64,000 bases of DNA, from contig NC_081380.1 of assembly GCF_030684315.1 (NCBI RefSeq), positions 27,091,951-27,155,950 of the forward strand. Direction: 5' to 3'. The stretch comes from Stegostoma tigrinum. Taxonomy: Eukaryota. The position numbers were made by a program, and so were the translations under genes. The notes under the pieces are model-generated. The model made no database searches and had not been told where the DNA came from. It saw only the letters and a program-made list of their open reading frames with translations. How positions within the stretch are numbered: the first letter of the stretch is position 1; the number at the start of each line of letters is the position of its first letter. This document shows, in pieces, positions 1 through 64,000 of this stretch.

Positions 1-589
1 ATTACAAATTGCCATCAACAATAATGTGCGAGCACAGAGCTATCTTAGCAACCAAGCATTATTCAAACTTTGACAGCATAATGGAAGATCCTTAATATTA
101 AGCAAATAGACACAGTCTATAAAATTCAAACTCATTTTTCCACAAGTATAAATTTGATAAAACCTTCTTGCATATAGCACACTATTTTGGGTTTGGTGAA
201 ATAATAACATAATTTTTATTTCTTAATAATAACTAACTGTAATTATATCCATAATGATGTGATTGACATATAGATTGTAAACCTTCTCTGAAATTCAAAC
301 ACTGTTGAGTAAATGTGTTGTGACTGGCAGGCTAACACATGCATAATTGATATAGCTCACACAGTGTTAACTAATTGAGATTTGTTCTATATATGTGCAA
401 AGGGGTTTGTATTCTATTCTAACAGCAACTTACATTTCTACTGTACCTTGAATGTAATGCATAATCAAAAGGTACTTCAAATGAGGCTAATAAAGCTAAA
501 TTAGCTATTGATCTGTAGAACAAAGTTTGAGGCAATTAATCCAAAGCTTGGTCAAAGAAACAGTATTTAGAGATAGAGAGGCAGAGAAC

Positions 590-1625
590 TTGCAGGTAGT
601 GGTGTTCAAATGCATCTGCTCCTCTTGTCCTTCCAGGTGGTAAAGTTATAGGCTTGGAAGGTACCGTCAAAGGAGCCTTGCTGAGTTGCTGTAATGCAAA
701 CTACAGACGGTACACAATGCTCCCACTCTACACTAGTGGTGGAGACAGTGAATGTTGAAGGTGGTGGATGTGGTGCCAATCAAAAAGGCTACTGTGCCCT
801 GGAAGGTGTTAACCTTTTTGAGTGTTGTTAGAGTTGAAGTCATCTTGGCAGATGAAGAGTATTCCATGACACACCTGGCTTGTGCTTTGTAGATGGTATA
901 CAGATTTTTGTGTGTCAGGAGGTAAGTTATTCAGCGCAGAATTCCCAACTCTGACCTCCTCTTACAGCCACAGTATTTATTTGACTCACCTAATGCAATT
1001 TCTAATCAGTGGTAAGTCCCCAAGATGTTGATAGCGTGATATTCCATGATGGTAATGTCATTGAACATCAAGGGAAGATGGATTTTCCCTTCTTAGAGAT
1101 GGTTATTGATTCCCACTTGCAAGGCATGAAAGCCTGAACGCTTTTCAGCTCTTGTTGCCTGTGTTCAGAGACTTCTTTGGTATCTGAGGTGTGCAATTAT
1201 CTGTGAATAGCCCTACTCTGACCTTATGATGAAGAAAAGGTCATTGGTGAAGTAGCTGAAGATGATTTGGACTGGGACACTACTCCAAGGAACTCCCACA
1301 GTGATGTCGGGACAGAAATGATTGACTTCCAACTACCACAAACCATCTTTCTTTGTGCTAGGTCTAACTCCAAATTGTGGGGAATGTTCTCCCCAATTCC
1401 CACTGACTCCAGGTTTTGCTAAGGCTCCTTGATGGCACACTCAGTCAAATGTTACCTTGATGTCAAGGGCAGTCACATTTGGATCAAGACTGTAATAAGG
1501 TGAGTAGCTGAGTGACCCTAGCAGAACCCAACCTGAAAGTCAATGAGCAAGGTAATACTGAGGAAATGCTGCTTGATACCACTGCCAATGACATTTTCCA
1601 TCACTTTGTTGACAACCAACATTCA
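590..1625 (-). mobile_element. Degraded LINE 3' portion (CR1/L2-group, second family)
   Basis: Long similarity to 24488-25470 (same orientation) and 29110-29705 (opposite). The latter reads like a LINE RT C-terminus (MMEYS...LDTIQNKTACMIG). Boundaries approximate. Confidence 0.6.
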
Positions 1626-2019
1626 ACTGATTGGCTGGTGGGGGTTTGTCCTGGTGCTGCCATGTTTTATAGTTTAGACTTGAACTTGGTTCATAACTTC
1701 ACTACCCTCTGGGGTTGCGAATTCCAAACATTTATGGCTGTCTGCAAAAAAATTCCTTTGCATCTATTCTTAATGAGTGTCCCCTGATTTGAGATTTCAC
1801 TACTTAACAGAAAGACCCTCTCAACATGTATCCTTGTTAGATTTCCTCAGAATCTTGTACACTTCATTGTATGCTTATAATTATTCCTGTATGTTTATAG
1901 TTCCCCTGGCAACTAAGCATTTCTCAGGCACATTAAACAGAAAATTCAACCCAAGTAGCTAGACAAACTACCATGAAAGGGCATACAGCAGGAGAAAGGT
2001 CACAGATGTTGCTGAAGCA

Positions 2020-2420
2020 TTGCTGCTCTATCTTTGGAACCAACTCTTCACTTCATATTCTCCTTATTTGCCATCTCTCCCCTCTCTCATTTTATTGCCA
2101 GTCATTTTCATCTGTCCATTTCCCCTTCATCTCGTGCTCTTCATTATCTCTTTTACTTTCTTGCTATCTCATTATCCTATCTTGTTTTCCCTCTCCCTCC
2201 CTTTCATTCACTCCTTCACAGCTCCCTTTCCCTCATCCCAACTTCACTCTCCTATCCTCAATCCTTCATTATCTTCTCTCTCCCTTCCTCCTCTCCTTTA
2301 TTGCTCACACTCTTCCTTGCCTCTCTCTGTCATTGTCTTCTTTCTCACCCAATTGCTTTTCTCTATCTCTACTCTCCCCTTCCCTTCATTGTAATCTACC
2401 TTTTCCACTTTGCACTAATC
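2020..2420. repeat. Pyrimidine-rich (CT) low-complexity tract
   Basis: About 400 bp strongly C/T-rich on +; explains the three overlapping S/L/P/F-rich spurious ORFs. Confidence 0.85.
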
Positions 2421-2676
2421 CTATTTGAGTATTAGTACAAATGAAAGTATTTCTAACTGTTACATAGTTTTACATGAGAATTCTCATGCCGGTGAAATTT
2501 CCAGCAGTAAGTAGTGGCTAATCATCTAGCCATCAATAGCATAGTAGGAACAGCAGCAGGGCACAGGGGTCCAGATCAGGGGTGATTTATGTTAGCTAAT
2601 GGTTACATGTGGGCTGGACCCCTGAAGTGCTCTCACCATGTGAATGATACTCTCCATAAACAGTCAGTAGACTGCT

Positions 2677-2883
2677 TGTGAGATTGCTCGCTGAGCTGGA
2701 AGGTTAGTTTTCAGACGTTTCGTCACCATTCTAGGTAACATCATCAGTGAGCCTCTGACGAAGCGCTCACTGATGATGTTACCTAGAATGGTGACAAAAC
2801 GTCTGAAAACTAACCTTCCAGCTCAGTGAGCAAACTCGCATCCAGAACCTCAACCTGAGCGACAAATCTTCTCAAAACTCGCT
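2677..2883. mobile_element. Fold-back Penelope pseudo-LTR mini-insertion (family A) with hammerhead core
   Basis: Inverted arms meet near 2755-2765. Flanked by a 15-bp direct repeat AGTCAGTAGACTGCT (2662-2676, 2884-2898). Confidence 0.8.
2711..2750 (-). ncRNA. Minimal type I hammerhead ribozyme motif
   Basis: Minus strand reads uca-CUGAUGA-U-GUUACC-uagaau-GGUGAC-GAAAC-GUC-uga: complete core, 6-bp stem II, 3-bp stem I, palindromic ACGU helix III. Confidence 0.75.
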
Positions 2884-3191
2884 AGTCAGTAGACTGCTGC
2901 TGAAATTTTCTCAGTTTAATCAAACTCAACACTTCAATGTGTAAATTCCTGAATTATTATTAGAATGTTAACACCCATTCCCAGACACACATAAACATGC
3001 AAGCAGGGCACCTGGCCATTAGATTCTGTTTCATCATGGTATCTCAGTTCCCTTTTAGAAATTGATTATAAAACAGCTGCTTGTGTGGGCTTATTCTAAC
3101 AAAACAATGGTCTCTGACAAGATGCTGCAAGTTTGTTACCAGCCTTGCTCCTGCAATGGTTTTAAGGGAGCAAAAGATTCCGGAACATTTC

Positions 3192-3211
3192 AGAGAGAGA
3201 GAGAGAGAGAG
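3192..3211. repeat. (GA)n microsatellite
   Basis: About 10 AG units seen directly. Confidence 0.9.
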
Positions 3212-6200
3212 ACACTGGTCGGTGCTGGGAGAGTGAATAAAGTGTCAATGGCCCTCTGCCCCTCTGGGATTAAAAAAACCCACTTAAATAGCAAGACTCT
3301 GGCAAGGATTTTTTTCTTTATCACATATTTCAATCAGACAGCATTTTTACTTCCCTATTTCATTGTTTTGTATTTATAGTTTACCTTGAATTAAGTTTAT
3401 CTTTACAATTTGTTCTGGCTTTGGGAAGGCACACTAAGCTTTATTCTACATATAGTCTTGAACCCTATTTAAGGCACAAATACACAGGAGTTTTCCCTCC
3501 CTCTTTGATTTACATGAGGAAAAAGACCTAAACTGATTACAGATTCATGGACACACACTATCTTATATCATGAATTGGTTTCCTGCAGTGTTTCATACTG
3601 TTACATAACCAAAAGCAGACAAACTGAATATCAGCTTTGTTCTTCTGTAAATCTTGGCTCAGAAATCAGGCTATGTAACTGCTTCCCAATGGCTGTCCCA
3701 CCCTACGAAGATGTGCCAACTAAAACCTCGACCAAGATTGTGGCGAGTCCATGCCCATTTTGTGTGGTCTTGCTACAGCTTGATAGAAACTCCTGGCATA
3801 CAGTGGATTCCAAATTAACCAGATTTGTCCCTTCCCCCACATTTTTGCTAGTTTCTGGAAGGATTCAGAAATCTCAGCCTCAAAATACTGTACACTGGCA
3901 GCTACAGTCACGAATGTTGAGACATTCTGAAGAGATACTGGCCTCTCGCCATCACGTCTAATTTAAGTCTTGCTGAGCCGTACACCTAAGCTTTATAAAA
4001 CTGGTACAATGCAAGTAACACATAATAAAAGGCCTGCCCACACATTCCCTACTTCTCAGATGTCACACACTGTTGCCAGGACCTCCAACGTTGCTACATT
4101 CCTCTTCAGTTAGCTCACTGCAATAGGCATGTGATCGTTTAGGTTAGAAGGTAAAAGCCACTGCTGATGGAAACCAAACTGTAACCCAGTTATCTCGAGG
4201 AGAACAGTGTGATTTCCATCATCAGTCAGATCTCTTTTTATTCAACTTTGCTGCTGCTTTTCGCATCTCATTCACTTGGAAATGCATCTGTCAGAAGGTG
4301 TGGAAAACAGCCAAGATTTTGGTTAGAAAGTGCTTCTGGAGATACGGAATGAAAACTTCCTCTTTCGGAAAAAGAAAACGTTACACTGTGATTTGCTCAC
4401 AAGTTCACCAAGACAAGGCCCAGTGAATAAAGTTATATATAGTCTCTGTCCATTACTGAGAACAAGTCATGTAGTGTCATTGCCTTCAAACCACCTCCAA
4501 CCCAACTCATCCATTACTAATTGCCAAAAGCTAATGATTTTTGGCCCAAATTCAAAAACCTTGCCAATGGATTAAAAAAAAGATGCAAGGATTGATGAGG
4601 CTAAAACAATGTTTATTTGGGAGGTCTAGACTGCATGTTTGAAGCTGTTCAAAACATACTAATGGGAAACTGTGGCTGACTTGGATACACGGCTTTTTAT
4701 CTTTTGATCTCCTCAGATGAACACCTGGCAGCAAATTAAATTTTAAAAAAAATTCTATGCAGCATTTACCTAATAACAACGATGCTGATAGCAGTATTTC
4801 CAGCTGCTGTGGGGCCATTGTAAATTACATCAGACGGATTTGCACAGCTTAGGGTGGCATTCCAACCCAGGGCAAGAGACAGAAAGAAAAGGGTGTACCC
4901 ACCCCCCGTCACTATAATTTGGTATTTCACACCCTTCTCCTCACCTCCGCTTCTCCTGCAACCCTCTCCCTCAAATAATGGTGTTTTTTAACCTGACATC
5001 CCAGCACCTTCTCTCCTTCATTGAGAACCCCAATTCCTCCCTAACCAAAAGCCTCTACTCATCTCTACTTCCTGCTTCCATGATCTTCTCCTTGGGATTC
5101 ATTTGTAGTTCCTAGCAACAGCCTCTACTACATTCATGGATTGAGCTGCTTGCCAGTCACATTGGCTAACACCTCTCAAAGACAGGTCTTCCGGTCCTCA
5201 AAGGGCAAAAGCCCCATTTTAACCTTGTCAAGGTTGTTGCCAGCGTAGCCTTTTTTAAAGCCAGTTGACTCTGGACCCCTGTGGAAAGCCCTCTGAAAAA
5301 TCTCTTCATGTAAGTGATGACCCTTCCAGAAAATCAAGCTTCAAGTTTCAAACTCAGATATTTGTGTCACGGGTGTAAAACTTTATAAAGAAACGTAGGG
5401 CAGCTTGGAATGAGGGCAAAAACTCCCCATGAATTGAAGATTGCAGAATTAGGAGTTGCCTCTTAATTCTGATTACACTTAAAAAGAAAATAAAGTCCAA
5501 GTTCTGAAGGACAGTTCAAGAATATAGTGACTTCTTAAAATAGTTGAGATAGTTTGACCAGTGGAAGACAGAATCACCTTGTCAGCAGAACAGTGCTTTG
5601 CATTATGAAATGCTCTGGACCTTTGAAAAGATAGGAATTACCACAGCTATTCTGTTAAGTTCCAAACGATTACTGGTGAAAGTTTTGGCATCAAGCAGAT
5701 TTGGCCTTACCTCATTCAGAATGGTAACTGGGTTCCATTCTAATGCTTACAGACTATGTAGAATTGCAATATTTTTGAAAAATTAATACTTTTGATTTGA
5801 TTAAGCAAATGAGGAATTAAATTTATATTTGCTTCAGTGTGGTTAGTTGTAATAATTTTTGGTAAGGATGAGAGCAATTTGTCTTGGATCATAAGTAATG
5901 CCATTGGTTTGTAGTTTTGTGGCTCATGCTGATGTAAACTTAGGCTAACACATGTAAGAATTGACTTCAGGTATAAAGTTTTGGCTCAAGAACATACATA
6001 TGTATTAATGTGGTTTAAAAGATGTAAGAGGCCTATGTGCATGTGTATGTTAGGTTCCCTTGTGACTTCCGTAGTCCTGTAGTTGGTTTGATCATTTTAG
6101 ATGTATCAGTATGGACATTTGGAGTGATAATTACACAGTAAACTGTTACATTAATGGCTCATTAGATCATTACCAAAATAAAATGGAGGTAGTCAGCTGA

Positions 6201-6674
6201 GAGGGACAAGCTATCATAAAAGGACCCTACAAAATGTTTGGCATGTCAAAGAAAGAATGAGGAAATAGTAGGATATTACTAACATTAACTGTTAAAGAAA
6301 CGATTCAAGAATCGGACAGACACTAGCCAATCCAAGACTGACCACAGATTGTTTGTGCGTGAATAGGTCAATCAGAGTTCAGAATGCTTCTGAGCACAGA
6401 CAGGGCGTGGTGCTACAACTGTGCTTTTGTGGCTCATCGCACAAGATTGAAGACTGAAGAGTGAAGCAGAACTTCAACAGAACGGAACAAAAGACCCATG
6501 CCCAGTCAACAAGTGCTATGCTCTCGCATCCTGAAGTGGACAAACTGAAAACCACCTGCTGTTCTTAAGTATTATTTCTTTTGTACTTATTATGATAAAC
6601 TTAATAAATTCTGTGAAATGTGTAAAAAGATTTTTGTACCTGGAATGGGCATCATAACTCAAAAAACCCCCCGA

Positions 6675-6900
6675 AAGAACTGCAGATAAATCAGAAACAA
6701 AACCAGAAGTTGCTGGAAAAGCTCAGCAGGTCTGGCAGCATCTGTGAAGAAAAATCAGAGTTAACGTTTCGGGTCCGGTGACCCTTCCTCAGAACGGAGT
6801 TCAGCGTTGATTTTTGAGAAAGGGTCACCAGACCTGATACGTGAACTCTGATTTTACTTCATGGATGCTGTCAGACCTGCTGAGCTTTTCCAGCAATTTG
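6675..6900. mobile_element. Fold-back Penelope pseudo-LTR mini-insertion (family B)
   Basis: Inverted arms TTGCTGGAAAAGCTCAGCAGGTCTG... / ...CAGACCTGCTGAGCTTTTCCAGCAA. Same family at 14930, 15320, 27970, 50959 and 56716. Confidence 0.8.
6760..6795 (-). ncRNA. Minimal type I hammerhead ribozyme motif
   Basis: Minus strand reads guu-CUGAGGA-A-GGGUC-accg-GACCC-GAAAC-GUU-aac. Confidence 0.7.
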
Positions 6901-7090
6901 TTTATCTTGTGGGTGATGTAACTAATCAGAACTGGTAAACTTTAGATTGGTACTCTCAAACACAGGCTATAAATACAACTGATGTAGGTTTTCACTTAAG
7001 GTTATTGTGCACACCAAAAATATGATGGATTTTACATCCTTCGGTGATATAAACTTAATAATCTTGAGGAACAGCTCAAAAGACGCTTAC

Positions 7091-7182
7091 CCAACTGTTC
7101 CTGTCCGGTCATCCTGGCAGGCACGTTTCACTCTGGGATTAAACGTGATCTTGGTATGGAGAGCGGCTTCTTTTGTGAAACA
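7091..7182 (-). CDS. RAB34: Ras-related protein Rab-34, second coding exon
   Basis: 92-nt exon, tttttcag / gtaagc. Encodes CFTKEAALHTKITFNPRVKRACQDDRTGTVG, compared with human CLRKEAALHGHKDFHPRVTCACQEHRTGTVG (recalled). No later exon found in 1-7090, so the gene probably continues off the left edge. Confidence 0.93.
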
Positions 7183-7339
7183 CTGAAAAAAATACAGGTG
7201 TCAAATCACACTAACAAAATATGGTTAATTAAAAATTGAAGATAGGCTTTAATTAAACTCAGTCCTAAGTCTGTGCTGAGTTAGTCTGACTTGAGGGAGC
7301 AACATTCAATGCCCTTTGGCTAAAAAGAGATCACAAGCA

Positions 7340-7615
7340 GGGCAGCAGGATGGCTCAGTGGTTAGCATGTTCTCCCTGTGTCTGCATCAGGTGCTCCGGT
7401 TTCCTCCCACAGTGCAAAGATGTGCAGGGCAGGTGGATTGGCTATGCTAAATTGCCCAGTGTCCAGAGCTGTGCAGGTTAGGTGGATTAGCCATGGGAAA
7501 TGCAGGGTTACAGGTACAGGGCAGAAGGCTGGGTCTCAGTGGGATATTCTTTGGAAGGATGGTGTGGATTTGATGGGCCGAAGGGCCTGCTTCCACACTG
7601 TAGAGTTTCTATGAT
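7340..7615 (+). mobile_element. tRNA-derived SINE (HE1/V-SINE-like), internally deleted
   Basis: A-box GGCTCAGTGGTTAG, V-domain-like GGTTTCCTCCCACAG...GTTAGGTGGATT, and a CR1-type tail GGGCCGAAGGGCCTG. Confidence 0.75.
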
Positions 7616-7899
7616 TAAGCAGTCAAGGTGTTCTTGCTTTCAATCCCTGCCTAGTGCCCTGTGCTTGACTGGCTGTGTCTGTGGTTCTTATTTGAGGACA
7701 GCAGGATGTTTGGTCACCATGGTTGCTCCAGTTAATCAAACAGCTGGCAGCCTAGTACACAAAATCTACAGCCACCTGGGTAGATATGTACAAGACACTA
7801 AATGTTAATCTGCATCAAGGGCAGTTTCTTCAAGAAAGAAGGGGCAAAATTGGGAAACAGGTCAGAATTTTACTCGCTTTCCCATTTTGAGATTTTTTT

Positions 7900-8340
7900 T
7901 GCTCTTGCTGACACAGTCAGTTGCATTCGCATCTCTAAGTCAAAAGGTTCTAGCTTCAAGACTTGCTTCAGGTCATGATTGGCTGACACATGACACTGCA
8001 GTGCAATACTGGGGGAGTACTGCACAGTTAGAGATGGTTTCTTTTGGATGTGATATTAAACTGCGGCTCCATCCGACTGCTCAGGCAGCTATTAAGGGAG
8101 CCCAATGAGTTAGTTTGGAAGTGAGCAAGGGACTGAACCTCATTGTCTTGGCCAATATTTGGCCCCAGTCAACATCACAAAAAATGTGATTATCTGGTCA
8201 TTGCTGCTAATGGGAGTCTGCTCTGTGCAAACTGGTTGCTACATTCCTATACTGCAATAGCAAATATACTTCAAACACACTTCAGTTGCTGTAAACTACT
8301 TTGGGATGTCCAGCATTCATGAAAAGTACAATATAAATGA
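7900..8340 (+). mobile_element. DeuSINE (SacSINE1/AmnSINE1-like)
   Basis: Deu-domain-like core GCAATACTGGGGGAGTACTGCAC...CTTTTGGATGTGATATTAAAC; related copies at 59760-60310 and 61230-61590. Confidence 0.65.
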
Positions 8341-10544
8341 GATAGCTCCCGTAACACTACATCAACCTTGAAGACTAGTACATTTGGATTTAGTACTGGT
8401 TACATTTTGCTAAGTGATTAGTTATCTTTTTTTGGAATTGCCCTGTCCAGGTGTGCACGATCAGATGATCCAAAGCCACAACTTACAAGACCAACCTCAA
8501 CATTTCATCAACTGCCATTAAATTCAAATCTTTGTTGTGTTGTGATGTTATACAAATAGAGGTAAACAATTTATTACCCTACTCAGTATGATGTGCAAGT
8601 AGTGTCAACATGTTTTACTATGGTACCTTCACACAGTGCTGATTCATTATGTGTGCTGTCTTGCCCCAAACATAATACTTCTATGTGATTGCACATGTGC
8701 TGGCTGCATGCTTTTGTCAGAAATTGAGACAGCTAAATTGTCTAAACCATGCATAATCCTCAGTCTGCCAAATGATCTGTTTTCAGGCAGCACTCAGGGT
8801 AACAGTAACATCTGTGAAGCTCTGCCTCAAATGTTCTGTCAATTTGATTGAGGCATAATTTTTAAACCAAAACGGAGAATGAAGGCCACGTTGTGAGTGA
8901 CAGGGATTGCCGAGTGGTAGTGTTTGCTGCTCTTCAAGCCGAGAAAAAGAAAGGAAGAACACATTTGAAATGTTTTCTGAAAAAAAAATCCTCAAACACC
9001 CACTTCACAGCAAAATGTCATGAGTGGCATTTTGAAGCTGATGTTCTCTTTGTGACAGCGAGTGAGTATGGGTCAAAACGTAACAAGACCTGGTTAATGA
9101 TAGCCTTGAGCTTGGAGTAGGTCTCTGCTTCTACATCCGTTATGAACATAAAAAACAGGAGCAAGAGACAGTCATTCAACCATATGGAGTCTGCTCCACG
9201 TTCAATACAGTCATGGCCAATTTCCTACTTTAATTCCACCTCTCCACATTATCCCTATACCCTTGAATAAAAACATAAGAAACAGGAGCAGGTCCAGGCC
9301 ATTCAGCCTTCTCCTTCGATGCTGCCCCACTCAATAGCAACTATGATTATCTCCTCAAAAGAACAAAAGTTTTGAAATCCCGCCACGGCATTCTTGCTAT
9401 GCTTTCATTTATTATCTTGTTCGATGCAGTGAAGCGATTTTCGCATTTTGCCATTTTAGGGAGTACATACTGCTGCCCATTCCACTAGTACCCGTGTGAA
9501 GTTGTCTTACCAAGGATAGCATGATTAAAACCTAAGTCATATAAATTGCCATCTGAATTTACCACAGTCTGGCCAGCTGTGTGTTGAGTTATCTGCAGCA
9601 CTACATATGCTGAGTTTCTATGACGGAGTAAAGGATTTTCTAGTAAGAAAGATCTCTGAGGGGCATTCAGCCAGACATAAGCTCTGACATAAAATTATAC
9701 AGCATAAGCTCTTACGTAAAATTATACAAATTAAAGAATTTATAAAATTCTTTAGATTCACCAACTTGACTCTGGCCTGTTTCTATGTAGATCGCATTCT
9801 GCAAATACAACTGACTAACTGAAATGATCTCCTATGTTTGCTGAACTAGGCTTTTCTGACGAGTGAGGACAGTGTCCTTAGTCCATTATAGGAATCCTTT
9901 ACCACACAGTGTGATTGGGAACCTCCATGGTTTTGATGTAAAATCAAATGGCTTATATTCTGAAAGCCTGCGTTTTCAATAGTGTGACTTCTCACTTGCC
10001 CTGTTATTCCTAGAGTCACCACAAAAGTTAAAGATTTTACGAAAATAGACTAAAATACCCACTTTACCTGTCTTTTTAGACTGAGTCTCATGGAAAGCAT
10101 GGACCAGGTATCCGTACTTAATAAGAATTATTATTTATTATAAATAAACTGATTCTAGCTACAGGTAGATGACTATTAAGTATTAATATATTATTCTGCT
10201 AGCTAAAACTCTAATCCTTTATAAAACTCCCTCTACACACATGCACACACACATATAGAAACAGGCAGGAAAAAAACATTGGTGTTATGCATGAAAGGAA
10301 AAAAGTAGGAAGGCGTTTTAATGGCTTATTCCCACAGGGTTTGCTGAACCTATTCATTTTTGTTTGCTGTTCTTCAACATCTTGACTCCGGGTACTGTTA
10401 GCTTTCTTGCAGAAAGCACAGAGTGACTAGCTCACAAATAGCGAAGTCTCTTAGCTATTGGTTGAAAGGCATAGCTTACCGAAACTGGGGAGGGAAAATA
10501 AACTGGCTTTAGGCATTTGTTACTACAGATGGAGATGGACAGCA

Positions 10545-11105
10545 TAGTCATAGAGTCATACAGCATGGAAACAGACCATTTGGTACAGCCAGTCCATGCC
10601 AACTATAATCCCAAATTAAACTAGTCCCACCTGCTTGCGGTTGACCCATATCCCTCCAAATATTTCTTATTCATGTACGTATCTAACTGCCTTTTTAAAC
10701 GTTGTAACTGCACCTGCATCCACCACTTCCTCTAAAAGTTCATTTCACACCATTTCACACCTTTACACTTGTGTAAAAAAATTAACTCTCATGTCTTTTT
10801 TAAATCTTTCTCCTGTCACCTTGAAAATATGTCCCCTTGTCTTAGAATCCTCCGCTCTAGGGGAAGGACACCTGCCATTCACCTAATCTATACACCTCAT
10901 GATTTTATAAACCTCTATACAATGACCCCTCAACCTACCAGGCTCCAGTGAAAAAAATTCCTAGGTTATCTAGCCTCTCCTTATAAATAAAAATCCTCCA
11001 TTCCTGTCAATATCCAGGCAAATCTCTTCTGAACCCTCTCCAGCTTAATAATATCTTTCCTTTAACAGGGAGACCAAAACTGGACACAGCACTCCAGAAG
11101 AGGTT
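10545..11105 (-). mobile_element. CR1/HER1 LINE 3' end
   Basis: Characteristic CATAGAGTCATACAGCATGGAAACAG tail, shared with 35303, 52218, and inverted at 21085 and 26675. Confidence 0.8.
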
Positions 11106-13706
11106 CGAAGGGATCTAGCCATTTCCTTCACATGCCAGGCTATTCAGCTACCTGGGAGCTTATCAAATAGTAGGCAGGTAGTCATTGTTATCCACAGCAG
11201 GTCACAACTCCCCAAACCAATCAGCTACTTGTTGTCAGCTGACACCCACCTTGTACACATCTCCAGTGTCAACCCATCTGCAATTAGCTTTTCCCATTGG
11301 TTGAGCAAAGCAGCAGTGTAAACACCACTTACAATGAGTTTTGGTCAATTGCTTTTAAAACATGCAGAGGTCCCTTCCACAATCTTTGGGTTTTGTAACA
11401 GTCCTCCTTCTATTTCAACCCACAATCAAAAACACAGAAAAACAAAATGACAAGTCTTTTACAATAACTTTTTCAAGAATAATCATTGGGCTCCACTCTC
11501 CTGAGCAATTGTCACAGCTTAAATATCTTTTTAGTTCACTTGAACACTGCTCAATAATCCAGTGCTCTGTCAATCAACCAGCTGTGTGGTTGGGGAAACA
11601 ATTATCTACATGCAATTTAGTTTCATTTAAAGCAGGCATAATTTCTCCTGAGGAGCTTCAATGGTCACACTCTGAACAGGATGCCAACAATGAGTTTTAG
11701 ACTGATATAATCATATTTTATTATATGTATATTACTTGAATACTTAAACTTTCAGACTTTGCTGATTCTGGCCTGCAGACTTTAGGAAATGAATAGGCAA
11801 GACCACTCTTGGCAATTATTGCTTACTTGACACTTAAAGTTTTACGCAGAAATAAAGTGAAAGAAGTAAGTGAGAAAAACATTCTTGTTGAAAGACAAGT
11901 CTAGACTGGGGCCACAGATCCAATAAAGGGCTCTTTCATATTTCAGAACTTTTTGAAGAGTAAGAGCTTAGGGGTAATTTTCGAAGCGCAATTTACTAAA
12001 ACTGAGACTAGAACATAAATAATGTTGGAGATCATTTCAACCAATGCAGGTACAAACATGCAGGGCTCCATTTTAGGTGGAATCAAAACTATATCAGCCA
12101 TAGTACTGAAACTTGCAGCATTTTAAGTGTATTGCTGCTGTTTTTCATATTACCATTTGACTGTGTAAATAAAAAGAGGGGCCTTGAAATTATAGTGAGG
12201 GACCCCGATTGCAAGAATGCTTGGAGCATTTAGTGAAATTTCTTTCCTCATCGTGGCAGAGGTAGCAACCTATTATTTTAAACAAGCAGCAAAGGGAATT
12301 CAGATAAATACACTGTCTTACTGACAACATAATTTCAAGGCTATCACATAAACCTCTTTACTGTAAAGTCATACGTATATCAACTTAAAATTACAGTAGT
12401 AGAGACATATGATAAAGCTCAGGAAACACAAACAGTGTATACTTAGCCTTAGTCATAGCATGACCTGGTTCATGCAGGTCTACTGCCTTTATTTTTCATT
12501 TTCTCTTCTATTTCCTCTGTTCCTCTCCTGAAAGTACAGCCTCACGCTAGACCAGTCTTACAATTCACCATTCCTTCACCCAGATACTTACATCAGCATA
12601 GGTAGAGAATATCTCTGCTAGGTACTGCTCAAAGAAATCATTAAAACCATGATCAGTCATATTTCAGCACATAATCACTTTCTAGTATTGTGTTTCAAGT
12701 ATACTTCAATGTGTTTGCTCCAGATGATAAAGATAAGAAGACAATGATTATTCTAATGTTACCAAAATAAGGGCCCAGGCTTTCTATCACGACCCCTTTT
12801 GTTTGTAATGGATTTTATTGGCGTTGTGACCAGAAGACCATGGCCAAAGCATTTTGAAATAGTTAGCTTCTTTAAAAAATTATAAATGGCTGCTTTAACT
12901 GTAAAATACAGGGATTTATTTCAAACTTTGTGAGCTAATTACTTTGCTATTGTTGAATACCTGTTTAGTTTCCTGGAATAACATGTATTATTCAGATATT
13001 TCAGACAGAACTGTATCAATATTATGTTTAATGGTTGTTTTTTTGCTGCACTTAATTAATTTGAATAGGAAGCCACTTTGGCTTGCCCAGGAAAGCCACT
13101 TACAGATGTGCCAAAGAGTTCCCTTTAACTGAATGTATAAAGCAAATTATCTGAAATCTGAACAAAAAAAACAAAAACAAAGAAACTCATTCTAAGTGCT
13201 GGGATTTGGTTAGGCAGAAAACTCTGCAATGTGCGGCTTACTGACAGGAATTCCAATTTTATATGGAGCACTGGCAGCTACAAGATGAAGTCTATTTCAT
13301 TCTTGCAACAAGCATCTTTTTTACAACCCACGAGCTCTCTGTGTGCCAATGACTGAAAATTCTTGGACAGGGGTACTGTGGTACACACCATCACCCAGGA
13401 CCCCATTCATCAAAGTGAAAATGACTTATAAACCATATGAACAGTGGATATATTGAAATATTAAATGTTTTCCTAACAATGTTATAAAATCACAAGGTCA
13501 GTTTGTGTACAAATTATTTTTAAGCCCTGTGGTTTATGATATCAACTTTTTAAAAAATATGCATTCATGGGATGTGGGTGTTGCTGGCATTTATGCCTAT
13601 TCCCAATTGTCCAAAGGGCAGTTAAAACTCAATTGCACTGCTGTAGATCAAGAAACACGTGGACACCAGATCAGGTAATGATAGCAGAGTTCCTTTCTGA
13701 AATCAC

Positions 13707-13933
13707 TGCAGAGAGGCCGGTAGCCTGTCACCAAGTCACTCTTTATTTACATGTGCACAGTACATAGACTCTGACCAGCCAGCTCAGAGCCAGTCTCTAG
13801 ACTGAAGTGACCTTCTGAATCTTCTGTTCATATCTGTCAGCCAGGGGTCCCTGATTGGTCCAGGTTAACAGCACCAATCAAGGATCTCATAGATCTTACT
13901 GGGATCCACCTGGTCCTGATTCCAATCATTATA
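13707..13933 (-). mobile_element. Possible short solo LTR nested in the SINE
   Basis: Absent from the 58.3 kb copy. Minus strand has AATAAA (13742-13747) near its end and ends in CA. Confidence 0.4.
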
Positions 13934-14005
13934 CTTCCCTAAAGGGCTTCAGTGAACCAAATGAGGTTTTAAACAATTGACAATGACATTTCATGATAAG
14001 CATTA

Positions 14006-14126
14006 GGCTATTAATCTTACAAGATATTAAAAGTTATGTAATCAACAGCACGTTCATGAGCAACACTGCTTTATATACAATATACCTTCTGTTAAAATGT
14101 TCATTGTTCGGGCAGTATCCAAAACT
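14006..14126 (+). repeat. Local duplicate of 14751-14871 (RAB34 3' splice-site region)
   Basis: About 120 bp of high-identity direct copy, starting GGCTATTAATCT and ending CAGTATCCAAA. Confidence 0.9.
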
Positions 14127-14693
14127 TTTTTTAAAATTCCAGATTTTATTGAATTAAAATTTCTGCCATGGTTGGATTTGAACTGACATCACCAGACCTT
14201 TAGACTGTGGTTCCAGATTAATAGTCCACTGAATTTACCACTACACCATTGCCTCCCCCAAAACAGCTACTGTGGCATCGCCCACAGATAGTCCAAGTCT
14301 TATAATTTCCCGTCTCTGCTGTCAAGATAACAAACAGCACTAGTACAATGTTATTTTACATCATAAAGCTCTCACATTTACTGTTCAAATTGGGAGATTG
14401 ACAACCAACGTCCACTAACGTTGGATGAATCTGACACATGCTGTGATATCTGTTGTCTAAAAATCTACATTTCGGCTGTCTGGCTCATTTTACAATTGGA
14501 TTATTTGTAGCTTAGCCAACCAGAAAACTGACTACGATCCTTAAATTACCAGTTCCTATACTCCTGCATGTAGACCAAAGTGTGATTTTGTACTGAAAGA
14601 TGTGTTATATAACAGAATGTAACATAAGTTTTTATACTCCATTCTGGAATCATGTAAGTGATGGTTCAAACAACAGTGAGCAGTCTACCTTAC

Positions 14694-14747
14694 CAAAGGG
14701 AGTTCCGGTATGATTCGATCTCTTCTGACAGGTGGAAGTACACTCAT
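14694..14747 (-). CDS. RAB34: Ras-related protein Rab-34, start-codon exon (exon spans 14694-14760)
   Basis: tacag|ATTAATAGCCAAC ATG in good Kozak context. Encodes MSVLPPVRRDRIIPELPL, compared with human MNILAPVRRDRVLAELPQ (recalled). Phase-0 donor gtaagg. Confidence 0.93.
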
Positions 14748-15319
14748 GTTGGCTATTAATCTGTACAGGATATTAAAAATTATGTAATCAACAGCATGTT
14801 CATGAGCAACACTGCTTTATATACAATATCCTTTCTGTTAAAATGTTCATTGTTTGGACAGTATCCAAACTAATTTTCTTTCATATAGATAGGTCAAATT
14901 GACAAAATTAAGGAGATTAATATTTAAAAAAAAGAACTGCAGATGCTGGAGATCTGAAATGAAAAACAGAAATTGCTGGTAAAACTCAGCAGGTTTGTCA
15001 GTTCCTGCCAGAGCTGCAAGATTTATACAATGGTTTGGTCACCTTTCATGAAATTATTGTAAAGAAGTGAAACATCAATGATGGGGATGCAGTTGTGAGT
15101 TAGAATTCTCCCCTCAATAGCTACAATTTGATTATAGCCTTTATCTAAACACTATGGCAGAACAGAAGGAGGCGACTTAATTTAAGAGTTGGATGGGACA
15201 GGTAAAATCAGGAAAACATTTCAACAAGACAATCCTGTGTTTAAAAATTTTAAATTATGAGGAAAGATTGCAAAAAGTAGGGGTTGTACTTCCACAATAG
15301 GACAAGGACTACAAAAGGC

Positions 15320-15530
15320 TGAAGATCTGAAGCAAGAACAGGAATTACTGAAGAAATTCAACAGGTCTGGCAGCATCTGTAGAAAGAAATCTGTGGTAGA
15401 ATTCCAACTCACGACTGTATCCTCATCCATAGAACACTTACCCAATTGTGAAATGCAGCTGTTTAGTCACATTATTGACCCCACAGACGCTGCCAGAACC
15501 GCTGTGTTTCTCCAGCAATTTCTATTTTTC
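15320..15530. mobile_element. Old fold-back PLE pseudo-LTR (family B), degraded
   Basis: CAGGTCTGGCAGCATCTGT ... ACAGACGCTGCCAGA inverted arms. Confidence 0.55.
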
Positions 15531-18500
15531 GCTGTATTTCCATGTTTGGAGGGCTGCAATTGATCTACTAGAGGTGTTTAATGGAATTTACTATGATAGA
15601 TACAGAGAACCTATTTCATCTGGTAATAGGATCCCAACAAAAGGACATAAGATTAAAATTACAATTTGACAATTTAAGACAAAATTGAGAGGGATTTATT
15701 CACACAAAGTGATGGAAATCTGGAACTTGTACCCTCAATAGGCTGAGTTCTAGATCATTTAAAGATTTTGAGGCTGAAGTTGCCAGGTTTTTCTTGGTAA
15801 ATGTCTCAGAGGCTATGGAGCACAGAAAGGAACCTAAGAAAATGATACAGATCAACTGTGATCTATTTGAGTGGCAGAACTAGCCTGATGGACTGAATGG
15901 TTTTCATCTGATTCTATGTCCTTTTGCACAGTGTAACCAATTTCCTTCTCAATGCTTGGATTATATACTCCGGGGAGGCATGTCACTACACCTTTATTGG
16001 ACAGCACCTCATTTTAATTTTGTTGATTTGAATGTAATGAAGATCAGGCAGGCTCAAAAAAGAGCAGTCATTAGATCCCTCGGAGCAGTGAAAGTGAAAA
16101 TTGACTGTACTTTTAGGTGACTACAAAAACCATTACATTTGGTTTGTATTTGTTTTCAGAATAAAGAGACTTTAGAAATAGAAAAAGAATCAACAACTTG
16201 TTACCTTCTGATAGATCAATACTATCTGCCTGTTATTTCACAATATTGCTCATTGGCTTTTCTCTTCAGAAGCATTTTGCAATCTCAAATAAACTAAATA
16301 AACTGGAACATTGGAAAGACCAAAGGCAATATCTTAAAAATTCTGCACCAAGTTTTGTCTCTCTCCCTTTCAGTTGAAACAGTCTGTTCATAACCTTGGA
16401 AACTTATTTAAACACAAGCTGTGTTTCTGACCTCACATCCTCACCATCAGTTCAAACTCTTTTAACACTTCCCACCTTTCCCACGATTCCATTCTACTTT
16501 AGAAATGTTTCCTCACAGGACTGTAAGCCAATGGAATTTTCTTCCCCAGTAGGCATGGAAGGAAGGGTCAATTAATGTTTTAAAAGGCAGAGGTTGATAG
16601 GCTATCAAGGGAGTTAAAGGTTATTGAGGGTTAGGTAACAATGTAGAATAAAGTCCACAATCAGACAAGCTATTATTTGGTTCAATGACAGAGTGGGCTT
16701 AAAAATCCAAATGGTCTACTCATGTTTCTAATTCATACATTTTTAGCTAATGTACTCTCAAATGTTTATTTATTACCTTCAACCTCAATTGAGCAGATTT
16801 TGACTTTACGTGATTATATATTCAGAGTGTTAGTGATTCAGCAATCCACGGTCTTCTGATTTTATTCCATTAAAGTCATTGGTGTATACTATAGGCTGAC
16901 ATCCAAATGGCAACATTCTTTTAGTGAATGAAAAAGCACTAGAGCCAGCTCAAGACTTTTTGTCTTGTTAACTGAAGGATAGGTATTGTCCAGGACCTCA
17001 GGGAAACCCCTCCAACTCTTCTTTGAAACAGTGCTCATTACCATTCTATACAGAGTCTTAAGAGTCACAAATTAATATTGAATCAATATTCCATTCATTT
17101 CCTTACATCTTAAATTGCTGGTACTAACATGTTCTGAGTTACCATTTACCCATTAATTAGGCAAATGGGCCGAGCATAGCTCTTTCCAGGTTTCAGCATG
17201 AGGGTCAATTTTAATGATTAATCTCCTTGTGGGAGAAATAAGAGTATAGGCTCTTTGAAGAGAAAAGGATCTTAGATGGTGTGTCGGTGAAGGTTCAGAC
17301 ATAAATCACTCCTCCATGGAAACTTTAGCCACTCAATATCTGAATAATCAAGTCGACAGTATATGTGGGTGGGGGTTGGGGGCACAGGGGAAGGCAACAT
17401 AGGGAACTTCACCAACCAGGCTGATTCACAAGGAGTTTTGAAAAAGCATTCATCTTACTGTTGGTTGGCTCTCTTCCAAGATCTAGATGGACTGCACTAT
17501 TTCCAAAAACAGTGAGGGACTTCTCCCTGGTGTTTGGATAATATCTATCCCTCAAACAACATTGCAATGACCAATGGGCTGGTCCCATTGCCTTTTCACT
17601 CACTAAAACTTTTTGGTGGAATATGGATGTCACACTACAATGCCATTGTGACCTAAAGAGAAACAGAAAATAATCCTGTGATATTATGCACCATTTAATG
17701 GACTGCCCTATCAAAAGAATTAGTATGAAGTGTGCCAGTGCTTTGTAGTGGCACTAGAGGTCCCCAAAAACTTGGCGCCACCAACTACTCCCTGGATTTA
17801 AGTGGCAGAGGATCCAATATCTGTATCAAGAAAACAAACAGTCCAGAGATTTGAGTTCTCCCTTGTTGACCGGAATAAAATCTGTACGTAGGCCAGGAAT
17901 TCATTTTTAAAATAAGACAAACTGCAAAAAGAATTCACGTACAGTCGGGCTAAATTGCTGGATCTTTGATCGTCAAATTGCTAGGTGCTGCAGCCAGGGT
18001 TGGGGAAGATAGGGGGGTTCGAGGGGAGAAGGGCACCGTCTGCATTCTTCATTTCCAACAAATCACCTCCCACCCCAGGTTTGCAGACCTCATGCAGAAC
18101 TACCCGAAACAGGTAATAGGAGACTGCAAATCAACACAGATGCCTAATAGACTGTGAACCAGCTGCAACTAAACTTTTAAGCAGTTTATCTACAACTTTT
18201 CATTTAATCTACATTCTGGGATGACTGGTGCCCCTGAGCAATCCCAACCCTGTACGGACGAGACTAACTTCGCTGGTGAAAGTGTCTTTGGTGGTGGTAG
18301 GGGGTGGTTGGGTGGAATGCAGTGAAACAGCCCGAAATTGAGGGACAGAATCTGCTATCCCGAATCAAACGGGGCGGGGGGGGGGGGGGGAACTTCTTTG
18401 AGGTTTATGAAGTTTTGCTTACTTTTCTCTCCCCTTGCATTTGCTCGCAGTTTCCCCTCAAAAATAAAGACATCCCTCGCCTCTTTTGTTCTCCCAAGTC

Positions 18501-18946
18501 CTGCCAGTCAAATGTTTCCAGATTTCTGGCCGGGTGCCCTTAACTCAAACAGCCGTTTCCCCCTCCGGAAACTATAGAACATGACTTCCTCAGGGCTGGA
18601 AGGGAACCAAAGTAAATGTTACCACGAACGATTATTCCAAGTTTGTATGAACTCGGCAGGGTTAGTAAACTGCATCTAGGGGAAACAAGAGGTCACAGTT
18701 TACAGCAACGCCGTTTACTATTATCATTGGTTTGGCACAAGTTAACAGCGTTTTCAGACCAGTGATAAATCTAGGTGCTGTGTGATTATGTTTCAATTTC
18801 GCGTCAGACTGTAAACTCGATACAATTAAAGCGATTGCGTTAACTCCTGCTACAAAGCGGCGCCCTGTAAACGCTAAATAAATCAATACAAACTACACCC
18901 GAAAGGTTAGATTCTTAAGACAATCTGAAATTCGACAAGATCTTAC

Positions 18947-19470
18947 CGTCTTCAGCTCGAACGGGTGTTAGGAAAGGAGGTGGGAACTAATCCTGGAATA
19001 TTTTCACCCTCTGCATGCCACAGATCAAACCGCACACACAATGTGGTCGAAAAGTTTTCTTTTCCACGACCCTCTTACCTTGAAATCCCTCAGGGTTTTT
19101 ATTGTTTCCTCAGAAATGTAATTACAATCTCGGCTATCGCTCTCTCGCCGAGAATCAACGTGGCCGGATTTTTTTTTCCTCTCTCTCCTGAAAAGAAGGA
19201 GGGATGGCTCACTGAATGACTTGCCCCAAAATTCCCAAGTCCCCGCAAGGCGCCCTGCTTAGAGTCGACAGCTGTTTTCCATTGCTGCTTCCAGAACTCC
19301 CTCCTGCTGCTGCTCCTCACAGGATTCATAACCAGGACTGTATGTGTTTCAGCCAGAGGGGGAGATCCCAGCCTTCTGCACAGATGCTGGGATGACTGTA
19401 GCAAATCTTAACAGAAACCCGGTATGCAGAAATAATTCAAGAGCATGGACAATATTTATTTCCTCTGCTA
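18947..19470 (-). other. RAB34: Putative non-coding first exon of RAB34 with two candidate donors
   Basis: Locally CpG-richer region. Minus-strand donors AAG|gtaaga (exon edge 19079) and ACG|gtaaga (edge 18947). The ATG exon has its own acceptor, so an upstream exon is needed. Confidence 0.45.
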
Positions 19471-19492
19471 TTCGGCATCAACAGCCTCACCC

Positions 19493-19501
19493 CTTTATAT
19501 A
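19493..19501 (-). promoter_or_regulatory. TATA box, probable RAB34 promoter
   Basis: Minus strand GCTATATAAAGGGG upstream of the candidate first exon. Confidence 0.45.
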
Positions 19502-21084
19502 GCACCTTCAGCTAAAAAAAAGCTTCAAGACACTTTTTGGGAGCATGATCAAACCAAATTTGATTGTTATTGAACTGAGATGATATTTGAGGACAGGTGA
19601 GCAAAAAAAGGCAGGTTTTTTAAAATCACCTTTTCTCATAAAAAAGTCTACATTTTTGATTAGAGTGTAGTATGGCCAATACAATCGGTCGTCATACCCA
19701 TTTACCGTGCCCACAGAACATTTAATCCGTCTCGAACAACCGATGCAATGTCGCAAGTGACAGGTCCAAGCCTTGCACTCTGAGCAGTTTGCAAATATTG
19801 GTAATAATGTCTAGCCTTCGGGAAGTTCCGGGAGCTATCCAAATGTTCAGAAGTTGTTGTAGTATCAAACTGTGAGGAAGGTGCTGGAGAACTGATACTG
19901 AACTGTTTTGCATATTTTCTGAAATAAGAATATTACTAGCTGCATTTTAGTCTTTGGGCTTTATTTCTGTAGTGTGCAGGGGAATTTCTGCTCAGAAAGC
20001 CACTCAGCCTTAATATATAAGGACGCTTACTGACAATGTAAAAATATATATTGTTGTTATGTTTTTACTGTGAAGGTTCTAGGAAACCTATTATACAGAG
20101 GATGGATAATCAGAATATAACAGAAACCTGTTCATGAGTGAATATTTTGAGATTGAATGTAAGTGTGGGGTGTGCAGGGTTATATTCAGGCTAATGAATA
20201 CCTGGGATTATGTTTCTGGCTGGAATCATAAGAAAATTAAGCTTTTTAGAATGACCAAAATCTGCAAATGAGTTACATGCTGAAAGCTGATGGAGAAGGT
20301 AGAGGTGTTGAAGCAAGTAGACTTAAGGGAAAGTTGAGTACACAATGGTGAAAAGCATTGCTGGATATGGGTTAACATGAAGTACGGTGGTTTGAAGAGC
20401 AAAAGCTGTCACAGACCTATTGGATCGTAAGGCCTGTTTCTGTGCTGTAGTTCTACAAGGTATATAAACATCCCTGTATGCATTCTTACAGAAAAAAAAA
20501 TCAGAAGAAATTCCAGGTAGTAGTCACAAAGACCAGAAGAATTCCAATATCTCTTGTAGCAGGCATTAAAGAGTCCAGGCACCCAGGAGACACTATAACA
20601 GGTCAGGTACATTTTAATGGCATGGTCTCATTAATATACATGTGGTGAGCCTGTCCAGGCTATTCAGATGCAGTTTGCAAATATTCTGTGGCCCAGGAGC
20701 CAATCAACTGGCATTCAGGTACTGTAATTTATTACAGCAGGAGAGATTAATAAGCGTTAATTCATCTAGCATTGGATGATCCTGCTTGATAAAAGTCCAC
20801 ATTTTCTTTGTGCGGGCTTGACTCCACAAAGGTATGCTTCACATTTTCCTAATGGAGAGTCTGCTTCTGCTCTACATGCTTTTACTGACCAGAGGATATG
20901 TGGATATGTGGTGGACACTGCGCTCAATAGACCATTGAAATGACCTTAGGATTTTATCAAAATTGCAGACATTGAAGAAATGCCTTATTGGTTGAAGAGC
21001 ATTATGTGTGTTAAAATAGCTAAGAGGTGAAACATTACAGTAAATGTCCAGGATAAATTTTAGTTTTCTTTCCATCTTCCTTGA

Positions 21085-21712
21085 AGAAGACATTTGGAAT
21101 GCTTGCTTTTATTTGTCAGTGCATTGAGTATAAGAATTAGGAGGTCGTGTTGAGGCTGTACAGCCACTTTGGAATATTGTGTGCAATTGTGATCTCACTG
21201 CTATAGGAAGGTTGTTGTGAAACTAGTAAAGGTTCAAAAAGTTTTACAAGAATGTTGCCAGGGTTGGAGGGTTTGAACTATGGAGAAAGGCTGAATAAGC
21301 TGAGGCTATTTTACCTGGAGCATTGGAGACTGAGGGATACCTTATGGAGGCTCATAACATCATGAGGGTTGTGGATTGGGTAAATAGGCAAGGTATTTTC
21401 CCTGGGGTAGGGAAGTCCAAAACTGAAGGGCATAGGTTTAAGGTGAGGAAGGGGGTGATATTAAAGGGATCCAAGGGGCAACTTTTTCACACAGAGGGTG
21501 ACGCACGCATGGAACGAGCTGCCAGAGGAAGTGGTGGTGGCTGGTACAATTACAACATTTAAAAGGCATCTGGATGAATACATGAATCGGAAGGGTTTAG
21601 AGCGATATGGACCAAATGCTGGCAAATGGGATGTGATTGAGATAGGAAATCAGCACGAACAAGTTGGATCGAAGGGTTTGTTTCTGTGCTGTGTTATCTC
21701 TATGACTCTATC
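21085..21712 (+). mobile_element. CR1/HER1 LINE 3' end
   Basis: Translates to CR1 ORF2 C-terminal motifs (FTRMLPGLEGLNYGERL; AWNELPEEVV; FKRHLD), followed by a CTATGACTCTA tail. Confidence 0.85.
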
Positions 21713-21889
21713 TAGCCTGTGTTGGGTGAAATGAGTTAAAATTCACCCATCGTTTGTCACAAACTTTGGTTGGCAAATATTTTTGGACTCCAGCTGGTTT
21801 GCTAACATAGATGTGACAAATCATTAAAATATTGCCACTGAAAGTTCAAACATAAAAAGTAGACAATCCTTTTCTATGTACGTGAACAT

Positions 21890-23460
21890 ATATAAAAAAC
21901 AAATGAGTTAGGAGCTGGTATAGACCTTTTCAGCCCTTGAGACTTCTGTCATTTGTAAGGATCAAGGTTGATCTAATTGTGGCCTGAACTCCATATTTCT
22001 GCTTACCAACAACCAAAACCCCTTGTTTCCCTAGATAATTGAGAACCTGCCTCCCTTTGCCTTAAAAAATGTTTGAAAGGTCTTGCACCTCTAGTAGAGC
22101 AAATTCCAAAAACCCACAGCACTTTGAAAGAAACTACTAAGCTCAAACATCTTAAACAGTAACCTTTTTCTTAAAATGCATCCTCGAGTTCAGGTATTTC
22201 CCACAAAGAGAAAGATCCTTTCAGCACTCTGTCAAGTCCTCTGAGGATCCTAAACATTTCAAGAAGATCTAGACATCTGTACACCTCTCATTCTTACAGA
22301 TCAAATGGACACAGGCCCAGCCTTTCCAACCTTTCCTCATAAGGTAATTCCACACCCTCAACCCAATGAAAAGAATCAATCAAGTGTACCTTTTCTTGAA
22401 GGCTTCTTCTGCAATTCTGCTGGTTGTGAAATAAGGAGATCAAAACTGTACATAGTACTCCAGATGTGGTCTCACCGATGCTACAGTAAAGCTTCACTAT
22501 TTTAACATTCCATTCTTTTTGCAATAAATGATAATGTCCCATTTCCTGCCTAATCACTTGCTGCATCTGCACTCTAGCCTTATGTGATTGATGTACTAAG
22601 ATATTTATATTCCAGTATAGCTCAGAATTCTGCAATCACTCTCAATTTCAATGAGATGCAGCTTTTCTATTATTCTTGCCAGTAGACAAATTCATATTTT
22701 CCACATTATACTTCATCTAACAATTTTTTGCAGCCATGTAACATATTCCTTTGCAGATGTCTAACACCTCTTCACAGTTTACTCTCCTTGACCCATGCAA
22801 ATACATTAATTTTTATCCAATGTGTATTAATTTTTAAAATTAATTCATGTGAGGATGTCACTGGATAGGGCAACATTTATGGCCCATCCCTAATTGCCCA
22901 GAAAATTAATGACATTGCTGTGGGTCTGGAGTCACATGCAAGCCAGATTACATAAGGATGGCATTTACTAACTAACCTCCTGTGGAGGACCTTGTCAAAA
23001 GCCTTCCAAAAATCTAAGCATACTGCATCCATCAACACGTTATATCAATTTTGTTAGCATTATCCTAAAAAAACTCCAAGAACTTTGTCAAACACAATTT
23101 CACATTCATAAAATCATGCTGCCTTTGCGCAAACAGATCACTCACATCCAAGTGATCATTTATCATACCCTTTATAATGCATTCTAACATTTTCCCTACT
23201 GTTCATTTAAGGCTAACAGGTCTGAAGTTCCCGACTTTCTCTCTCACTCCCTTCTTAAATAGTGAGCTGACATTTGCTAGCTTTCAATATGTGGGAATCA
23301 TTTTGAAATCTATAGAATTTTGGAAGATGATCAGCAATGCATTGACTATCCCACTAGTTACCTCTTTCAACATCTAAGTCCATCAGGATATGGGGCTTTG
23401 ATAGTCTTTAGATTTAATAATTTTCTCAGAATGATTTCACTGGTGATTGTAATTATTTCA
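21890..23460 (-). mobile_element. Degraded CR1 LINE fragments
   Basis: Minus ORF fragment LPYEERLERLGL; the RT-region fragment at 22975-23460 resembles 36230-36640. Confidence 0.65.
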
Positions 23461-24487
23461 TCTGATTGATACAACCTAAGTGGGAAAAATGCACAGATAG
23501 TCAAGACCTACTCTTCTACAAACAATCACAAATGTGGAAATACCCAAATAACCCACCAAGATGATCGATTTACATGACTGACTGCTATTCAGGATAAATG
23601 CATGCAGGTGAGGCTTCATCACTGAAAGGAAGATATCTCTATTTATTGTAAACATACATACCCATTAACAATTGGCAGAGAAGAAGAAGGGATTACTTAT
23701 CTACTATTAACCTAAGCTATATCCTTTTAAAATCCCAAATAGATAGGTAGCCATTCACGAATAAGATAAGCAAAGAACACTCAGATTAACATAGATATTA
23801 TGGGTGAAAAATATGGGCTGGGAAAATAAAATTCTGAAGGCCAAAATTCCAAATCACAAGAGAGAGTTAAATTGCCTTTCATAATTCTTTTCATTTTAGC
23901 GGTGGTTGCTTCTCAATTCAATAGTTGATCAGGTAGATTTAGGTCTTTTCTTGTATTAAAATTCTTTCTGCTAAGTTTCTTGTTTTTCTCCTCTTTCTGC
24001 TCTGACAGAGAAAAGAAAGAAAGATGTTTTCTGCTTGCTGGTCCTGTATGACACTAGCTCCACTGCTCCCCTGATCTGTGGCAACCTGCAGTTCAAACAA
24101 CCTGAGGGCTGTCGCCAGGCATTTTTTTCCTTAACTCAAAATCTCCACTCTGACTTTATAATTTTACAGTCTCGCTGCTCTAAAAGCAAATTTGTTTTGT
24201 ACAGTTAAAATTGTGCGTGACTTGATTTTGTTCCAAGATGCACATCTGACCTGCAATTTCAGCAATGTTCAATTTCCATTTCCGTCTACAGTCCAGGAGG
24301 AAAATATTGTGGTTCCTTACATCATTATTTATAATGATTTCTACAGTGAAGTGAAGTATTTAATTTATCTACCACTTCCTTATTTTCCATTATTAATTCC
24401 AAAGACTTCCACCCTAGTGGACCAATCTGTGCTTTAATAATACTTACTGTTTTTAAGCCCTTTTAGAAACTCTTGCTTCTTTTTCTA

Positions 24488-25470
24488 TTCATTCATGGGA
24501 TGTAGCACCGCTGGATAGGACAGTACTTATTGCTAATCCCTAATTGCCCTTGACAAAGTGGTAGTGAGCTCCTTCTTGAAGTGTTGCTGTCCATGGAGGT
24601 TCAGTACTCACTCAGTTCTAACTTAAGCAAGTTCCAGAATATGAATCTAGCAACAGTAAAGGAATAGCAAAATAGTTCCACATCAAGACTGCATGTTGTA
24701 GATGGGCATCTAGCAGATGGTGGTGCTTCCACATGTCAGCTGCCCTTAGCCTCCTTGGTGGTAAAGGTGCAGATTTGAAGGTACTGTCAAAGGAATCTTG
24801 GTGAGTTGCTACAATGCATCTTGTAGCTGGTACACACTGCTGTATTTTGCATCGGTGGTGAAGGAATAAATGTTGAAGATTATGGGTTGGGTGCCAAATG
24901 AGTGAATTGTTTTGTCCTGGTTAGTTTGGTACACTTAGAGTGTTGTTGGAGATGCACTCATCCAAACAATTGGAGAGTATTCAATCATGCTTCCAACTTG
25001 TGCTTTTAAATGGTGGCTTTGAGGAGGTAGGAAGTTTGATTTGATTTGATTTATTATTGCTACATGTGCCGAGATAGGGTGAAAGGTATTGTTTTACATG
25101 CTATCCAGACAACCTTGTATCAGGATAAAAGAACAGAATGCAGAATCCAATGTTACAGCTACAGAGAAGGTGCAGAGGAAGGTCAACTCTAATATATGAA
25201 AGGTCCATTCATAAATCTGACAACAATGGGGAAGAAGCTTGGTACATATTTTCAAACTCTTCTGAGTTATTTGTCACAAAATTCCTAGCCATTGATCTGC
25301 TCCTGTCGCCACTGTATCCATATGGCTGGTTCCTTTCAGTTTCTAGTCAATGGCAACACTGCTCCCCCAGAATATTGATATTGGAGAATTCAGTGATGGT
25401 GATGACACTGAATGACAATGGGAGATGATTAGATTGCCTCAGGTTTGAGATGGTTATTGCCTTGTGCTTT
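24488..25470 (-). mobile_element. LINE 3' portion (same family as 590-1625), with a nested (GATTT)n-tailed piece at about 25035-25260
   Basis: Colinear with 590-1130 except for the insert starting TTTGATTTGATTTGATTT. Confidence 0.6.
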
Positions 25471-25559
25471 GTGCCCTGCCTGAACCCAAACTGCGCATCA
25501 CTGAACAAGTACCACTGATAGTGTTGTTGTAGGAGTTAGGGGTGTAATGGATGGCAGTT

Positions 25560-26100
25560 GCAGAAAGGTAATAAAACCGCAGATATGTTCAGGTAGATAG
25601 GTTACCTCCAGAAAGGTAGGCGAGGTAGGCACCTAGTGTAGGAGTCTCCTGCGGCTATCCCTATCTCAAACAAGTTTGCTGTTTTGGAAAATGTAGGGGT
25701 GATGGACTCTCAGCAGAAAATAGCACTGACAGCCAGGTTTCTGCTACCAAGATTGGCTCTCATGTAACGAGGGGAACAACAGGTTCCAAGCAATCTGTTG
25801 TGATAGTTAGAGGCACAGACAGACATTTCTGCGGCCGACAAAGAGACATCAAAATGGTGTGTTGCCTCCCTGGTGCCAGGATCAAGGATATCTTGGTGAG
25901 GGTGCAGAATATTCTCAAAAGGGGAGAGGGACCAACAGGAGGCCATTATACATATTGGAACAAATTGCATAAGAGAAAAGGACAAGGTTCTGAGGAGAGA
26001 ATATAGAAAATTAGGCAGGAATTTAAAAAGTAGCTCTTCAAGACTAGTAATATTTGGATTACTCTTGGTGCCACAAGTTAGTGTGAGAACAAATAGGAGA
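25560..26100 (+). mobile_element. CR1 ORF1 fragment (SGNH esterase domain), frameshifted
   Basis: IPISNKFAVLE, IVRGTDRHFCG, VCCLPGARIKD and IHIGTN are typical CR1 ORF1 esterase motifs. Confidence 0.8.
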
Positions 26101-26674
26101 AACTCTTTCACACAGAGGAAGGCACCAAATACTGCAATGGTCATGAGCTCTAACATCATTCCAGCAATAGTACCAAAGACATGTCTTCCAAACAAGCTGA
26201 GCCCCTAACCAAGCAGCTCCAGCACAGTTATAACACTGGCATCTTCAGCTGTTTCTTGCTATCATTAGAAGTTAATCTAATCGACTGGCACTGGCATCTG
26301 TGATGCTGCGGATCTGCAGAGGAAGCTGCAGTTTATATTTTGAGCTGAAGGTTGTTTGAAATGTTTCAGCTTTGTCTTTTGCATTGATGTGTTGTGATGC
26401 TCCATCATTGATGATTGGGATACGGAACTTCCTCCGCCCCCCCCCCCCCCCCCCCCGTGAGTTGTTTTATTGCCTGCTACCATTCATGGCAATGCTGCAT
26501 TGTTTAGGTCTGATCAGTTGGTTGTGAGATTGCTTTGCTCTATCTTCACAGCTATAGCTAACTTTCTCTCACACTCTAATTTCTCCCTCCTTATTTCCTT
26601 TTTAGCCATTCATTGCTTGTTTATATATTCTGCCAATGTGAACTATCAAAAATCTTCAAGAATTATAGGTTGGG

Positions 26675-27062
26675 ACATTTTCCACTGGAGCATAGGAGAT
26701 TGAGATGCAACGTCAAAAAGTAAGAATAGAATTAATGCTAATTGTCTTTTCTCTAGGATGGGGGATTTCAAGTCAAGGGGGCACATTTTTAGGTTGAGAG
26801 GAGAAAGGTTTCAAAAAGACAGGTGGGGCATTTTTTTTACACAGAGGGTGGTTCGTGTGTGGAATGAACTTCCTGGGGAAGCAGTGGATGCTGGTACAGT
26901 TACAAGATTTAAGACATTTAGCCAAGCGCATGAATAGGAAATATTTGGAGGGTTATGAGCCAGGAGCAGGCAGGTGGGACTAGTTTAGTTTGGGATTATG
27001 TTCAGCATGGATTGGTTGGACTGAAAGGTCTGTTTCTGTGCTGTGTGACTCTCTAACTCTAT
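26675..27062 (+). mobile_element. CR1/HER1 LINE 3' end
   Basis: Matches 21310-21712. Confidence 0.8.
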
Positions 27063-27234
27063 AAATGTATGCAATTTCTTTTAATTTGGCACTACCTTTA
27101 ATTTTCTTTGTTAGCCATAGATGCTTTGTCCTTCCCAAAGTGTTTTATTTTGTCTAGTGTATTTGCTAGATGTTGAGAAAGAGCTCCTTAAATGTCTTTA
27201 CCTGTATCCCTACAGACCTATTCTTTAATGTAGC

Positions 27235-27462
27235 TGGCACTGGCTAGCTCAGTTGGTTGGACAGCTGATTTGCAAGGCAGAATGACGCCAACAGTGTGGG
27301 TTCAATTACTGAACAGGCAGCAGTTACTAGGATGGACTATCCTTCTTAACCACTCGCCTCATCCGAGGAGTGGTGACCCTCAGGTTAAACCATCACTAGT
27401 CATCTCTTTCCAATAAGAGAGCAGCCCTATGGCTTGGTAGGACTATAACGACTTTACCTTTA
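27235..27462 (+). mobile_element. tRNA-derived SINE
   Basis: A-box TAGCTCAGTTGG and B-box GGTTCAATT; sister copies at 33775-33900 and 34155-34370. Confidence 0.7.
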
Positions 27463-27764
27463 ATCCAAATTCACTTTCCTTTTAATGTATGTTGCAAAAT
27501 ATCAGCAGATTCAACAGGGCCCGTTGTTAATGGCTGTGTCTGTCAGTTCGACAATGTCACGTTATTATTCAATTGATCAGTTTATCATATCATGATTTAA
27601 ATTCATTTGATCTCCTAACAATCAGTGGTAAAAGAATTTAATTAATTAAGAGGCACATAACAAAAAACTTTGCCTCTTTGAATGTCAAGTATTATCTGTT
27701 TTTCATGACTTTTTTACATTTAGATGACGTAATTGATAAATTTATCGTTAAAATGCTACAACAT

Positions 27765-27781
27765 TAGTGCCACCTGCTGGA
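27765..27781 (-). promoter_or_regulatory. CTCF consensus motif
   Basis: Minus strand TCCAGCAGGTGGCACTA matches the CTCF core CCASYAGRKGGCRS/CTA. Confidence 0.6.
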
Positions 27782-29109
27782 TGATCACGAGTTGGAATGG
27801 GCTTTTCTGTTTAATGATTATTTGATGGCATTTAATCTTGTGTTAATCAGATCATGTACAGTATTCTGTCTTTTGTTTCACAACCAAATTGGTTTCCATT
27901 TCTTTTCATCTTATCTTTCAGTTAATTGCTCCAATAACAATAATATTCCAACCCAGTGGAAGCAAATCATTATAGATACTAGAGATCTGAAATAAAGACA
28001 GAAAGTGCTGGAGAAATTCAGCAGGCCGGACAGCGTCTGTGGAGAGAGAATCGGGGTTTACGTTTCAAGCCCAATATTTCTTCAGATTCTATTATTCCAA
28101 AAGCTGACATTCACTGAGAAATTGTACTTTTCATACACAGTATCAAAGCTTAACTTCCCGAAATGTATAACTATAAATTATTGAGGTAAATTACTTATTT
28201 AGAAAATACATTACATGTTTCACACTAATGCAGAAAATGGAAAAAGTATACCCTGATTTCTGCTCACAGGAGAAAAACTACTCCCACAGATTGATGCAGA
28301 GATATAATAGCACAGCAATAATAATATAGACAAAACACCAATGGCAGAACAATGATCCAACTGTTGGTTGAATATTTAAAACACATCAGGAAGTTCCTGG
28401 GGACACAAATTTAGATTTTCTCACCTCGTCCATTGCATGTAATTTGTATCAGGGGAGGGAGTGAGGGTAGTGACTATGTTCCCAGTGGATTTCTCTCAAT
28501 CACACACCTGTTGCCATTACCGAGCACTGCCGGGGGAAAGTGGCATTTGGCCCCAGCAAAGTAGCCATAATGACCCTGAGGTCTCTTTAAACAGATTGGA
28601 GAGGACCATGTTGTGACCTCTCCCTTTATTTAAACTGCGATTTACCTTCTTTTGTAGTCCTTAGCTTCTGTGTTCAGAACTATTAAGCTTTCAATCTGCA
28701 GATATTTGAAACACCTCTATCTCTCTCACTGCTCAGCCACCTCCTGTTGATTTGCACAAGTACTGTAGCAATGTTGAGATTTTGAAGTGGGGTAAATAAC
28801 AGGCTTCCTTGTGATGTGAGCATGTCATTGGATACTCACTGAGCATCTTTGGCGAATGCCCACTCAGAAAGCTAGTATGTTGTTTCAATTCATGCCAGAG
28901 GTCTGAGTAGAAGTTACACCACATGTAGACTCTGGCATCAGTAGGAGAATTGTTGGCACAGTATCTGATGTTAGATAAGTGAAGAGATATCTCAAGCTCC
29001 TTTTGCCTCTTCTACGAAGTAAAAAGCAGTGAATACAAAAGTTGAAGACCCGGAGAAATTCCCTGGGTTATAAAGTCAGCTCTTCCATTGAAGATGTTTC
29101 TTCATAAAT

Positions 29110-29705
29110 AAAGTTCAAGCAGACATGTGGCTACAAAAACAGGTCAAAGGCTTGGAATTTTGTGGTGAATAACTCACCTACAGATTCAATTCCAAAGCCT
29201 GTACAGGGGGTATGATGGAATACTCTTAACTTGCCTGAGCCACTACAGCTCCAGAAACATTCGAGAAGCTTGACACCATCCAAAACAAAACAGCCTGCAT
29301 GATTGGCACGCCATTGCCAACCTAATACATTCACTTCCTCCACCGCTGACGCACATTTGCACAGTGTAGTGTGTTCTATATAGAAGATGAGCACTGCAGC
29401 AGTTCACCAAAACTTCTTTTACAGAAACTGACAAAAGCCTGCAATCTTCGCCACTGAGAAAGACAATGGTAACAGGTGAATAGAAGCACCACCTGCAAAT
29501 TCCCCTCCAATGCCACACATTATTCTGACTTAAAATATTTCATTGTTCCTTTGCTGTCAAGTATTCAAGATCCTAGAACTCCCTCCCTAAAGCATTGTGG
29601 GTGTATCTGCCTCATATGGACTGCAACAGTTCAAGAAGGCTGCTAAAGGATGAGTAGCAATGGGCAATCATCTTTGGCCCAGCTTACATTTCATGAACGA
29701 ATAAA
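29110..29705 (+). mobile_element. LINE 3' end (second family)
   Basis: Reverse complement of 24488-25030; RT C-terminal-like translation followed by an AATAAA tail. Confidence 0.6.
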
Positions 29706-30509
29706 TAAATATATATCACATTAAATGATGAGCTGTATGATTGGAAAATTACTCCTTTTGGTGATATTTCTCTTTATCTGGCTTAATAATAAAGTAAATT
29801 ATATTTTGAGCTCACCAGTGCCAAAATGTACTGCAAACATTCATTCAGTCAAACATCCTAGACAGCCCAACACAGCTTGCAACCCGGTAATGAAAATCCA
29901 ATGGCATTCCCATTGAATTGTAATTACCATCGAGCCAACACCTTAAATGGGCAATCTGTGTATTAACCATGCCACAGAGCAAACAAAAGCACTGTTGGAG
30001 GTGTCCTCGTGCCTACTACTGTCTTTTAGAATGTTTTTATCTGCCTGATTTCTAAGTAAGCAATGGGTAGATACAGAAATTGAGACGCAAACGCATTCCA
30101 CTGTCCAGCAACTAATTGAAATGCATCATACAATGATTAATAATCTGTTGAAAAAGAGATTCAAAGTATAAACCAACACACAAGTTAACTTAGTTTCCAC
30201 GCAATGAATAATTGAACAAAAAGCAAATTGATAAGATTTTGTATTTTGTATGATACAGAAAATGAATAAAGACATTTCTCTGAAAAAAAATTTCAATATA
30301 CTTGAATGGATCTGAACAATAAGAGAGCTAATTTCCTGCAAGGCAAAAACTGCTTATGGCGTAGATATGCTTGCAAATGCTGATTTACTGTATTATTTTG
30401 GAATGTAGTTGTGATTCTCATTTCTGGATCACTCTCACTATTTTATCTTCATCCCACAGACAGCAGTTTTTTTACATGAGAGCAGATTATCTCCTGCATA
30501 ATTACAATG

Positions 30510-30805
30510 TGGAGGTGCCGCTGCTGGATTGGAGTGGACAAGGTCAGAAATCACACATTACCAGGTTATAGTCCAACAGGTTTATTTGAAATCACAAGCT
30601 TTTGGAGTGCTACTCATTTGTCAAGTGAAGCAAAGAGAAGCATATAGGCACAGAATTTATAGGCAGAGAGATCAAAAGATCATACAAATGGTGTCAATGG
30701 AGTGTCGACGGGCTGAATAGGAAGTCTCTGCAAATGATCAAAAGTGTCAGCTTGTAATTTCAAATAAAGCTGTTAGACTATAACCTAGTGTCGTGTGACT
30801 TCTGG
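30510..30805. mobile_element. Probable PLE pseudo-LTR insertion (family D) with inverted end
   Basis: CAGAAATCACAC...GGTTATAGTCCAACAGGTTTATTTGAAAT is inverted at 30757-30803; degenerate hammerhead-like remnant at 30595-30625 on minus. Confidence 0.5.
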
Positions 30806-31031
30806 CTATGTAATTATATATTTTAATTAATGATGTTCAAAAACTGCCACAAGAAAAATGAAAGAAGTGCATTTGAATGCAAGTTTTTTAATAGAAAATC
30901 TGCACTCAATTTTCTGTGGCATTGCACAAGGTGCGTCAAGCCCGAATGTTGTCTTCAGCTGTTGAAAGGGAGGAATTAGATGGACTACAGCACACAGTTG
31001 AAATTTATTCCAGTTTGAAGTCAAACATTTT

Positions 31032-31350
31032 AGATCATAGAATCATATAATCCTGACAGTGTGGAAACAGGCCCTTTGGCCCAATAAGTCCACATCGACC
31101 GTCAGAGCATCTCACCTAGACCCCCTAATATACACATCCCTGTACACTACAGGCAATTTAGTATGGCTAATCTACCTAGCCTGCATATCTTTGGACTGTG
31201 GGAGGAAACTCGAGCACCCAGAGGAAACCCACGTAGACACAGGGAGAACGTGCAAACTCTGCACATACAGTTGCCCCAGGTTGGAATCAAACCCAGGTCC
31301 CCAGTACTGTGAGGCAGCAGTGGTAACCACTGAGCCACTGTGCCACCCAA
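31032..31350 (-). mobile_element. HE1-like tRNA SINE, near full length
   Basis: Minus strand GGCACAGTGGCTCAGTGGTTA (A-box), GGTTTGATTCC (B-box), V-domain and CR1-type tail. Confidence 0.85.
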
Positions 31351-31639
31351 AATCGTTTACTTAGACCAATGAGCCACCCCCTATAATGCTTATATTTCCA
31401 ATTGCAAATAGCCTATGCCTGTTATGTCATCTTGCTGAATAAGGTGAAATAAAATAGGCTCACTAATGTCCTTCAGAGATGGAAACTGCCATCCTTACTC
31501 AAGTCTGGCCTACATATGATTCTAGACCCACAGCAATGTGGCTGACTCTTAACTGCCCTTGGTGCAATTAGGCATGGGCAATATGTGCTAGTCTAGCCAG
31601 TGACGCCCTCATGCCATGAATGCATTTAAAAAAAGAAGC

Positions 31640-32190
31640 AAAGGAGATAGGAGCAGGAGGAGACCAATCAGCCTGTTGATCCTTCTCTGCCATTCAGCAT
31701 GATCATGGCTAACCTTCTAGCTCAATGCCATTTTCCCACACTGTTCCCGTATTTTGTCTTTAATATGTGCAAATATTTCGACATATGTCTTGAACGTACT
31801 CTGAGCCTTCAAATTCCTCTGGAGTTGAGAAGTCCAAAGTGAAGAAATTACTTATCATCTTAGTCTTAAACAGACTATCCCTTTTTTCTGAGATTATGCC
31901 CCCACTTCTAGAGTCCCCAGCTCCATGAAACATACTTCTTGCATCTACCTTGTAAAGCCCTGTAAAAATATTGTATGTTACAATGACAAATAATATCACC
32001 TCTCAGTCTTCTAAACTGTAAGGAATAAAGGCTCAGTCTCCTCATAGGAAAATCCTGCCATCCTAAGAATCAGTTTAGTGCAATCTGTCCATGGTAAGCA
32101 TAACACTCTTAAGGCTGCAAGACCAAAATTGTACTCTTTAAGTGTGTTCTCATGAAGGCTGTGCACAACTTCAGCTAGACACCTTTACTC
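31640..32190 (-). mobile_element. CR1 LINE 3' end, degraded
   Basis: ATAGGAGCAGG...GCCATTCAGCATGATCATGGCT tail; minus translation GLYKVDARSMF. Confidence 0.65.
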
Positions 32191-32912
32191 CTCTGATGCT
32201 GCCTCTATAGGAGGTCTTTAATAGGTCTTCATCTTTACTAAATGAAAAGATTAATTAGGCAGTTTCCATGATAATTGGACCAGTTGACAGGAATTGATGC
32301 AGATGTCAGATTTTTAATACATTGACAGAAAGAAACCCTGTTTAAATTGTATATCCTTGATGTTACTTAAACTCTGCACATTGCAGGTTACTTAATCAAA
32401 TTTCAATACTTTGAACATTCAAAAACAATTACAAATTGTCTTGTTATACTGTCAATTACTTAAATATTCTTACGTCTAAATTTGATGATCCAAGTAATGC
32501 AATGGGATTAATGATTTGAATGCAACTCATGTAATTTAACCTTCTTTAACAATTTTTCTAATTATTCACACCATAGAATATAACAGTGCAGGCTTCTGCA
32601 AGTCTTTGCTAATAGATATATGAATGCACCTAATAGATGTGGTAGAATTTTCAGGTTGTGTGTGATAAATATTTCAGAGCATATGAAGAGAATGTAATGT
32701 AACTGGAAAAATACATGGGCTCTTGTGGAGCAGTGATAGTGTTCATTTGTCTGAGCCAGAAGGCCCCAGTCAAATCCCATATGCTCCAGGGGTATATCCT
32801 AACACAGTGATAAAATACGATAATACAAGCTATTACATATAAAAACATTTATCACTGGAGGGGTGACCCAGTCAATCAGCAAGTCAGAATGAAGACTACA
32901 CACAGAGAGCGG

Positions 32913-32937
32913 ACTACAATTCCCATAGGACTTTGCG
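32913..32937 (+). promoter_or_regulatory. ZNF143/THAP11 (SBS) motif in the RPL23A promoter
   Basis: ACTACAATTCCCA...TTTGCG, about 110 bp upstream of the TOP tract. Confidence 0.75.
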
Positions 32938-32968
32938 CGGAGGTGCATTCTGGGGCGAGGTGTGGAAC

Positions 32969-32978
32969 TCTCGCGAGA
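32969..32978. promoter_or_regulatory. TCTCGCGAGA palindrome (BANP/CGCG element)
   Basis: Exact 10-mer, known from housekeeping and ribosomal-protein CpG promoters. Confidence 0.8.
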
Positions 32979-33024
32979 TCTCTCTGAACTCCCTGTTCTT
33001 TAGGCCGGGAGGCCCCGTAGACAA

Positions 33025-33044
33025 CCTCTTTTTCTAAGATGGCT
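33025..33044 (+). promoter_or_regulatory. TCT/5'TOP initiator with overlapping YY1 site
   Basis: CCTCTTTTTCT followed directly by AAGATGGC, which contains the start codon. Confidence 0.85.
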
Positions 33045-33063
33045 CCGAAGGTGAAGAAGGAAG
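33039..33063 (+). CDS. RPL23A: 60S ribosomal protein L23a (uL23), exon 1
   Basis: MAPKVKKE plus 1 nt (25 nt); donor gtgaga. Confidence 0.96.
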
Positions 33064-33919
33064 GTGAGAGGCTCCGGGCCTGGTGCTGGAGTTGTTGTTT
33101 CAAACACCGACAAACAGGCTGTTGGCAGTCTCTCCGGCAAGAAGGAGACTCGGCTCTTCCTCATAGGAAGCTAATTGCTCCGTATCAATTCTAAATCGCC
33201 GAGATACTCACCTTCGGTCGGATCGGCCGCCCGCCAACGTGGTGGCTGCAGGGCCTGAGGCCTGGGGTTTCAGGCTGGCGAGGGGGTGTTTGACAGCACC
33301 GAGTCTGGGTGCTGGCGGTTTAACCTGCACCAGGAGTGAAAAATGTCATGGGGATCCCGGCCTGGACTGTTCCAGGGCTCGGTCCCTCATGTGGAAATGG
33401 ATCCAGCAGTTCAAAAGCTCTGATAGCAATATGGTTTTGATTTGGCTTGGATTGGCCGATGCTGGTGTTTCTATGCCAAGTGCTATTCCTGTGCCGTTTA
33501 GAAGCCTCTAGTTGGTGAACTGTAAATGTATTAATCGTTAAAATCGGGTCTACGAGTGTCCGGAGTACATTAGTGCATTGCAGCACTATCATATGTGTTT
33601 TAATAGCCAATTGAAAGCAAATTTCTGCTCATTTTGAAGTTAGCGTGTTTTATAAAATGTATAAAGGTTAATGGGATCTGCAGGAGGACATCTCGCCCAT
33701 CCCCAAGATTCATTCACCAAGATCATACTTGATCTTCTGCCTCAAAAGACTTTCCCACCAAATGTCTCATTTGGGTCTGCCTAGCTCAGTTGGCTCAACT
33801 GCTGTTTTGCGATGTAGAGTACTGTTAATATTCACGGTTCAAATCCAGCAGTACCTGAGGTTATCCTGAAGGACTTCTTTTCAACCTCTTCCCTCACGGC
33901 CCATCTATTCGTTAATCCA

Positions 33920-34138
33920 AGATAATAAAGTGTGGAGCTGGATGAACACAGCAGGCCAAGCAGCATCTTAGGAGCACAAAAGCTGATGTTTCGGCCCTAG
34001 ACCCTTCATGCTCCAATGGAGGGTCTAGGCCTGAAACGTCAGCTTTTGTGCTCCTGAGATGCTGCTTGGCCTGCTGTGTTCATCTAGCTCCACACTTCGT
34101 TATCTTGGATTCTCCAGCATCTACAGATCCCATTATCA
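33920..34138. mobile_element. Fold-back PLE pseudo-LTR mini-insertion (family C)
   Basis: About 90-bp inverted arms; 15-bp target duplication CTATTC(G/T)TTAATCCA at 33905-33919 and 34139-34153. The CUGAUGA box is disrupted on both arms. Confidence 0.85.
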
Positions 34139-34669
34139 CTATTCTTTAATCCAGCTGGATTGTTTAGCTCAGTTGGATAGAAAGCAGGGTCATGCAAACA
34201 GTGTGGATTTAATCACCACACTGGAAGAGATTACCATGAAGGATTCTCCTTCTCAACCTTTTTCTTTACCTGAGGTATGGGGACCCTTGGGTTAAACCAG
34301 TTGTGTGTATCTTTTCTCTCTCTAGTGAGAGCAGCCCTATGGACCGAAAGGACGATGGCAACTTTGTTTCTCTTACCTGTGGCCTAACAACTCTACTCGT
34401 TATAAATCCAGTGATTTGTCTTGAAAACACAAAAGATTCTGTTCCCTCTGCATGAAAATACCCTCCTAACCTCTGCCTTAAATGGTATTCTCTTTATCCT
34501 GAGAAACAGTCCCCTCCCTAACTGCCCTGTTGAGCCCTGTAATAATAATCTAAAATTGCTAAGATTTTAAAAATCAAGCTGTGTATAACAGTTATTAAAA
34601 ATGATGTTTAATGTTCTTGCTGGAAATAAGATGGGGCAGGTATAATAAAAGACTCTTTATCATCTTTAG

Positions 34670-34850
34670 CTGTCCCTGCCAAAACGGAGGCTAAATCCAA
34701 GGCCTTGAAAGCAAAGAAGGCCATTTTGAAGGGAGTTCATAGTCACAGGCAGAAGAAAATTAGGACAACACCTACCTTCAGGAGACCAAAGACACTCAGA
34801 CTGAGAAGGCAACCCAAGTATCCCAGAAAGAGTGCACCCAGGAGGAACAA
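34670..34850 (+). CDS. RPL23A: RPL23A exon 2
   Basis: tttag| (A)[59 protein letters not shown] |gtatgt; 181 nt. Confidence 0.97.
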
Positions 34851-35302
34851 GTATGTCTTCAAACCATTCATTTTTTTTTCAATCAGCTTTACTTCGCTTA
34901 ATTGCCATGAGGGCTTGTATTTGAAATTCTCATCTTTTCTAGAAAGGAGAGTAAACTTGGCATTTCTTTTCCTGGAGAAAAGCAAAGCACTACTGATGCT
35001 GAAAGTGTCAGGTTAACATTTCAGATTAATGACCTTGCACCAGAACTGGTAAAAAGAGAAATATTGATTTCAAGGAAGGCTAAGATACTTTATGCCAAAG
35101 TATGAGACCCTCAGCAGCCATATGTTGAGTTGAATTGACTCTTCACTGTGTGTTGGTCTGTGGCTTTTCCATTGCTGGCAGTGGAGGTTTTCACTGGTCC
35201 GCAACCTGTAGATACTGATCAATTTTGTTAGTCCAGTTAGTGTTCCCTAATCCAGTATAGATGCTGGGTTGAGAGTTCTTTGTGTGTACTAAATATTCAA
35301 AG

Positions 35303-36710
35303 CAGTAGAGTCATAGGGTAATACAGCATGGAAACAGGCCCTTCGGCCCAAACTGGTCCATGGTGCCTACTTAGTTCCAATTGCGTGCATTTGGTCCATA
35401 ATCCCTGTTAAACCCTTCCCATCCATGTAGCTATCCAAATGTTTTTTAAATGTTAATATTGTACCTGCCTGAACCACTTTCTCTGGCAGCATCCACCACC
35501 ACTCTCTGCATGAAGAAGTTGCCCCTCAGGTCCTCCCTAAACTTACTACTATTCGTAACATTCTTGGAAATTTTCACACACTTTCCAGTTTAACTATGTC
35601 TTTCCCAAATCAGGATGACCAGATCGGACACAATACTCCAAGTGTAGTCTCACCGACAACTTATGCAACTGTAACGTAACGTCCCAACTTCTATACTCGG
35701 TACCTCGACCAGCGAAGACCAGCATGCTAAATGCCTTCTTCACACCCTGTCCACCTTTGACACTGCAGTCGCTGAATAATGTACTCGTCCTCCTCAGTCC
35801 CTGTGTTCCACAACACTCCTCAAAAACTTGCCATTTACCATGTAAGACCTACCTTGGTTTGATTTTCCAAAATGCTACACGTCACACTTATCTGTATTGA
35901 ATTGCATTTGCTAATCCTCAACCTACTTCCCCATCTGATCAAGACTCCTCTATAATTTTTGATAACCTTCCTCACTATCAGCAATACCTCCTAATGTTTT
36001 ATCACCTGGAGACTTGCTAATCATGCCTGGTACGTTCACATCCAGATCATTTATGTAAATAACAAACAACAATGCCTCAGCACCGACCCCTGTGGCACTC
36101 CACTAGTCACAGATCACCAATCCGAGAAACAACCTTCTACCCTTGAGCCACTTTTGAATCCATTTAGCTAGCACTCCCTGAGTCCCATGCAACCTAACCT
36201 GACTAGTTTTTACATGTGGGACCTTGTCAAAGGCCTTGCTAAAGTCCATATAGATAACATCCACTGCCCTGTTCTCATCTATCCTCTTGGCTATCTCTTC
36301 AAAAAAACTTTAAAAGATTTGTCAGGCATCACTTCCCACGCATGAATCCATGCTGATTACCCCTAACAAGACCTTAACTATTCAATGTTGGTTGATCCTG
36401 TCCCTTAGTGGCAGAAGGGTTATTGGAGAGGATACTGATGTCAGACTTGCTAGCCTGTAGATCACTGGCTTGCCTTTGCTATCTTAAAACAATGGAGCAA
36501 TATTAGCCACCCTCCAGTCTTCCAGAACTACTTCAGTGGCTAAAGATGAAGCAAAAATCTCTGCAAGGGCCTCTGAATTTCTTCCTTAGCTTCCCACAAT
36601 GTCAGAGGATGGACTTGATCAGGCCCAGGGTCTTATCCACCTGAATGCAAACATCTCCTCTGGTAAAATGTATGCAGTCCAAAATATCCCTGCTTGTTTC
36701 CCTTATTTCC
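35303..36710 (-). mobile_element. CR1/HER1 LINE, 5'-truncated, in RPL23A intron 2
   Basis: 3' tail at 35303-35400; RT motifs on the minus strand (DFSKAFDKVPH near 36215-36250). Confidence 0.85.
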
Positions 36711-36973
36711 AGTAGAATACAGTTAAACTCAGTTCGTCCATTGATTCACTAGGGAGTGGACTGGTCTTGCACTTTAAGCTTTGGAATAGGAAGGTGTTGG
36801 TGGTTTTAACCTTCTCTTTTCCACATTTAAACACCTTGCTTTATACCTTCCCATTTCTACTTGTACATTAGATGTAAATGTTTTTTGACTGTTAGGGAAG
36901 ACAATAGCTTGAGCAAAAAGAGAAACAAAAAAATGGGTTTCTGTTTATACATAAGAATTTTCAGGAACATAGC

Positions 36974-37045
36974 GGTGCAGATGATGTCTTTTAGCGATCA
37001 AAGCATGAGAATTTATGATTATCACAATTTTTGTACTGATGCACC
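36974..37045 (+). ncRNA. SNORD4: C/D snoRNA SNORD4 (Z17/mgh18S-121)
   Basis: Terminal stem GGTGCA/TGCACC, box C ATGATG (36981), guide AGCGATCAAAG (36993-37003), D' ATGA, box D CTGA (37036-37039). RPL23A is the known host gene. Confidence 0.92.
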
Positions 37046-37114
37046 TTTACTCTGCAGATACAGGCAGTACAGTTTTTTTGTGTTGATAATTTGTAGTACT
37101 TTTTGAAATGTTGA

Positions 37115-37375
<261 letters not shown>

Positions 37376-38948
37376 TGAGCAAAAGAATATCAAATGTGAA
37401 TGCTGAATGTTTAAGCACTGATCTTTGTTGTAAAAAGTGAAATGTATCAGAATATATCTCAAATTTGAAGACCTGTGTATTGAATTTGGAAGTTGGCTTT
37501 AGATTGGATTCCTGAATTGTGTAAGTTGGTGAATGCTTGTCTGACTGTTTGTTTGTTTGTTTGTTTTTGCAGCATTTACACGAGGATTTCAGTAAAATTG
37601 GCTGGTGACTTTATTTTCAACTGCACTATTTGGAGAATAGCTTAGGCTGTAATGTTTAGCATTCATCAGCTTGGGGTCAATGCAATAGTTAGTGTCCCAA
37701 AAAAATGTTTTATTGCATTAAGTATCCTCCTAGTTTGCAGTAAAATACCTGGTTGTGGATTGTTCTGTTGGTTAGAGAAGTCACTGACCACCAGGACTGA
37801 TATTACAAGTTCTCTGAAGTAGTTTAAGTGGACCTTTTGACTGTTAGGAAGTTTATACAACCATTTTGCAGACTCCAACCCAAAAAGTAAGATTGGAGAA
37901 CATGCCTAAAGGTATGTGTGAGGTTCAAAAAGTCGTGTTTTGTGTTATATGCATATTTGATCAGATTTAATCTCAATCTTGCTACTTACAGATGTATATC
38001 CCAATATTACCATACTGTGGAGGCTACGTATAAATTGTGTAAAGTTTTTCTTGGTGCTAAATTTGATGGATAGTTCACTCTTTAAACATTGTAAAAACTG
38101 ACGACTTGTACTGTACAAATGACAGCAAACTCTAGGAGGCATACCACCTAGTTTAAACTCTATATGGTCTCATAGATAGCAAAAGTTCATTTTGTAACTA
38201 GTGGTAAAGCTTATGGCATCTATGGCTTATGATGAAGATTGCTTCTATTGATCTCTGGTATGGATTTCCCCTTTGCATGATTTTGAATATGCCTTCAAGT
38301 TGATGAGATCACTAGATGTCCAATAGGTTATCAAGCTTGTTTCAGCTAATTTCAGTAAAATATTCTCAGCCATCAAAATAGGAAGTAAAATGCACCGAAT
38401 CTACTTACTGTAGATGTTCATGTAGAATAGCAATTGGGGCATAATCATGTCGACATGTAATTTTTAATTATAAAAACCCCATTGGTTAATATAACAAGAT
38501 ATCTCAATATGTGGAGTAGATTTTTCTAAATATGCCAGAAATTGATAATCTAATAACGGTATCACCAAAGGGGAAATTATTCAGTCTTGTCTTTTCTAAA
38601 AGATTGTCCTCTGTGGAGATTACATTTTAGTTATGGTGGCTGAGTTGTAAATATAGACCTGAACATGGGAGAACTCTGCTCTCACCCGAAGAATGAGTTG
38701 CTGTTGCAGCTTGCTATTGGATTTGGGATATTGCAGTCTTTGAACAGGAGTTTGAAACTCTTAACTGGTAGTATGTGGTCTGCAGAACTTTAACCTAGGG
38801 CTCAGAATTAAAGACACAGGATGATTCTTGCTGATATTTGAACAGTGATACAGAGCCTAGGATTGGTGATCTGAAATAGACTGAAGAACTTGAGTCTTTA
38901 TGCAGACCTGACTTGTGATTCGTTAGAACCATAAAATTGTATAAAACT

Positions 38949-39026
38949 CATTGTGTACAATGATGGAAACTGTTTCACCTGATCAATGTGAAGAATTTGA
39001 TTCAAAGGAACCACTGATGCACAATG
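38949..39026 (+). ncRNA. SNORD42: C/D snoRNA SNORD42 (U42)
   Basis: 9-bp terminal stem CATTGTGTA/TGCACAATG, box C ATGATG (38960), guide CAAAGGAACCA next to box D CTGA (39014-39017), complementary to 18S TGGTTCCTTTG. About 80 nt upstream of the acceptor. Confidence 0.93.
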
Positions 39027-39098
39027 ATAAACTTTGGGTATGCTTTGGTCCCCTTTGGTTTTTTTGTCTCTGGTTTCTAACAATTGGTCTCTTCTCAG

Positions 39099-39168
39099 GC
39101 CTGATGGTGAAAAGAAAGCATATGTACGACTGGCCCCAGACTATGATGCATTGGATGTTGCTAATAAG
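39099..39168 (+). CDS. RPL23A: RPL23A exon 4
   Basis: ctcag| (R)[23 protein letters not shown] |gtaatg; 70 nt. Confidence 0.97.
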
Positions 39169-39661
39169 GTAATGGTTTGAATGTTTACAGAGTTTGTTGT
39201 GCTCTCTCTCACTTGTGTACCTGAAGATAGCAAGCTGCAACAGCAACTCATTCTACACTGCCTTTTAAATACTTTATAGCATAGCCTCCACACTTTGGGT
39301 AAAATAATTTACAGGCATTCAGCCTCCCAGAGAAGAAACACTCTTGCCTCTGATTTAAGTTCTCAGTTCACAAATTTGCCATAGTTAAATCATTAATTAA
39401 AAATCCACTGATACTTTTTCTTCAATTTAGTGTATTAAATGCCCAAAAAAAGTCTTGTAAAACATTTGTGCTTTATGTGCCATTTCTGCTATATATCCTA
39501 TCCCTGCAGTACAAATAGAGGCCATTTGGTCTGTCAAGTTGGCATAGATCCTCTGAAGAGCATCGTGCCAAGACCCAGCATATCCATCCTATCCTGTAAC
39601 CCCACATTAACATGGCTAATCCACATAGCCGGTGTAACCCTGGACATAATGGGGCATTTAA

Positions 39662-39998
39662 AGTTTGAGAAGTTTTTGTAGCTCAGGTTGTGGATGAGGT
39701 TTAGACTTGCTCGCTGAGCCGGTGTGGTTGATTGTAGACATTTTGTCACCTTGCTAGGTAAAATCATCAGTGTGTCTCCAGTGAAGCGTTGGTGTTCTGT
39801 CCTGCTTGTTATTTATATGTTTCTGTTTGCCCTTGTAAAACAGAACCAGACGTGATATCAACCACCCCAGCAAACCGAGACATATAAATAACAAGCGGAC
39901 AGAACACCAATACTTCACCAGAGGTGCACTGATTATGTTACCTAGCAGGGTGATGAAATGTCTGCAGTCAATCACACCAGCTTGGCGAGCAACTCTAC
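39662..39998. mobile_element. Fold-back PLE pseudo-LTR (family A) nested in a SINE
   Basis: Related to 2677-2883; inverted arms about 39705-39825 and 39878-39995. Both hammerhead cores are mutated. Confidence 0.75.
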
Positions 39999-40826
39999 TG
40001 CCTCATTATAGGGCAATTTAGCATGGACGTTCTGCCTAACCTGCACATCTTTGAACTAGCATTAAAAGAGCAGCCATGAGTTTCTTCCTAGTTCTTCAGA
40101 AATACAACTTGCCCCACTGCCTCCAGTGTCCTCTGTCAATCCTTGTCTCTGGGTTTTCAGATTCAATTATCAACAAACCACACTTGAGTGAATCTATTCC
40201 ATAATTCTTTCAAAATTCTATTCCTTTTTGAATAAAGTTTATGCCTCCTCCTTTCCTACAGAGAAACTTGAATTATAGAATGTGGAAGGTGGTCATTCAG
40301 CCCATCAAATCTGTGCCTACCCCCTCCCTTAACCCTGTATTTACTGTGGTCAATCCACCTAACCTGCACATCTTTGGTCCGTGGGAGGAAATTGGAGTGC
40401 GCAGACACAGAACGTGTAAACTTTGTTCGTGTCTGCTGGCAGCACCTTCTGTTCTGATGGATTCTGCAGAGTGCCACCTGACGTCTCAATGGGTTTCTGT
40501 TTGTATGCTTCTATGATGGTTTATAATCACATAACACTTTTTTTACTGAGGTGATGCCATTGTCACGTCTTGTTTACTTAAAACTAACGGGTGTTTATAA
40601 TGTTCATGTCAAAAAGTTCTCGAGTGATTTTGCTGCTTGTACAAAAGTGCAGTGCTTTGAAATAGCACCTGATGATACATGCGAGAGATTTGGTTTATAC
40701 CCTTGCCCAGTACTGGAATAGTACTGTTTGTTTTGGAATGGCTATTGTAAAATGCATTTATGCTGCATAATCCAACCTGGATAAACATCTGCTCACTAAT
40801 CAGTTTTTTTTGTTTTTGTTTTTCAG

Positions 40827-40841
40827 ATTGGTATCATCTAA
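40827..40841 (+). CDS. RPL23A: RPL23A exon 5 (IGII-stop)
   Basis: Long poly-T acceptor tttcag| ATT GGT ATC ATC TAA. Total CDS 468 nt = 155 aa. Confidence 0.96.
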   Translation: MGII

Positions 40842-40873
40842 ACTGGCTTCACGAAGAACTGTAAAATATTTCA

Positions 40874-40879
40874 ATTAAA
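40874..40879 (+). terminator. Candidate polyadenylation signal of RPL23A
   Basis: ATTAAA 33 nt after the stop codon, followed by T/GT-rich sequence. Confidence 0.6.
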
Positions 40880-41173
40880 AATTTTTAAAAGTTCTTTTGG
40901 TAGTTTACAGTTGAGTTTTTCCTTTTGGTTACTTGGAAAAATCTTATTAAATGCTCAGTGTTTTTTGATCAAAGACTGTTTATTCTAACATTACCAATTT
41001 TTAAAAAATGTACGTACTGTTGCATCTGTTTTGATCCTGCATCTGGTGATTCACTGCTGCAACTTCTGTTTGCTGCCGAACCCTTCTCTTGTGCTGTTGT
41101 AGCTTCCAACTCTTTGCTCCTATTTTCCAGCCTGTCTAAGCTTCCATCTTATTCAAACTGGTGATGTATTCTG

Positions 41174-41296
41174 AGATAGTAGGAACTGCTGATGCTGAAG
41201 TCAGATAACAAGGTGTGGAGCTGGATGAACACAGCAGGCCAGGCAGCATCAGAGGAGCAGGAAAACTGATGTTTTGGGTCTGGACCCTTCTTCAGT
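41174..41296 (-). mobile_element. Single-arm PLE pseudo-LTR fragment (family C)
   Basis: Matches the 45957 arm; ends just past the hammerhead position; TGTATTCTG flanks both sides. Confidence 0.7.
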
Positions 41297-42751
41297 GGTG
41301 TCTGTATTCTGGTGTTAATGCAGTAATTGTCAGATTATGTTTACTGTCATTTAGAACTTCCTTGTGGCTAAAGCCCTTCATTACCTCAGTTACCTAATTT
41401 CTGTAAACTTCTCAACTCGATATCACTTCCCTTTAAGTTACATCTCATGCCTTGTGTGCATTACTTTTAGTCGAACCACGTAAACGTGTTTAATATTGCA
41501 GTGGCCCATGCTCTGCCTAAGCATCTCTTCATTAACACTAATTCACTGAACCAGGCTTTCATTCATGTGTCCTAATTAGACACTGACCAAAGTAATATTC
41601 TTAAGGATAAGAAATGTGTGTTTGGCAGAATTCTGACTTTTAAGATCATAGAACACCATCTTTTGGGGGTGGGTGGACAAAACCTGATCTCTGGATGGGC
41701 TGTCATTGGCTGAGCACCTGTTTTTAAAACCTGCCAATTCTGACTTGGCTTTGACTGGCTTTCAGTGATCAGGAAATACCACAGTTCATTTGGGGAGCCT
41801 GGGAATGCTGTCCTGTGCTGGCCTGTTATCCTGATGCAGTCTCTACTGTAGGAATTGCCACCAATGGCACAAGATAGCTGGATCTTCTCACTTGGCGCTA
41901 TTACTGATTATTATGACTGATATTGTGACTCCCCAATCACAGGAGGGAAAAGACCCTGTCCGTAGTCTTGGGCCACATTCCACCCTCAAGCATCCAGTGA
42001 TTAGAAGCTGCATCTTCTGGCTTGCAAATTTTGGGCTACCAGACCCTGAACTCCAACCCCTGGCAAGAAGATGCTTTCCCCTCCCCAGCATTGTAGATCC
42101 AAATGTTGACGAAGGATGATCCAGCCACTTGATGCTTGAAGTGATCCTGTGAGGAACCAAGTCTGAGCAAAGTTCAAAAATCTTGGTCTTGGGGGATGGA
42201 AAAGGGACCAGTTGGAGAAATGGGTGGAGGAGAAAGGATCCAGTTAAAATGTGACAATGGAAGAGAAGGACTTAATTGAATCTTTTGACATTTTGGAATA
42301 TGAAGAGTTTCTGAATCCTGCATGAATACAAAGTATTTCAAACATCAATACATATAGATGATAATTTGCTAATTTAATAACAAAGTTACTACATGGTGTT
42401 CATTTACAATTTTCCGTCAAGATATATGGGCATTGGCAAACTAATCTTAGCCAATCCCTAAATGCTGTTTGAGGTTATGATGAGTTAAAATGAGGTTGTA
42501 TTGAAGGATAGGATAGTTTATATGACCTCAATTTACATTTGCAGCAGGGTCATAATCAGTCAATATGTATAACACACCTTGTACACTAACGGCATTGAAT
42601 GCTGATTGATTTCCTATAAATGTATCAACCCATGGTCTTGATGTTCACTGCAGGTAAACAAAAGGACTAATTTTCTGCACATTGAAACTACTTATATTTT
42701 GCTATAGAACAAAAGTATTTTAATGATGATTGGCCTGTTAATCCAGAGACC

Positions 42752-44947
42752 CAGTGGAGCTTGAGGTGGGAGGAAGGACAGGTTAGGGAGGTGGGGATGA
42801 GCTGGGCTGGTTTTGGGAGGTGGTAGGGGGACTTTGAAGCTTGTGCCCTGGTTGACTCATTGTCTCCACCTGCTCCTGCCCCACCAAACTTATCTCCACC
42901 TATATGGACTCCATTTTCTCTCCCTTGGTCCAGGAACACCTTACCTACGTCCATAACACCACCCACGCGCTCCAGAACTATCAATTTTCCAGCCCCCAAC
43001 ACCTCATCTTTACCATGGACATCCATTCCCTATATATCTGCATTCCCCATACCAATGGCCTAAAGGTCCTCGGCTTCTTTCTGTTCAGCAGGCCCAACCA
43101 CTGACACCCTTGTCCGCTTAGCCGAACTCGTCCTCCCCCCTCAACAACTTCTCTTGATTACTCCAACTTCCTACAGACAAAAAGGGTGGCGATGGGTACC
43201 TGCATAGGCTCAAGCTATGCCTGCCCCTTTGTAGGTTATGTGGAACAATCCCTCTTCCATACCTACACTGGCCCTAAGCCCCACCTCTTTCTCCATTACA
43301 TTGATGACTGTATCAGGGCTGCCTCATGCTCCCATGAGGTGCTTGAACAGTTCATCCACTTCACCAACACCTTCCACCCCAACCTCAAGTTCACCTGGAC
43401 TATCTCTATCAAATCCCTCACTTTCCTGGACCTCTTGTCTCCGTCAACCACCTGGAAACCAATAGCCATTTCAAGCCCTCCGACTCCCACAGCTACCTAA
43501 AATACACCTCCTTCCCACCCACCTTCTTGCAAAAATGCCATCCCCTATTCCCAATTCCTTTGCCTCCGCTGCATCTGCTCCCAGGATGAGGCATTCCACT
43601 CCCGTGTATCTCAGATGTCCTTGTTTTTCAAGGACTGCAACTTCCTGCCCTCTGGTCGAGAACACCATCGACTGTGTCTCCCACATTTTCTGCAACTCAT
43701 CCCTCAAAACCCCTCCCTGCAATAAAAACCAAAACAAAATCCCCCTCATCCTCACATACCACCCCACCAACCTCCGGATCCAACACATCAGCCTCTGACA
43801 CATAGAACATTACAGCACAGTACAGGCTCTTCGGCCGTCGATGTTGTGCCGATCTGACATACCGATTTCAAGCCCATCTAACCTACAGTATTCCATGTAT
43901 GTCCATCTTCCGCCATCTGCAATCCGACCCCACCACCAAAGACATTTTTCCCTCCCCACCCTTATCTGCCTTCCGGAAAGCCCACTCTCTCCATGATTCC
44001 CTTGTCCGTTCCACACTCCCCTCCAGCCCCGCCACTTCCGGCACTTTTCCCTACAACTGCAGGAAGTGCTACACCTGCACCTATGCCTCCTCCCAGGCAC
44101 CAAGAAGACTTTCCACATCAGGCTGATGTTCACCTGCACATCTGCTAACGTGGTATGCTGTATCTGCTTTACCTGTTGTGTCCTCCTCTACATTGGGTAT
44201 CCCAAGCAGAGGCTTGGGGACCGCTTTGCAGAACACCTACGCTTGGTTTGCACTAAACAACTGCACCTCCCAGATAACAAAGTGTGAAGCTGAATGAACA
44301 CAGCAGGCCAAGCAGCGTCTGAGGAGCACAAAAGCTGGCGTTTCGGGCCTAGACCCTTGCACCTCCCAGTTGCGAACCACTTCAATTCTCCCTCCCATTC
44401 CGTCGACGACATGTCCATCCTGGGCCTCCTGCAGTGCCACAACGATGCTACTCGAAGGTTGCAGGAACAGCACCTCATATTCCGTTTGGGAACCCTGCAG
44501 CCCAATAGTATCCATGTGGATTTCACAAGCTTCAAAATCTCGCCTCCCCCCACTGCATCCCAAAACCAGCCCAGCCTGTCTCCGCCTCCCTAACCTGTTC
44601 TTCCTCTCACCTATCCCCTCCTCCCACCTCAAGCCGCACCTCCATTTCCTACCTACTAACCTCATCCTGCCCCCTTGACCTGTCCCCTCCCTACCTCCCC
44701 ATCTACACTCACCTTTACTGGCTCCATCCCCGCCTGTTTAACTTGTCTGTCTCCTCTCTACCTATCTTCTCTTCTGCCAACCTCCCCCTCTCTCCCTATT
44801 TATTTCAGAACCCCCTTCCCCTTCCCCCATTTCTGAGGAAGGGTCTCGGTCTGAAATGTCAGCTTTCCTGCTCGGTCCTGCTGTGTTCATCCAGTTTCAC
44901 ACCTTGTTATCTCGGATTCTCCAGTATCTGCGGTTTCTCCTATCTCT
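42752..44947 (+). mobile_element. Penelope-like retroelement (probably Neptune clade), 5'-truncated with inverted 5' piece; RT plus GIY-YIG, frameshifted
   Basis: IVSTCSCPT, LIFTMDIHSLY, AMGT.IG.SYAC.F, HYIDDCI, C..CYTC linker, FTCTSANVV..I.....LYIG and a 3' pseudo-LTR. 42752-42860 is an inverted copy of the 3' region. Confidence 0.92.
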
Positions 44948-45289
44948 GCAGTATCCTAGCCGGGGTAAAGGAAACGGGAAGCTTGGTGGTGTTAATTGTA
45001 CCTCGGTTTTTAACCCGTTCATCAGTAGTGCCCGTACACAAACTGCGGGGGGGAGCGCCGAATCCTTTCCTGAGCAGAGCTCAAAATGGGTTACAGCTAA
45101 AGTGGGACGTGTCACTGTAGGCAGGGCCTGCATCTCAACACCTTCAAGGAGGAAAATATAGAACCAAGCCAAAAGAGGTTTAGAAAATGTCAAATCTGAA
45201 GGCGTCAGTAATTTTGTTTTGGGGGGGGGAGGGGACTCAAAATCTGAACCGAACTAAAGTGCAGCGAGAAAGCAACACAAAAGAGAGCG

Positions 45290-45600
45290 ACCGAGACCGC
45301 GACCACATGGACGGCGTTTGGAGGAGCAGGGTGTCAGGAGCGTGATTTCCGGTTCCGGTTTGGGCTGGTTGCTAGGTAACCAGGGCCTGGTGCGGAGGAG
45401 GGGGAGAGTAATGGTGGAGACTGTCACGTCGCTGCAGACAGCGTGCGCCTCCTTGCCCCTAGCTGCTGGCTCTAATTTATGGTACTGTCTCTGAGAGAGG
45501 CCCCGGTCAGCAACCGGAGGACGGGCTTGGTCAAACCTCAAGGTCTGGGTGGATGAACTAAACTGTTCCCTAAACTCCACAAGCATTTAAATAGTAAGTT
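45290..45600 (+). promoter_or_regulatory. MRM1: CpG-rich promoter / putative non-coding first exon of MRM1
   Basis: Tandem ETS/GABPA sites TTCCGGTTCCGG (45347-45358), RFX X-box GTTGCTAGGTAAC (45368-45380), candidate donors at 45376 (gtaacc) and 45594 (gtaagt). Nearest CpG-rich block upstream of the MRM1 ATG. Confidence 0.65.
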
Positions 45601-45956
45601 CGGGCCTTTGAATTTTACTGCATGCTTACCGTTTTTATCGCCAATGATAAGGTGCTTTGCTGTCCCGTGTTGTGTAAAACGCCAGATTTTCCACACAGAC
45701 AGTGCTAAGTGTTGTTGCAACGCAGTGGTAGTGTTCCCACCTCTGAGCCAGGAATCCTGGGTTCACGTTCTGCATGCTCCTGAGTTGATCAGAAAACATC
45801 TCAAAATCAAGGTCAGGGTACACTGGGAAAGTGGGGTTCCAGGACGATTAACATTTTGTTTGAATAATAGCGGGAGTCTGGGGGACAGGCAGTGAAAGGC
45901 CATGTGTTGATGTCTGCAGGATTTATCCAGCCAAAGTTGGCAACTCTGTTATAATA

Positions 45957-46166
45957 GAGATAATGGGAACTGCAGATGCTGGAGATTCCAAGATAATAAA
46001 ATGTGAGGCTGGATGAACACAGCAGGCCAAGCAGCATCTCAGGAGCACAAAAGCTGACGTTTCGGGCCATCAGAGCTCTGATGAAGGGTCTAGGCCCGAA
46101 ACGTCAGCTTTTGTGCTCCTGAGATGCTGCTTGGCCTGCTGTGTTCATCCAGCCTCACATTTTATT
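45957..46166. mobile_element. Young fold-back PLE pseudo-LTR mini-insertion (family C)
   Basis: Near-perfect inverted arms of about 75 bp; perfect 15-bp target duplication AACTCTGTTATAATA (45942-45956, 46167-46181). Confidence 0.9.
46072..46111 (+). ncRNA. Minimal type I hammerhead ribozyme motif
   Basis: agagcu-CUGAUGA-A-GGGUC-ua-GGCCC-GAAAC-GUC-agcuuu; predicted cleavage after 46105. Confidence 0.78.
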
Positions 46167-46519
46167 AACTCTGTTATAATAAATGTTTTAAGAGACATTG
46201 TCTAGCAAATGAACTGTGGGTGACAACAAGCTAGTGACAGCTCTGTTGTGATGTGATCAGTGGTTTCAGGAAGAAAAACAGAGTTTGGCATAGATTTCCT
46301 GTCCCACAGGCCCAGTTTATACTTGAGAAAAGTGGGAAAATCAGGACATTTGACAAAATTATCAGGACACTTCATGAAAAACCAGCACAGTCCTGGCAGA
46401 AGCACACTTAGGCCTTTGTGTTATCTGCGGTTGGCGGATGCCCTCTTCATGTCACACGTGAAGCAAGATGATAAGCTCTAGTACCCCATTTCCCCAGAGC
46501 TCTGATCTCGGATCTCCAG

Positions 46520-47393
46520 ATTTTACAAAAATTGGTGGGGTGGATGAGGACAGCCTTAGGTTGCAGGAAGATATAGACAAGCTAATCAGTGAAAAACAGA
46601 ATTCAGTCAGGATAAATGTGAGGTCTTTCACGTGGACAGGACAAACAAGGCAAAGGGATATATGATGAATTGTTGGACTCTAGTAAGTACCAAGGATCAG
46701 AAGGACCTTAGAGAATGTGTATATACACCGATCCCTGAATGTATTAGGATAAGTGGATAAAGCGGTTAAGAAGGTGTTTGGTATACTGCCTTTATTACCC
46801 AAGGCGTAGAGTTTTAAGAGTAGGGAGATTATGCCGGAACTCTGGAAAACTAGATCTAGAATTTGCGTGCATTTCTGGAATGAATGTTAAGTGGAGGAAT
46901 ATGAGGCACTGGTTTAGAGGGGATTTACCAAAATGTTGCTTGGGCTGAAGAGTTTCAGTTATGAAAAGAGATTGGATTGACTGGACTTGTTTTCTTTGGA
47001 GCAGAGAAGATTGAGGGGAGATATCATTGAGATTTATAAAATTTTGAAGTGCTTATATAGGATAGATAGAATCTTTTCTCCTTGATGCAGGAGCCATTGA
47101 CCAGGGCATAGTTTTAAAGTAAGGGGCAGTAGGTTTAGAGGAGATGTGAGGAAATTTTTTTTTCACCCAGAGGGTGGTGGGAATCTGGAGTTCGCTGCCT
47201 GTAAGTATGGTAGGGGCAAAACCCTCATAACATTTAAGAAGTATTTAGACGTACACTTGTGATGCCAAAACAAACAAGGCTATGAGCCAAGTGTTCGAAA
47301 ATGGGATTGGAATAGTTAGGTGGTTGTTTTTGACTGACACGGATGCAGTGGATTATAGGGACTTTTTCTGTCCTGTAGGTCTCTGTGACTCTA
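46520..47393 (+). mobile_element. CR1 LINE 3' portion
   Basis: TKIGGVDEDSLRLQEDIDKL, downstream CR1 C-terminal motifs and tail. Confidence 0.8.
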
Positions 47394-49716
47394 GAACTTA
47401 ACTTTTAATACCTCCCACATCTGCACCTACCTTTCTTTACAGCACTAAAATGACCCTGATCAAATTCAAAAGATATTATCTAGTTGTTGCTGTACTGCGT
47501 ACATTATCTCTTCCTGTTCTTTTTAACCTCTCTTCAGCCTTTGAATTAGTGCATCATCAATTCATCAACTGCCATTACTTACTTGCAATTTTGCCCATTT
47601 AATTGTAGGTGGAGAATCTCCTGTAATGGTTTCTCTGCCTACACCCACACTCTTTCTCTGGAGTTTGCTGTGAATCTAGCTCTCATTTTCCTCATCTACA
47701 TTCCTTTGGTGACATTATACAAATGCAAGAGGTCAATTTCCAACTATACATTGGTGCCACACAGCTCTACCTAACCTCCACCTCCCTGCGAACCTTGCAC
47801 TCCCTCTTTGTTTTCAGACAGATAGGCCATAATTTTCTCCAACATCTGGAAAAGTCAAAGCCATTGTTTTAAACTTGCCTCTTTACCTGAACTGCGTTCC
47901 ATCAATGGTAATTCCATCTTCCTTTCTGAGCATTTTCTCACTGAGCCAGACTATTCAGCGTCTGTCTGGCATGCCTGGACCCCGATTTCCACAACAAGGA
48001 AAACCTTGTCGAATCTTGGGAACATCACTAGTTGCTCTCTCTGCCGCCTCAGCTATTTTGCAGCTGACAATACTGCCTTTGAGTCTGTCCCATCTTAACT
48101 GCATCTGTTCTTGAGTCACCTTCAGTTGTTTGAATTCCCAGCCATTTTAAAAATAAAATTAAAACAGCCTGCCTGTGTCACTGAGAAGTAAAAAAGAACT
48201 ATGCAAAAGAAATTAATTTATTTAAATTCCAAGGCTTTTTAAAAAGAAAATGGTTCTAGATGTTTGTTGACAGTACCAGAAAGTGTGTTATTATGCCATT
48301 ACTAATCTTAGGTTGTGAAAAGCAATCCATCATTATCTGAACTGGCAAGGGATGATAAGTGACCCGGTGCTGGTTAGGATGCACGGATTAACGTTTAACT
48401 GGTAGGCCATCACATTGTTTGGGGTCATGGCTGTCAATGGAAAGTGGTTGGCGGGGTTGATAAGAGATGAGGGCTAAAGTGTTTAAAATTAAAGGAAAAA
48501 TCTTAGCATCCCAGACAACTCAGATGGGCCTTTTAAATACCCCACTTTCAGACTCAATAGTCCTTATGACCACCTGTAATCTACTTCTGGGGCAGTGGGC
48601 TTGAATCTGTTGAATACCTGCACCGGCCTTCAATCCCTAGACTTAAAGTCAGGTCTGTCAAGAAGATAGACCCTCTTGCATCAGCCTTGGCAATGACAAC
48701 ACTTCCCAAAGAGGTTTGAAAAGTGTTATGGATGGATATTTGTGTGGGCATGAAGGTAGTAAGTGGACCTTAACTTGGGGAAGCTTGAGATTATTGACTT
48801 TTGTGAGATGCATGAACGTATGTTCTCTGGAGTTTAGAGGATTGTGAGGTGACCTCAATTAAATATACAAAAGTTTGCGTGGTTTTCATGGTGCAGTGTC
48901 TGGAAATAGAGTGCATAGTCTTGGTATAGAGTTTCCCATTTAGGGTGGGGCAGTATTTACTCAAATGGTTGTGAATTATAGGAATTTCCTACCCCAGTGA
49001 TCTGTGGATGCTTAGTCATTGAGCATATTTACAATGAAAGCAGTAGATTTTTGGATGCAAGAGATCAATGGATAAATGGATCAGGTGGGAAAGGAGCTTG
49101 TGGCTGAAGATCAACAGTGATTTTATTAAATGGCAGAGCAGATTGAAGTGGCTGATGTTTGCTCCTGATCCTGTTTAGTGTTTTCTAATGATGCATTGTT
49201 ATTCATATTTGGATTCTACACCCTCTTCTTTCTACTCTGAACGTCCCCACTCCCAACAACTCTGTTGAATGTTAGTATGCCCTGACTGCTTACTGGAGGG
49301 CAATGCCCGAGTGCCCGTTGCTTTCTAGTACCTTCTGGTTGCTACTTCATGTGACAGCCTAGTCAATATTTGAAGGATGTTTCACTTTTGCAGGCATCGT
49401 ACCCAAAGCAAGATTCTATCCTCACTGAATATTCACGCACTGTATATATTGGGTAGCACCAAGCACTAAATTGTGCCGCAAATGGTAGCTAGCCATTTTA
49501 CCCATCCCAGCTAAGGTACCTGAGTCAACTTGCTACATCGTAACTACTGGTTGAATTGAATTATCTGTAGAGACAGTGAGTCAAACCTTGGGCCTTCTAG
49601 CTCGTATGATTTGAGTACTATGTTTAGTGGTGCATTTACTTGCTGGACTGTCACTATTCTTTCCACGAAGAGTATTTCTGTATAGTGGTTTGATTAAAAC
49701 AATTTGCTGTTGACAG

Positions 49717-50651
49717 ATGGAGTTTTTAAAACAGGCAGCAATGTCATCTGTTATGTCAAATGAAGCTGCCAGGTGCCTGAGGAGGAGTCTCTGGCAGTTT
49801 TCCTGGTTACAGTTTGTTCGTCGTTGTAGCTGCAAGAGGGAAATATCCAACGACAGTGCATCAGTCAAACAGAAGCTCACAGTTAAATCTGAGAAGGCAT
49901 CAAATTCAAGTAAGATCCATGGACACGACTTCAATAAGGCAGAACTGGATGTTAAAGGTAATGCAAAGAGATTAACTGAGCTCCCAGAGAGCTTGCACAG
50001 GTCTGCTGCATTGAAAAAGGTAAGAAGACCAGCAATGAATCTTTCCACTGGAACTTCAAGAAAACAAGATGATGCTAGTTTTGTCTGGCAGTCTCAGAAC
50101 CCTTCCAAAGTCATACATACACAATCAAGCTTGAAACCTAGTCATGTCCGCAACTTGGAATTTCACAACCTGAGAAATGATGATTTTACAAAAAGAACAG
50201 TGCCAAAAATTTCTCCATTGACTGAAAGAGAGTCTCATTCAGAGATGTTGTTTGGCATTGCACCTTGTAACCTGGCCCTTTCCCAATTGCGTAGAAAGAT
50301 TTTCAGACTGTTTGTTAAAGAAAATCGAAGACAGCGAGCTGAAATACAGCAAATCTATCAGCGAGTCAAGGAAATTGGAGTGCCAGTACATCAGGTGATG
50401 AGGAAGGTGCTTGACAGGTTAAGTGGGAACCATGTTCACCAAGGTATTTGTCTTGAGGTGACACCTCTGGACTATGTGAACTATGATCAATGCTCTTCAA
50501 CAGATATTGATGGTTCTGAATTTGAACGCAGTGACAAACCGATCTTGTGGCTGGCACTGGAAGAAATCCAGGATCCCATGAACATGGGAGCTGTGCTTCG
50601 TTCTGCTTACTTTCTTGGAGCAGATCTTGTTCTTGTAAGTCAGCAAAAAAG
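49717..50651 (+). CDS. MRM1: rRNA methyltransferase 1, mitochondrial (SpoU/TrmH family), first coding exon
   Basis: 312-aa ORF with EMLFGIAPC, HQGICLEV and SPOUT motif 1 LALEEIQDPMNMGAVLRSAYFLG; phase-2 donor AG|gtaact. Confidence 0.93.
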
Positions 50652-50958
50652 GTAACTATGAACCCCTTGTATTTTAAATTAACATTGATTGGCTTTGAGC
50701 GTAATATGTTTTAAATAGCTGTTTATCATAATCTGTAAAATATATTGGCATTTAAATATTGTCACAAATGTATATGAAAACCAAACATTAATAAATTAAA
50801 TTATTGTTCAATTGGGTGATAGAAGTGTAAAGCTTTAGTGCCAGGAGGAATGATAATCATGCAAATGGATCCTCAGTTTTTGACATCTGTGCAGTTCATT
50901 GCGTTGTCGTGAAAGGACCTGAATAAAAGTTAAATAAAGAGTATTTTAAAAACATATC

Positions 50959-51146
50959 AGGTCTGGCACTGTCTGTAAAGGAGAAAACAGAGTTAACGTT
51001 TTGGGTCCAGTGACCCTTCCTTGGGTCCTCGCTGGACCTGAAACGTTGACTCTGTTATCTCCATCACAGATGCTGCCAGACCTGCTGAGCCCTTCCAGCA
51101 ACTTTTGATTTTGTTCTTGATTTACAGCATCCGCAGTTCTTTTGGT
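50959..51146. mobile_element. Fold-back PLE pseudo-LTR mini-insertion (family B)
   Basis: Inverted arms meet near 51020; target duplication TTTTAAAAAC(A/G)TATC at 50944-50958 and 51147-51161. Confidence 0.8.
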
Positions 51147-51342
51147 TTTTAAAAACGTATCTGTTGATCTTGGAATAGGGTACGATGAGTTATAATTATT
51201 TACTCAGTATCTGTAGTACTTTTACCACAAGAATAGCTGTTTGAAAGAAAACAGACATATAGTTCTTCTATAAATTGTACAAATAACCTCATTGATTTTT
51301 GATATACGTGTTGTAAATGCTGTGTCTGCTCTCTCTCAATTG

Positions 51343-51359
51343 TCCAGCAGGTGGCACTC
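51343..51359 (+). promoter_or_regulatory. CTCF consensus motif
   Basis: TCCAGCAGGTGGCACTC. Confidence 0.6.
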
Positions 51360-52217
51360 AAACTCAGTTCATTAAGTAAGAAAGGCTTCTTCACCAACCC
51401 CCTTTGCAGACTGGACTAGTTAAAGCTATTTAAAGAATACTGGCACGACTGTTTGTCAAGGCGGCATTTTCCCACTTTAGGGGTGCCCAAGAATGCTTTG
51501 TAGCAGTGGGGTCAGAGAAACAATTTTCTTTGTCATTGAAAATCGACAAATAAATTAGGACGAAAATTGTTTTTGAATTTGAGTTCTCAGTGCTGGTCTA
51601 AAATCTGTCTGCATGAATGACATTTTTTTGTGTTGACTAGGTGTTAGTAGAAAAAATTAAATTGGTGAAGACATTTTGAAATGATAGACCTGTATGAATC
51701 ACAGTAATGTCAGCAACTGATAGTGTTTTATTTAAACCCTGTCCACATGTTACTGATTGATAGATCATTTATTGAAAATATTTTTAGCAGATTATAATAC
51801 TCAGAATGAACATAATAATCTGTTAAAAATATTTTCAATAAATTTATTTTGACATGTTGCATTGTTATATTTTAATTTGCATTGTGATATAACCAGTGTT
51901 GGTCTCAATAGGAGACAGATTTATGGCATAAACTGTATAAAATCTGTTCCCCTGAAGTGTTGGGCCAGTAATTTTGAACTTGTTGTATTGATCCATTTAC
52001 TGTTAACTAAGTGGCAATTGTTCTCAGTGAAGGTACTCATTCTTCTGGGTTTGAAAGCTGTAGACTCAAGTTCCACTGCAGGACTTGACCACATCAGCTG
52101 GAAAGCCATTTCAGTGCATTATGGAGGGAATACCACAGTATTAGAAATGTTATATCTTTGATCAAATGTAAAACTGAGGCATCACTGACATGGAAAATTT
52201 CATACTGCCTTTTAAGA

Positions 52218-55150
52218 GATAGAGTAAAAGAGTTGTACAGCACGGAAACTAACTCTTTGGTCCAACTCATCCACACTAACCAAACATCCCAATCTGACCT
52301 AGTCCCATTTGCCAGCATTTGGCCCATATCACTGTAAATCCTGAGTAAAGATAATAAAATGTGAGGCTGGATGAACACAGCAGGCCCAGCAGCATCTCAG
52401 GAGCACAAAAGCTGATGTTTCGGGCCTAGACGCTACATCAGAAAGGGGGATGGGGTGAGGGTTCTGGAATAAATAGGGAGAGAGGGGGAGGCGGACCGAA
52501 GATGGAGAGAAAAGAAGATAGGTGGGGAGGTAGTGAGGGGATAGGTCAGTCCAGGGAAGACGGACAGGTCAAGGAGGTGGGATGAGGTTAGTAGGTAGGA
52601 GATGGAGGTGCGGCTTGGGGTGGGAGGAAGGGATGGGTGAGAGGAAGAACAGGTTAGGGAGGCAGAGACAGGCTGGACTGGTTTTGGGATGCAGTGGGTG
52701 GAGGGGAAGAGCTGGGCTGGTTGTGTGGTGCAGTGGGGGAAGGGGCCGAACTGGGCTGGTTTTGGGATGTGGTAGGGGAAGGGGAGATTTTGAAGCTGGT
52801 GAAGTCCACATTGATACCATTGGGCTGCAGGGTTCCCAAGCGGAATATGAGTTGCTGTTCCTGCAACCTTCGGGTGGCATCATTGTGGCACTGCAGGAGG
52901 CCCATGATGGACATGTCATCTAAAGAATGGGAGGGGGAGTGGAAATGGTTTGCGACTGGGAGGTGCAGTTGTTTATTGCGAGCCGAGTGGAGGTGTTCTG
53001 CCTCCGCTTGGTTTCCCCAAATGTAGAGAAAGCCACACCGGGTACAATGGATACAGTATACCACATTGGCAGATGTGCAGGTGAACCTCTGCTTAATATG
53101 GAAAGTCATCTTGGGGCCTGGGATAGGGGTGAGGGAGGAGGTGTGGGGGCAAGTGTAGCATTTTCTGCGGTTGCAGGGGAAGGTGCCCGGTGTGGTGGGG
53201 TTGGAGGGCAGTGTGGAGCGAACAAGGGAGTCATGGAGAGAGTGGTCTCTCCGGAAAGCAGACAAGGGTGGGGATGGAAAAATGTCTTGGATGGTGGGGT
53301 CGGATTGTAGATGGCGGAAGTGTCGGAGGATGATGCGTTGTATCCGGAGGTTGGTGGGGTGGTGTGTGAGAATGAGGGGGATCCTCTTTGGGCGGTTGTG
53401 GCAGGGGCGGGGTGTGAGGGATGTGTTGCGGGAAATGCGGGAGACACGGTCAAGGGTGTTCTCGACCACTGTGGGGGGAAAGTTGCGGTCCTTGAAGAAC
53501 TTGGACATCTGGGATGTGCGAGAGTGGAATGCCTCATCGTGGGAGCAGATGCGGCGGAGGCGGAGGAATTGGGAATAGGGGATGGAATTTTTGCAGGCGG
53601 GAGGGTGGGTGGAAGGAGGTGTATTCTAGGTAGCTGTGGGAGTCGGTGGGCTTGAAATGGACATCAGTTACAAGCTGGTTGCCTGAGATGGAGACTGAGA
53701 GGTCCAGGAAGGTGAGGGATGTGCTGGAGATGGCCCAGGTGAACTGAAGGTTGGGGTGGAAGGTGTTGAAGTGGATGAACTGTTCGAGCTCCTCTGGGGA
53801 GCAAGAGACGGCGCCGATACAGTCATCAATGTAACGGAGGAAGAGGTGGGGTTTGGGGCCTGTGTAGGTGCGGAAGAGGGACTGTTCCACATAACCTACA
53901 AAGAGGCAGGCATAGCTTGGGCCCATGCGGGTGCCCATGGCCACCCCCTTTGTCTGTAGGAAGTGGGAGGAATCGAAAGAGAAGTTGTAAATCCTTCTTG
54001 TTAATATACCCATCCAGGTGCCTTTTAAATGTTGAAATTGTACCAGCCTCCACCAGTTCCTCTGGTAGCTCGTTCCTTACACACCTCACCCTCTGCATGG
54101 AAAAAGTTACCTCCCAAGCCCTTTTTACATCTTCCCCCTCACTTCAAACCTATGTCCTCCAGTTTTGCATTCCCCCACCCTGAGGAAAAAGACTTTGGCT
54201 ATTCACCCTATACCTGCCGGTCATGATTTTATAACCTCTGTATGGTCACCCCTCGGCCTCCAGTGCTCCAAAGATAAAAGCCCCAATCTATTCAGCCTCT
54301 CCCTATAGGTCAAATCCTCCAGACCTGGCAATGTGTAAATTTTTTTCTGCATCCTCTCAAGTTTAACAACATCTTTCCTTTAGAAGGGCAACCAGAATTG
54401 TGCACAGTATTCCAAAAGTGGCTTCACCAATGCCCTGTAAAGCCGCAACACGACATCTCAACTCCTATACTCAGTATTCTAATCAATGAAGGCATGCGTG
54501 TCTTCTATTTTCTTCACCACCCTGTCTATCTCTGACTCCACTTTCAAGGAACTATGCACCTGCATCCCTAGGTCTTTTTGTTCAGCAATACTCCTCAGGC
54601 CCTACATTGAATTGTCTAAGTCCTGCCCTGTTTTGCCTCACCAAAATGCAATACCTCACATTTATCTAAATTAAACTCCATCTGTCACACCTTGGTCCAC
54701 TGGCCCTTCTTATCAAGGTCCTGTTGCACTTTGAGATAATCTACTTCACTGTCCACTACACCTAGGTGGGTGTCATCTGCAGACTCACTAACTGTACCTC
54801 CTATATTCACATCCAAATATTTATATAAATGATGAAAAGCAGTGGACCCAGCACTGTTGCTTGCAGCATGCTGCAAGTCACAGGCCTCCAGTCCAAAAAG
54901 CAACCCTCTGTCACCATCCTCTGTTTCCTACCTTTCAAGCTAATTTTATATCCAATTGGCTAGGACCCCCTGGATCCACATGATCTAACATTACTAACCA
55001 GTCTACCATGTGGAACCATGTCAAACACTTTGCTGAAGTCCATATAGACAACATCTACCGTCTTCAAAAAACTCAACCAAGTTCGTGAGACACAGTTTCC
55101 CGTGCACAAAACCATGTTTACTGTCCCTAATCAGTCCTTGCTTTTCCAAA
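52218..55150 (-). mobile_element. CR1/HER1 LINE (52218-52342 and 53986-55150) split by a PLE
   Basis: Tail at 52218 continues after 53986; minus translations RNELPEELVEAGTISTFKRHLD and SADDT. Confidence 0.85.
52343..53985 (-). mobile_element. Young 5'-truncated Penelope-like element (probably Neptune clade), RT C-half plus GIY-YIG plus pseudo-LTR
   Basis: GVAMGTRMGPSYACLFVGYVEQ, LRYIDDCIG, CNRRKCYTCPH, NVVYCIHCTRCGFLYI; few frameshifts; CpG-rich. 10-bp target duplication TGTAAATCCT at 52333-52342 and 53986-53995. Confidence 0.95.
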
Positions 55151-56715
55151 TCTTCTAGTTCTCTAAATAATACAATATCTCACAAACCATGTCGTCAAAA
55201 CAGATTAAGTCGCAATCTCATCTATCTCCGTGTGGTTTGTGGGATCTTGCTGTGCAAAAGTGCCAACTTCAGTGTACAAGAGCACAAAGTAGGAGCAGAA
55301 GTAAACCATTCAACCTGTCTTGCTCACTCTGATATTCAAATCCACAATGCTGCCTAAAACCAGTAACTTTTGACTCCATTGTTAATGAAGAATCCGTTCA
55401 CCTCTGCCTTTAAAGCCGTTGGGTAGTCTTGCCTCCAGTGCTGTCTGGGGAAGAGAATACTAAAGAGTTACATACCTCAGAGAAAACAATTCCCTCTTAA
55501 ATGAGATACAATTTGTTTTTAAATGTGTTCCCTATTTCTCATTATGGGAAGCATCCTTTCAGCATCAACCCTGTCAAGTCCCCTTAGGATCTTGCCTGTT
55601 TTAGTAAGAATGAACCTTGCTTGTCTAAACTGCAAAGAATGCCAGCACAGCTTGCCCTGCCTTCCTTGGTAAGACAACCTCAACCACACCCCGACTCCCA
55701 ATCTCTGAGGATCAGTGAATTAGTTGAGTGAACCTTCTTTGAACTGCTTTTTATGCATTTACTGATCTCCATAAATAAGGAGATGAAAACTGCACAGTAT
55801 TCCAGATGTCTCTCCAATGCCATAGACAGCTTTAGCACCAATTCGGGATTCCTTTCTCCTTGCAATAAATAACAATGTTCCATTTGCCTTTCGAATCACT
55901 TACTGTACTTACATACCAACTTTTTCTTGATTCGTTTACCGAGACACACAGTTCTCTGTATCTCAGAGCTCTGCAATATCTCTACCTAAATAATATGTCA
56001 CTTCTAAACTTCCTGACAGAATGGAACTTTTCCCACATTATACACCACCTGCCAGAGTTTTGCTCACTCACTAACTATATCCCTTAGTAGACTCTCTGCA
56101 AGTCACTCTCCTATCGTTCTTTACGTCATCACCAAGTTTAGCTATTGTACATTTGGTCCCTTCATCCAAGCTTTTGATAAAGACTGTATGTAGTTGAGGC
56201 CCCAGCAATGATCACTGTGGTACTCCACTCATTGCATTTTGTCAACTTGAAAATGACCCAGTTTTGCTCACCCTCTGCTTTATATTAGCCAAGCTTTCAT
56301 CCCTTCTTGCTACTATTTTATTTCATGTACCATGAGCTATTGTTTTGTGTAAGAGTCTTTGATGTTGCATCCTGTCAAATGTTTTCTGGAAAGCTAACTA
56401 CAGTTGATTCACTGGTTTCCTTTTTATCTATATTGCTTGTAGCTTTCTCAAAAAACTCAAATTAATGAAATGGGATTTCCCTTTCACAACATCATGTTAA
56501 CTCTGCTTTATTGCATTAAGATTTTCTAAGTACGCTGCTATCACCATGTTTTAAACAGATTCCAACATTTTTCCTTTGACAAATGTTAGATTAGCAAGCC
56601 AACACTTTCTTGTCTCCCTTCTTTCTTGAACAGATGAGTCGCATTTGCTGTTTTCAAATCAGAGGGGTCGTTTTCTAGAATCCAGAAGAATTAAAGCCAA
56701 CACATCATCTACCAC

Positions 56716-56853
56716 GATAAAAACCAAAAGAACTGCAGATGCTGTAAATCAGGAACAAAAACATAGTCGCTGGAAAAGCTTAGCAGGTCTGGCAGCATCT
56801 GTGACGGAGAAAGCAGAGTTAACATTTCGGGTCACCAGACCCGAAACATTAAT
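56716..56853. mobile_element. PLE pseudo-LTR mini-insertion (family B) folding at hammerhead stem II
   Basis: Ends TTAACATTTCGGGTC-ACCA-GACCCGAAACATTAA; flanked by ATCTAC(C/T)AC at 56707-56715 and 56854-56862. Confidence 0.75.
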
Positions 56854-57290
56854 ATCTACTACCTCAGCAGCCTCTTTTAAAATCCTGGGATGAAATCCGT
56901 CAGGGTCAGGTCACCCGTCAGATTTTAGTTCTAATTTTTTCAGCACCCTTTATGTAGTAATTGTGTTGTTTTAAGTTTCTCACTGACTTTTACATTTTGA
57001 GTCAGTTATTTTTGGGATGTCATTTGTATGTTCCACAATGAAGACAGACAGAAGATAAATGTTTATTTTATCTGCTATTTTCCTATTTTAGTTAATCCCC
57101 TCCGACTCATTCTCAAAAGGACCAGTGCTCACTTTCCTTCCAATTTTTTCTATTGAATCTCTGATTACCCATTGTTCTATGTCTATGTCTAGCTAGTTTC
57201 CTTCTATACTGTATTTTCTTTTGCCTTATTAATCTTATAGTCATGCTTTGTTTGCTATATTCTGAACTGCCACACCCCTTTCCAGAATTA

Positions 57291-57528
57291 GAGATAATGG
57301 GAACTGCAGATGCTGGAGAATCCAAGATAACAAAATGTGAGGCTGGATGAACACAGCAGGCCAAGCAGCATCTCAGGAGCACAAAAGCTGACGTTTTGGG
57401 CCTAGACCCTTCATCAGAGAGGGGGATGGGGTGAGGGTTCTGGAACCCTCACCCCATCCCCCTCTCTGATGAAGAGTCTAGGCCCGAAACGTCAGCTTTT
57501 GTGCTCCTGAGATGCTGCTTGGCCTGCT
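57291..57528. mobile_element. Young fold-back PLE pseudo-LTR mini-insertion (family C) with hammerhead core on +
   Basis: Arms meet at about 57441; perfect 14-bp target duplication CCTTTCCAGAATTA (57277-57290, 57529-57542); CTGATGA at 57466-57472 and GAAACGTC at 57486-57493. Confidence 0.9.
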
Positions 57529-58282
57529 CCTTTCCAGAATTAAATGCTTTTCCTATCAGTCTGGTATTACCTTTTACTTCCGTAGTTCACTAAAGCTGGT
57601 GCATCCTTTTAGAATCCTCTTTTTTTTTTTTCACTGGAATGTACATTTTCTATGTATTCTGAAATAACTTGTGTGCCACTGTATCTCCTCTGGCCTATTG
57701 CTTAATCAAGTTTTCAGTTCACTTTAGACACTCATGTCTTTATTCCCTCATAATTGCCCCTGTTTCAGATACTTATCTTTGATCCATTCTGGCCTGGTGA
57801 CTGATTTCTTGTTGACTGTGGAACAAGTGCAATCAGAAACAATCCCAAAAACACTATTTACATATTCAGGCCACCATCAGCAATTTGGCTAACCCAATCT
57901 TTGTGTGGATTAAAATATCCCATAATTGTTGCCATACCTTTCTCACAACCCCTATAATACTTCTTACTATATACCTTGCCTTATAGGGCGGTTGCAGTGA
58001 AAGAGGTAGTGGGTGGGGGCATTAACCATTCCTCCAAGAGTGATTTCTTCAAGTTATTAATTCTCACCTGACCTTTATGCAAAATGATTCTACATCCTGA
58101 TATCAACAAAGGTAATTTCCTCTCAAATGTACCAATGCCATCTGTAATGAACAGAATCCCATCAAATTTAGTTTCTTGTCCTTCCTACATGTCATGTGCC
58201 CTTGAAAATTTGGCTACCAATCTTTGTGATCTTATGACCATATTTTTGTAATAGTTATAGCTCATACACATTTTTAAAAACT

Positions 58283-58560
58283 CATTCATGAGATGTGGGC
58301 ATCCCTGGCGGGACCAGCATTTATTGCCTATCCCTAATTGCTCAGAATCAACCACATTGCTGTGGCCTGGGGTCATATGTAATCCAGAGCAGGTAAGGAT
58401 GGCAGGTTTCCCTCCCTAAAGGACATTAGTGAATCAAATGGGTTTTTCCTGACAATTGACAATGGATTCATGGTGATCATTAGACTCTTAATTCCAGACT
58501 ATTATTGAATTCAGATTCTACCATCTGCCATAGTGGGATTCAAACCCAGGTCCCCAGAAC
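58283..58560 (-). mobile_element. SINE-like repeat with LINE-shared 3' tail
   Basis: B-box-like GGTTTGAATCCC on minus near 58535-58548; tail shared with 13560, 22845, 24488 and 31480-31625. Confidence 0.65.
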
Positions 58561-60452
58561 ACAAGTTCCTGCCTAGTCCCAAGCAGATATCCCGAACTCT
58601 AGCATTGAGAAGGCAACACAGCTGCCTGGATTCTCACTTTCTGCTACAGAAAACTTAATCTTTCCGCTTAATTATGCTGTCCCCTATTACCACTACATTT
58701 CTTTCTTACTATCCCTGCTAGCATGGCTTCCTGTGCTATGTTCTTTTTGCTCACTTATACAAGCCGCAAGGACCTCAAACTGCTGGAAAATTGCGAATGC
58801 TGATCCCCCTTACATACCCCTCTTGTAGTTACACGCTTTTGACCCTGATCACTTGCCAAATTAGAAGACCCTATCTTAAGTGGAGGGAAGGGAGGAATAA
58901 CTGTCTCCTGGAATAAAATGCCCAAGTAACTTTTCCTCTCCCTGAAATGTCAGTTTTCAGCTCACTGGCTCTGCCTTGAAACTCTGTGAGCTGCAAACAC
59001 TTACTGCAGATTTGCCTGCCCAGACTCATACTAGTGACCAAAGTGCTCTCATCCTGCATTTGCACTTACCCTGCCATCTTTATTATGTCATAGTTAATTA
59101 ATTAAGAAGTTATACATAAATAATTCATAGCGAACAAACCTGACACCTTCCAATAAGCTTGATTATTACCAATAAACATTAGTAATACTACTAAAGCCCT
59201 AGAATTACTCAAATTACTCAAGTTGTGAGCCATACTTAAGCAAAATACTCACTTAACAATCATGTAATATTTCACTGTGATGTCATGCTTTGACTCTTTT
59301 TTGCCCCCCCTCCCCCAGTTAGTGGTTGTCAGACTCCTTTCAGAGGCCCCCCCCAGCCTCTGCCCATCAGCTCGCCACTTCAAAAATGATGCCTCACCCC
59401 GCCTAGCTCCACTACGATTAATGGACACTCCCCTGCTCTCGTGCTGCTTTTTCATTAGCACTGAAACATTTTTGCACCATTCTGATGTTGTAAACAACAC
59501 TATTTACTAATGTCAAGTCTGTAACAGTAACCTGTAGTGCTAAGAGTTACAAACAAAACTGATCAACTCCAAGATCTTGTTACAAAAATTAGCTACTGCG
59601 TTACAACTTTAACACAACACCCAAGAAGGTGCTGCGCTTACATGAGCATTATCCATTGAGCGCAGACAAGGTATTGTGGAGACAATATACTGCGCTACCA
59701 ATCATCGGAATTCAAAATAAGATCAGAAAGGTTTAGTTTTATATTGAGTCCTTCATGATCACATGAAGCCCCATGCATTTTATGGATAATAAAGTAGTTT
59801 ATAAACATGTACTCAGTACTGTAACAAAGGGAAAGCAGCAGCTGATTTCCATACAGCAAACACACCCACAAACCGGATATTGATCATGACTAGATAATCT
59901 ATTGCTATGATGTCAGTTGGAGGATAAAAATTTACCAGGATTGCATGGATAAGTTAATTTCGTCTTAAATAGTGCCATGAAATCTTTTATGTCTACCAGA
60001 AAGACAACGCTTCCTTATCTACCAGAATTTGGCCTGAATTTAATGTCTCATTTGAACTCAAAACTTCCAACAATGCAACACTGCCCTTACTAATTAAAAA
60101 TCTGTCCAGTACAGCTTTGATATACTTATTGATTGTTAGCCCTTTGCAATAAACTATTCCACAGTGTCACTGCTCTAGGAGAAGAAATTTCTCCTAATTT
60201 CTGTCTTAAATGTTCAACCCAGTACTGGACTCATATACTAGTTTTGATTTTTGCACACAATTCCTGGAGTGGGGCTTGAATCCATAACGTTCTGAATCAG
60301 TGGTAAGAGTACAAACAACAGAATTACAGTTAACAATAGCTGGATATTTTCAATGTGAAATATGTGTCTGCGGTAAATGGAGATTCAGTGTCCTGAGAGA
60401 CATTGTATATTTATGCTTATTTTGCAAATGTTTGCTTTGTACTGTCTTTCAG

Positions 60453-60546
60453 TTGTTCTCTAACTCCAACTGTGAGCAAAGCTAGTGCTGGAGTTCTAGA
60501 AGTTATGACTGTATATTGCACTTCTAGTTTACCTCAAGTACTAAAG
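60453..60546 (+). CDS. MRM1: MRM1 coding exon 2
   Basis: ctttcag| (S)CSLTPTVSKASAGVLEVMTVYCTSSLPQVLK |gtaaca; 94 nt; phases consistent. Confidence 0.93.
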
Positions 60547-60643
60547 GTAACAGAAATTTAGATTTTGAACATTATAACATTACCTTTGGAGTGTTTCAAA
60601 ATAATTTCATAACAGCCCTGCTGTTTGTTTTTAACTTATACAG

Positions 60644-60764
60644 ACAAAAGGAGCCCAAGGCTGGCAAATAGTGGGAACAGTTGGAAAGTCTACCGAAGCC
60701 AGCTTTATACCAGTCATTCCTTGTACAGAGTTCCAGTGGAGCCAACGAACCATCCTGGTTCTGG
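60644..60764 (+). CDS. MRM1: MRM1 coding exon 3
   Basis: tacag| TKGAQGWQIVGTVGKSTEASFIPVIPCTEFQWSQRTILVL+G |gtagtg; 121 nt. Confidence 0.9.
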
Positions 60765-61229
60765 GTAGTGTAAAATGCAGCTTAATTTGCAAGTGTTGGA
60801 CAGCGGTTGTATTTAAAATTTTCTTGCAGTAAATTGGATGCTTAGACTCTACATTCAAACCAGACGAAGCGATGCTGTTTTGTGGAGGATTACTCTGTGA
60901 AAACTTGCATGAAGTACTACTTTGTTCAAGTTATAGGAACAATTTATGCCTTGTTAAAAGTGATGCTCCTACAAAAATGTGCCATTTGTGATTGACAAAG
61001 GTTATGGGGGACAAGGAGGAAAATCAAGTTAAGACAATTGTCACATCAGCCATGACCTTGTGAAAGGTGGTGCAGTTTAGAAGAGCCAAGTGGGCCGCTC
61101 CTGCTCCTCATTCTTATGTTCCCAGTTGCTTTCTATTTACGCCAATTCTATGCACAGTTTTATAAAACTGGCTTGTCATAGATGTCTGTGCTTTGATATA
61201 ATGTCATTATTTCCTCAATTGACTTGAGC

Positions 61230-61590
61230 TCAAAATCTAGGCTGACAGTACCAAGGGAGTGCTAAATGCTTAGAGCTGCTGTATTTTGGATTAAACATTT
61301 AACCAATCGATTATCTGCCTACTCAGATTTTATAAGTATGGTATGAGATCTCACTCTATTGTTCAGGGACTAGCAGGGGAGTTCTCCAGATGTCTTTGTC
61401 AATATCTGTGCTTCAACCAAAATCACCAGAAAAGATTATCTGGACCTTTATCTCCAACTTTTCTGGGACATTACTTTGTGGAATGTAACTACTGCCATTG
61501 TCTACAATATGACTATATTACAAATGTAATAAGTGGTTTTTGGGTGCTTTGAACTGTCCTGCAGATATGGAAAGCAATGTTGAAATGTAA
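61230..61590 (+). mobile_element. DeuSINE-like repeat, degraded
   Basis: CAGTACCAAGGGAGTGCT...TTTTGGATTAAACATTTAACC resembles 8000-8340. Confidence 0.55.
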
Positions 61591-62303
61591 ATAATTTTAG
61601 ATTTCTTTTATGTTTGTTCTTTTGCTGGTATAAAATGTTACAGGGAAGAAGTTGGAACTGACTGCAGCAATTTGCTTCTGAAGTATAAACAAATAGAGAT
61701 GAGTAAAGGTAACTTTACTCTGCAGCTGGCTGTGGTATTCCTGATCTGAGTTGTTTGATGTATGCAAATTGTTTGGCTCTTTAGTTGTCTGAGCACAATA
61801 CTCCCTAGAATGTTTGAGCCAACATTATGATAATTGCACATCAACCAAAAAGCAGCATTTTAGGCTGTGATTTGGTTTCCAATTTGATGTCCAAATGTGT
61901 GGATGTAACAGTGACTGCAGCACAACTACAGTTAAAATGTCACAGCCATTTACTAGCCTTTATTTTTGAAGCCTTTAATATTGTACTCTCACTCTTGCCT
62001 ACACTCACTTAACATTTTTAAAATGAGCTGCAAGGGAACAGAGTGCGTGTCAAAGCACAGAATACTTTTGTCACTGGACATCAGTGTTGACCAGATTTAA
62101 ATTTAGTCATCAATATGATTGGGATTCGCAAACTGCAGACAATGATTTCAGAAAGGCAGGAGTTGTAATACTGATTTTGGCAAGCAACCAAATTGTCATA
62201 GCTGCTTATACATCACAACTACTAGTTTTTGCTTTGCATTTAACATTGAGTTTGTCGCAGTTAATTTTACATATGCACACCTTTTTTTCCCCCTGAACTC
62301 CAG

Positions 62304-62423
62304 GAAATGAAGGTTTTGGCCTTTCTGATGATGTAAGCAGCCTGTGTCATGCAATGCTGACGATACCAGCAGGTAGAGGCTTGCAACCTGGGATTGAATC
62401 CTTGAATGTGTCTGTTGCTGCAG
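62304..62423 (+). CDS. MRM1: MRM1 coding exon 4
   Basis: ctccag| (G)NEGFGLSDDVSSLCHAMLTIPAGRGLQPGIESLNVSVAA |gtaatt; SPOUT motifs 2 and 3; 120 nt. Confidence 0.95.
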
Positions 62424-63138
62424 GTAATTGTTAGAAAAAAAAAATCCACATCAATTTAGACACTTGCACTCAGTGTCGTTTTTTTCCCCTAATCAGAAAC
62501 AACAGTTGTGCACAATAAAAACCAAATGTTATAACAAGTAAATAGAAGACCTTTGGGCATATACTTCACATTGAATAATTTTTGGAAGGATTCTGAACAT
62601 TGCCAAATGTGCATTGTGAAAGGTGTAAATTGCAGTTTAATTCAGAATTAATATGAAACATTCGTTGCTGATGTGCACATTATATCAGAGGCACACATTA
62701 ATTCCTTTAATCATTTGACTAACGTGAATGTTTGCCTGGTGGCTCACGTGTTATGCTAATTTAGGCATTACAATTTATTTGCCACTTTCTGGAATTACAT
62801 TTTATATTTGGAGTTTTTTAGTTTGAGCAGTGGAAATTAATTGACAATTTCTGTTCACAAAACTTGCAACAGATAGTATTATTTATGAAACATATGGAAC
62901 AAGTTAGTGTAAGTAGATATGTGTAGATTGCCTGCGTAACCTGAAGCTCAGGGTTAGAGCTAGTAGCTACCTCAATACTTGGAGAAGTGGGCCACCCATT
63001 CACACTATTTCACTAGATTCAATCCAATTTGACATCACCTTGAGACTCAATATCTTTCATGATAAAGGTAACTAGGTTCTTGTTTACCCAGTTATGTTTT
63101 GTTGTTGAGACTTGATTTTCCTTAATTTCTTCTTTCAG

Positions 63139-63182
63139 GAATTCTCTTACATTGTATAGCCAGCAGGAGAATGAAAACATGA
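63139..63182 (+). CDS. MRM1: MRM1 last coding exon
   Basis: ctttcag| (G)ILLHCIASRRMKT-stop. Total CDS 1314 nt = 437 aa. AATAAA at 63275, 63367 and 63654. Confidence 0.9.
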
Positions 63183-64000
63183 CAAAGACTTATCTCATTA
63201 TGATGGCCTCCTTGCACTGCTTTGATGCTAAAATGGCTTGCTTTGAATCCAGAAACAGTTTGGTGGCTGCCTGTAATAAAGCTTCCTGGTTGGACAAATT
63301 TAAGTGCTATTCACCTCAGGCCTGTACAATTTGTAATTCACTATCATATGAACCCAACAGATACAGAATAAATAATGCTGCTTTATACACTGATCTTTGT
63401 ACAAGTGGTGTTTGAATGTAAATGTTTATTTGCATAAATGTGACCATCTGCATGGGTCAAGATTTGACTTCCATCTTCACTACTCTGTGGAGGAAGAAGG
63501 TATTTTACCTGGAAATTCCTTTTTGTGTGATATTGTATATTGCAGTCAGCTGGGCATTAACGGTGGAATAATGATAATCATTTGGAACCTGCCAAGATTG
63601 CAATGAACGTATAACATATAACATTTCTTAAAGGAATGTATGCATTATATTTAAATAAAATTTACAACACAGAAATAGGCTATTTGGCACAATGGATTTG
63701 AGCCCTGCACAAGCTTCATTACACTGTACTCCATCAAACTCTTATCAACATACTCTTCTGTTCCTTTTCCATTCATTTTTATCTAACTTGCTGTTAGGTA
63801 CACCTGTTAAGAGAATTTGTGTATTTAATAACTTCAGAATACCTTAAGTTACATTTTAAACAACGCTCTGGTTTAGTCCAAGGCCATGTCAGCAGCAGCC
63901 TGTGTATTGTTAAAACTTAAATATTTTTGTAGTGTTAATTGTCACACTGCAGGTAACCTGCATGGAATAATGGTTATTTTACATATTGTGCACAGATGAA

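Follow-up and report, generated by a model that had tools for sequence, protein, structure and literature searches.

Minimal hammerhead ribozymes (min-HHRs) were described in the pseudo-LTRs of metazoan Penelope-like elements (PLEs) by Cervera and De la Pena (2014, PMC4209133), who gave the consensus NNN CUGANGAH G..C GAAAN palindrome NUH NNN and already reported covariation at the family level, the spacer nucleotide and copy numbers in the thousands within a genome. Dimers of PLE hammerheads were treated by Lunse et al. 2016 (as cited in PMC6765202), and PAc, the Poseidon element of the green anole, has been purified and assayed (Frangieh et al. 2024, PMC11167929). Non-LTR retrozymes were reported in the one chondrichthyan genome sampled by Li et al. 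(2026, bioRxiv 10.64898/2026.07.22.740005).

We analysed a window of 64,000 nucleotides from Stegostoma tigrinum (NC_081380.1, positions 27,091,951 to 27,155,950) in which a sequence-only reading had flagged four hammerhead cores and assigned them to three families, A, B and C. In sequence, all four match the minimal type I hammerhead pattern already known from metazoan PLEs. The window resembles the 2014 set in that the core is of type I (CUGANGA...GAAA), a single spacer nucleotide stands ahead of the G10.1-C11.1 pair, 15.2-16.2 is palindromic, the site is NUH and helix I is short; a genome has several covarying families, and the copies are mostly solo, with some opposite-strand pairs (PMC4209133). 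A Clonorchis row of that alignment has a spacer U, a 6-bp stem II and a 6-nt loop, as does family A, while in the Acropora Neptune row stem I is GCU/AGC and stem II, like that of family C, is short and G-rich. In contrast to the published set, helix I has just two pairs in most of the window's family C copies. None of the 56 published rows, nor Table S1, holds a cartilaginous fish; relative to that set, this shark is therefore a new host for the motif, which was first described in 2014. The data also suggest that copies are unusually numerous, probably far more so than the 4,000 of coelacanth and the 9,000 of Xenopus given in the same paper. This agrees with the extrapolation of the sequence-only reading that the genome holds very many cores, as 141,896 contigs of one run mapped to a single family C arm.

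The hammerhead of PAc lies at the junction of pseudo-LTR and ORF, two 3' ends define its tail and its targets are A/T-rich (PMC11167929); the elements described here are alike in these respects. Family A also has a potential ORF start at the foot of stem II, with its ATG 28 nt before the cut, compared to 26 nt in PAc. In contrast to PAc, the shark families are known here from sequence alone, family A is not linked to an ORF within the window, and B and C have no long ORF starting in the motif (PMC11167929).

With the EN+ PLEs of Neptune or Nematis type (Craig et al. 2021, PMC8557442; Arkhipova et al. 2013, PMC3846280) the window shares a CX2-5CxxC linker, a C-terminal GIY-YIG-type region, an inverted 5'-truncated copy at the 5' end with palindromes at the inverted junction, a 30-40 bp tail and target duplications. 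On the other hand, most insertions in the window consist of the two ends alone (150-330 bp), and it is the linker motif that suggests the clade. Non-LTR retrozymes likewise carry type I hammerheads in PLE-derived repeats, but they are head-to-tail tandem arrays (bioRxiv 10.64898/2026.07.22.740005), whereas the copies in the window are solo or head-to-head, with no tandem partner in the same orientation near any flagged core within the window.

Hammerhead motifs in the window

The family A core (2714-2747, minus strand, within 2711..2750; C3 at 2747, C17 at 2714) has a 3-bp stem I UCA/UGA, the spacer U, a 6-bp stem II GUUACC/GGUGAC and the site GUC. In the family B core (6763-6792, minus strand, within 6760..6795; C3 at 6792, U17 at 6763) the stems are GUU/AAC (3 bp) and GGGUC/GACCC (5 bp), the spacer is A and the site is GUU. 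The family C core at 46078-46105 (plus strand, within 46075..46108; C3 at 46078, C17 at 46105) has the stem II GGGUC-ua-GGCCC, the spacer A, the site GUC and helices I and II of 3 and 4 bp. Its third stem I pair uses an upstream G at the centre of the perfect palindrome 46069-46082, and in three C copies with longer upstream sequence this pair is a U.C mismatch. The cores, stems and sites claimed for these three copies were borne out. The same GGGUC stem had been claimed for the second flagged family C copy (57463..57496, plus strand), but this copy reads GAGUC, which makes the pair 10.2-11.2 an A.C mismatch, and its stem I has two pairs. A further, unflagged motif at 44833-44860 (within 44830..44863, plus strand) belongs to a C-related subfamily, D, and marks the 3' terminus of a decayed PLE; it carries C15.2>U and its stems are weak.

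All core letters (CUGANGA, GAAA, U16.1 and H17) are present at 2714, 6763, 46078, 57466 and 44833. In each of the four flagged copies a single nucleotide separates A9 from 10.1, the G10.1-C11.1 pair is formed, and helix III is the self-complementary ACGU with no loop. This self-complementarity is destroyed by C>U at 44833 and 39929.

When we ran a structure descriptor on the window, it returned four matches (2714, 6763, 46078 and the unflagged 44833-44860) compared to a mean of 0.007 and a maximum of 1 in 300 dinucleotide shuffles; the 57466 copy was rejected. With one core mismatch tolerated there were 8 matches, and none in any of 8 shuffles. Of the 18 matches in an Rfam scan (E up to 1), none was to a hammerhead family, and those over the palindromes were to microRNA-precursor models with scores far under their gathering thresholds. 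The Rfam hammerhead models expect a full helix III.

Structure of the insertions

The family A core lies in a head-to-head insertion (2662..2898) that has a 15-nt direct repeat at 2662 and 2884 and a right arm about 50 nt longer, the tail. The mirror arm (2767..2806, plus strand) carries the same motif with G12>A, and here A9, the spacer and G10.1 form the ATG at 2776-2778. A second family A insertion (39664..39997), about 76% alike to the first, has two inverted arms with both cores damaged. Family B is represented by a fold-back insertion (6672..6899) with a decayed core in its right arm (6812-6899) and no clear target duplication seen, by a fold-back stub (50958..51142) with a full core in neither arm, and by a stub (56727..56852) whose palindrome turns inside stem II.

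The two flagged family C cores lie in a fold-back insertion (45942..46181) bounded by a 15-nt direct repeat (45942 and 46167), and in a head-to-head insertion (57277..57542) with a 14-nt direct repeat, where the left arm (core 57390-57417, minus strand, G12>A) bears the tail. Other copies are a fold-back insertion with a damaged core (33914..34140), a stub with a 12-nt direct repeat nested in a decayed PLE at about 44274-44357, and a C-related stub (41173..41295, minus strand) that starts at C3 and has G12>A and G16.2>A. Of the 9 insertions tested, 4 have target duplications of 12-15 nt.

In mapped contigs the ends of the family C element fall at 57290 and 57325/6 and the loose flanks are A/T-rich. 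The two ends are 35 nt apart, which fits the published 30-40 bp PLE tail. Copies tend to start at the 5' edge of the motif and not at the cut. Family C gave a hint of junctions falling at the predicted cut (57389/57390), but neither family B nor the window showed this again.

Association with Penelope-like elements

Two decayed, 5'-truncated PLEs connect the motif to protein-coding remnants. The first (43105..44950, plus strand) has an RT and endonuclease remnant and ends in a D pseudo-LTR. The second (52348..53980, minus strand) has an RT remnant, a CX4CX2C linker and a GIY-YIG-type region, and ends in a family C pseudo-LTR with a decayed core (52414-52441). The C and D pseudo-LTRs are thus directly 3' of RT and GIY-YIG-type remnants. 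The ORF remnant at 52654-53980, which the C pseudo-LTR follows, shares 88% identity over 296 aa with a Stegostoma tigrinum protein whose end is a translation of the hammerhead motif region, and RVT_1 and GIY-YIG were found in relatives of the remnant. Within 52654-53625 (minus strand) the linker CNRRKCYTC is followed by VVYCIHCTRCGFLYI, an arrangement with CX2-5CxxC before a C-terminal region of GIY-YIG type.

The sequence-only reading had placed the hammerhead cores in PLE pseudo-LTRs. This holds for C and D, which adjoin these remnants, and for B, which is homologous to C; as judged from sequence, B/C is the pseudo-LTR of a Penelope-like retrotransposon, and the linker motif suggests that the element bearing it is Neptune-like. 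Family A is likely to be a PLE pseudo-LTR as well, having inverted arms, a one-sided tail and a 15-nt target duplication. The frame that begins at its ATG is open for 35 codons in one arm and has one stop in another. No ORF body was found for family A within the window, and protein searches with its short peptide gave no match or one repetitive, unrelated protein. The start codon at the foot of stem II would fit a Penelope/Poseidon-like element, a clade in which the RT-EN ORF lacks the linker Zn-finger and starts in the pseudo-LTR.

Lineages and covariation

The three families had been called unrelated. However, the flanks of B and C 3' of the motif align with a score of 36, which none of 2000 shuffles reached (maximum 27), while those of A against B, C or D score 14-17, which 68-551 of 2000 shuffles reached. 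Because B and C are homologous outside the motif, their sequences define two lineages, A and B/C (with subfamily D), rather than three. We also used flank motifs common to B and C in two metagenome scans; one gave 0 loci, and the 117 loci of the other were attributed to chance (best alignment 38-39 nt, scarcely past the motif).

Since MAFFT misaligned family A against B/C, we tallied stem pairs by their position from the core. The stems had been described as fully covarying, which overstates the case. Between B and C one pair is changed on both sides (2.2-1.2, U-A vs C-G) and another on one side (10.4-11.4), and the right arm of the second family A insertion has G-C at 2.3-1.3; two-sided changes between alignable relatives number two in all. 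The G10.1-C11.1 pair and the fifth C-G pair, on the other hand, are identical in the three flagged families. No meaningful covariation statistic can be drawn from two lineages that were chosen because they pair.

Conservation, decay and predicted folding

Variation in family C was followed in contigs of four runs from three organisms, mapped at 80% likeness, which excludes diverged copies. In the 31-nt motif another letter reached at least 3% in 6 of the 31 places, four of which make up the two CpG sites, and the sole majority difference restores G12, lost in the reference copy. Linkers beside the motif vary between organisms, while the motif has no majority change. On the 3' side of the motif, by comparison, differences of at least 30% were reached in one run or another at 12 of the 62 nt. 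A Fisher test of 0/31 against 12/62 gives p 0.007, a value to which we give no weight as G12 was dropped, places were treated as independent and the windows were picked afterwards.

The sequence-only reading had named a consensus without the core as the outcome that would tell against it; in family C the majority across the family retains the core. It had also expected the core to be more conserved than its flanks, but two neighbouring pseudo-LTR blocks (57342-57372 and 57290-57319) likewise show no difference at 30%, and the motif is not uniquely conserved. Of 138 contigs mapped to 2766-6806 for families A and B, the 40 listed were all single-copy DNA.

Individual copies have decayed. All invariant core letters are retained in 5 of the 13 full-span arms and G12>A occurs in 4 of them; the family B right arm at 6815 has C3>U, G8>A, A14>U and a G at 17. 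In the window's own organism, CpG-type losses at C11.1, G12, C15.2 and G16.2 amount to 11-22% of depth. The motif is conserved at the family level; because the copies in the window decay at CpG sites, purifying selection, if any, is likely to act on source elements rather than on stubs.

All four flagged cores lie within fold-back palindromes that are predicted to hide the hammerhead fold, the predicted probability of stems I and II being 0.0 in each of four folds of whole palindromes. For none of six motifs, as monomer or dimer, was the hammerhead the predicted minimum-energy fold, with energies that omit catalytic-core contacts, which makes the dimer cofolding uninformative.

Proposed role and alternative explanations

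The explanation in which we have high confidence is that these are PLE-type minimal hammerheads in short end-repeat stubs of two lineages, B/C being a PLE pseudo-LTR and A likely one. In RNA of active source elements the motif is predicted to cut after GUC or GUU, weakly; the literature on related elements suggests that this would probably require a dimer or the protein of the element. The copies in the window are likely inert. The stubs would be abortive insertions in which reverse transcription, begun 60-100 nt 3' of the cut in B/C, mostly ends close to the 5' edge of the motif.

It could be speculated, more tentatively, that stub starts at this 5' edge mark the RNA start or a fixed stop of the RT, and that the small family C class of joints exactly at 57389/57390 arose as if the RT ran off self-cleaved RNA and restarted at the tail. 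We consider this doubtful. If true, such joints would be a fossil record of a working ribozyme, showing that template RNA is cut in vivo by PLE hammerheads, in a genome that carries roughly 10^5 of these motifs. The many dated stubs make the in vivo role of PLE hammerheads testable by counting the start positions of copies, which is the part of specialist interest for follow-up.

One alternative is that source elements keep the motif as a protein-binding, promoter or translation-start signal, with cutting a by-product or lacking altogether. For the anole element, in vitro insertion was unaffected by ribozyme mutations, the main template was unprocessed RNA and no RNA reads started or ended at the cut (PMC11167929). 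Naiad elements spread without a hammerhead motif. In the window, the start of copies at the 5' edge, the family A start codon made of core letters and the two equally constant pseudo-LTR blocks are also consistent with such a signal. Nevertheless, we consider it unlikely, as two lineages that cannot be aligned elsewhere both keep every catalytic letter, the NUH site and a self-complementary helix III, features that recur across the 56 published examples (PMC4209133), and the anole motif cleaves with protein, C3G/G8C giving partial rescue (PMC11167929).

Another possibility is that individual genomic copies are active ribozymes under host selection, for example cutting host intron RNA. Three copies do have a complete core with intact stems, and the family is covered by contigs of runs guessed to be RNA. 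This is very improbable, however, as the mirror arm is predicted to pair with each flagged core, the CpG-type losses are frequent, G12 is lost in partner arms of the same insertions and the flagged cores have no close tandem partner.

Equally improbable is that the shared core reflects only inheritance in young, high-copy repeats together with pattern-matching, with no structural selection: B and C are indeed one lineage, copies within a family are 81-98% alike and two-sided pair changes are few, but A has the core in common with B/C and no flank, the descriptor expects only 0.007 matches per window by chance, and between organisms it was the linkers beside the C motif, not the motif itself, that changed.

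The motif occurs above chance and belongs to two lineages

The core described in the sequence-only reading was present at all four flagged places: CUGANGA, a single spacer nucleotide, a hairpin, then GAAAC-GU-H. To score it we used a descriptor that required the two core boxes, the 15.2-16.2 pair, a NUH cleavage site and a minimum of 3 pairs in helix II and 2 in helix I. The window contained 4 matches, at 2714 (family A), 6763 (family B), 46078 (family C) and 44833, the last being an unflagged C-related subfamily (D; 44833-44860, plus strand), compared to a mean of 0.007 in 300 dinucleotide shuffles. With one core mismatch permitted, there were 8 matches in the window and none in 8 shuffles. 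The fourth flagged copy, at 57466, fails the descriptor: with GAG at the start of stem II it carries an A.C mismatch there, and stem I is two pairs long. An Rfam scan of the window matched no hammerhead family. Extrapolation of the 4 descriptor matches per 64 kb gives about 175,000 per 2.8 Gb, with a wide error, the count being small.

The three families had been considered unrelated. B and C are about 70% alike over 82 nt, flank included, and their 3' flanks without the motif align with a score of 36, exceeding 2000 of 2000 shuffles; C and D flanks, motif removed, score 93. With the motif likewise removed, A flanks scored inside the shuffle range against B, C or D. Because the B/C and C/D flanks align while those of A are at shuffle level, we recognize two lineages, A and B/C/D.

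The stems had also been called fully covarying, which overstates the case. Counted from the core outward, pairs 10.2, 10.3, 10.4 and 2.1 have both letters different in A and in B/C, with pairing kept at all of them; these changes amount to one comparison, since A is unalignable elsewhere and the cores were chosen for pairing. G10.1-C11.1 is invariant among the flagged copies, and alignable relatives display two two-sided changes in total. Pair 2.2-1.2 is U-A in B but C-G in C, and pair 2.3-1.3, which is U-A in the first A insertion, is G-C in the second one's right arm. The third helix I pair of the 46078 copy uses the central G of a perfect palindrome (46069-46082), which is likely the mirror image of C2.2. 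At this position U.C is seen in three C copies whose upstream sequence is longer, and a G also stands before the damaged copy at 34013; a C subfamily with G upstream of the motif may exist.

The C motif is constant across the family

We aligned contigs of public runs to one C arm (core 57390-57417, minus strand, within the head-to-head insertion 57277-57542), requiring 80% likeness, so that diverged copies drop out. This gave 141,896 contigs from the window's organism, with about 92% of its run covered, while three runs from two further organisms contributed 13,786, 3,476 and 670; contig depth does not equal copy number. Six places in the 31-nt motif (C3 to 1.3) carried another letter at 3% or more, namely the four CpG letters C11.1, G12, C15.2 and G16.2, one loop letter and G1.2>A. 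G12, lost in the reference copy, is the family majority (68-89% of depth). On the 3' side of the motif, 12 of 62 positions differed at 30% or more in at least one run. As the motif shows no majority change while these 12 nearby places differ, the C family as a whole keeps the core and conserves it better than this flank, as the earlier reading supposed. At 57392-57398, CpG-type core changes were 2-9% in runs guessed to be RNA and 8-16% in DNA-type runs.

The motif is not uniquely conserved, however: two further stretches, 57342-57372 and 57290-57319, were likewise free of differences at 30% or more. They contain the two sides of a predicted helix, which is mostly invariant over 8 B and C copies (two-sided change in 2 of 14 pairs). 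This helix, located at 57302-57374 and in homologous B arms on the 3' side of the hammerhead, would pair AGAUGCUG with CAGCAUCU and is kept in B and C, its 3' strand bracketed by the two element ends; it may be a protein-binding or RT-start structure.

Over the A/B stretch 119,316 contigs aligned, with depth concentrated on both repeat arms. Between two of the organisms, A and B, family A depth (2766-2900) differed about 90-fold, organism B having the lower value, while family B depth was similar; family A may thus have expanded in a lineage-specific burst.

Many inserted copies are decayed

Of 24 arms mapped in the window, 13 were scored across the full motif; 5 of these retained all invariant core letters and 4 carried G12>A. 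CpG-type changes reached 11-22% of depth in the window's organism. Folding of whole palindromes gave helices I and II a predicted probability of 0.0 in all four cases. The copies in the window are, on these predictions, likely inert, and the constancy of the C motif likely reflects the source elements, not the inserted copies.

Minimal hammerheads of Penelope-like elements (PLEs) are described as inactive as monomers and of low activity as dimers (PMC4209133). The motif of PAc, a Poseidon element of the green anole, is reported to cleave only with the element's protein and to be dispensable for insertion in vitro (PMC11167929). By analogy, we infer the same for active elements of these families: two motifs in tandem transcripts would pair via ACGU, or the protein would remodel one, and cutting after GUC or GUU would yield unit-length RNA. 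Folding energies spoke neither for nor against this mechanism.

Cleavage might leave a footprint where copies begin. One side of the B joints fell at 6792-6795 in 15 of 15 listed (of 455), and 6795, helix I's first letter, was the largest loose end among those listed in all four runs. The B reference may itself depart from the family sequence at 6795, but loose letters there agreed poorly (0.34-0.40), as expected of unrelated flanks. None of the listed B joints lay at 6762/6763, where an indel near 6754 hampers comparison. For C, with a reference that extends upstream by 25 nt more, the largest loose end listed on the upstream side was 57418, adjoining C3, in two of four runs. Joints starting at the predicted cut, 57389 or 57390, were 6 of the 12 listed (of 122) and, in another joint list, 1 of 15 (of 48); depths suggest that they represent a few tens of copies. 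No arm in the window (0 of 24) starts within 3 nt of the cut, and the anole study reports no RNA reads ending there (PMC11167929). The C joints are a weak hint of a cleavage footprint.

The B/C motifs reside in Penelope-like elements, and the A motif probably does

Two decayed elements end in the motif, one in D (43105-44950, plus strand) and one in C (52348-53980, minus strand). The latter gave a weak RVT_1 match (E 0.0018, under the curated cut-off) and shares 88% identity over 296 aa with a Stegostoma tigrinum protein that has a weak GIY-YIG match; in a full-length relative, RVT_1 and GIY-YIG both exceed their cut-offs. The C-bearing element also has a CX4CX2C linker, a type that marks Neptune or Nematis elements (PMC8557442; PMC3846280). 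Flagged cores lie within head-to-head palindromes with unequal arms, one longer; target duplications of 12-15 nt flank 4 of 9 insertions tested, and family C contigs have their ends at 57290 or 57325/6, flanked by A/T-rich sequence. PLEs are described as having inverted pseudo-LTRs, palindromic junctions and a tail of 30-40 bp (PMC8557442; PMC3846280). The family A insertion has the same anatomy as B/C, and its A9-spacer-G10.1 forms an ATG, resembling the anole Poseidon element (PMC11167929); protein searches with a short family A peptide found no link to a PLE protein.

Several insertions have further features. A family C stub (44262-44369) has inserted into the endonuclease region of a different PLE and is flanked by a 12-nt target duplication. 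The palindrome of one family B copy turns within stem II (56829-56852), as if new cDNA had snapped back onto the stem II hairpin. A pyrimidine tract with a terminal CAG about 24 nt upstream of C3 (52460-52500 and 44790-44810) resembles a splice acceptor; in Drosophila Penelope, an intron ends at helix I (PMC4209133). The 57440 palindrome turns at the position of this feature. The second family A insertion has a TATA-like box in each arm, about 45 nt upstream of C3 (39800-39820, 39880-39900). At 57288-57332 many contigs join long and short 3' ends on opposite strands, which may represent the element inserting tail-to-tail into its own end.

PMC4209133 already reports the core with its spacer and G-C pair, the palindrome, the covarying families and the abundance across genomes; it counts about 4,000 hammerheads in coelacanth and 9,000 in Xenopus. 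Cartilaginous fish are absent from its alignment and Table S1, whereas the S. tigrinum motifs come from one. The motif type is already known in PLEs; its cartilaginous-fish host is absent from the 2014 set. Among the papers listed in literature searches on Penelope-like hammerhead ribozymes in sharks or elasmobranchs there was no shark case, and in one review "shark" refers to the shape of the motif. A 2026 preprint describes hammerhead-bearing retrozymes in one chondrichthyan (Li et al., bioRxiv 10.64898/2026.07.22.740005).

Other features of the window

An RPL23A-like exon (Pfam Ribosomal_L23eN) and intronic C/D snoRNA matches occur at 34630-35016, 36974-37045 and 38953-39022; snoZ17 scored over its gathering score and SNORD42 under. 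An open frame at 49714-50655 contains SpoU substrate-binding and methylase domains and is likely, judging by these domains, an exon of an rRNA 2'-O-methyltransferase gene.

Follow-up and report, generated by a model that had tools for sequence, protein, structure and literature searches.

A recent head-to-head insertion of truncated Penelope-like element ends in an MRM1 intron of Stegostoma tigrinum, with a hammerhead motif predicted to be inactive

The MRM1 locus and its 210-bp fold-back

The window, by which we mean the whole 64-kb stretch of DNA that was analysed, contains MRM1 on the plus strand. An upstream exon (45316..45593, plus strand), which precedes the start codon and is the first as far as the contig reaches, was matched with 0 differences by record 24 of sequencing run X5; it is followed by a splice donor, GTAAGT, at 45594, which opens a GT..AG intron (45594..49716, plus strand). 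The first coding exon (49717..50652, plus strand) begins with the start codon at 49717, carries the Pfam domains SpoU_sub_bind and SpoU_methylase and matches MRM1 of Stegostoma tigrinum with 100% protein identity; three further coding stretches fall within 60415-63179. In the X5 contig (record 24, 1029 nt), 45316-45593 continues at 49717, and it is by this splicing behaviour that X5 is considered RNA-like; the animal from which X5 derives may or may not carry the insertion described here. The fold-back of 210 bp (45957-46166) begins 363 nt past the donor, in the first intron seen and 5' of the start codon, with its hammerhead motif in sense orientation. An earlier note on this DNA had placed it in a putative first intron of MRM1, a placement that is borne out by the X5 splice together with the MRM1 identity. 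According to the folding model, the fold-back would form a single long hairpin in the pre-mRNA and would leave with the intron.

Two further features of the region were recorded. Position 49916, in the MRM1 coding exon, is G in runs X5 and X12 versus T in the window and in runs X1 and X3, likely a polymorphism. Upstream of MRM1, the snoRNA Z17 (36974-37045) adjoins an exon of the ribosomal protein L23 family (37115-37375).

Four of the 24 listed runs, all in the form of contigs, were compared with 44955-49950; X1 and X3 come from the same study and are possibly the source of the assembly, and X12 is from another organism. The fold-back is bounded by a target-site duplication (TSD) of 15 bp, an unstranded feature in which the left copy (45942..45956) and the right copy (46167..46181) agree at 15 of 15 letters; this 15-mer occurs twice in the whole 64-kb window, with the 210 bp enclosed. 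In the related species, a DNA contig (run X12, record 11) passes directly from 45941 to 46167, with a single 15-mer and no fold-back, its flanks differing from those of the window at 68 of 1028 letters. The empty site indicates that the 15-bp duplication is a true TSD and that the insertion is younger than the split of the two species. Because both junctions were present in X1 and X3, and the site was empty in X12, an assembly artefact was excluded as the source of the insertion; the matches listed included no apex-specific contig, and the letters of the apex are those of the window assembly alone. With identical arms and an empty site in a relative, the 210-bp fold-back is a recent, lineage-specific insertion, and both the perfect target duplication and the youth that had been ascribed to it are thereby confirmed.

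Contigs matching the region numbered 133,688 in X1 and 117,863 in X3, with the depth concentrated on the fold-back, which indicates, as a matter of depth and not of copy number, that the parent family is very abundant. Two subfamily letters, G46113 and A46122, accounted for approximately 92% of depth in X1, as against 3-5% in X12 (depth here, too, not being copy number), a difference which suggests a lineage-specific expansion of this Penelope-like family.

The fold-back consists of two 5'-truncated element ends in head-to-head arrangement. On its left side only, a tail of about 34 nt (45957..45990, minus strand) was recognized from the family termini and the alignment as a Penelope-like element end; the left arm that follows (45991..46075, minus strand) is antisense in the MRM1 transcript and 97% identical to 57291-57440 and 52348-52464. 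The right arm (46076..46166, plus strand) is tail-less, begins 2 nt before residue C3 of the hammerhead and has its outer end 4 nt short of the tail-less family terminus. The arms meet in a perfect, spacer-free palindrome of 16 bp (46068..46083, unstranded) centred between 46075 and 46076. Across 74 bp (45995-46068 against 46093-46166) they have 0 mismatches, in keeping with the near-perfect inverted arms described previously; the left arm has lost 10 nt between 46068 and 46069, and with them part of the minus-strand hammerhead core and of its helix II, which destroys that hammerhead. Both the tail and the deletion are confined to the left side, and the element is consequently asymmetric, a correction to the earlier note.

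Loose contig ends piled up at 45956 (473 records in X1 and 495 in X3) and at 45991 (470 and 468, respectively), marking two family termini, 35 nt apart, that bound the tail; among the loose ends listed, DNA ends did not accumulate at the hammerhead cleavage site, an outcome that weighs neither for nor against templating by cleaved RNA. Joints between opposite strands were also observed, in X1 at 45956-45992 (57 contigs) and at 45956-46076 (48 contigs); the former, which connects the tail terminus with the tail-less terminus, occurred in 57 contigs of X3 as well. Tail-to-tail junctions elsewhere in the genome are a possible source of the joints between the two termini.

The parent family and its other fold-backs

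A 5'-truncated body of the parent family is located at 52348..53980 (minus strand), where the YIDD of a reverse transcriptase is followed by a CX4CxxC linker, a nuclease motif of GIY-YIG type with two cysteines and the shared terminal sequence; both arms of the fold-back are 94-97% identical to its end. The Pfam match of this body to RVT_1 (E 0.0018) is below the cut-off, and its homologues carry PF00078 or PF01541; the nuclease domain was missed by Pfam in all 13 frames scanned from two element bodies. A search of metagenome contigs yielded 0 further copies of the family. The motifs of the body, along with the terminal identity, support the Penelope origin that had been proposed for the fold-back, and the CX4CxxC linker places the parent with Neptune/Nematis, the designation "Neptune-type" referring to this motif only.

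In the accessible portions of Craig et al. 2021 (PMC8557442), insertions of Penelope-like elements (PLEs) are typically described as an inverted 5'-truncated copy with a tail of 30-40 bp at one end; excerpts of Arkhipova et al. 2013 (PMC3846280) describe head-to-head junction palindromes in rotifer PLEs and TSDs of 8-10 bp in Adineta. The MRM1 fold-back combines identity to its parent, an inverted truncated copy with a palindrome, a one-sided tail, and a TSD with an empty site, all features of an EN+ Penelope-like insertion, and it belongs to the known class of Penelope-like insertion by-products. With inverted-pLTR insertions of EN+ PLEs it has in common the head-to-head truncation, the junction palindrome, the tail at one end and the TSD, whereas it has no ORF between its arms, measures 210 bp in total, exhibits a 10-nt deletion by the apex and has a TSD longer than those of Adineta.

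Poseidon PAc of Anolis carolinensis, as presented in passages of Frangieh et al. 2024 (PMC11167929), also has two termini bounding a tail ~90-126 nt downstream of its hammerhead, and shares an AT-rich target and near-zero homology between the target and the element end. PAc differs from the shark parent in that the latter bears a CX2-5CxxC linker, a feature present in Neptune/Nematis and missing from Penelope/Poseidon according to the portions of PMC8557442 consulted, and fold-back products are absent from the passages on PAc in PMC11167929. Non-LTR retrozymes (bioRxiv 10.64898/2026.07.22.740005, in the part available) are likewise small, non-coding derivatives of PLE ends with a type I hammerhead, but they are direct tandem repeats with one hammerhead per unit, whereas the MRM1 fold-back consists of one inverted pair in which one of the cores is intact. 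The two or more direct tandem units with complete hammerheads that define a retrozyme do not occur at the 210-bp fold-back, where no tandem array was found and where the second core is broken and lies on the other strand.

Within the 64 kb, eight fold-backs from three families were found, about one per 8 kb, at 2677-2883, 6707-6899, 33920-34138, 39702-39997, 45957-46166, 50959-51146, 56726-56852 and 57291-57528. A TSD of 14-15 bp with 0-1 mismatch flanks five of the eight, a TSD score as good being reached at 1 of 300 random sites; for the remaining three no TSD was found. Inverted repeats at 30545-30804 and 51767-51843, which had no match to the hammerhead families, were excluded from the count. 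The fold-back at 2677-2883, from a third family, has an exact 15-bp TSD and a one-sided tail of ~43 nt, and each of its strands bears a minimal hammerhead that is nearly intact and has a long helix II. A non-inverted stub of family 1 (44262-44369), with a TSD of 12 bp, interrupts an older Penelope-like body (42765-44946) in its nuclease region.

Measured from C3, the 5' ends of the short insertions of family 1, to which the MRM1 fold-back belongs, are situated at +3 (33920-34138), 0 (41173-41295), +6 (44268-44358), -2 (45957-46166) and about -24 to -28 (57291-57528); four of the five begin within -2..+6, and none begins at the cleavage site (+28). This clustering is based on 5 insertions and has a post hoc p that varies with the range assumed (0.003-0.04); it suggests that reverse transcription stops, or that the RNA has its 5' end, at the edge of the hammerhead. 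Approximately 24 nt 5' of the hammerhead, both element bodies have a pyrimidine-rich stretch ending in CAG (44798-44812, plus strand; 52462-52478, minus strand), which resembles a 3' splice site and on which the apex at 57441-57443 is located; it is possibly part of an element intron, comparable to that of Drosophila Penelope.

Formation of the head-to-head junction

When the arms of the MRM1 fold-back are read as cDNA, they run inward from the two 3' ends of the TSD and end at one letter without a spacer, and both arms of the fold-back at 33920-34138 likewise stop at one letter (+3). The spacer-free junction, the deletion in one arm and the equal endpoints at 33920-34138 agree with dual priming, which is the simplest account, and we put the chance that the insertion in the MRM1 intron arose in this manner at about even. 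By this route, the element nuclease would nick both strands of the target, at positions offset by 15 nt, and both 3' ends would prime reverse transcription within the element RNA, one at the tail site and one near the tail-less site. Both cDNAs would then halt 2 nt 5' of the hammerhead core, probably at the RNA 5' end, near the point where most short copies of the family end; the cDNA ends would be joined, giving a spacer-free palindrome, with repair filling in, and the 10-nt deletion of the left arm would have occurred during copying or afterwards.

Passages of PMC11167929 provide a precedent for activity on both strands: the Anolis protein, a predicted dimer, cleaves each strand of its target and extends it, and it starts internally at two sites bounding the tail. 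In its general form, the proposal is that shark stubs of this type record how PLEs come by their inverted ends, that a dimeric protein primes both nicks inside the RNA 5' leader, and that the cDNAs run off before the hammerhead and their ends join; to this we assign a probability slightly short of even. The literature search, which covered sources other than subscription papers and supplements, found no statement of the dual-priming model; no publication on the zebra shark and Penelope was found either.

Alternatively, a single cDNA or an antisense template may have folded back on itself, the right arm being copied from the left, in which case the hammerhead would still be a passenger. Such self-priming is the published reading of junction palindromes (PMC3846280, in the excerpts available), and we regard it here as a tentative but credible origin. 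The identity of the arms across 74 bp agrees with it, as do the asymmetric junctions with short complementarity at 57441-57443 and 2755-2768, which are snap-back-like, and the containment of the short arm within the long arm in all three family-1 fold-backs, including the shortened arm at 57528. The outer end of that right arm (57443-57528) is 30 nt short of the tail-less terminus, and right arms ending 4 nt (46166) and 30 nt (57528) short of it are fitted equally well by copying back. A spacer-free palindrome, however, could not be produced by folding back unless the added letters matched by chance; the left-only deletion of 10 nt would have to follow insertion; and self-priming is further opposed by the fact that the family ends at two fixed termini and that the Anolis protein extends both strands.

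The hammerhead motif and its predicted folding

The minimal type I hammerhead motif (46078..46105, plus strand) is of the kind found in PLEs, with the conserved core, an extra A between positions 9 and 10.1, the pair G10.1-C11.1, a GUC triplet and a helix III that is palindromic and loopless. Its presence on the sense strand, and its nature as a minimal hammerhead of dimer type, agree with what had been noticed previously; the 5-bp helix II (GGGUC/GGCCC) given then would leave a loop of 2 nt and is corrected here to 4 bp with a 4-nt loop, CUAG. Its description as "complete" holds for the minimal motif, but not for helix III, which has no loop, so that a second, free copy of the hammerhead is required. 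The junction provides AGAGCU (46072..46077, plus strand), a potential 5' strand of helix I in trimmed fragments only, which can pair with 46106-46111 in 6 bp, including one G-U, compared with 2 bp from the parental context; this difference, also claimed earlier, stands on paper. When 25 apex positions were simulated, the actual apex alone gave a 6-bp helix I. The 6-bp helix is a by-product of the position of the apex and of the self-complementary AGCU 3' of the cleavage site, and the coincidence of one in 25 is softened by the tendency of the short family-1 insertions, four of five, to start near C3.

Rfam at gathering score returned snoZ17 only, and no hammerhead family, over the window; over 45900-46250, with E up to 10, it returned 16 matches, all below gathering and mostly miRNA shapes, with no hammerhead among them. 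This silence is expected, since the motif is loopless, and counts neither way.

Hammerheads of metazoan PLE pseudo-LTRs, as described in parts of Cervera and de la Pena 2014 (PMC4209133), share with the MRM1 motif the core, the extra nucleotide between 9 and 10.1, G10.1-C11.1, the palindromic 15.2-16.2 and the absence of loop 3. The same parts report pairs of minimal hammerheads on opposite strands and, for Drosophila virilis, a hammerhead with a 2-bp helix I. The MRM1 copy differs from those hammerheads in its helix II of 4 bp (6-8 in theirs), in its possible 6-bp junction helix I and in being embedded in its own antisense strand. A minimal hammerhead from Schistosoma showed no activity in vitro in monomeric form and weak activity when dimeric (PMC4209133, same parts); passages of PMC11167929 report that the Anolis hammerhead motif cleaved only with its protein and was dispensable for insertion in vitro, and that no RNA-seq reads ended at its site.

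In the folding model, which excludes tertiary stabilisation, proteins and kinetics and joins dimers through an unpaired linker, the RNA of the full 210-bp fold-back formed a hairpin of -182.5 kcal/mol (z -24). When helices I and II were imposed and the core was kept open, the penalty was 3.2 kcal/mol in the fragment 46065-46120; the same fold cost 6.8 kcal/mol with 5 extra 5' letters, 24 with 15 extra, and 36 kcal/mol both in the whole fold-back and in an intron stretch comprising its first 807 nt. Helix I paired with a probability of 0.89-0.95 in trimmed fragments, but the value fell from 0.89 for a start at 46065 to 0.003 for a start at 46060, and a hammerhead-like fold in the full fold-back had a P of ~3e-26. 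When the transcript was modelled as it grows, the apex palindrome, once made, paired CAUCAG with the core first, and by 46105 the 3' strand of the core was paired with the left arm at 0.999. A double hammerhead amounted to +84.8 kcal/mol in full context; when trimmed, its penalty was 21.7 kcal/mol versus 29.8 in the parental context. In the folds that compete with the trimmed dimer, the cleavage region is bound by the core, and the pairing of helix II takes place between copies.

Thus, an accessible active fold was not predicted in the context of the transcript (+36 kcal/mol, or +85 for the dimer). We reasoned that the hammerhead is locked because its junction is inseparable from the antisense left arm, which is transcribed earlier. 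The hammerhead is accordingly predicted to be inactive in the native pre-mRNA, and a gain of ribozyme function to be very unlikely. The better-folding ribozyme that the earlier note had envisaged is upheld insofar as helix I is longer in the trimmed fragment, but it fails in the pre-mRNA, where the penalty and the vanishing probability given above apply. The fragment 46065-46120 omits the inhibitory left arm, and in a cleavage test it could give a misleading positive. Taken as a general rule, the view that every dual-priming event leaves behind a hammerhead held shut by its antisense strand is, in our estimate, nearly as probable as not.

The relevant product of the locus could instead be the perfect double-stranded RNA of 74 bp, acting through ADAR editing, through small RNAs against the parent or through an influence on MRM1 splicing, which we judge unlikely. 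The stem is situated within a transcribed intron, fold-backs occur about once per 8 kb, and rotifer Penelope copies give antisense small RNAs (PMC3846280, in the excerpts available); however, the miRNA matches in Rfam are far under gathering scores and reflect hairpin shape only, and the fold-back is restricted to one lineage.

Far less probable is a working ribozyme that cuts the MRM1 pre-mRNA or the excised intron; it would need the left arm to be removed or melted and a second RNA of the family to act in trans. The intact core speaks for it, as do the 6-bp helix I with its high pairing probability after trimming, an apex that is the one position in 25 to yield this helix (at least a coincidence), and a dimer penalty 8 kcal/mol below that of the parental context. 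The family sequence is, in addition, abundant in the RNA-like run X5, in which a loose end at 46105 appears for one contig (1 record, not tied to a locus); contigs cannot show the ends of molecules, and neither the lack of any listed molecule ends nor the absence of X5 from the flanks of the intron carries weight. Nevertheless, even the trimmed double hammerhead remains 21.7 kcal/mol above its competing folds, the junction palindrome pairs CAUCAG with the core immediately, and the penalties in full context are larger still; moreover, the MRM1 message is spliced across the intron in X5, and there is no sign of conservation, the relative having an empty site.

In a second fold-back within MRM1 introns (57291-57528), the minus-strand core (57390-57417) is changed at G12 and the plus-strand core (57466-57493) is changed in helix II, which indicates that hammerhead cores decay freely.

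Mobility of the 210-bp unit itself, copied whole as a non-autonomous element (MITE-like or a retrozyme), is similarly improbable: it would agree with the inverted ends and the TSD, and retrozymes do derive from Penelope ends (bioRxiv 10.64898/2026.07.22.740005, in the part available), but the three fold-backs of family 1 have three different apexes and outer ends, and TSDs of 14-15 bp, a one-sided tail and the lack of a tandem array argue against it.

We therefore hold with high confidence that the 210 bp are a recent insertion of truncated, head-to-head Penelope-like ends in intron 1 of MRM1, likely dual-primed, and that their hammerhead is, by prediction, inactive. Taken alone, the locus is of little weight: the 64 kb contain eight stubs of this sort, and the host intron is spliced. 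A working junction ribozyme in a host pre-mRNA would, if true, show the birth of intronic ribozymes; that prospect is undercut because the event which creates the junction also supplies the blocking strand. Under dual priming and self-priming alike, the hammerhead is likely an ordinary passenger. The formation of tandem and inverted PLE ends is described as undefined in the portions of PMC8557442 consulted, and the lasting value of this locus, a modest one, is mechanistic: the clean TSDs and empty orthologous sites of young shark fold-backs make it possible to weigh dual priming against self-priming by computational means.
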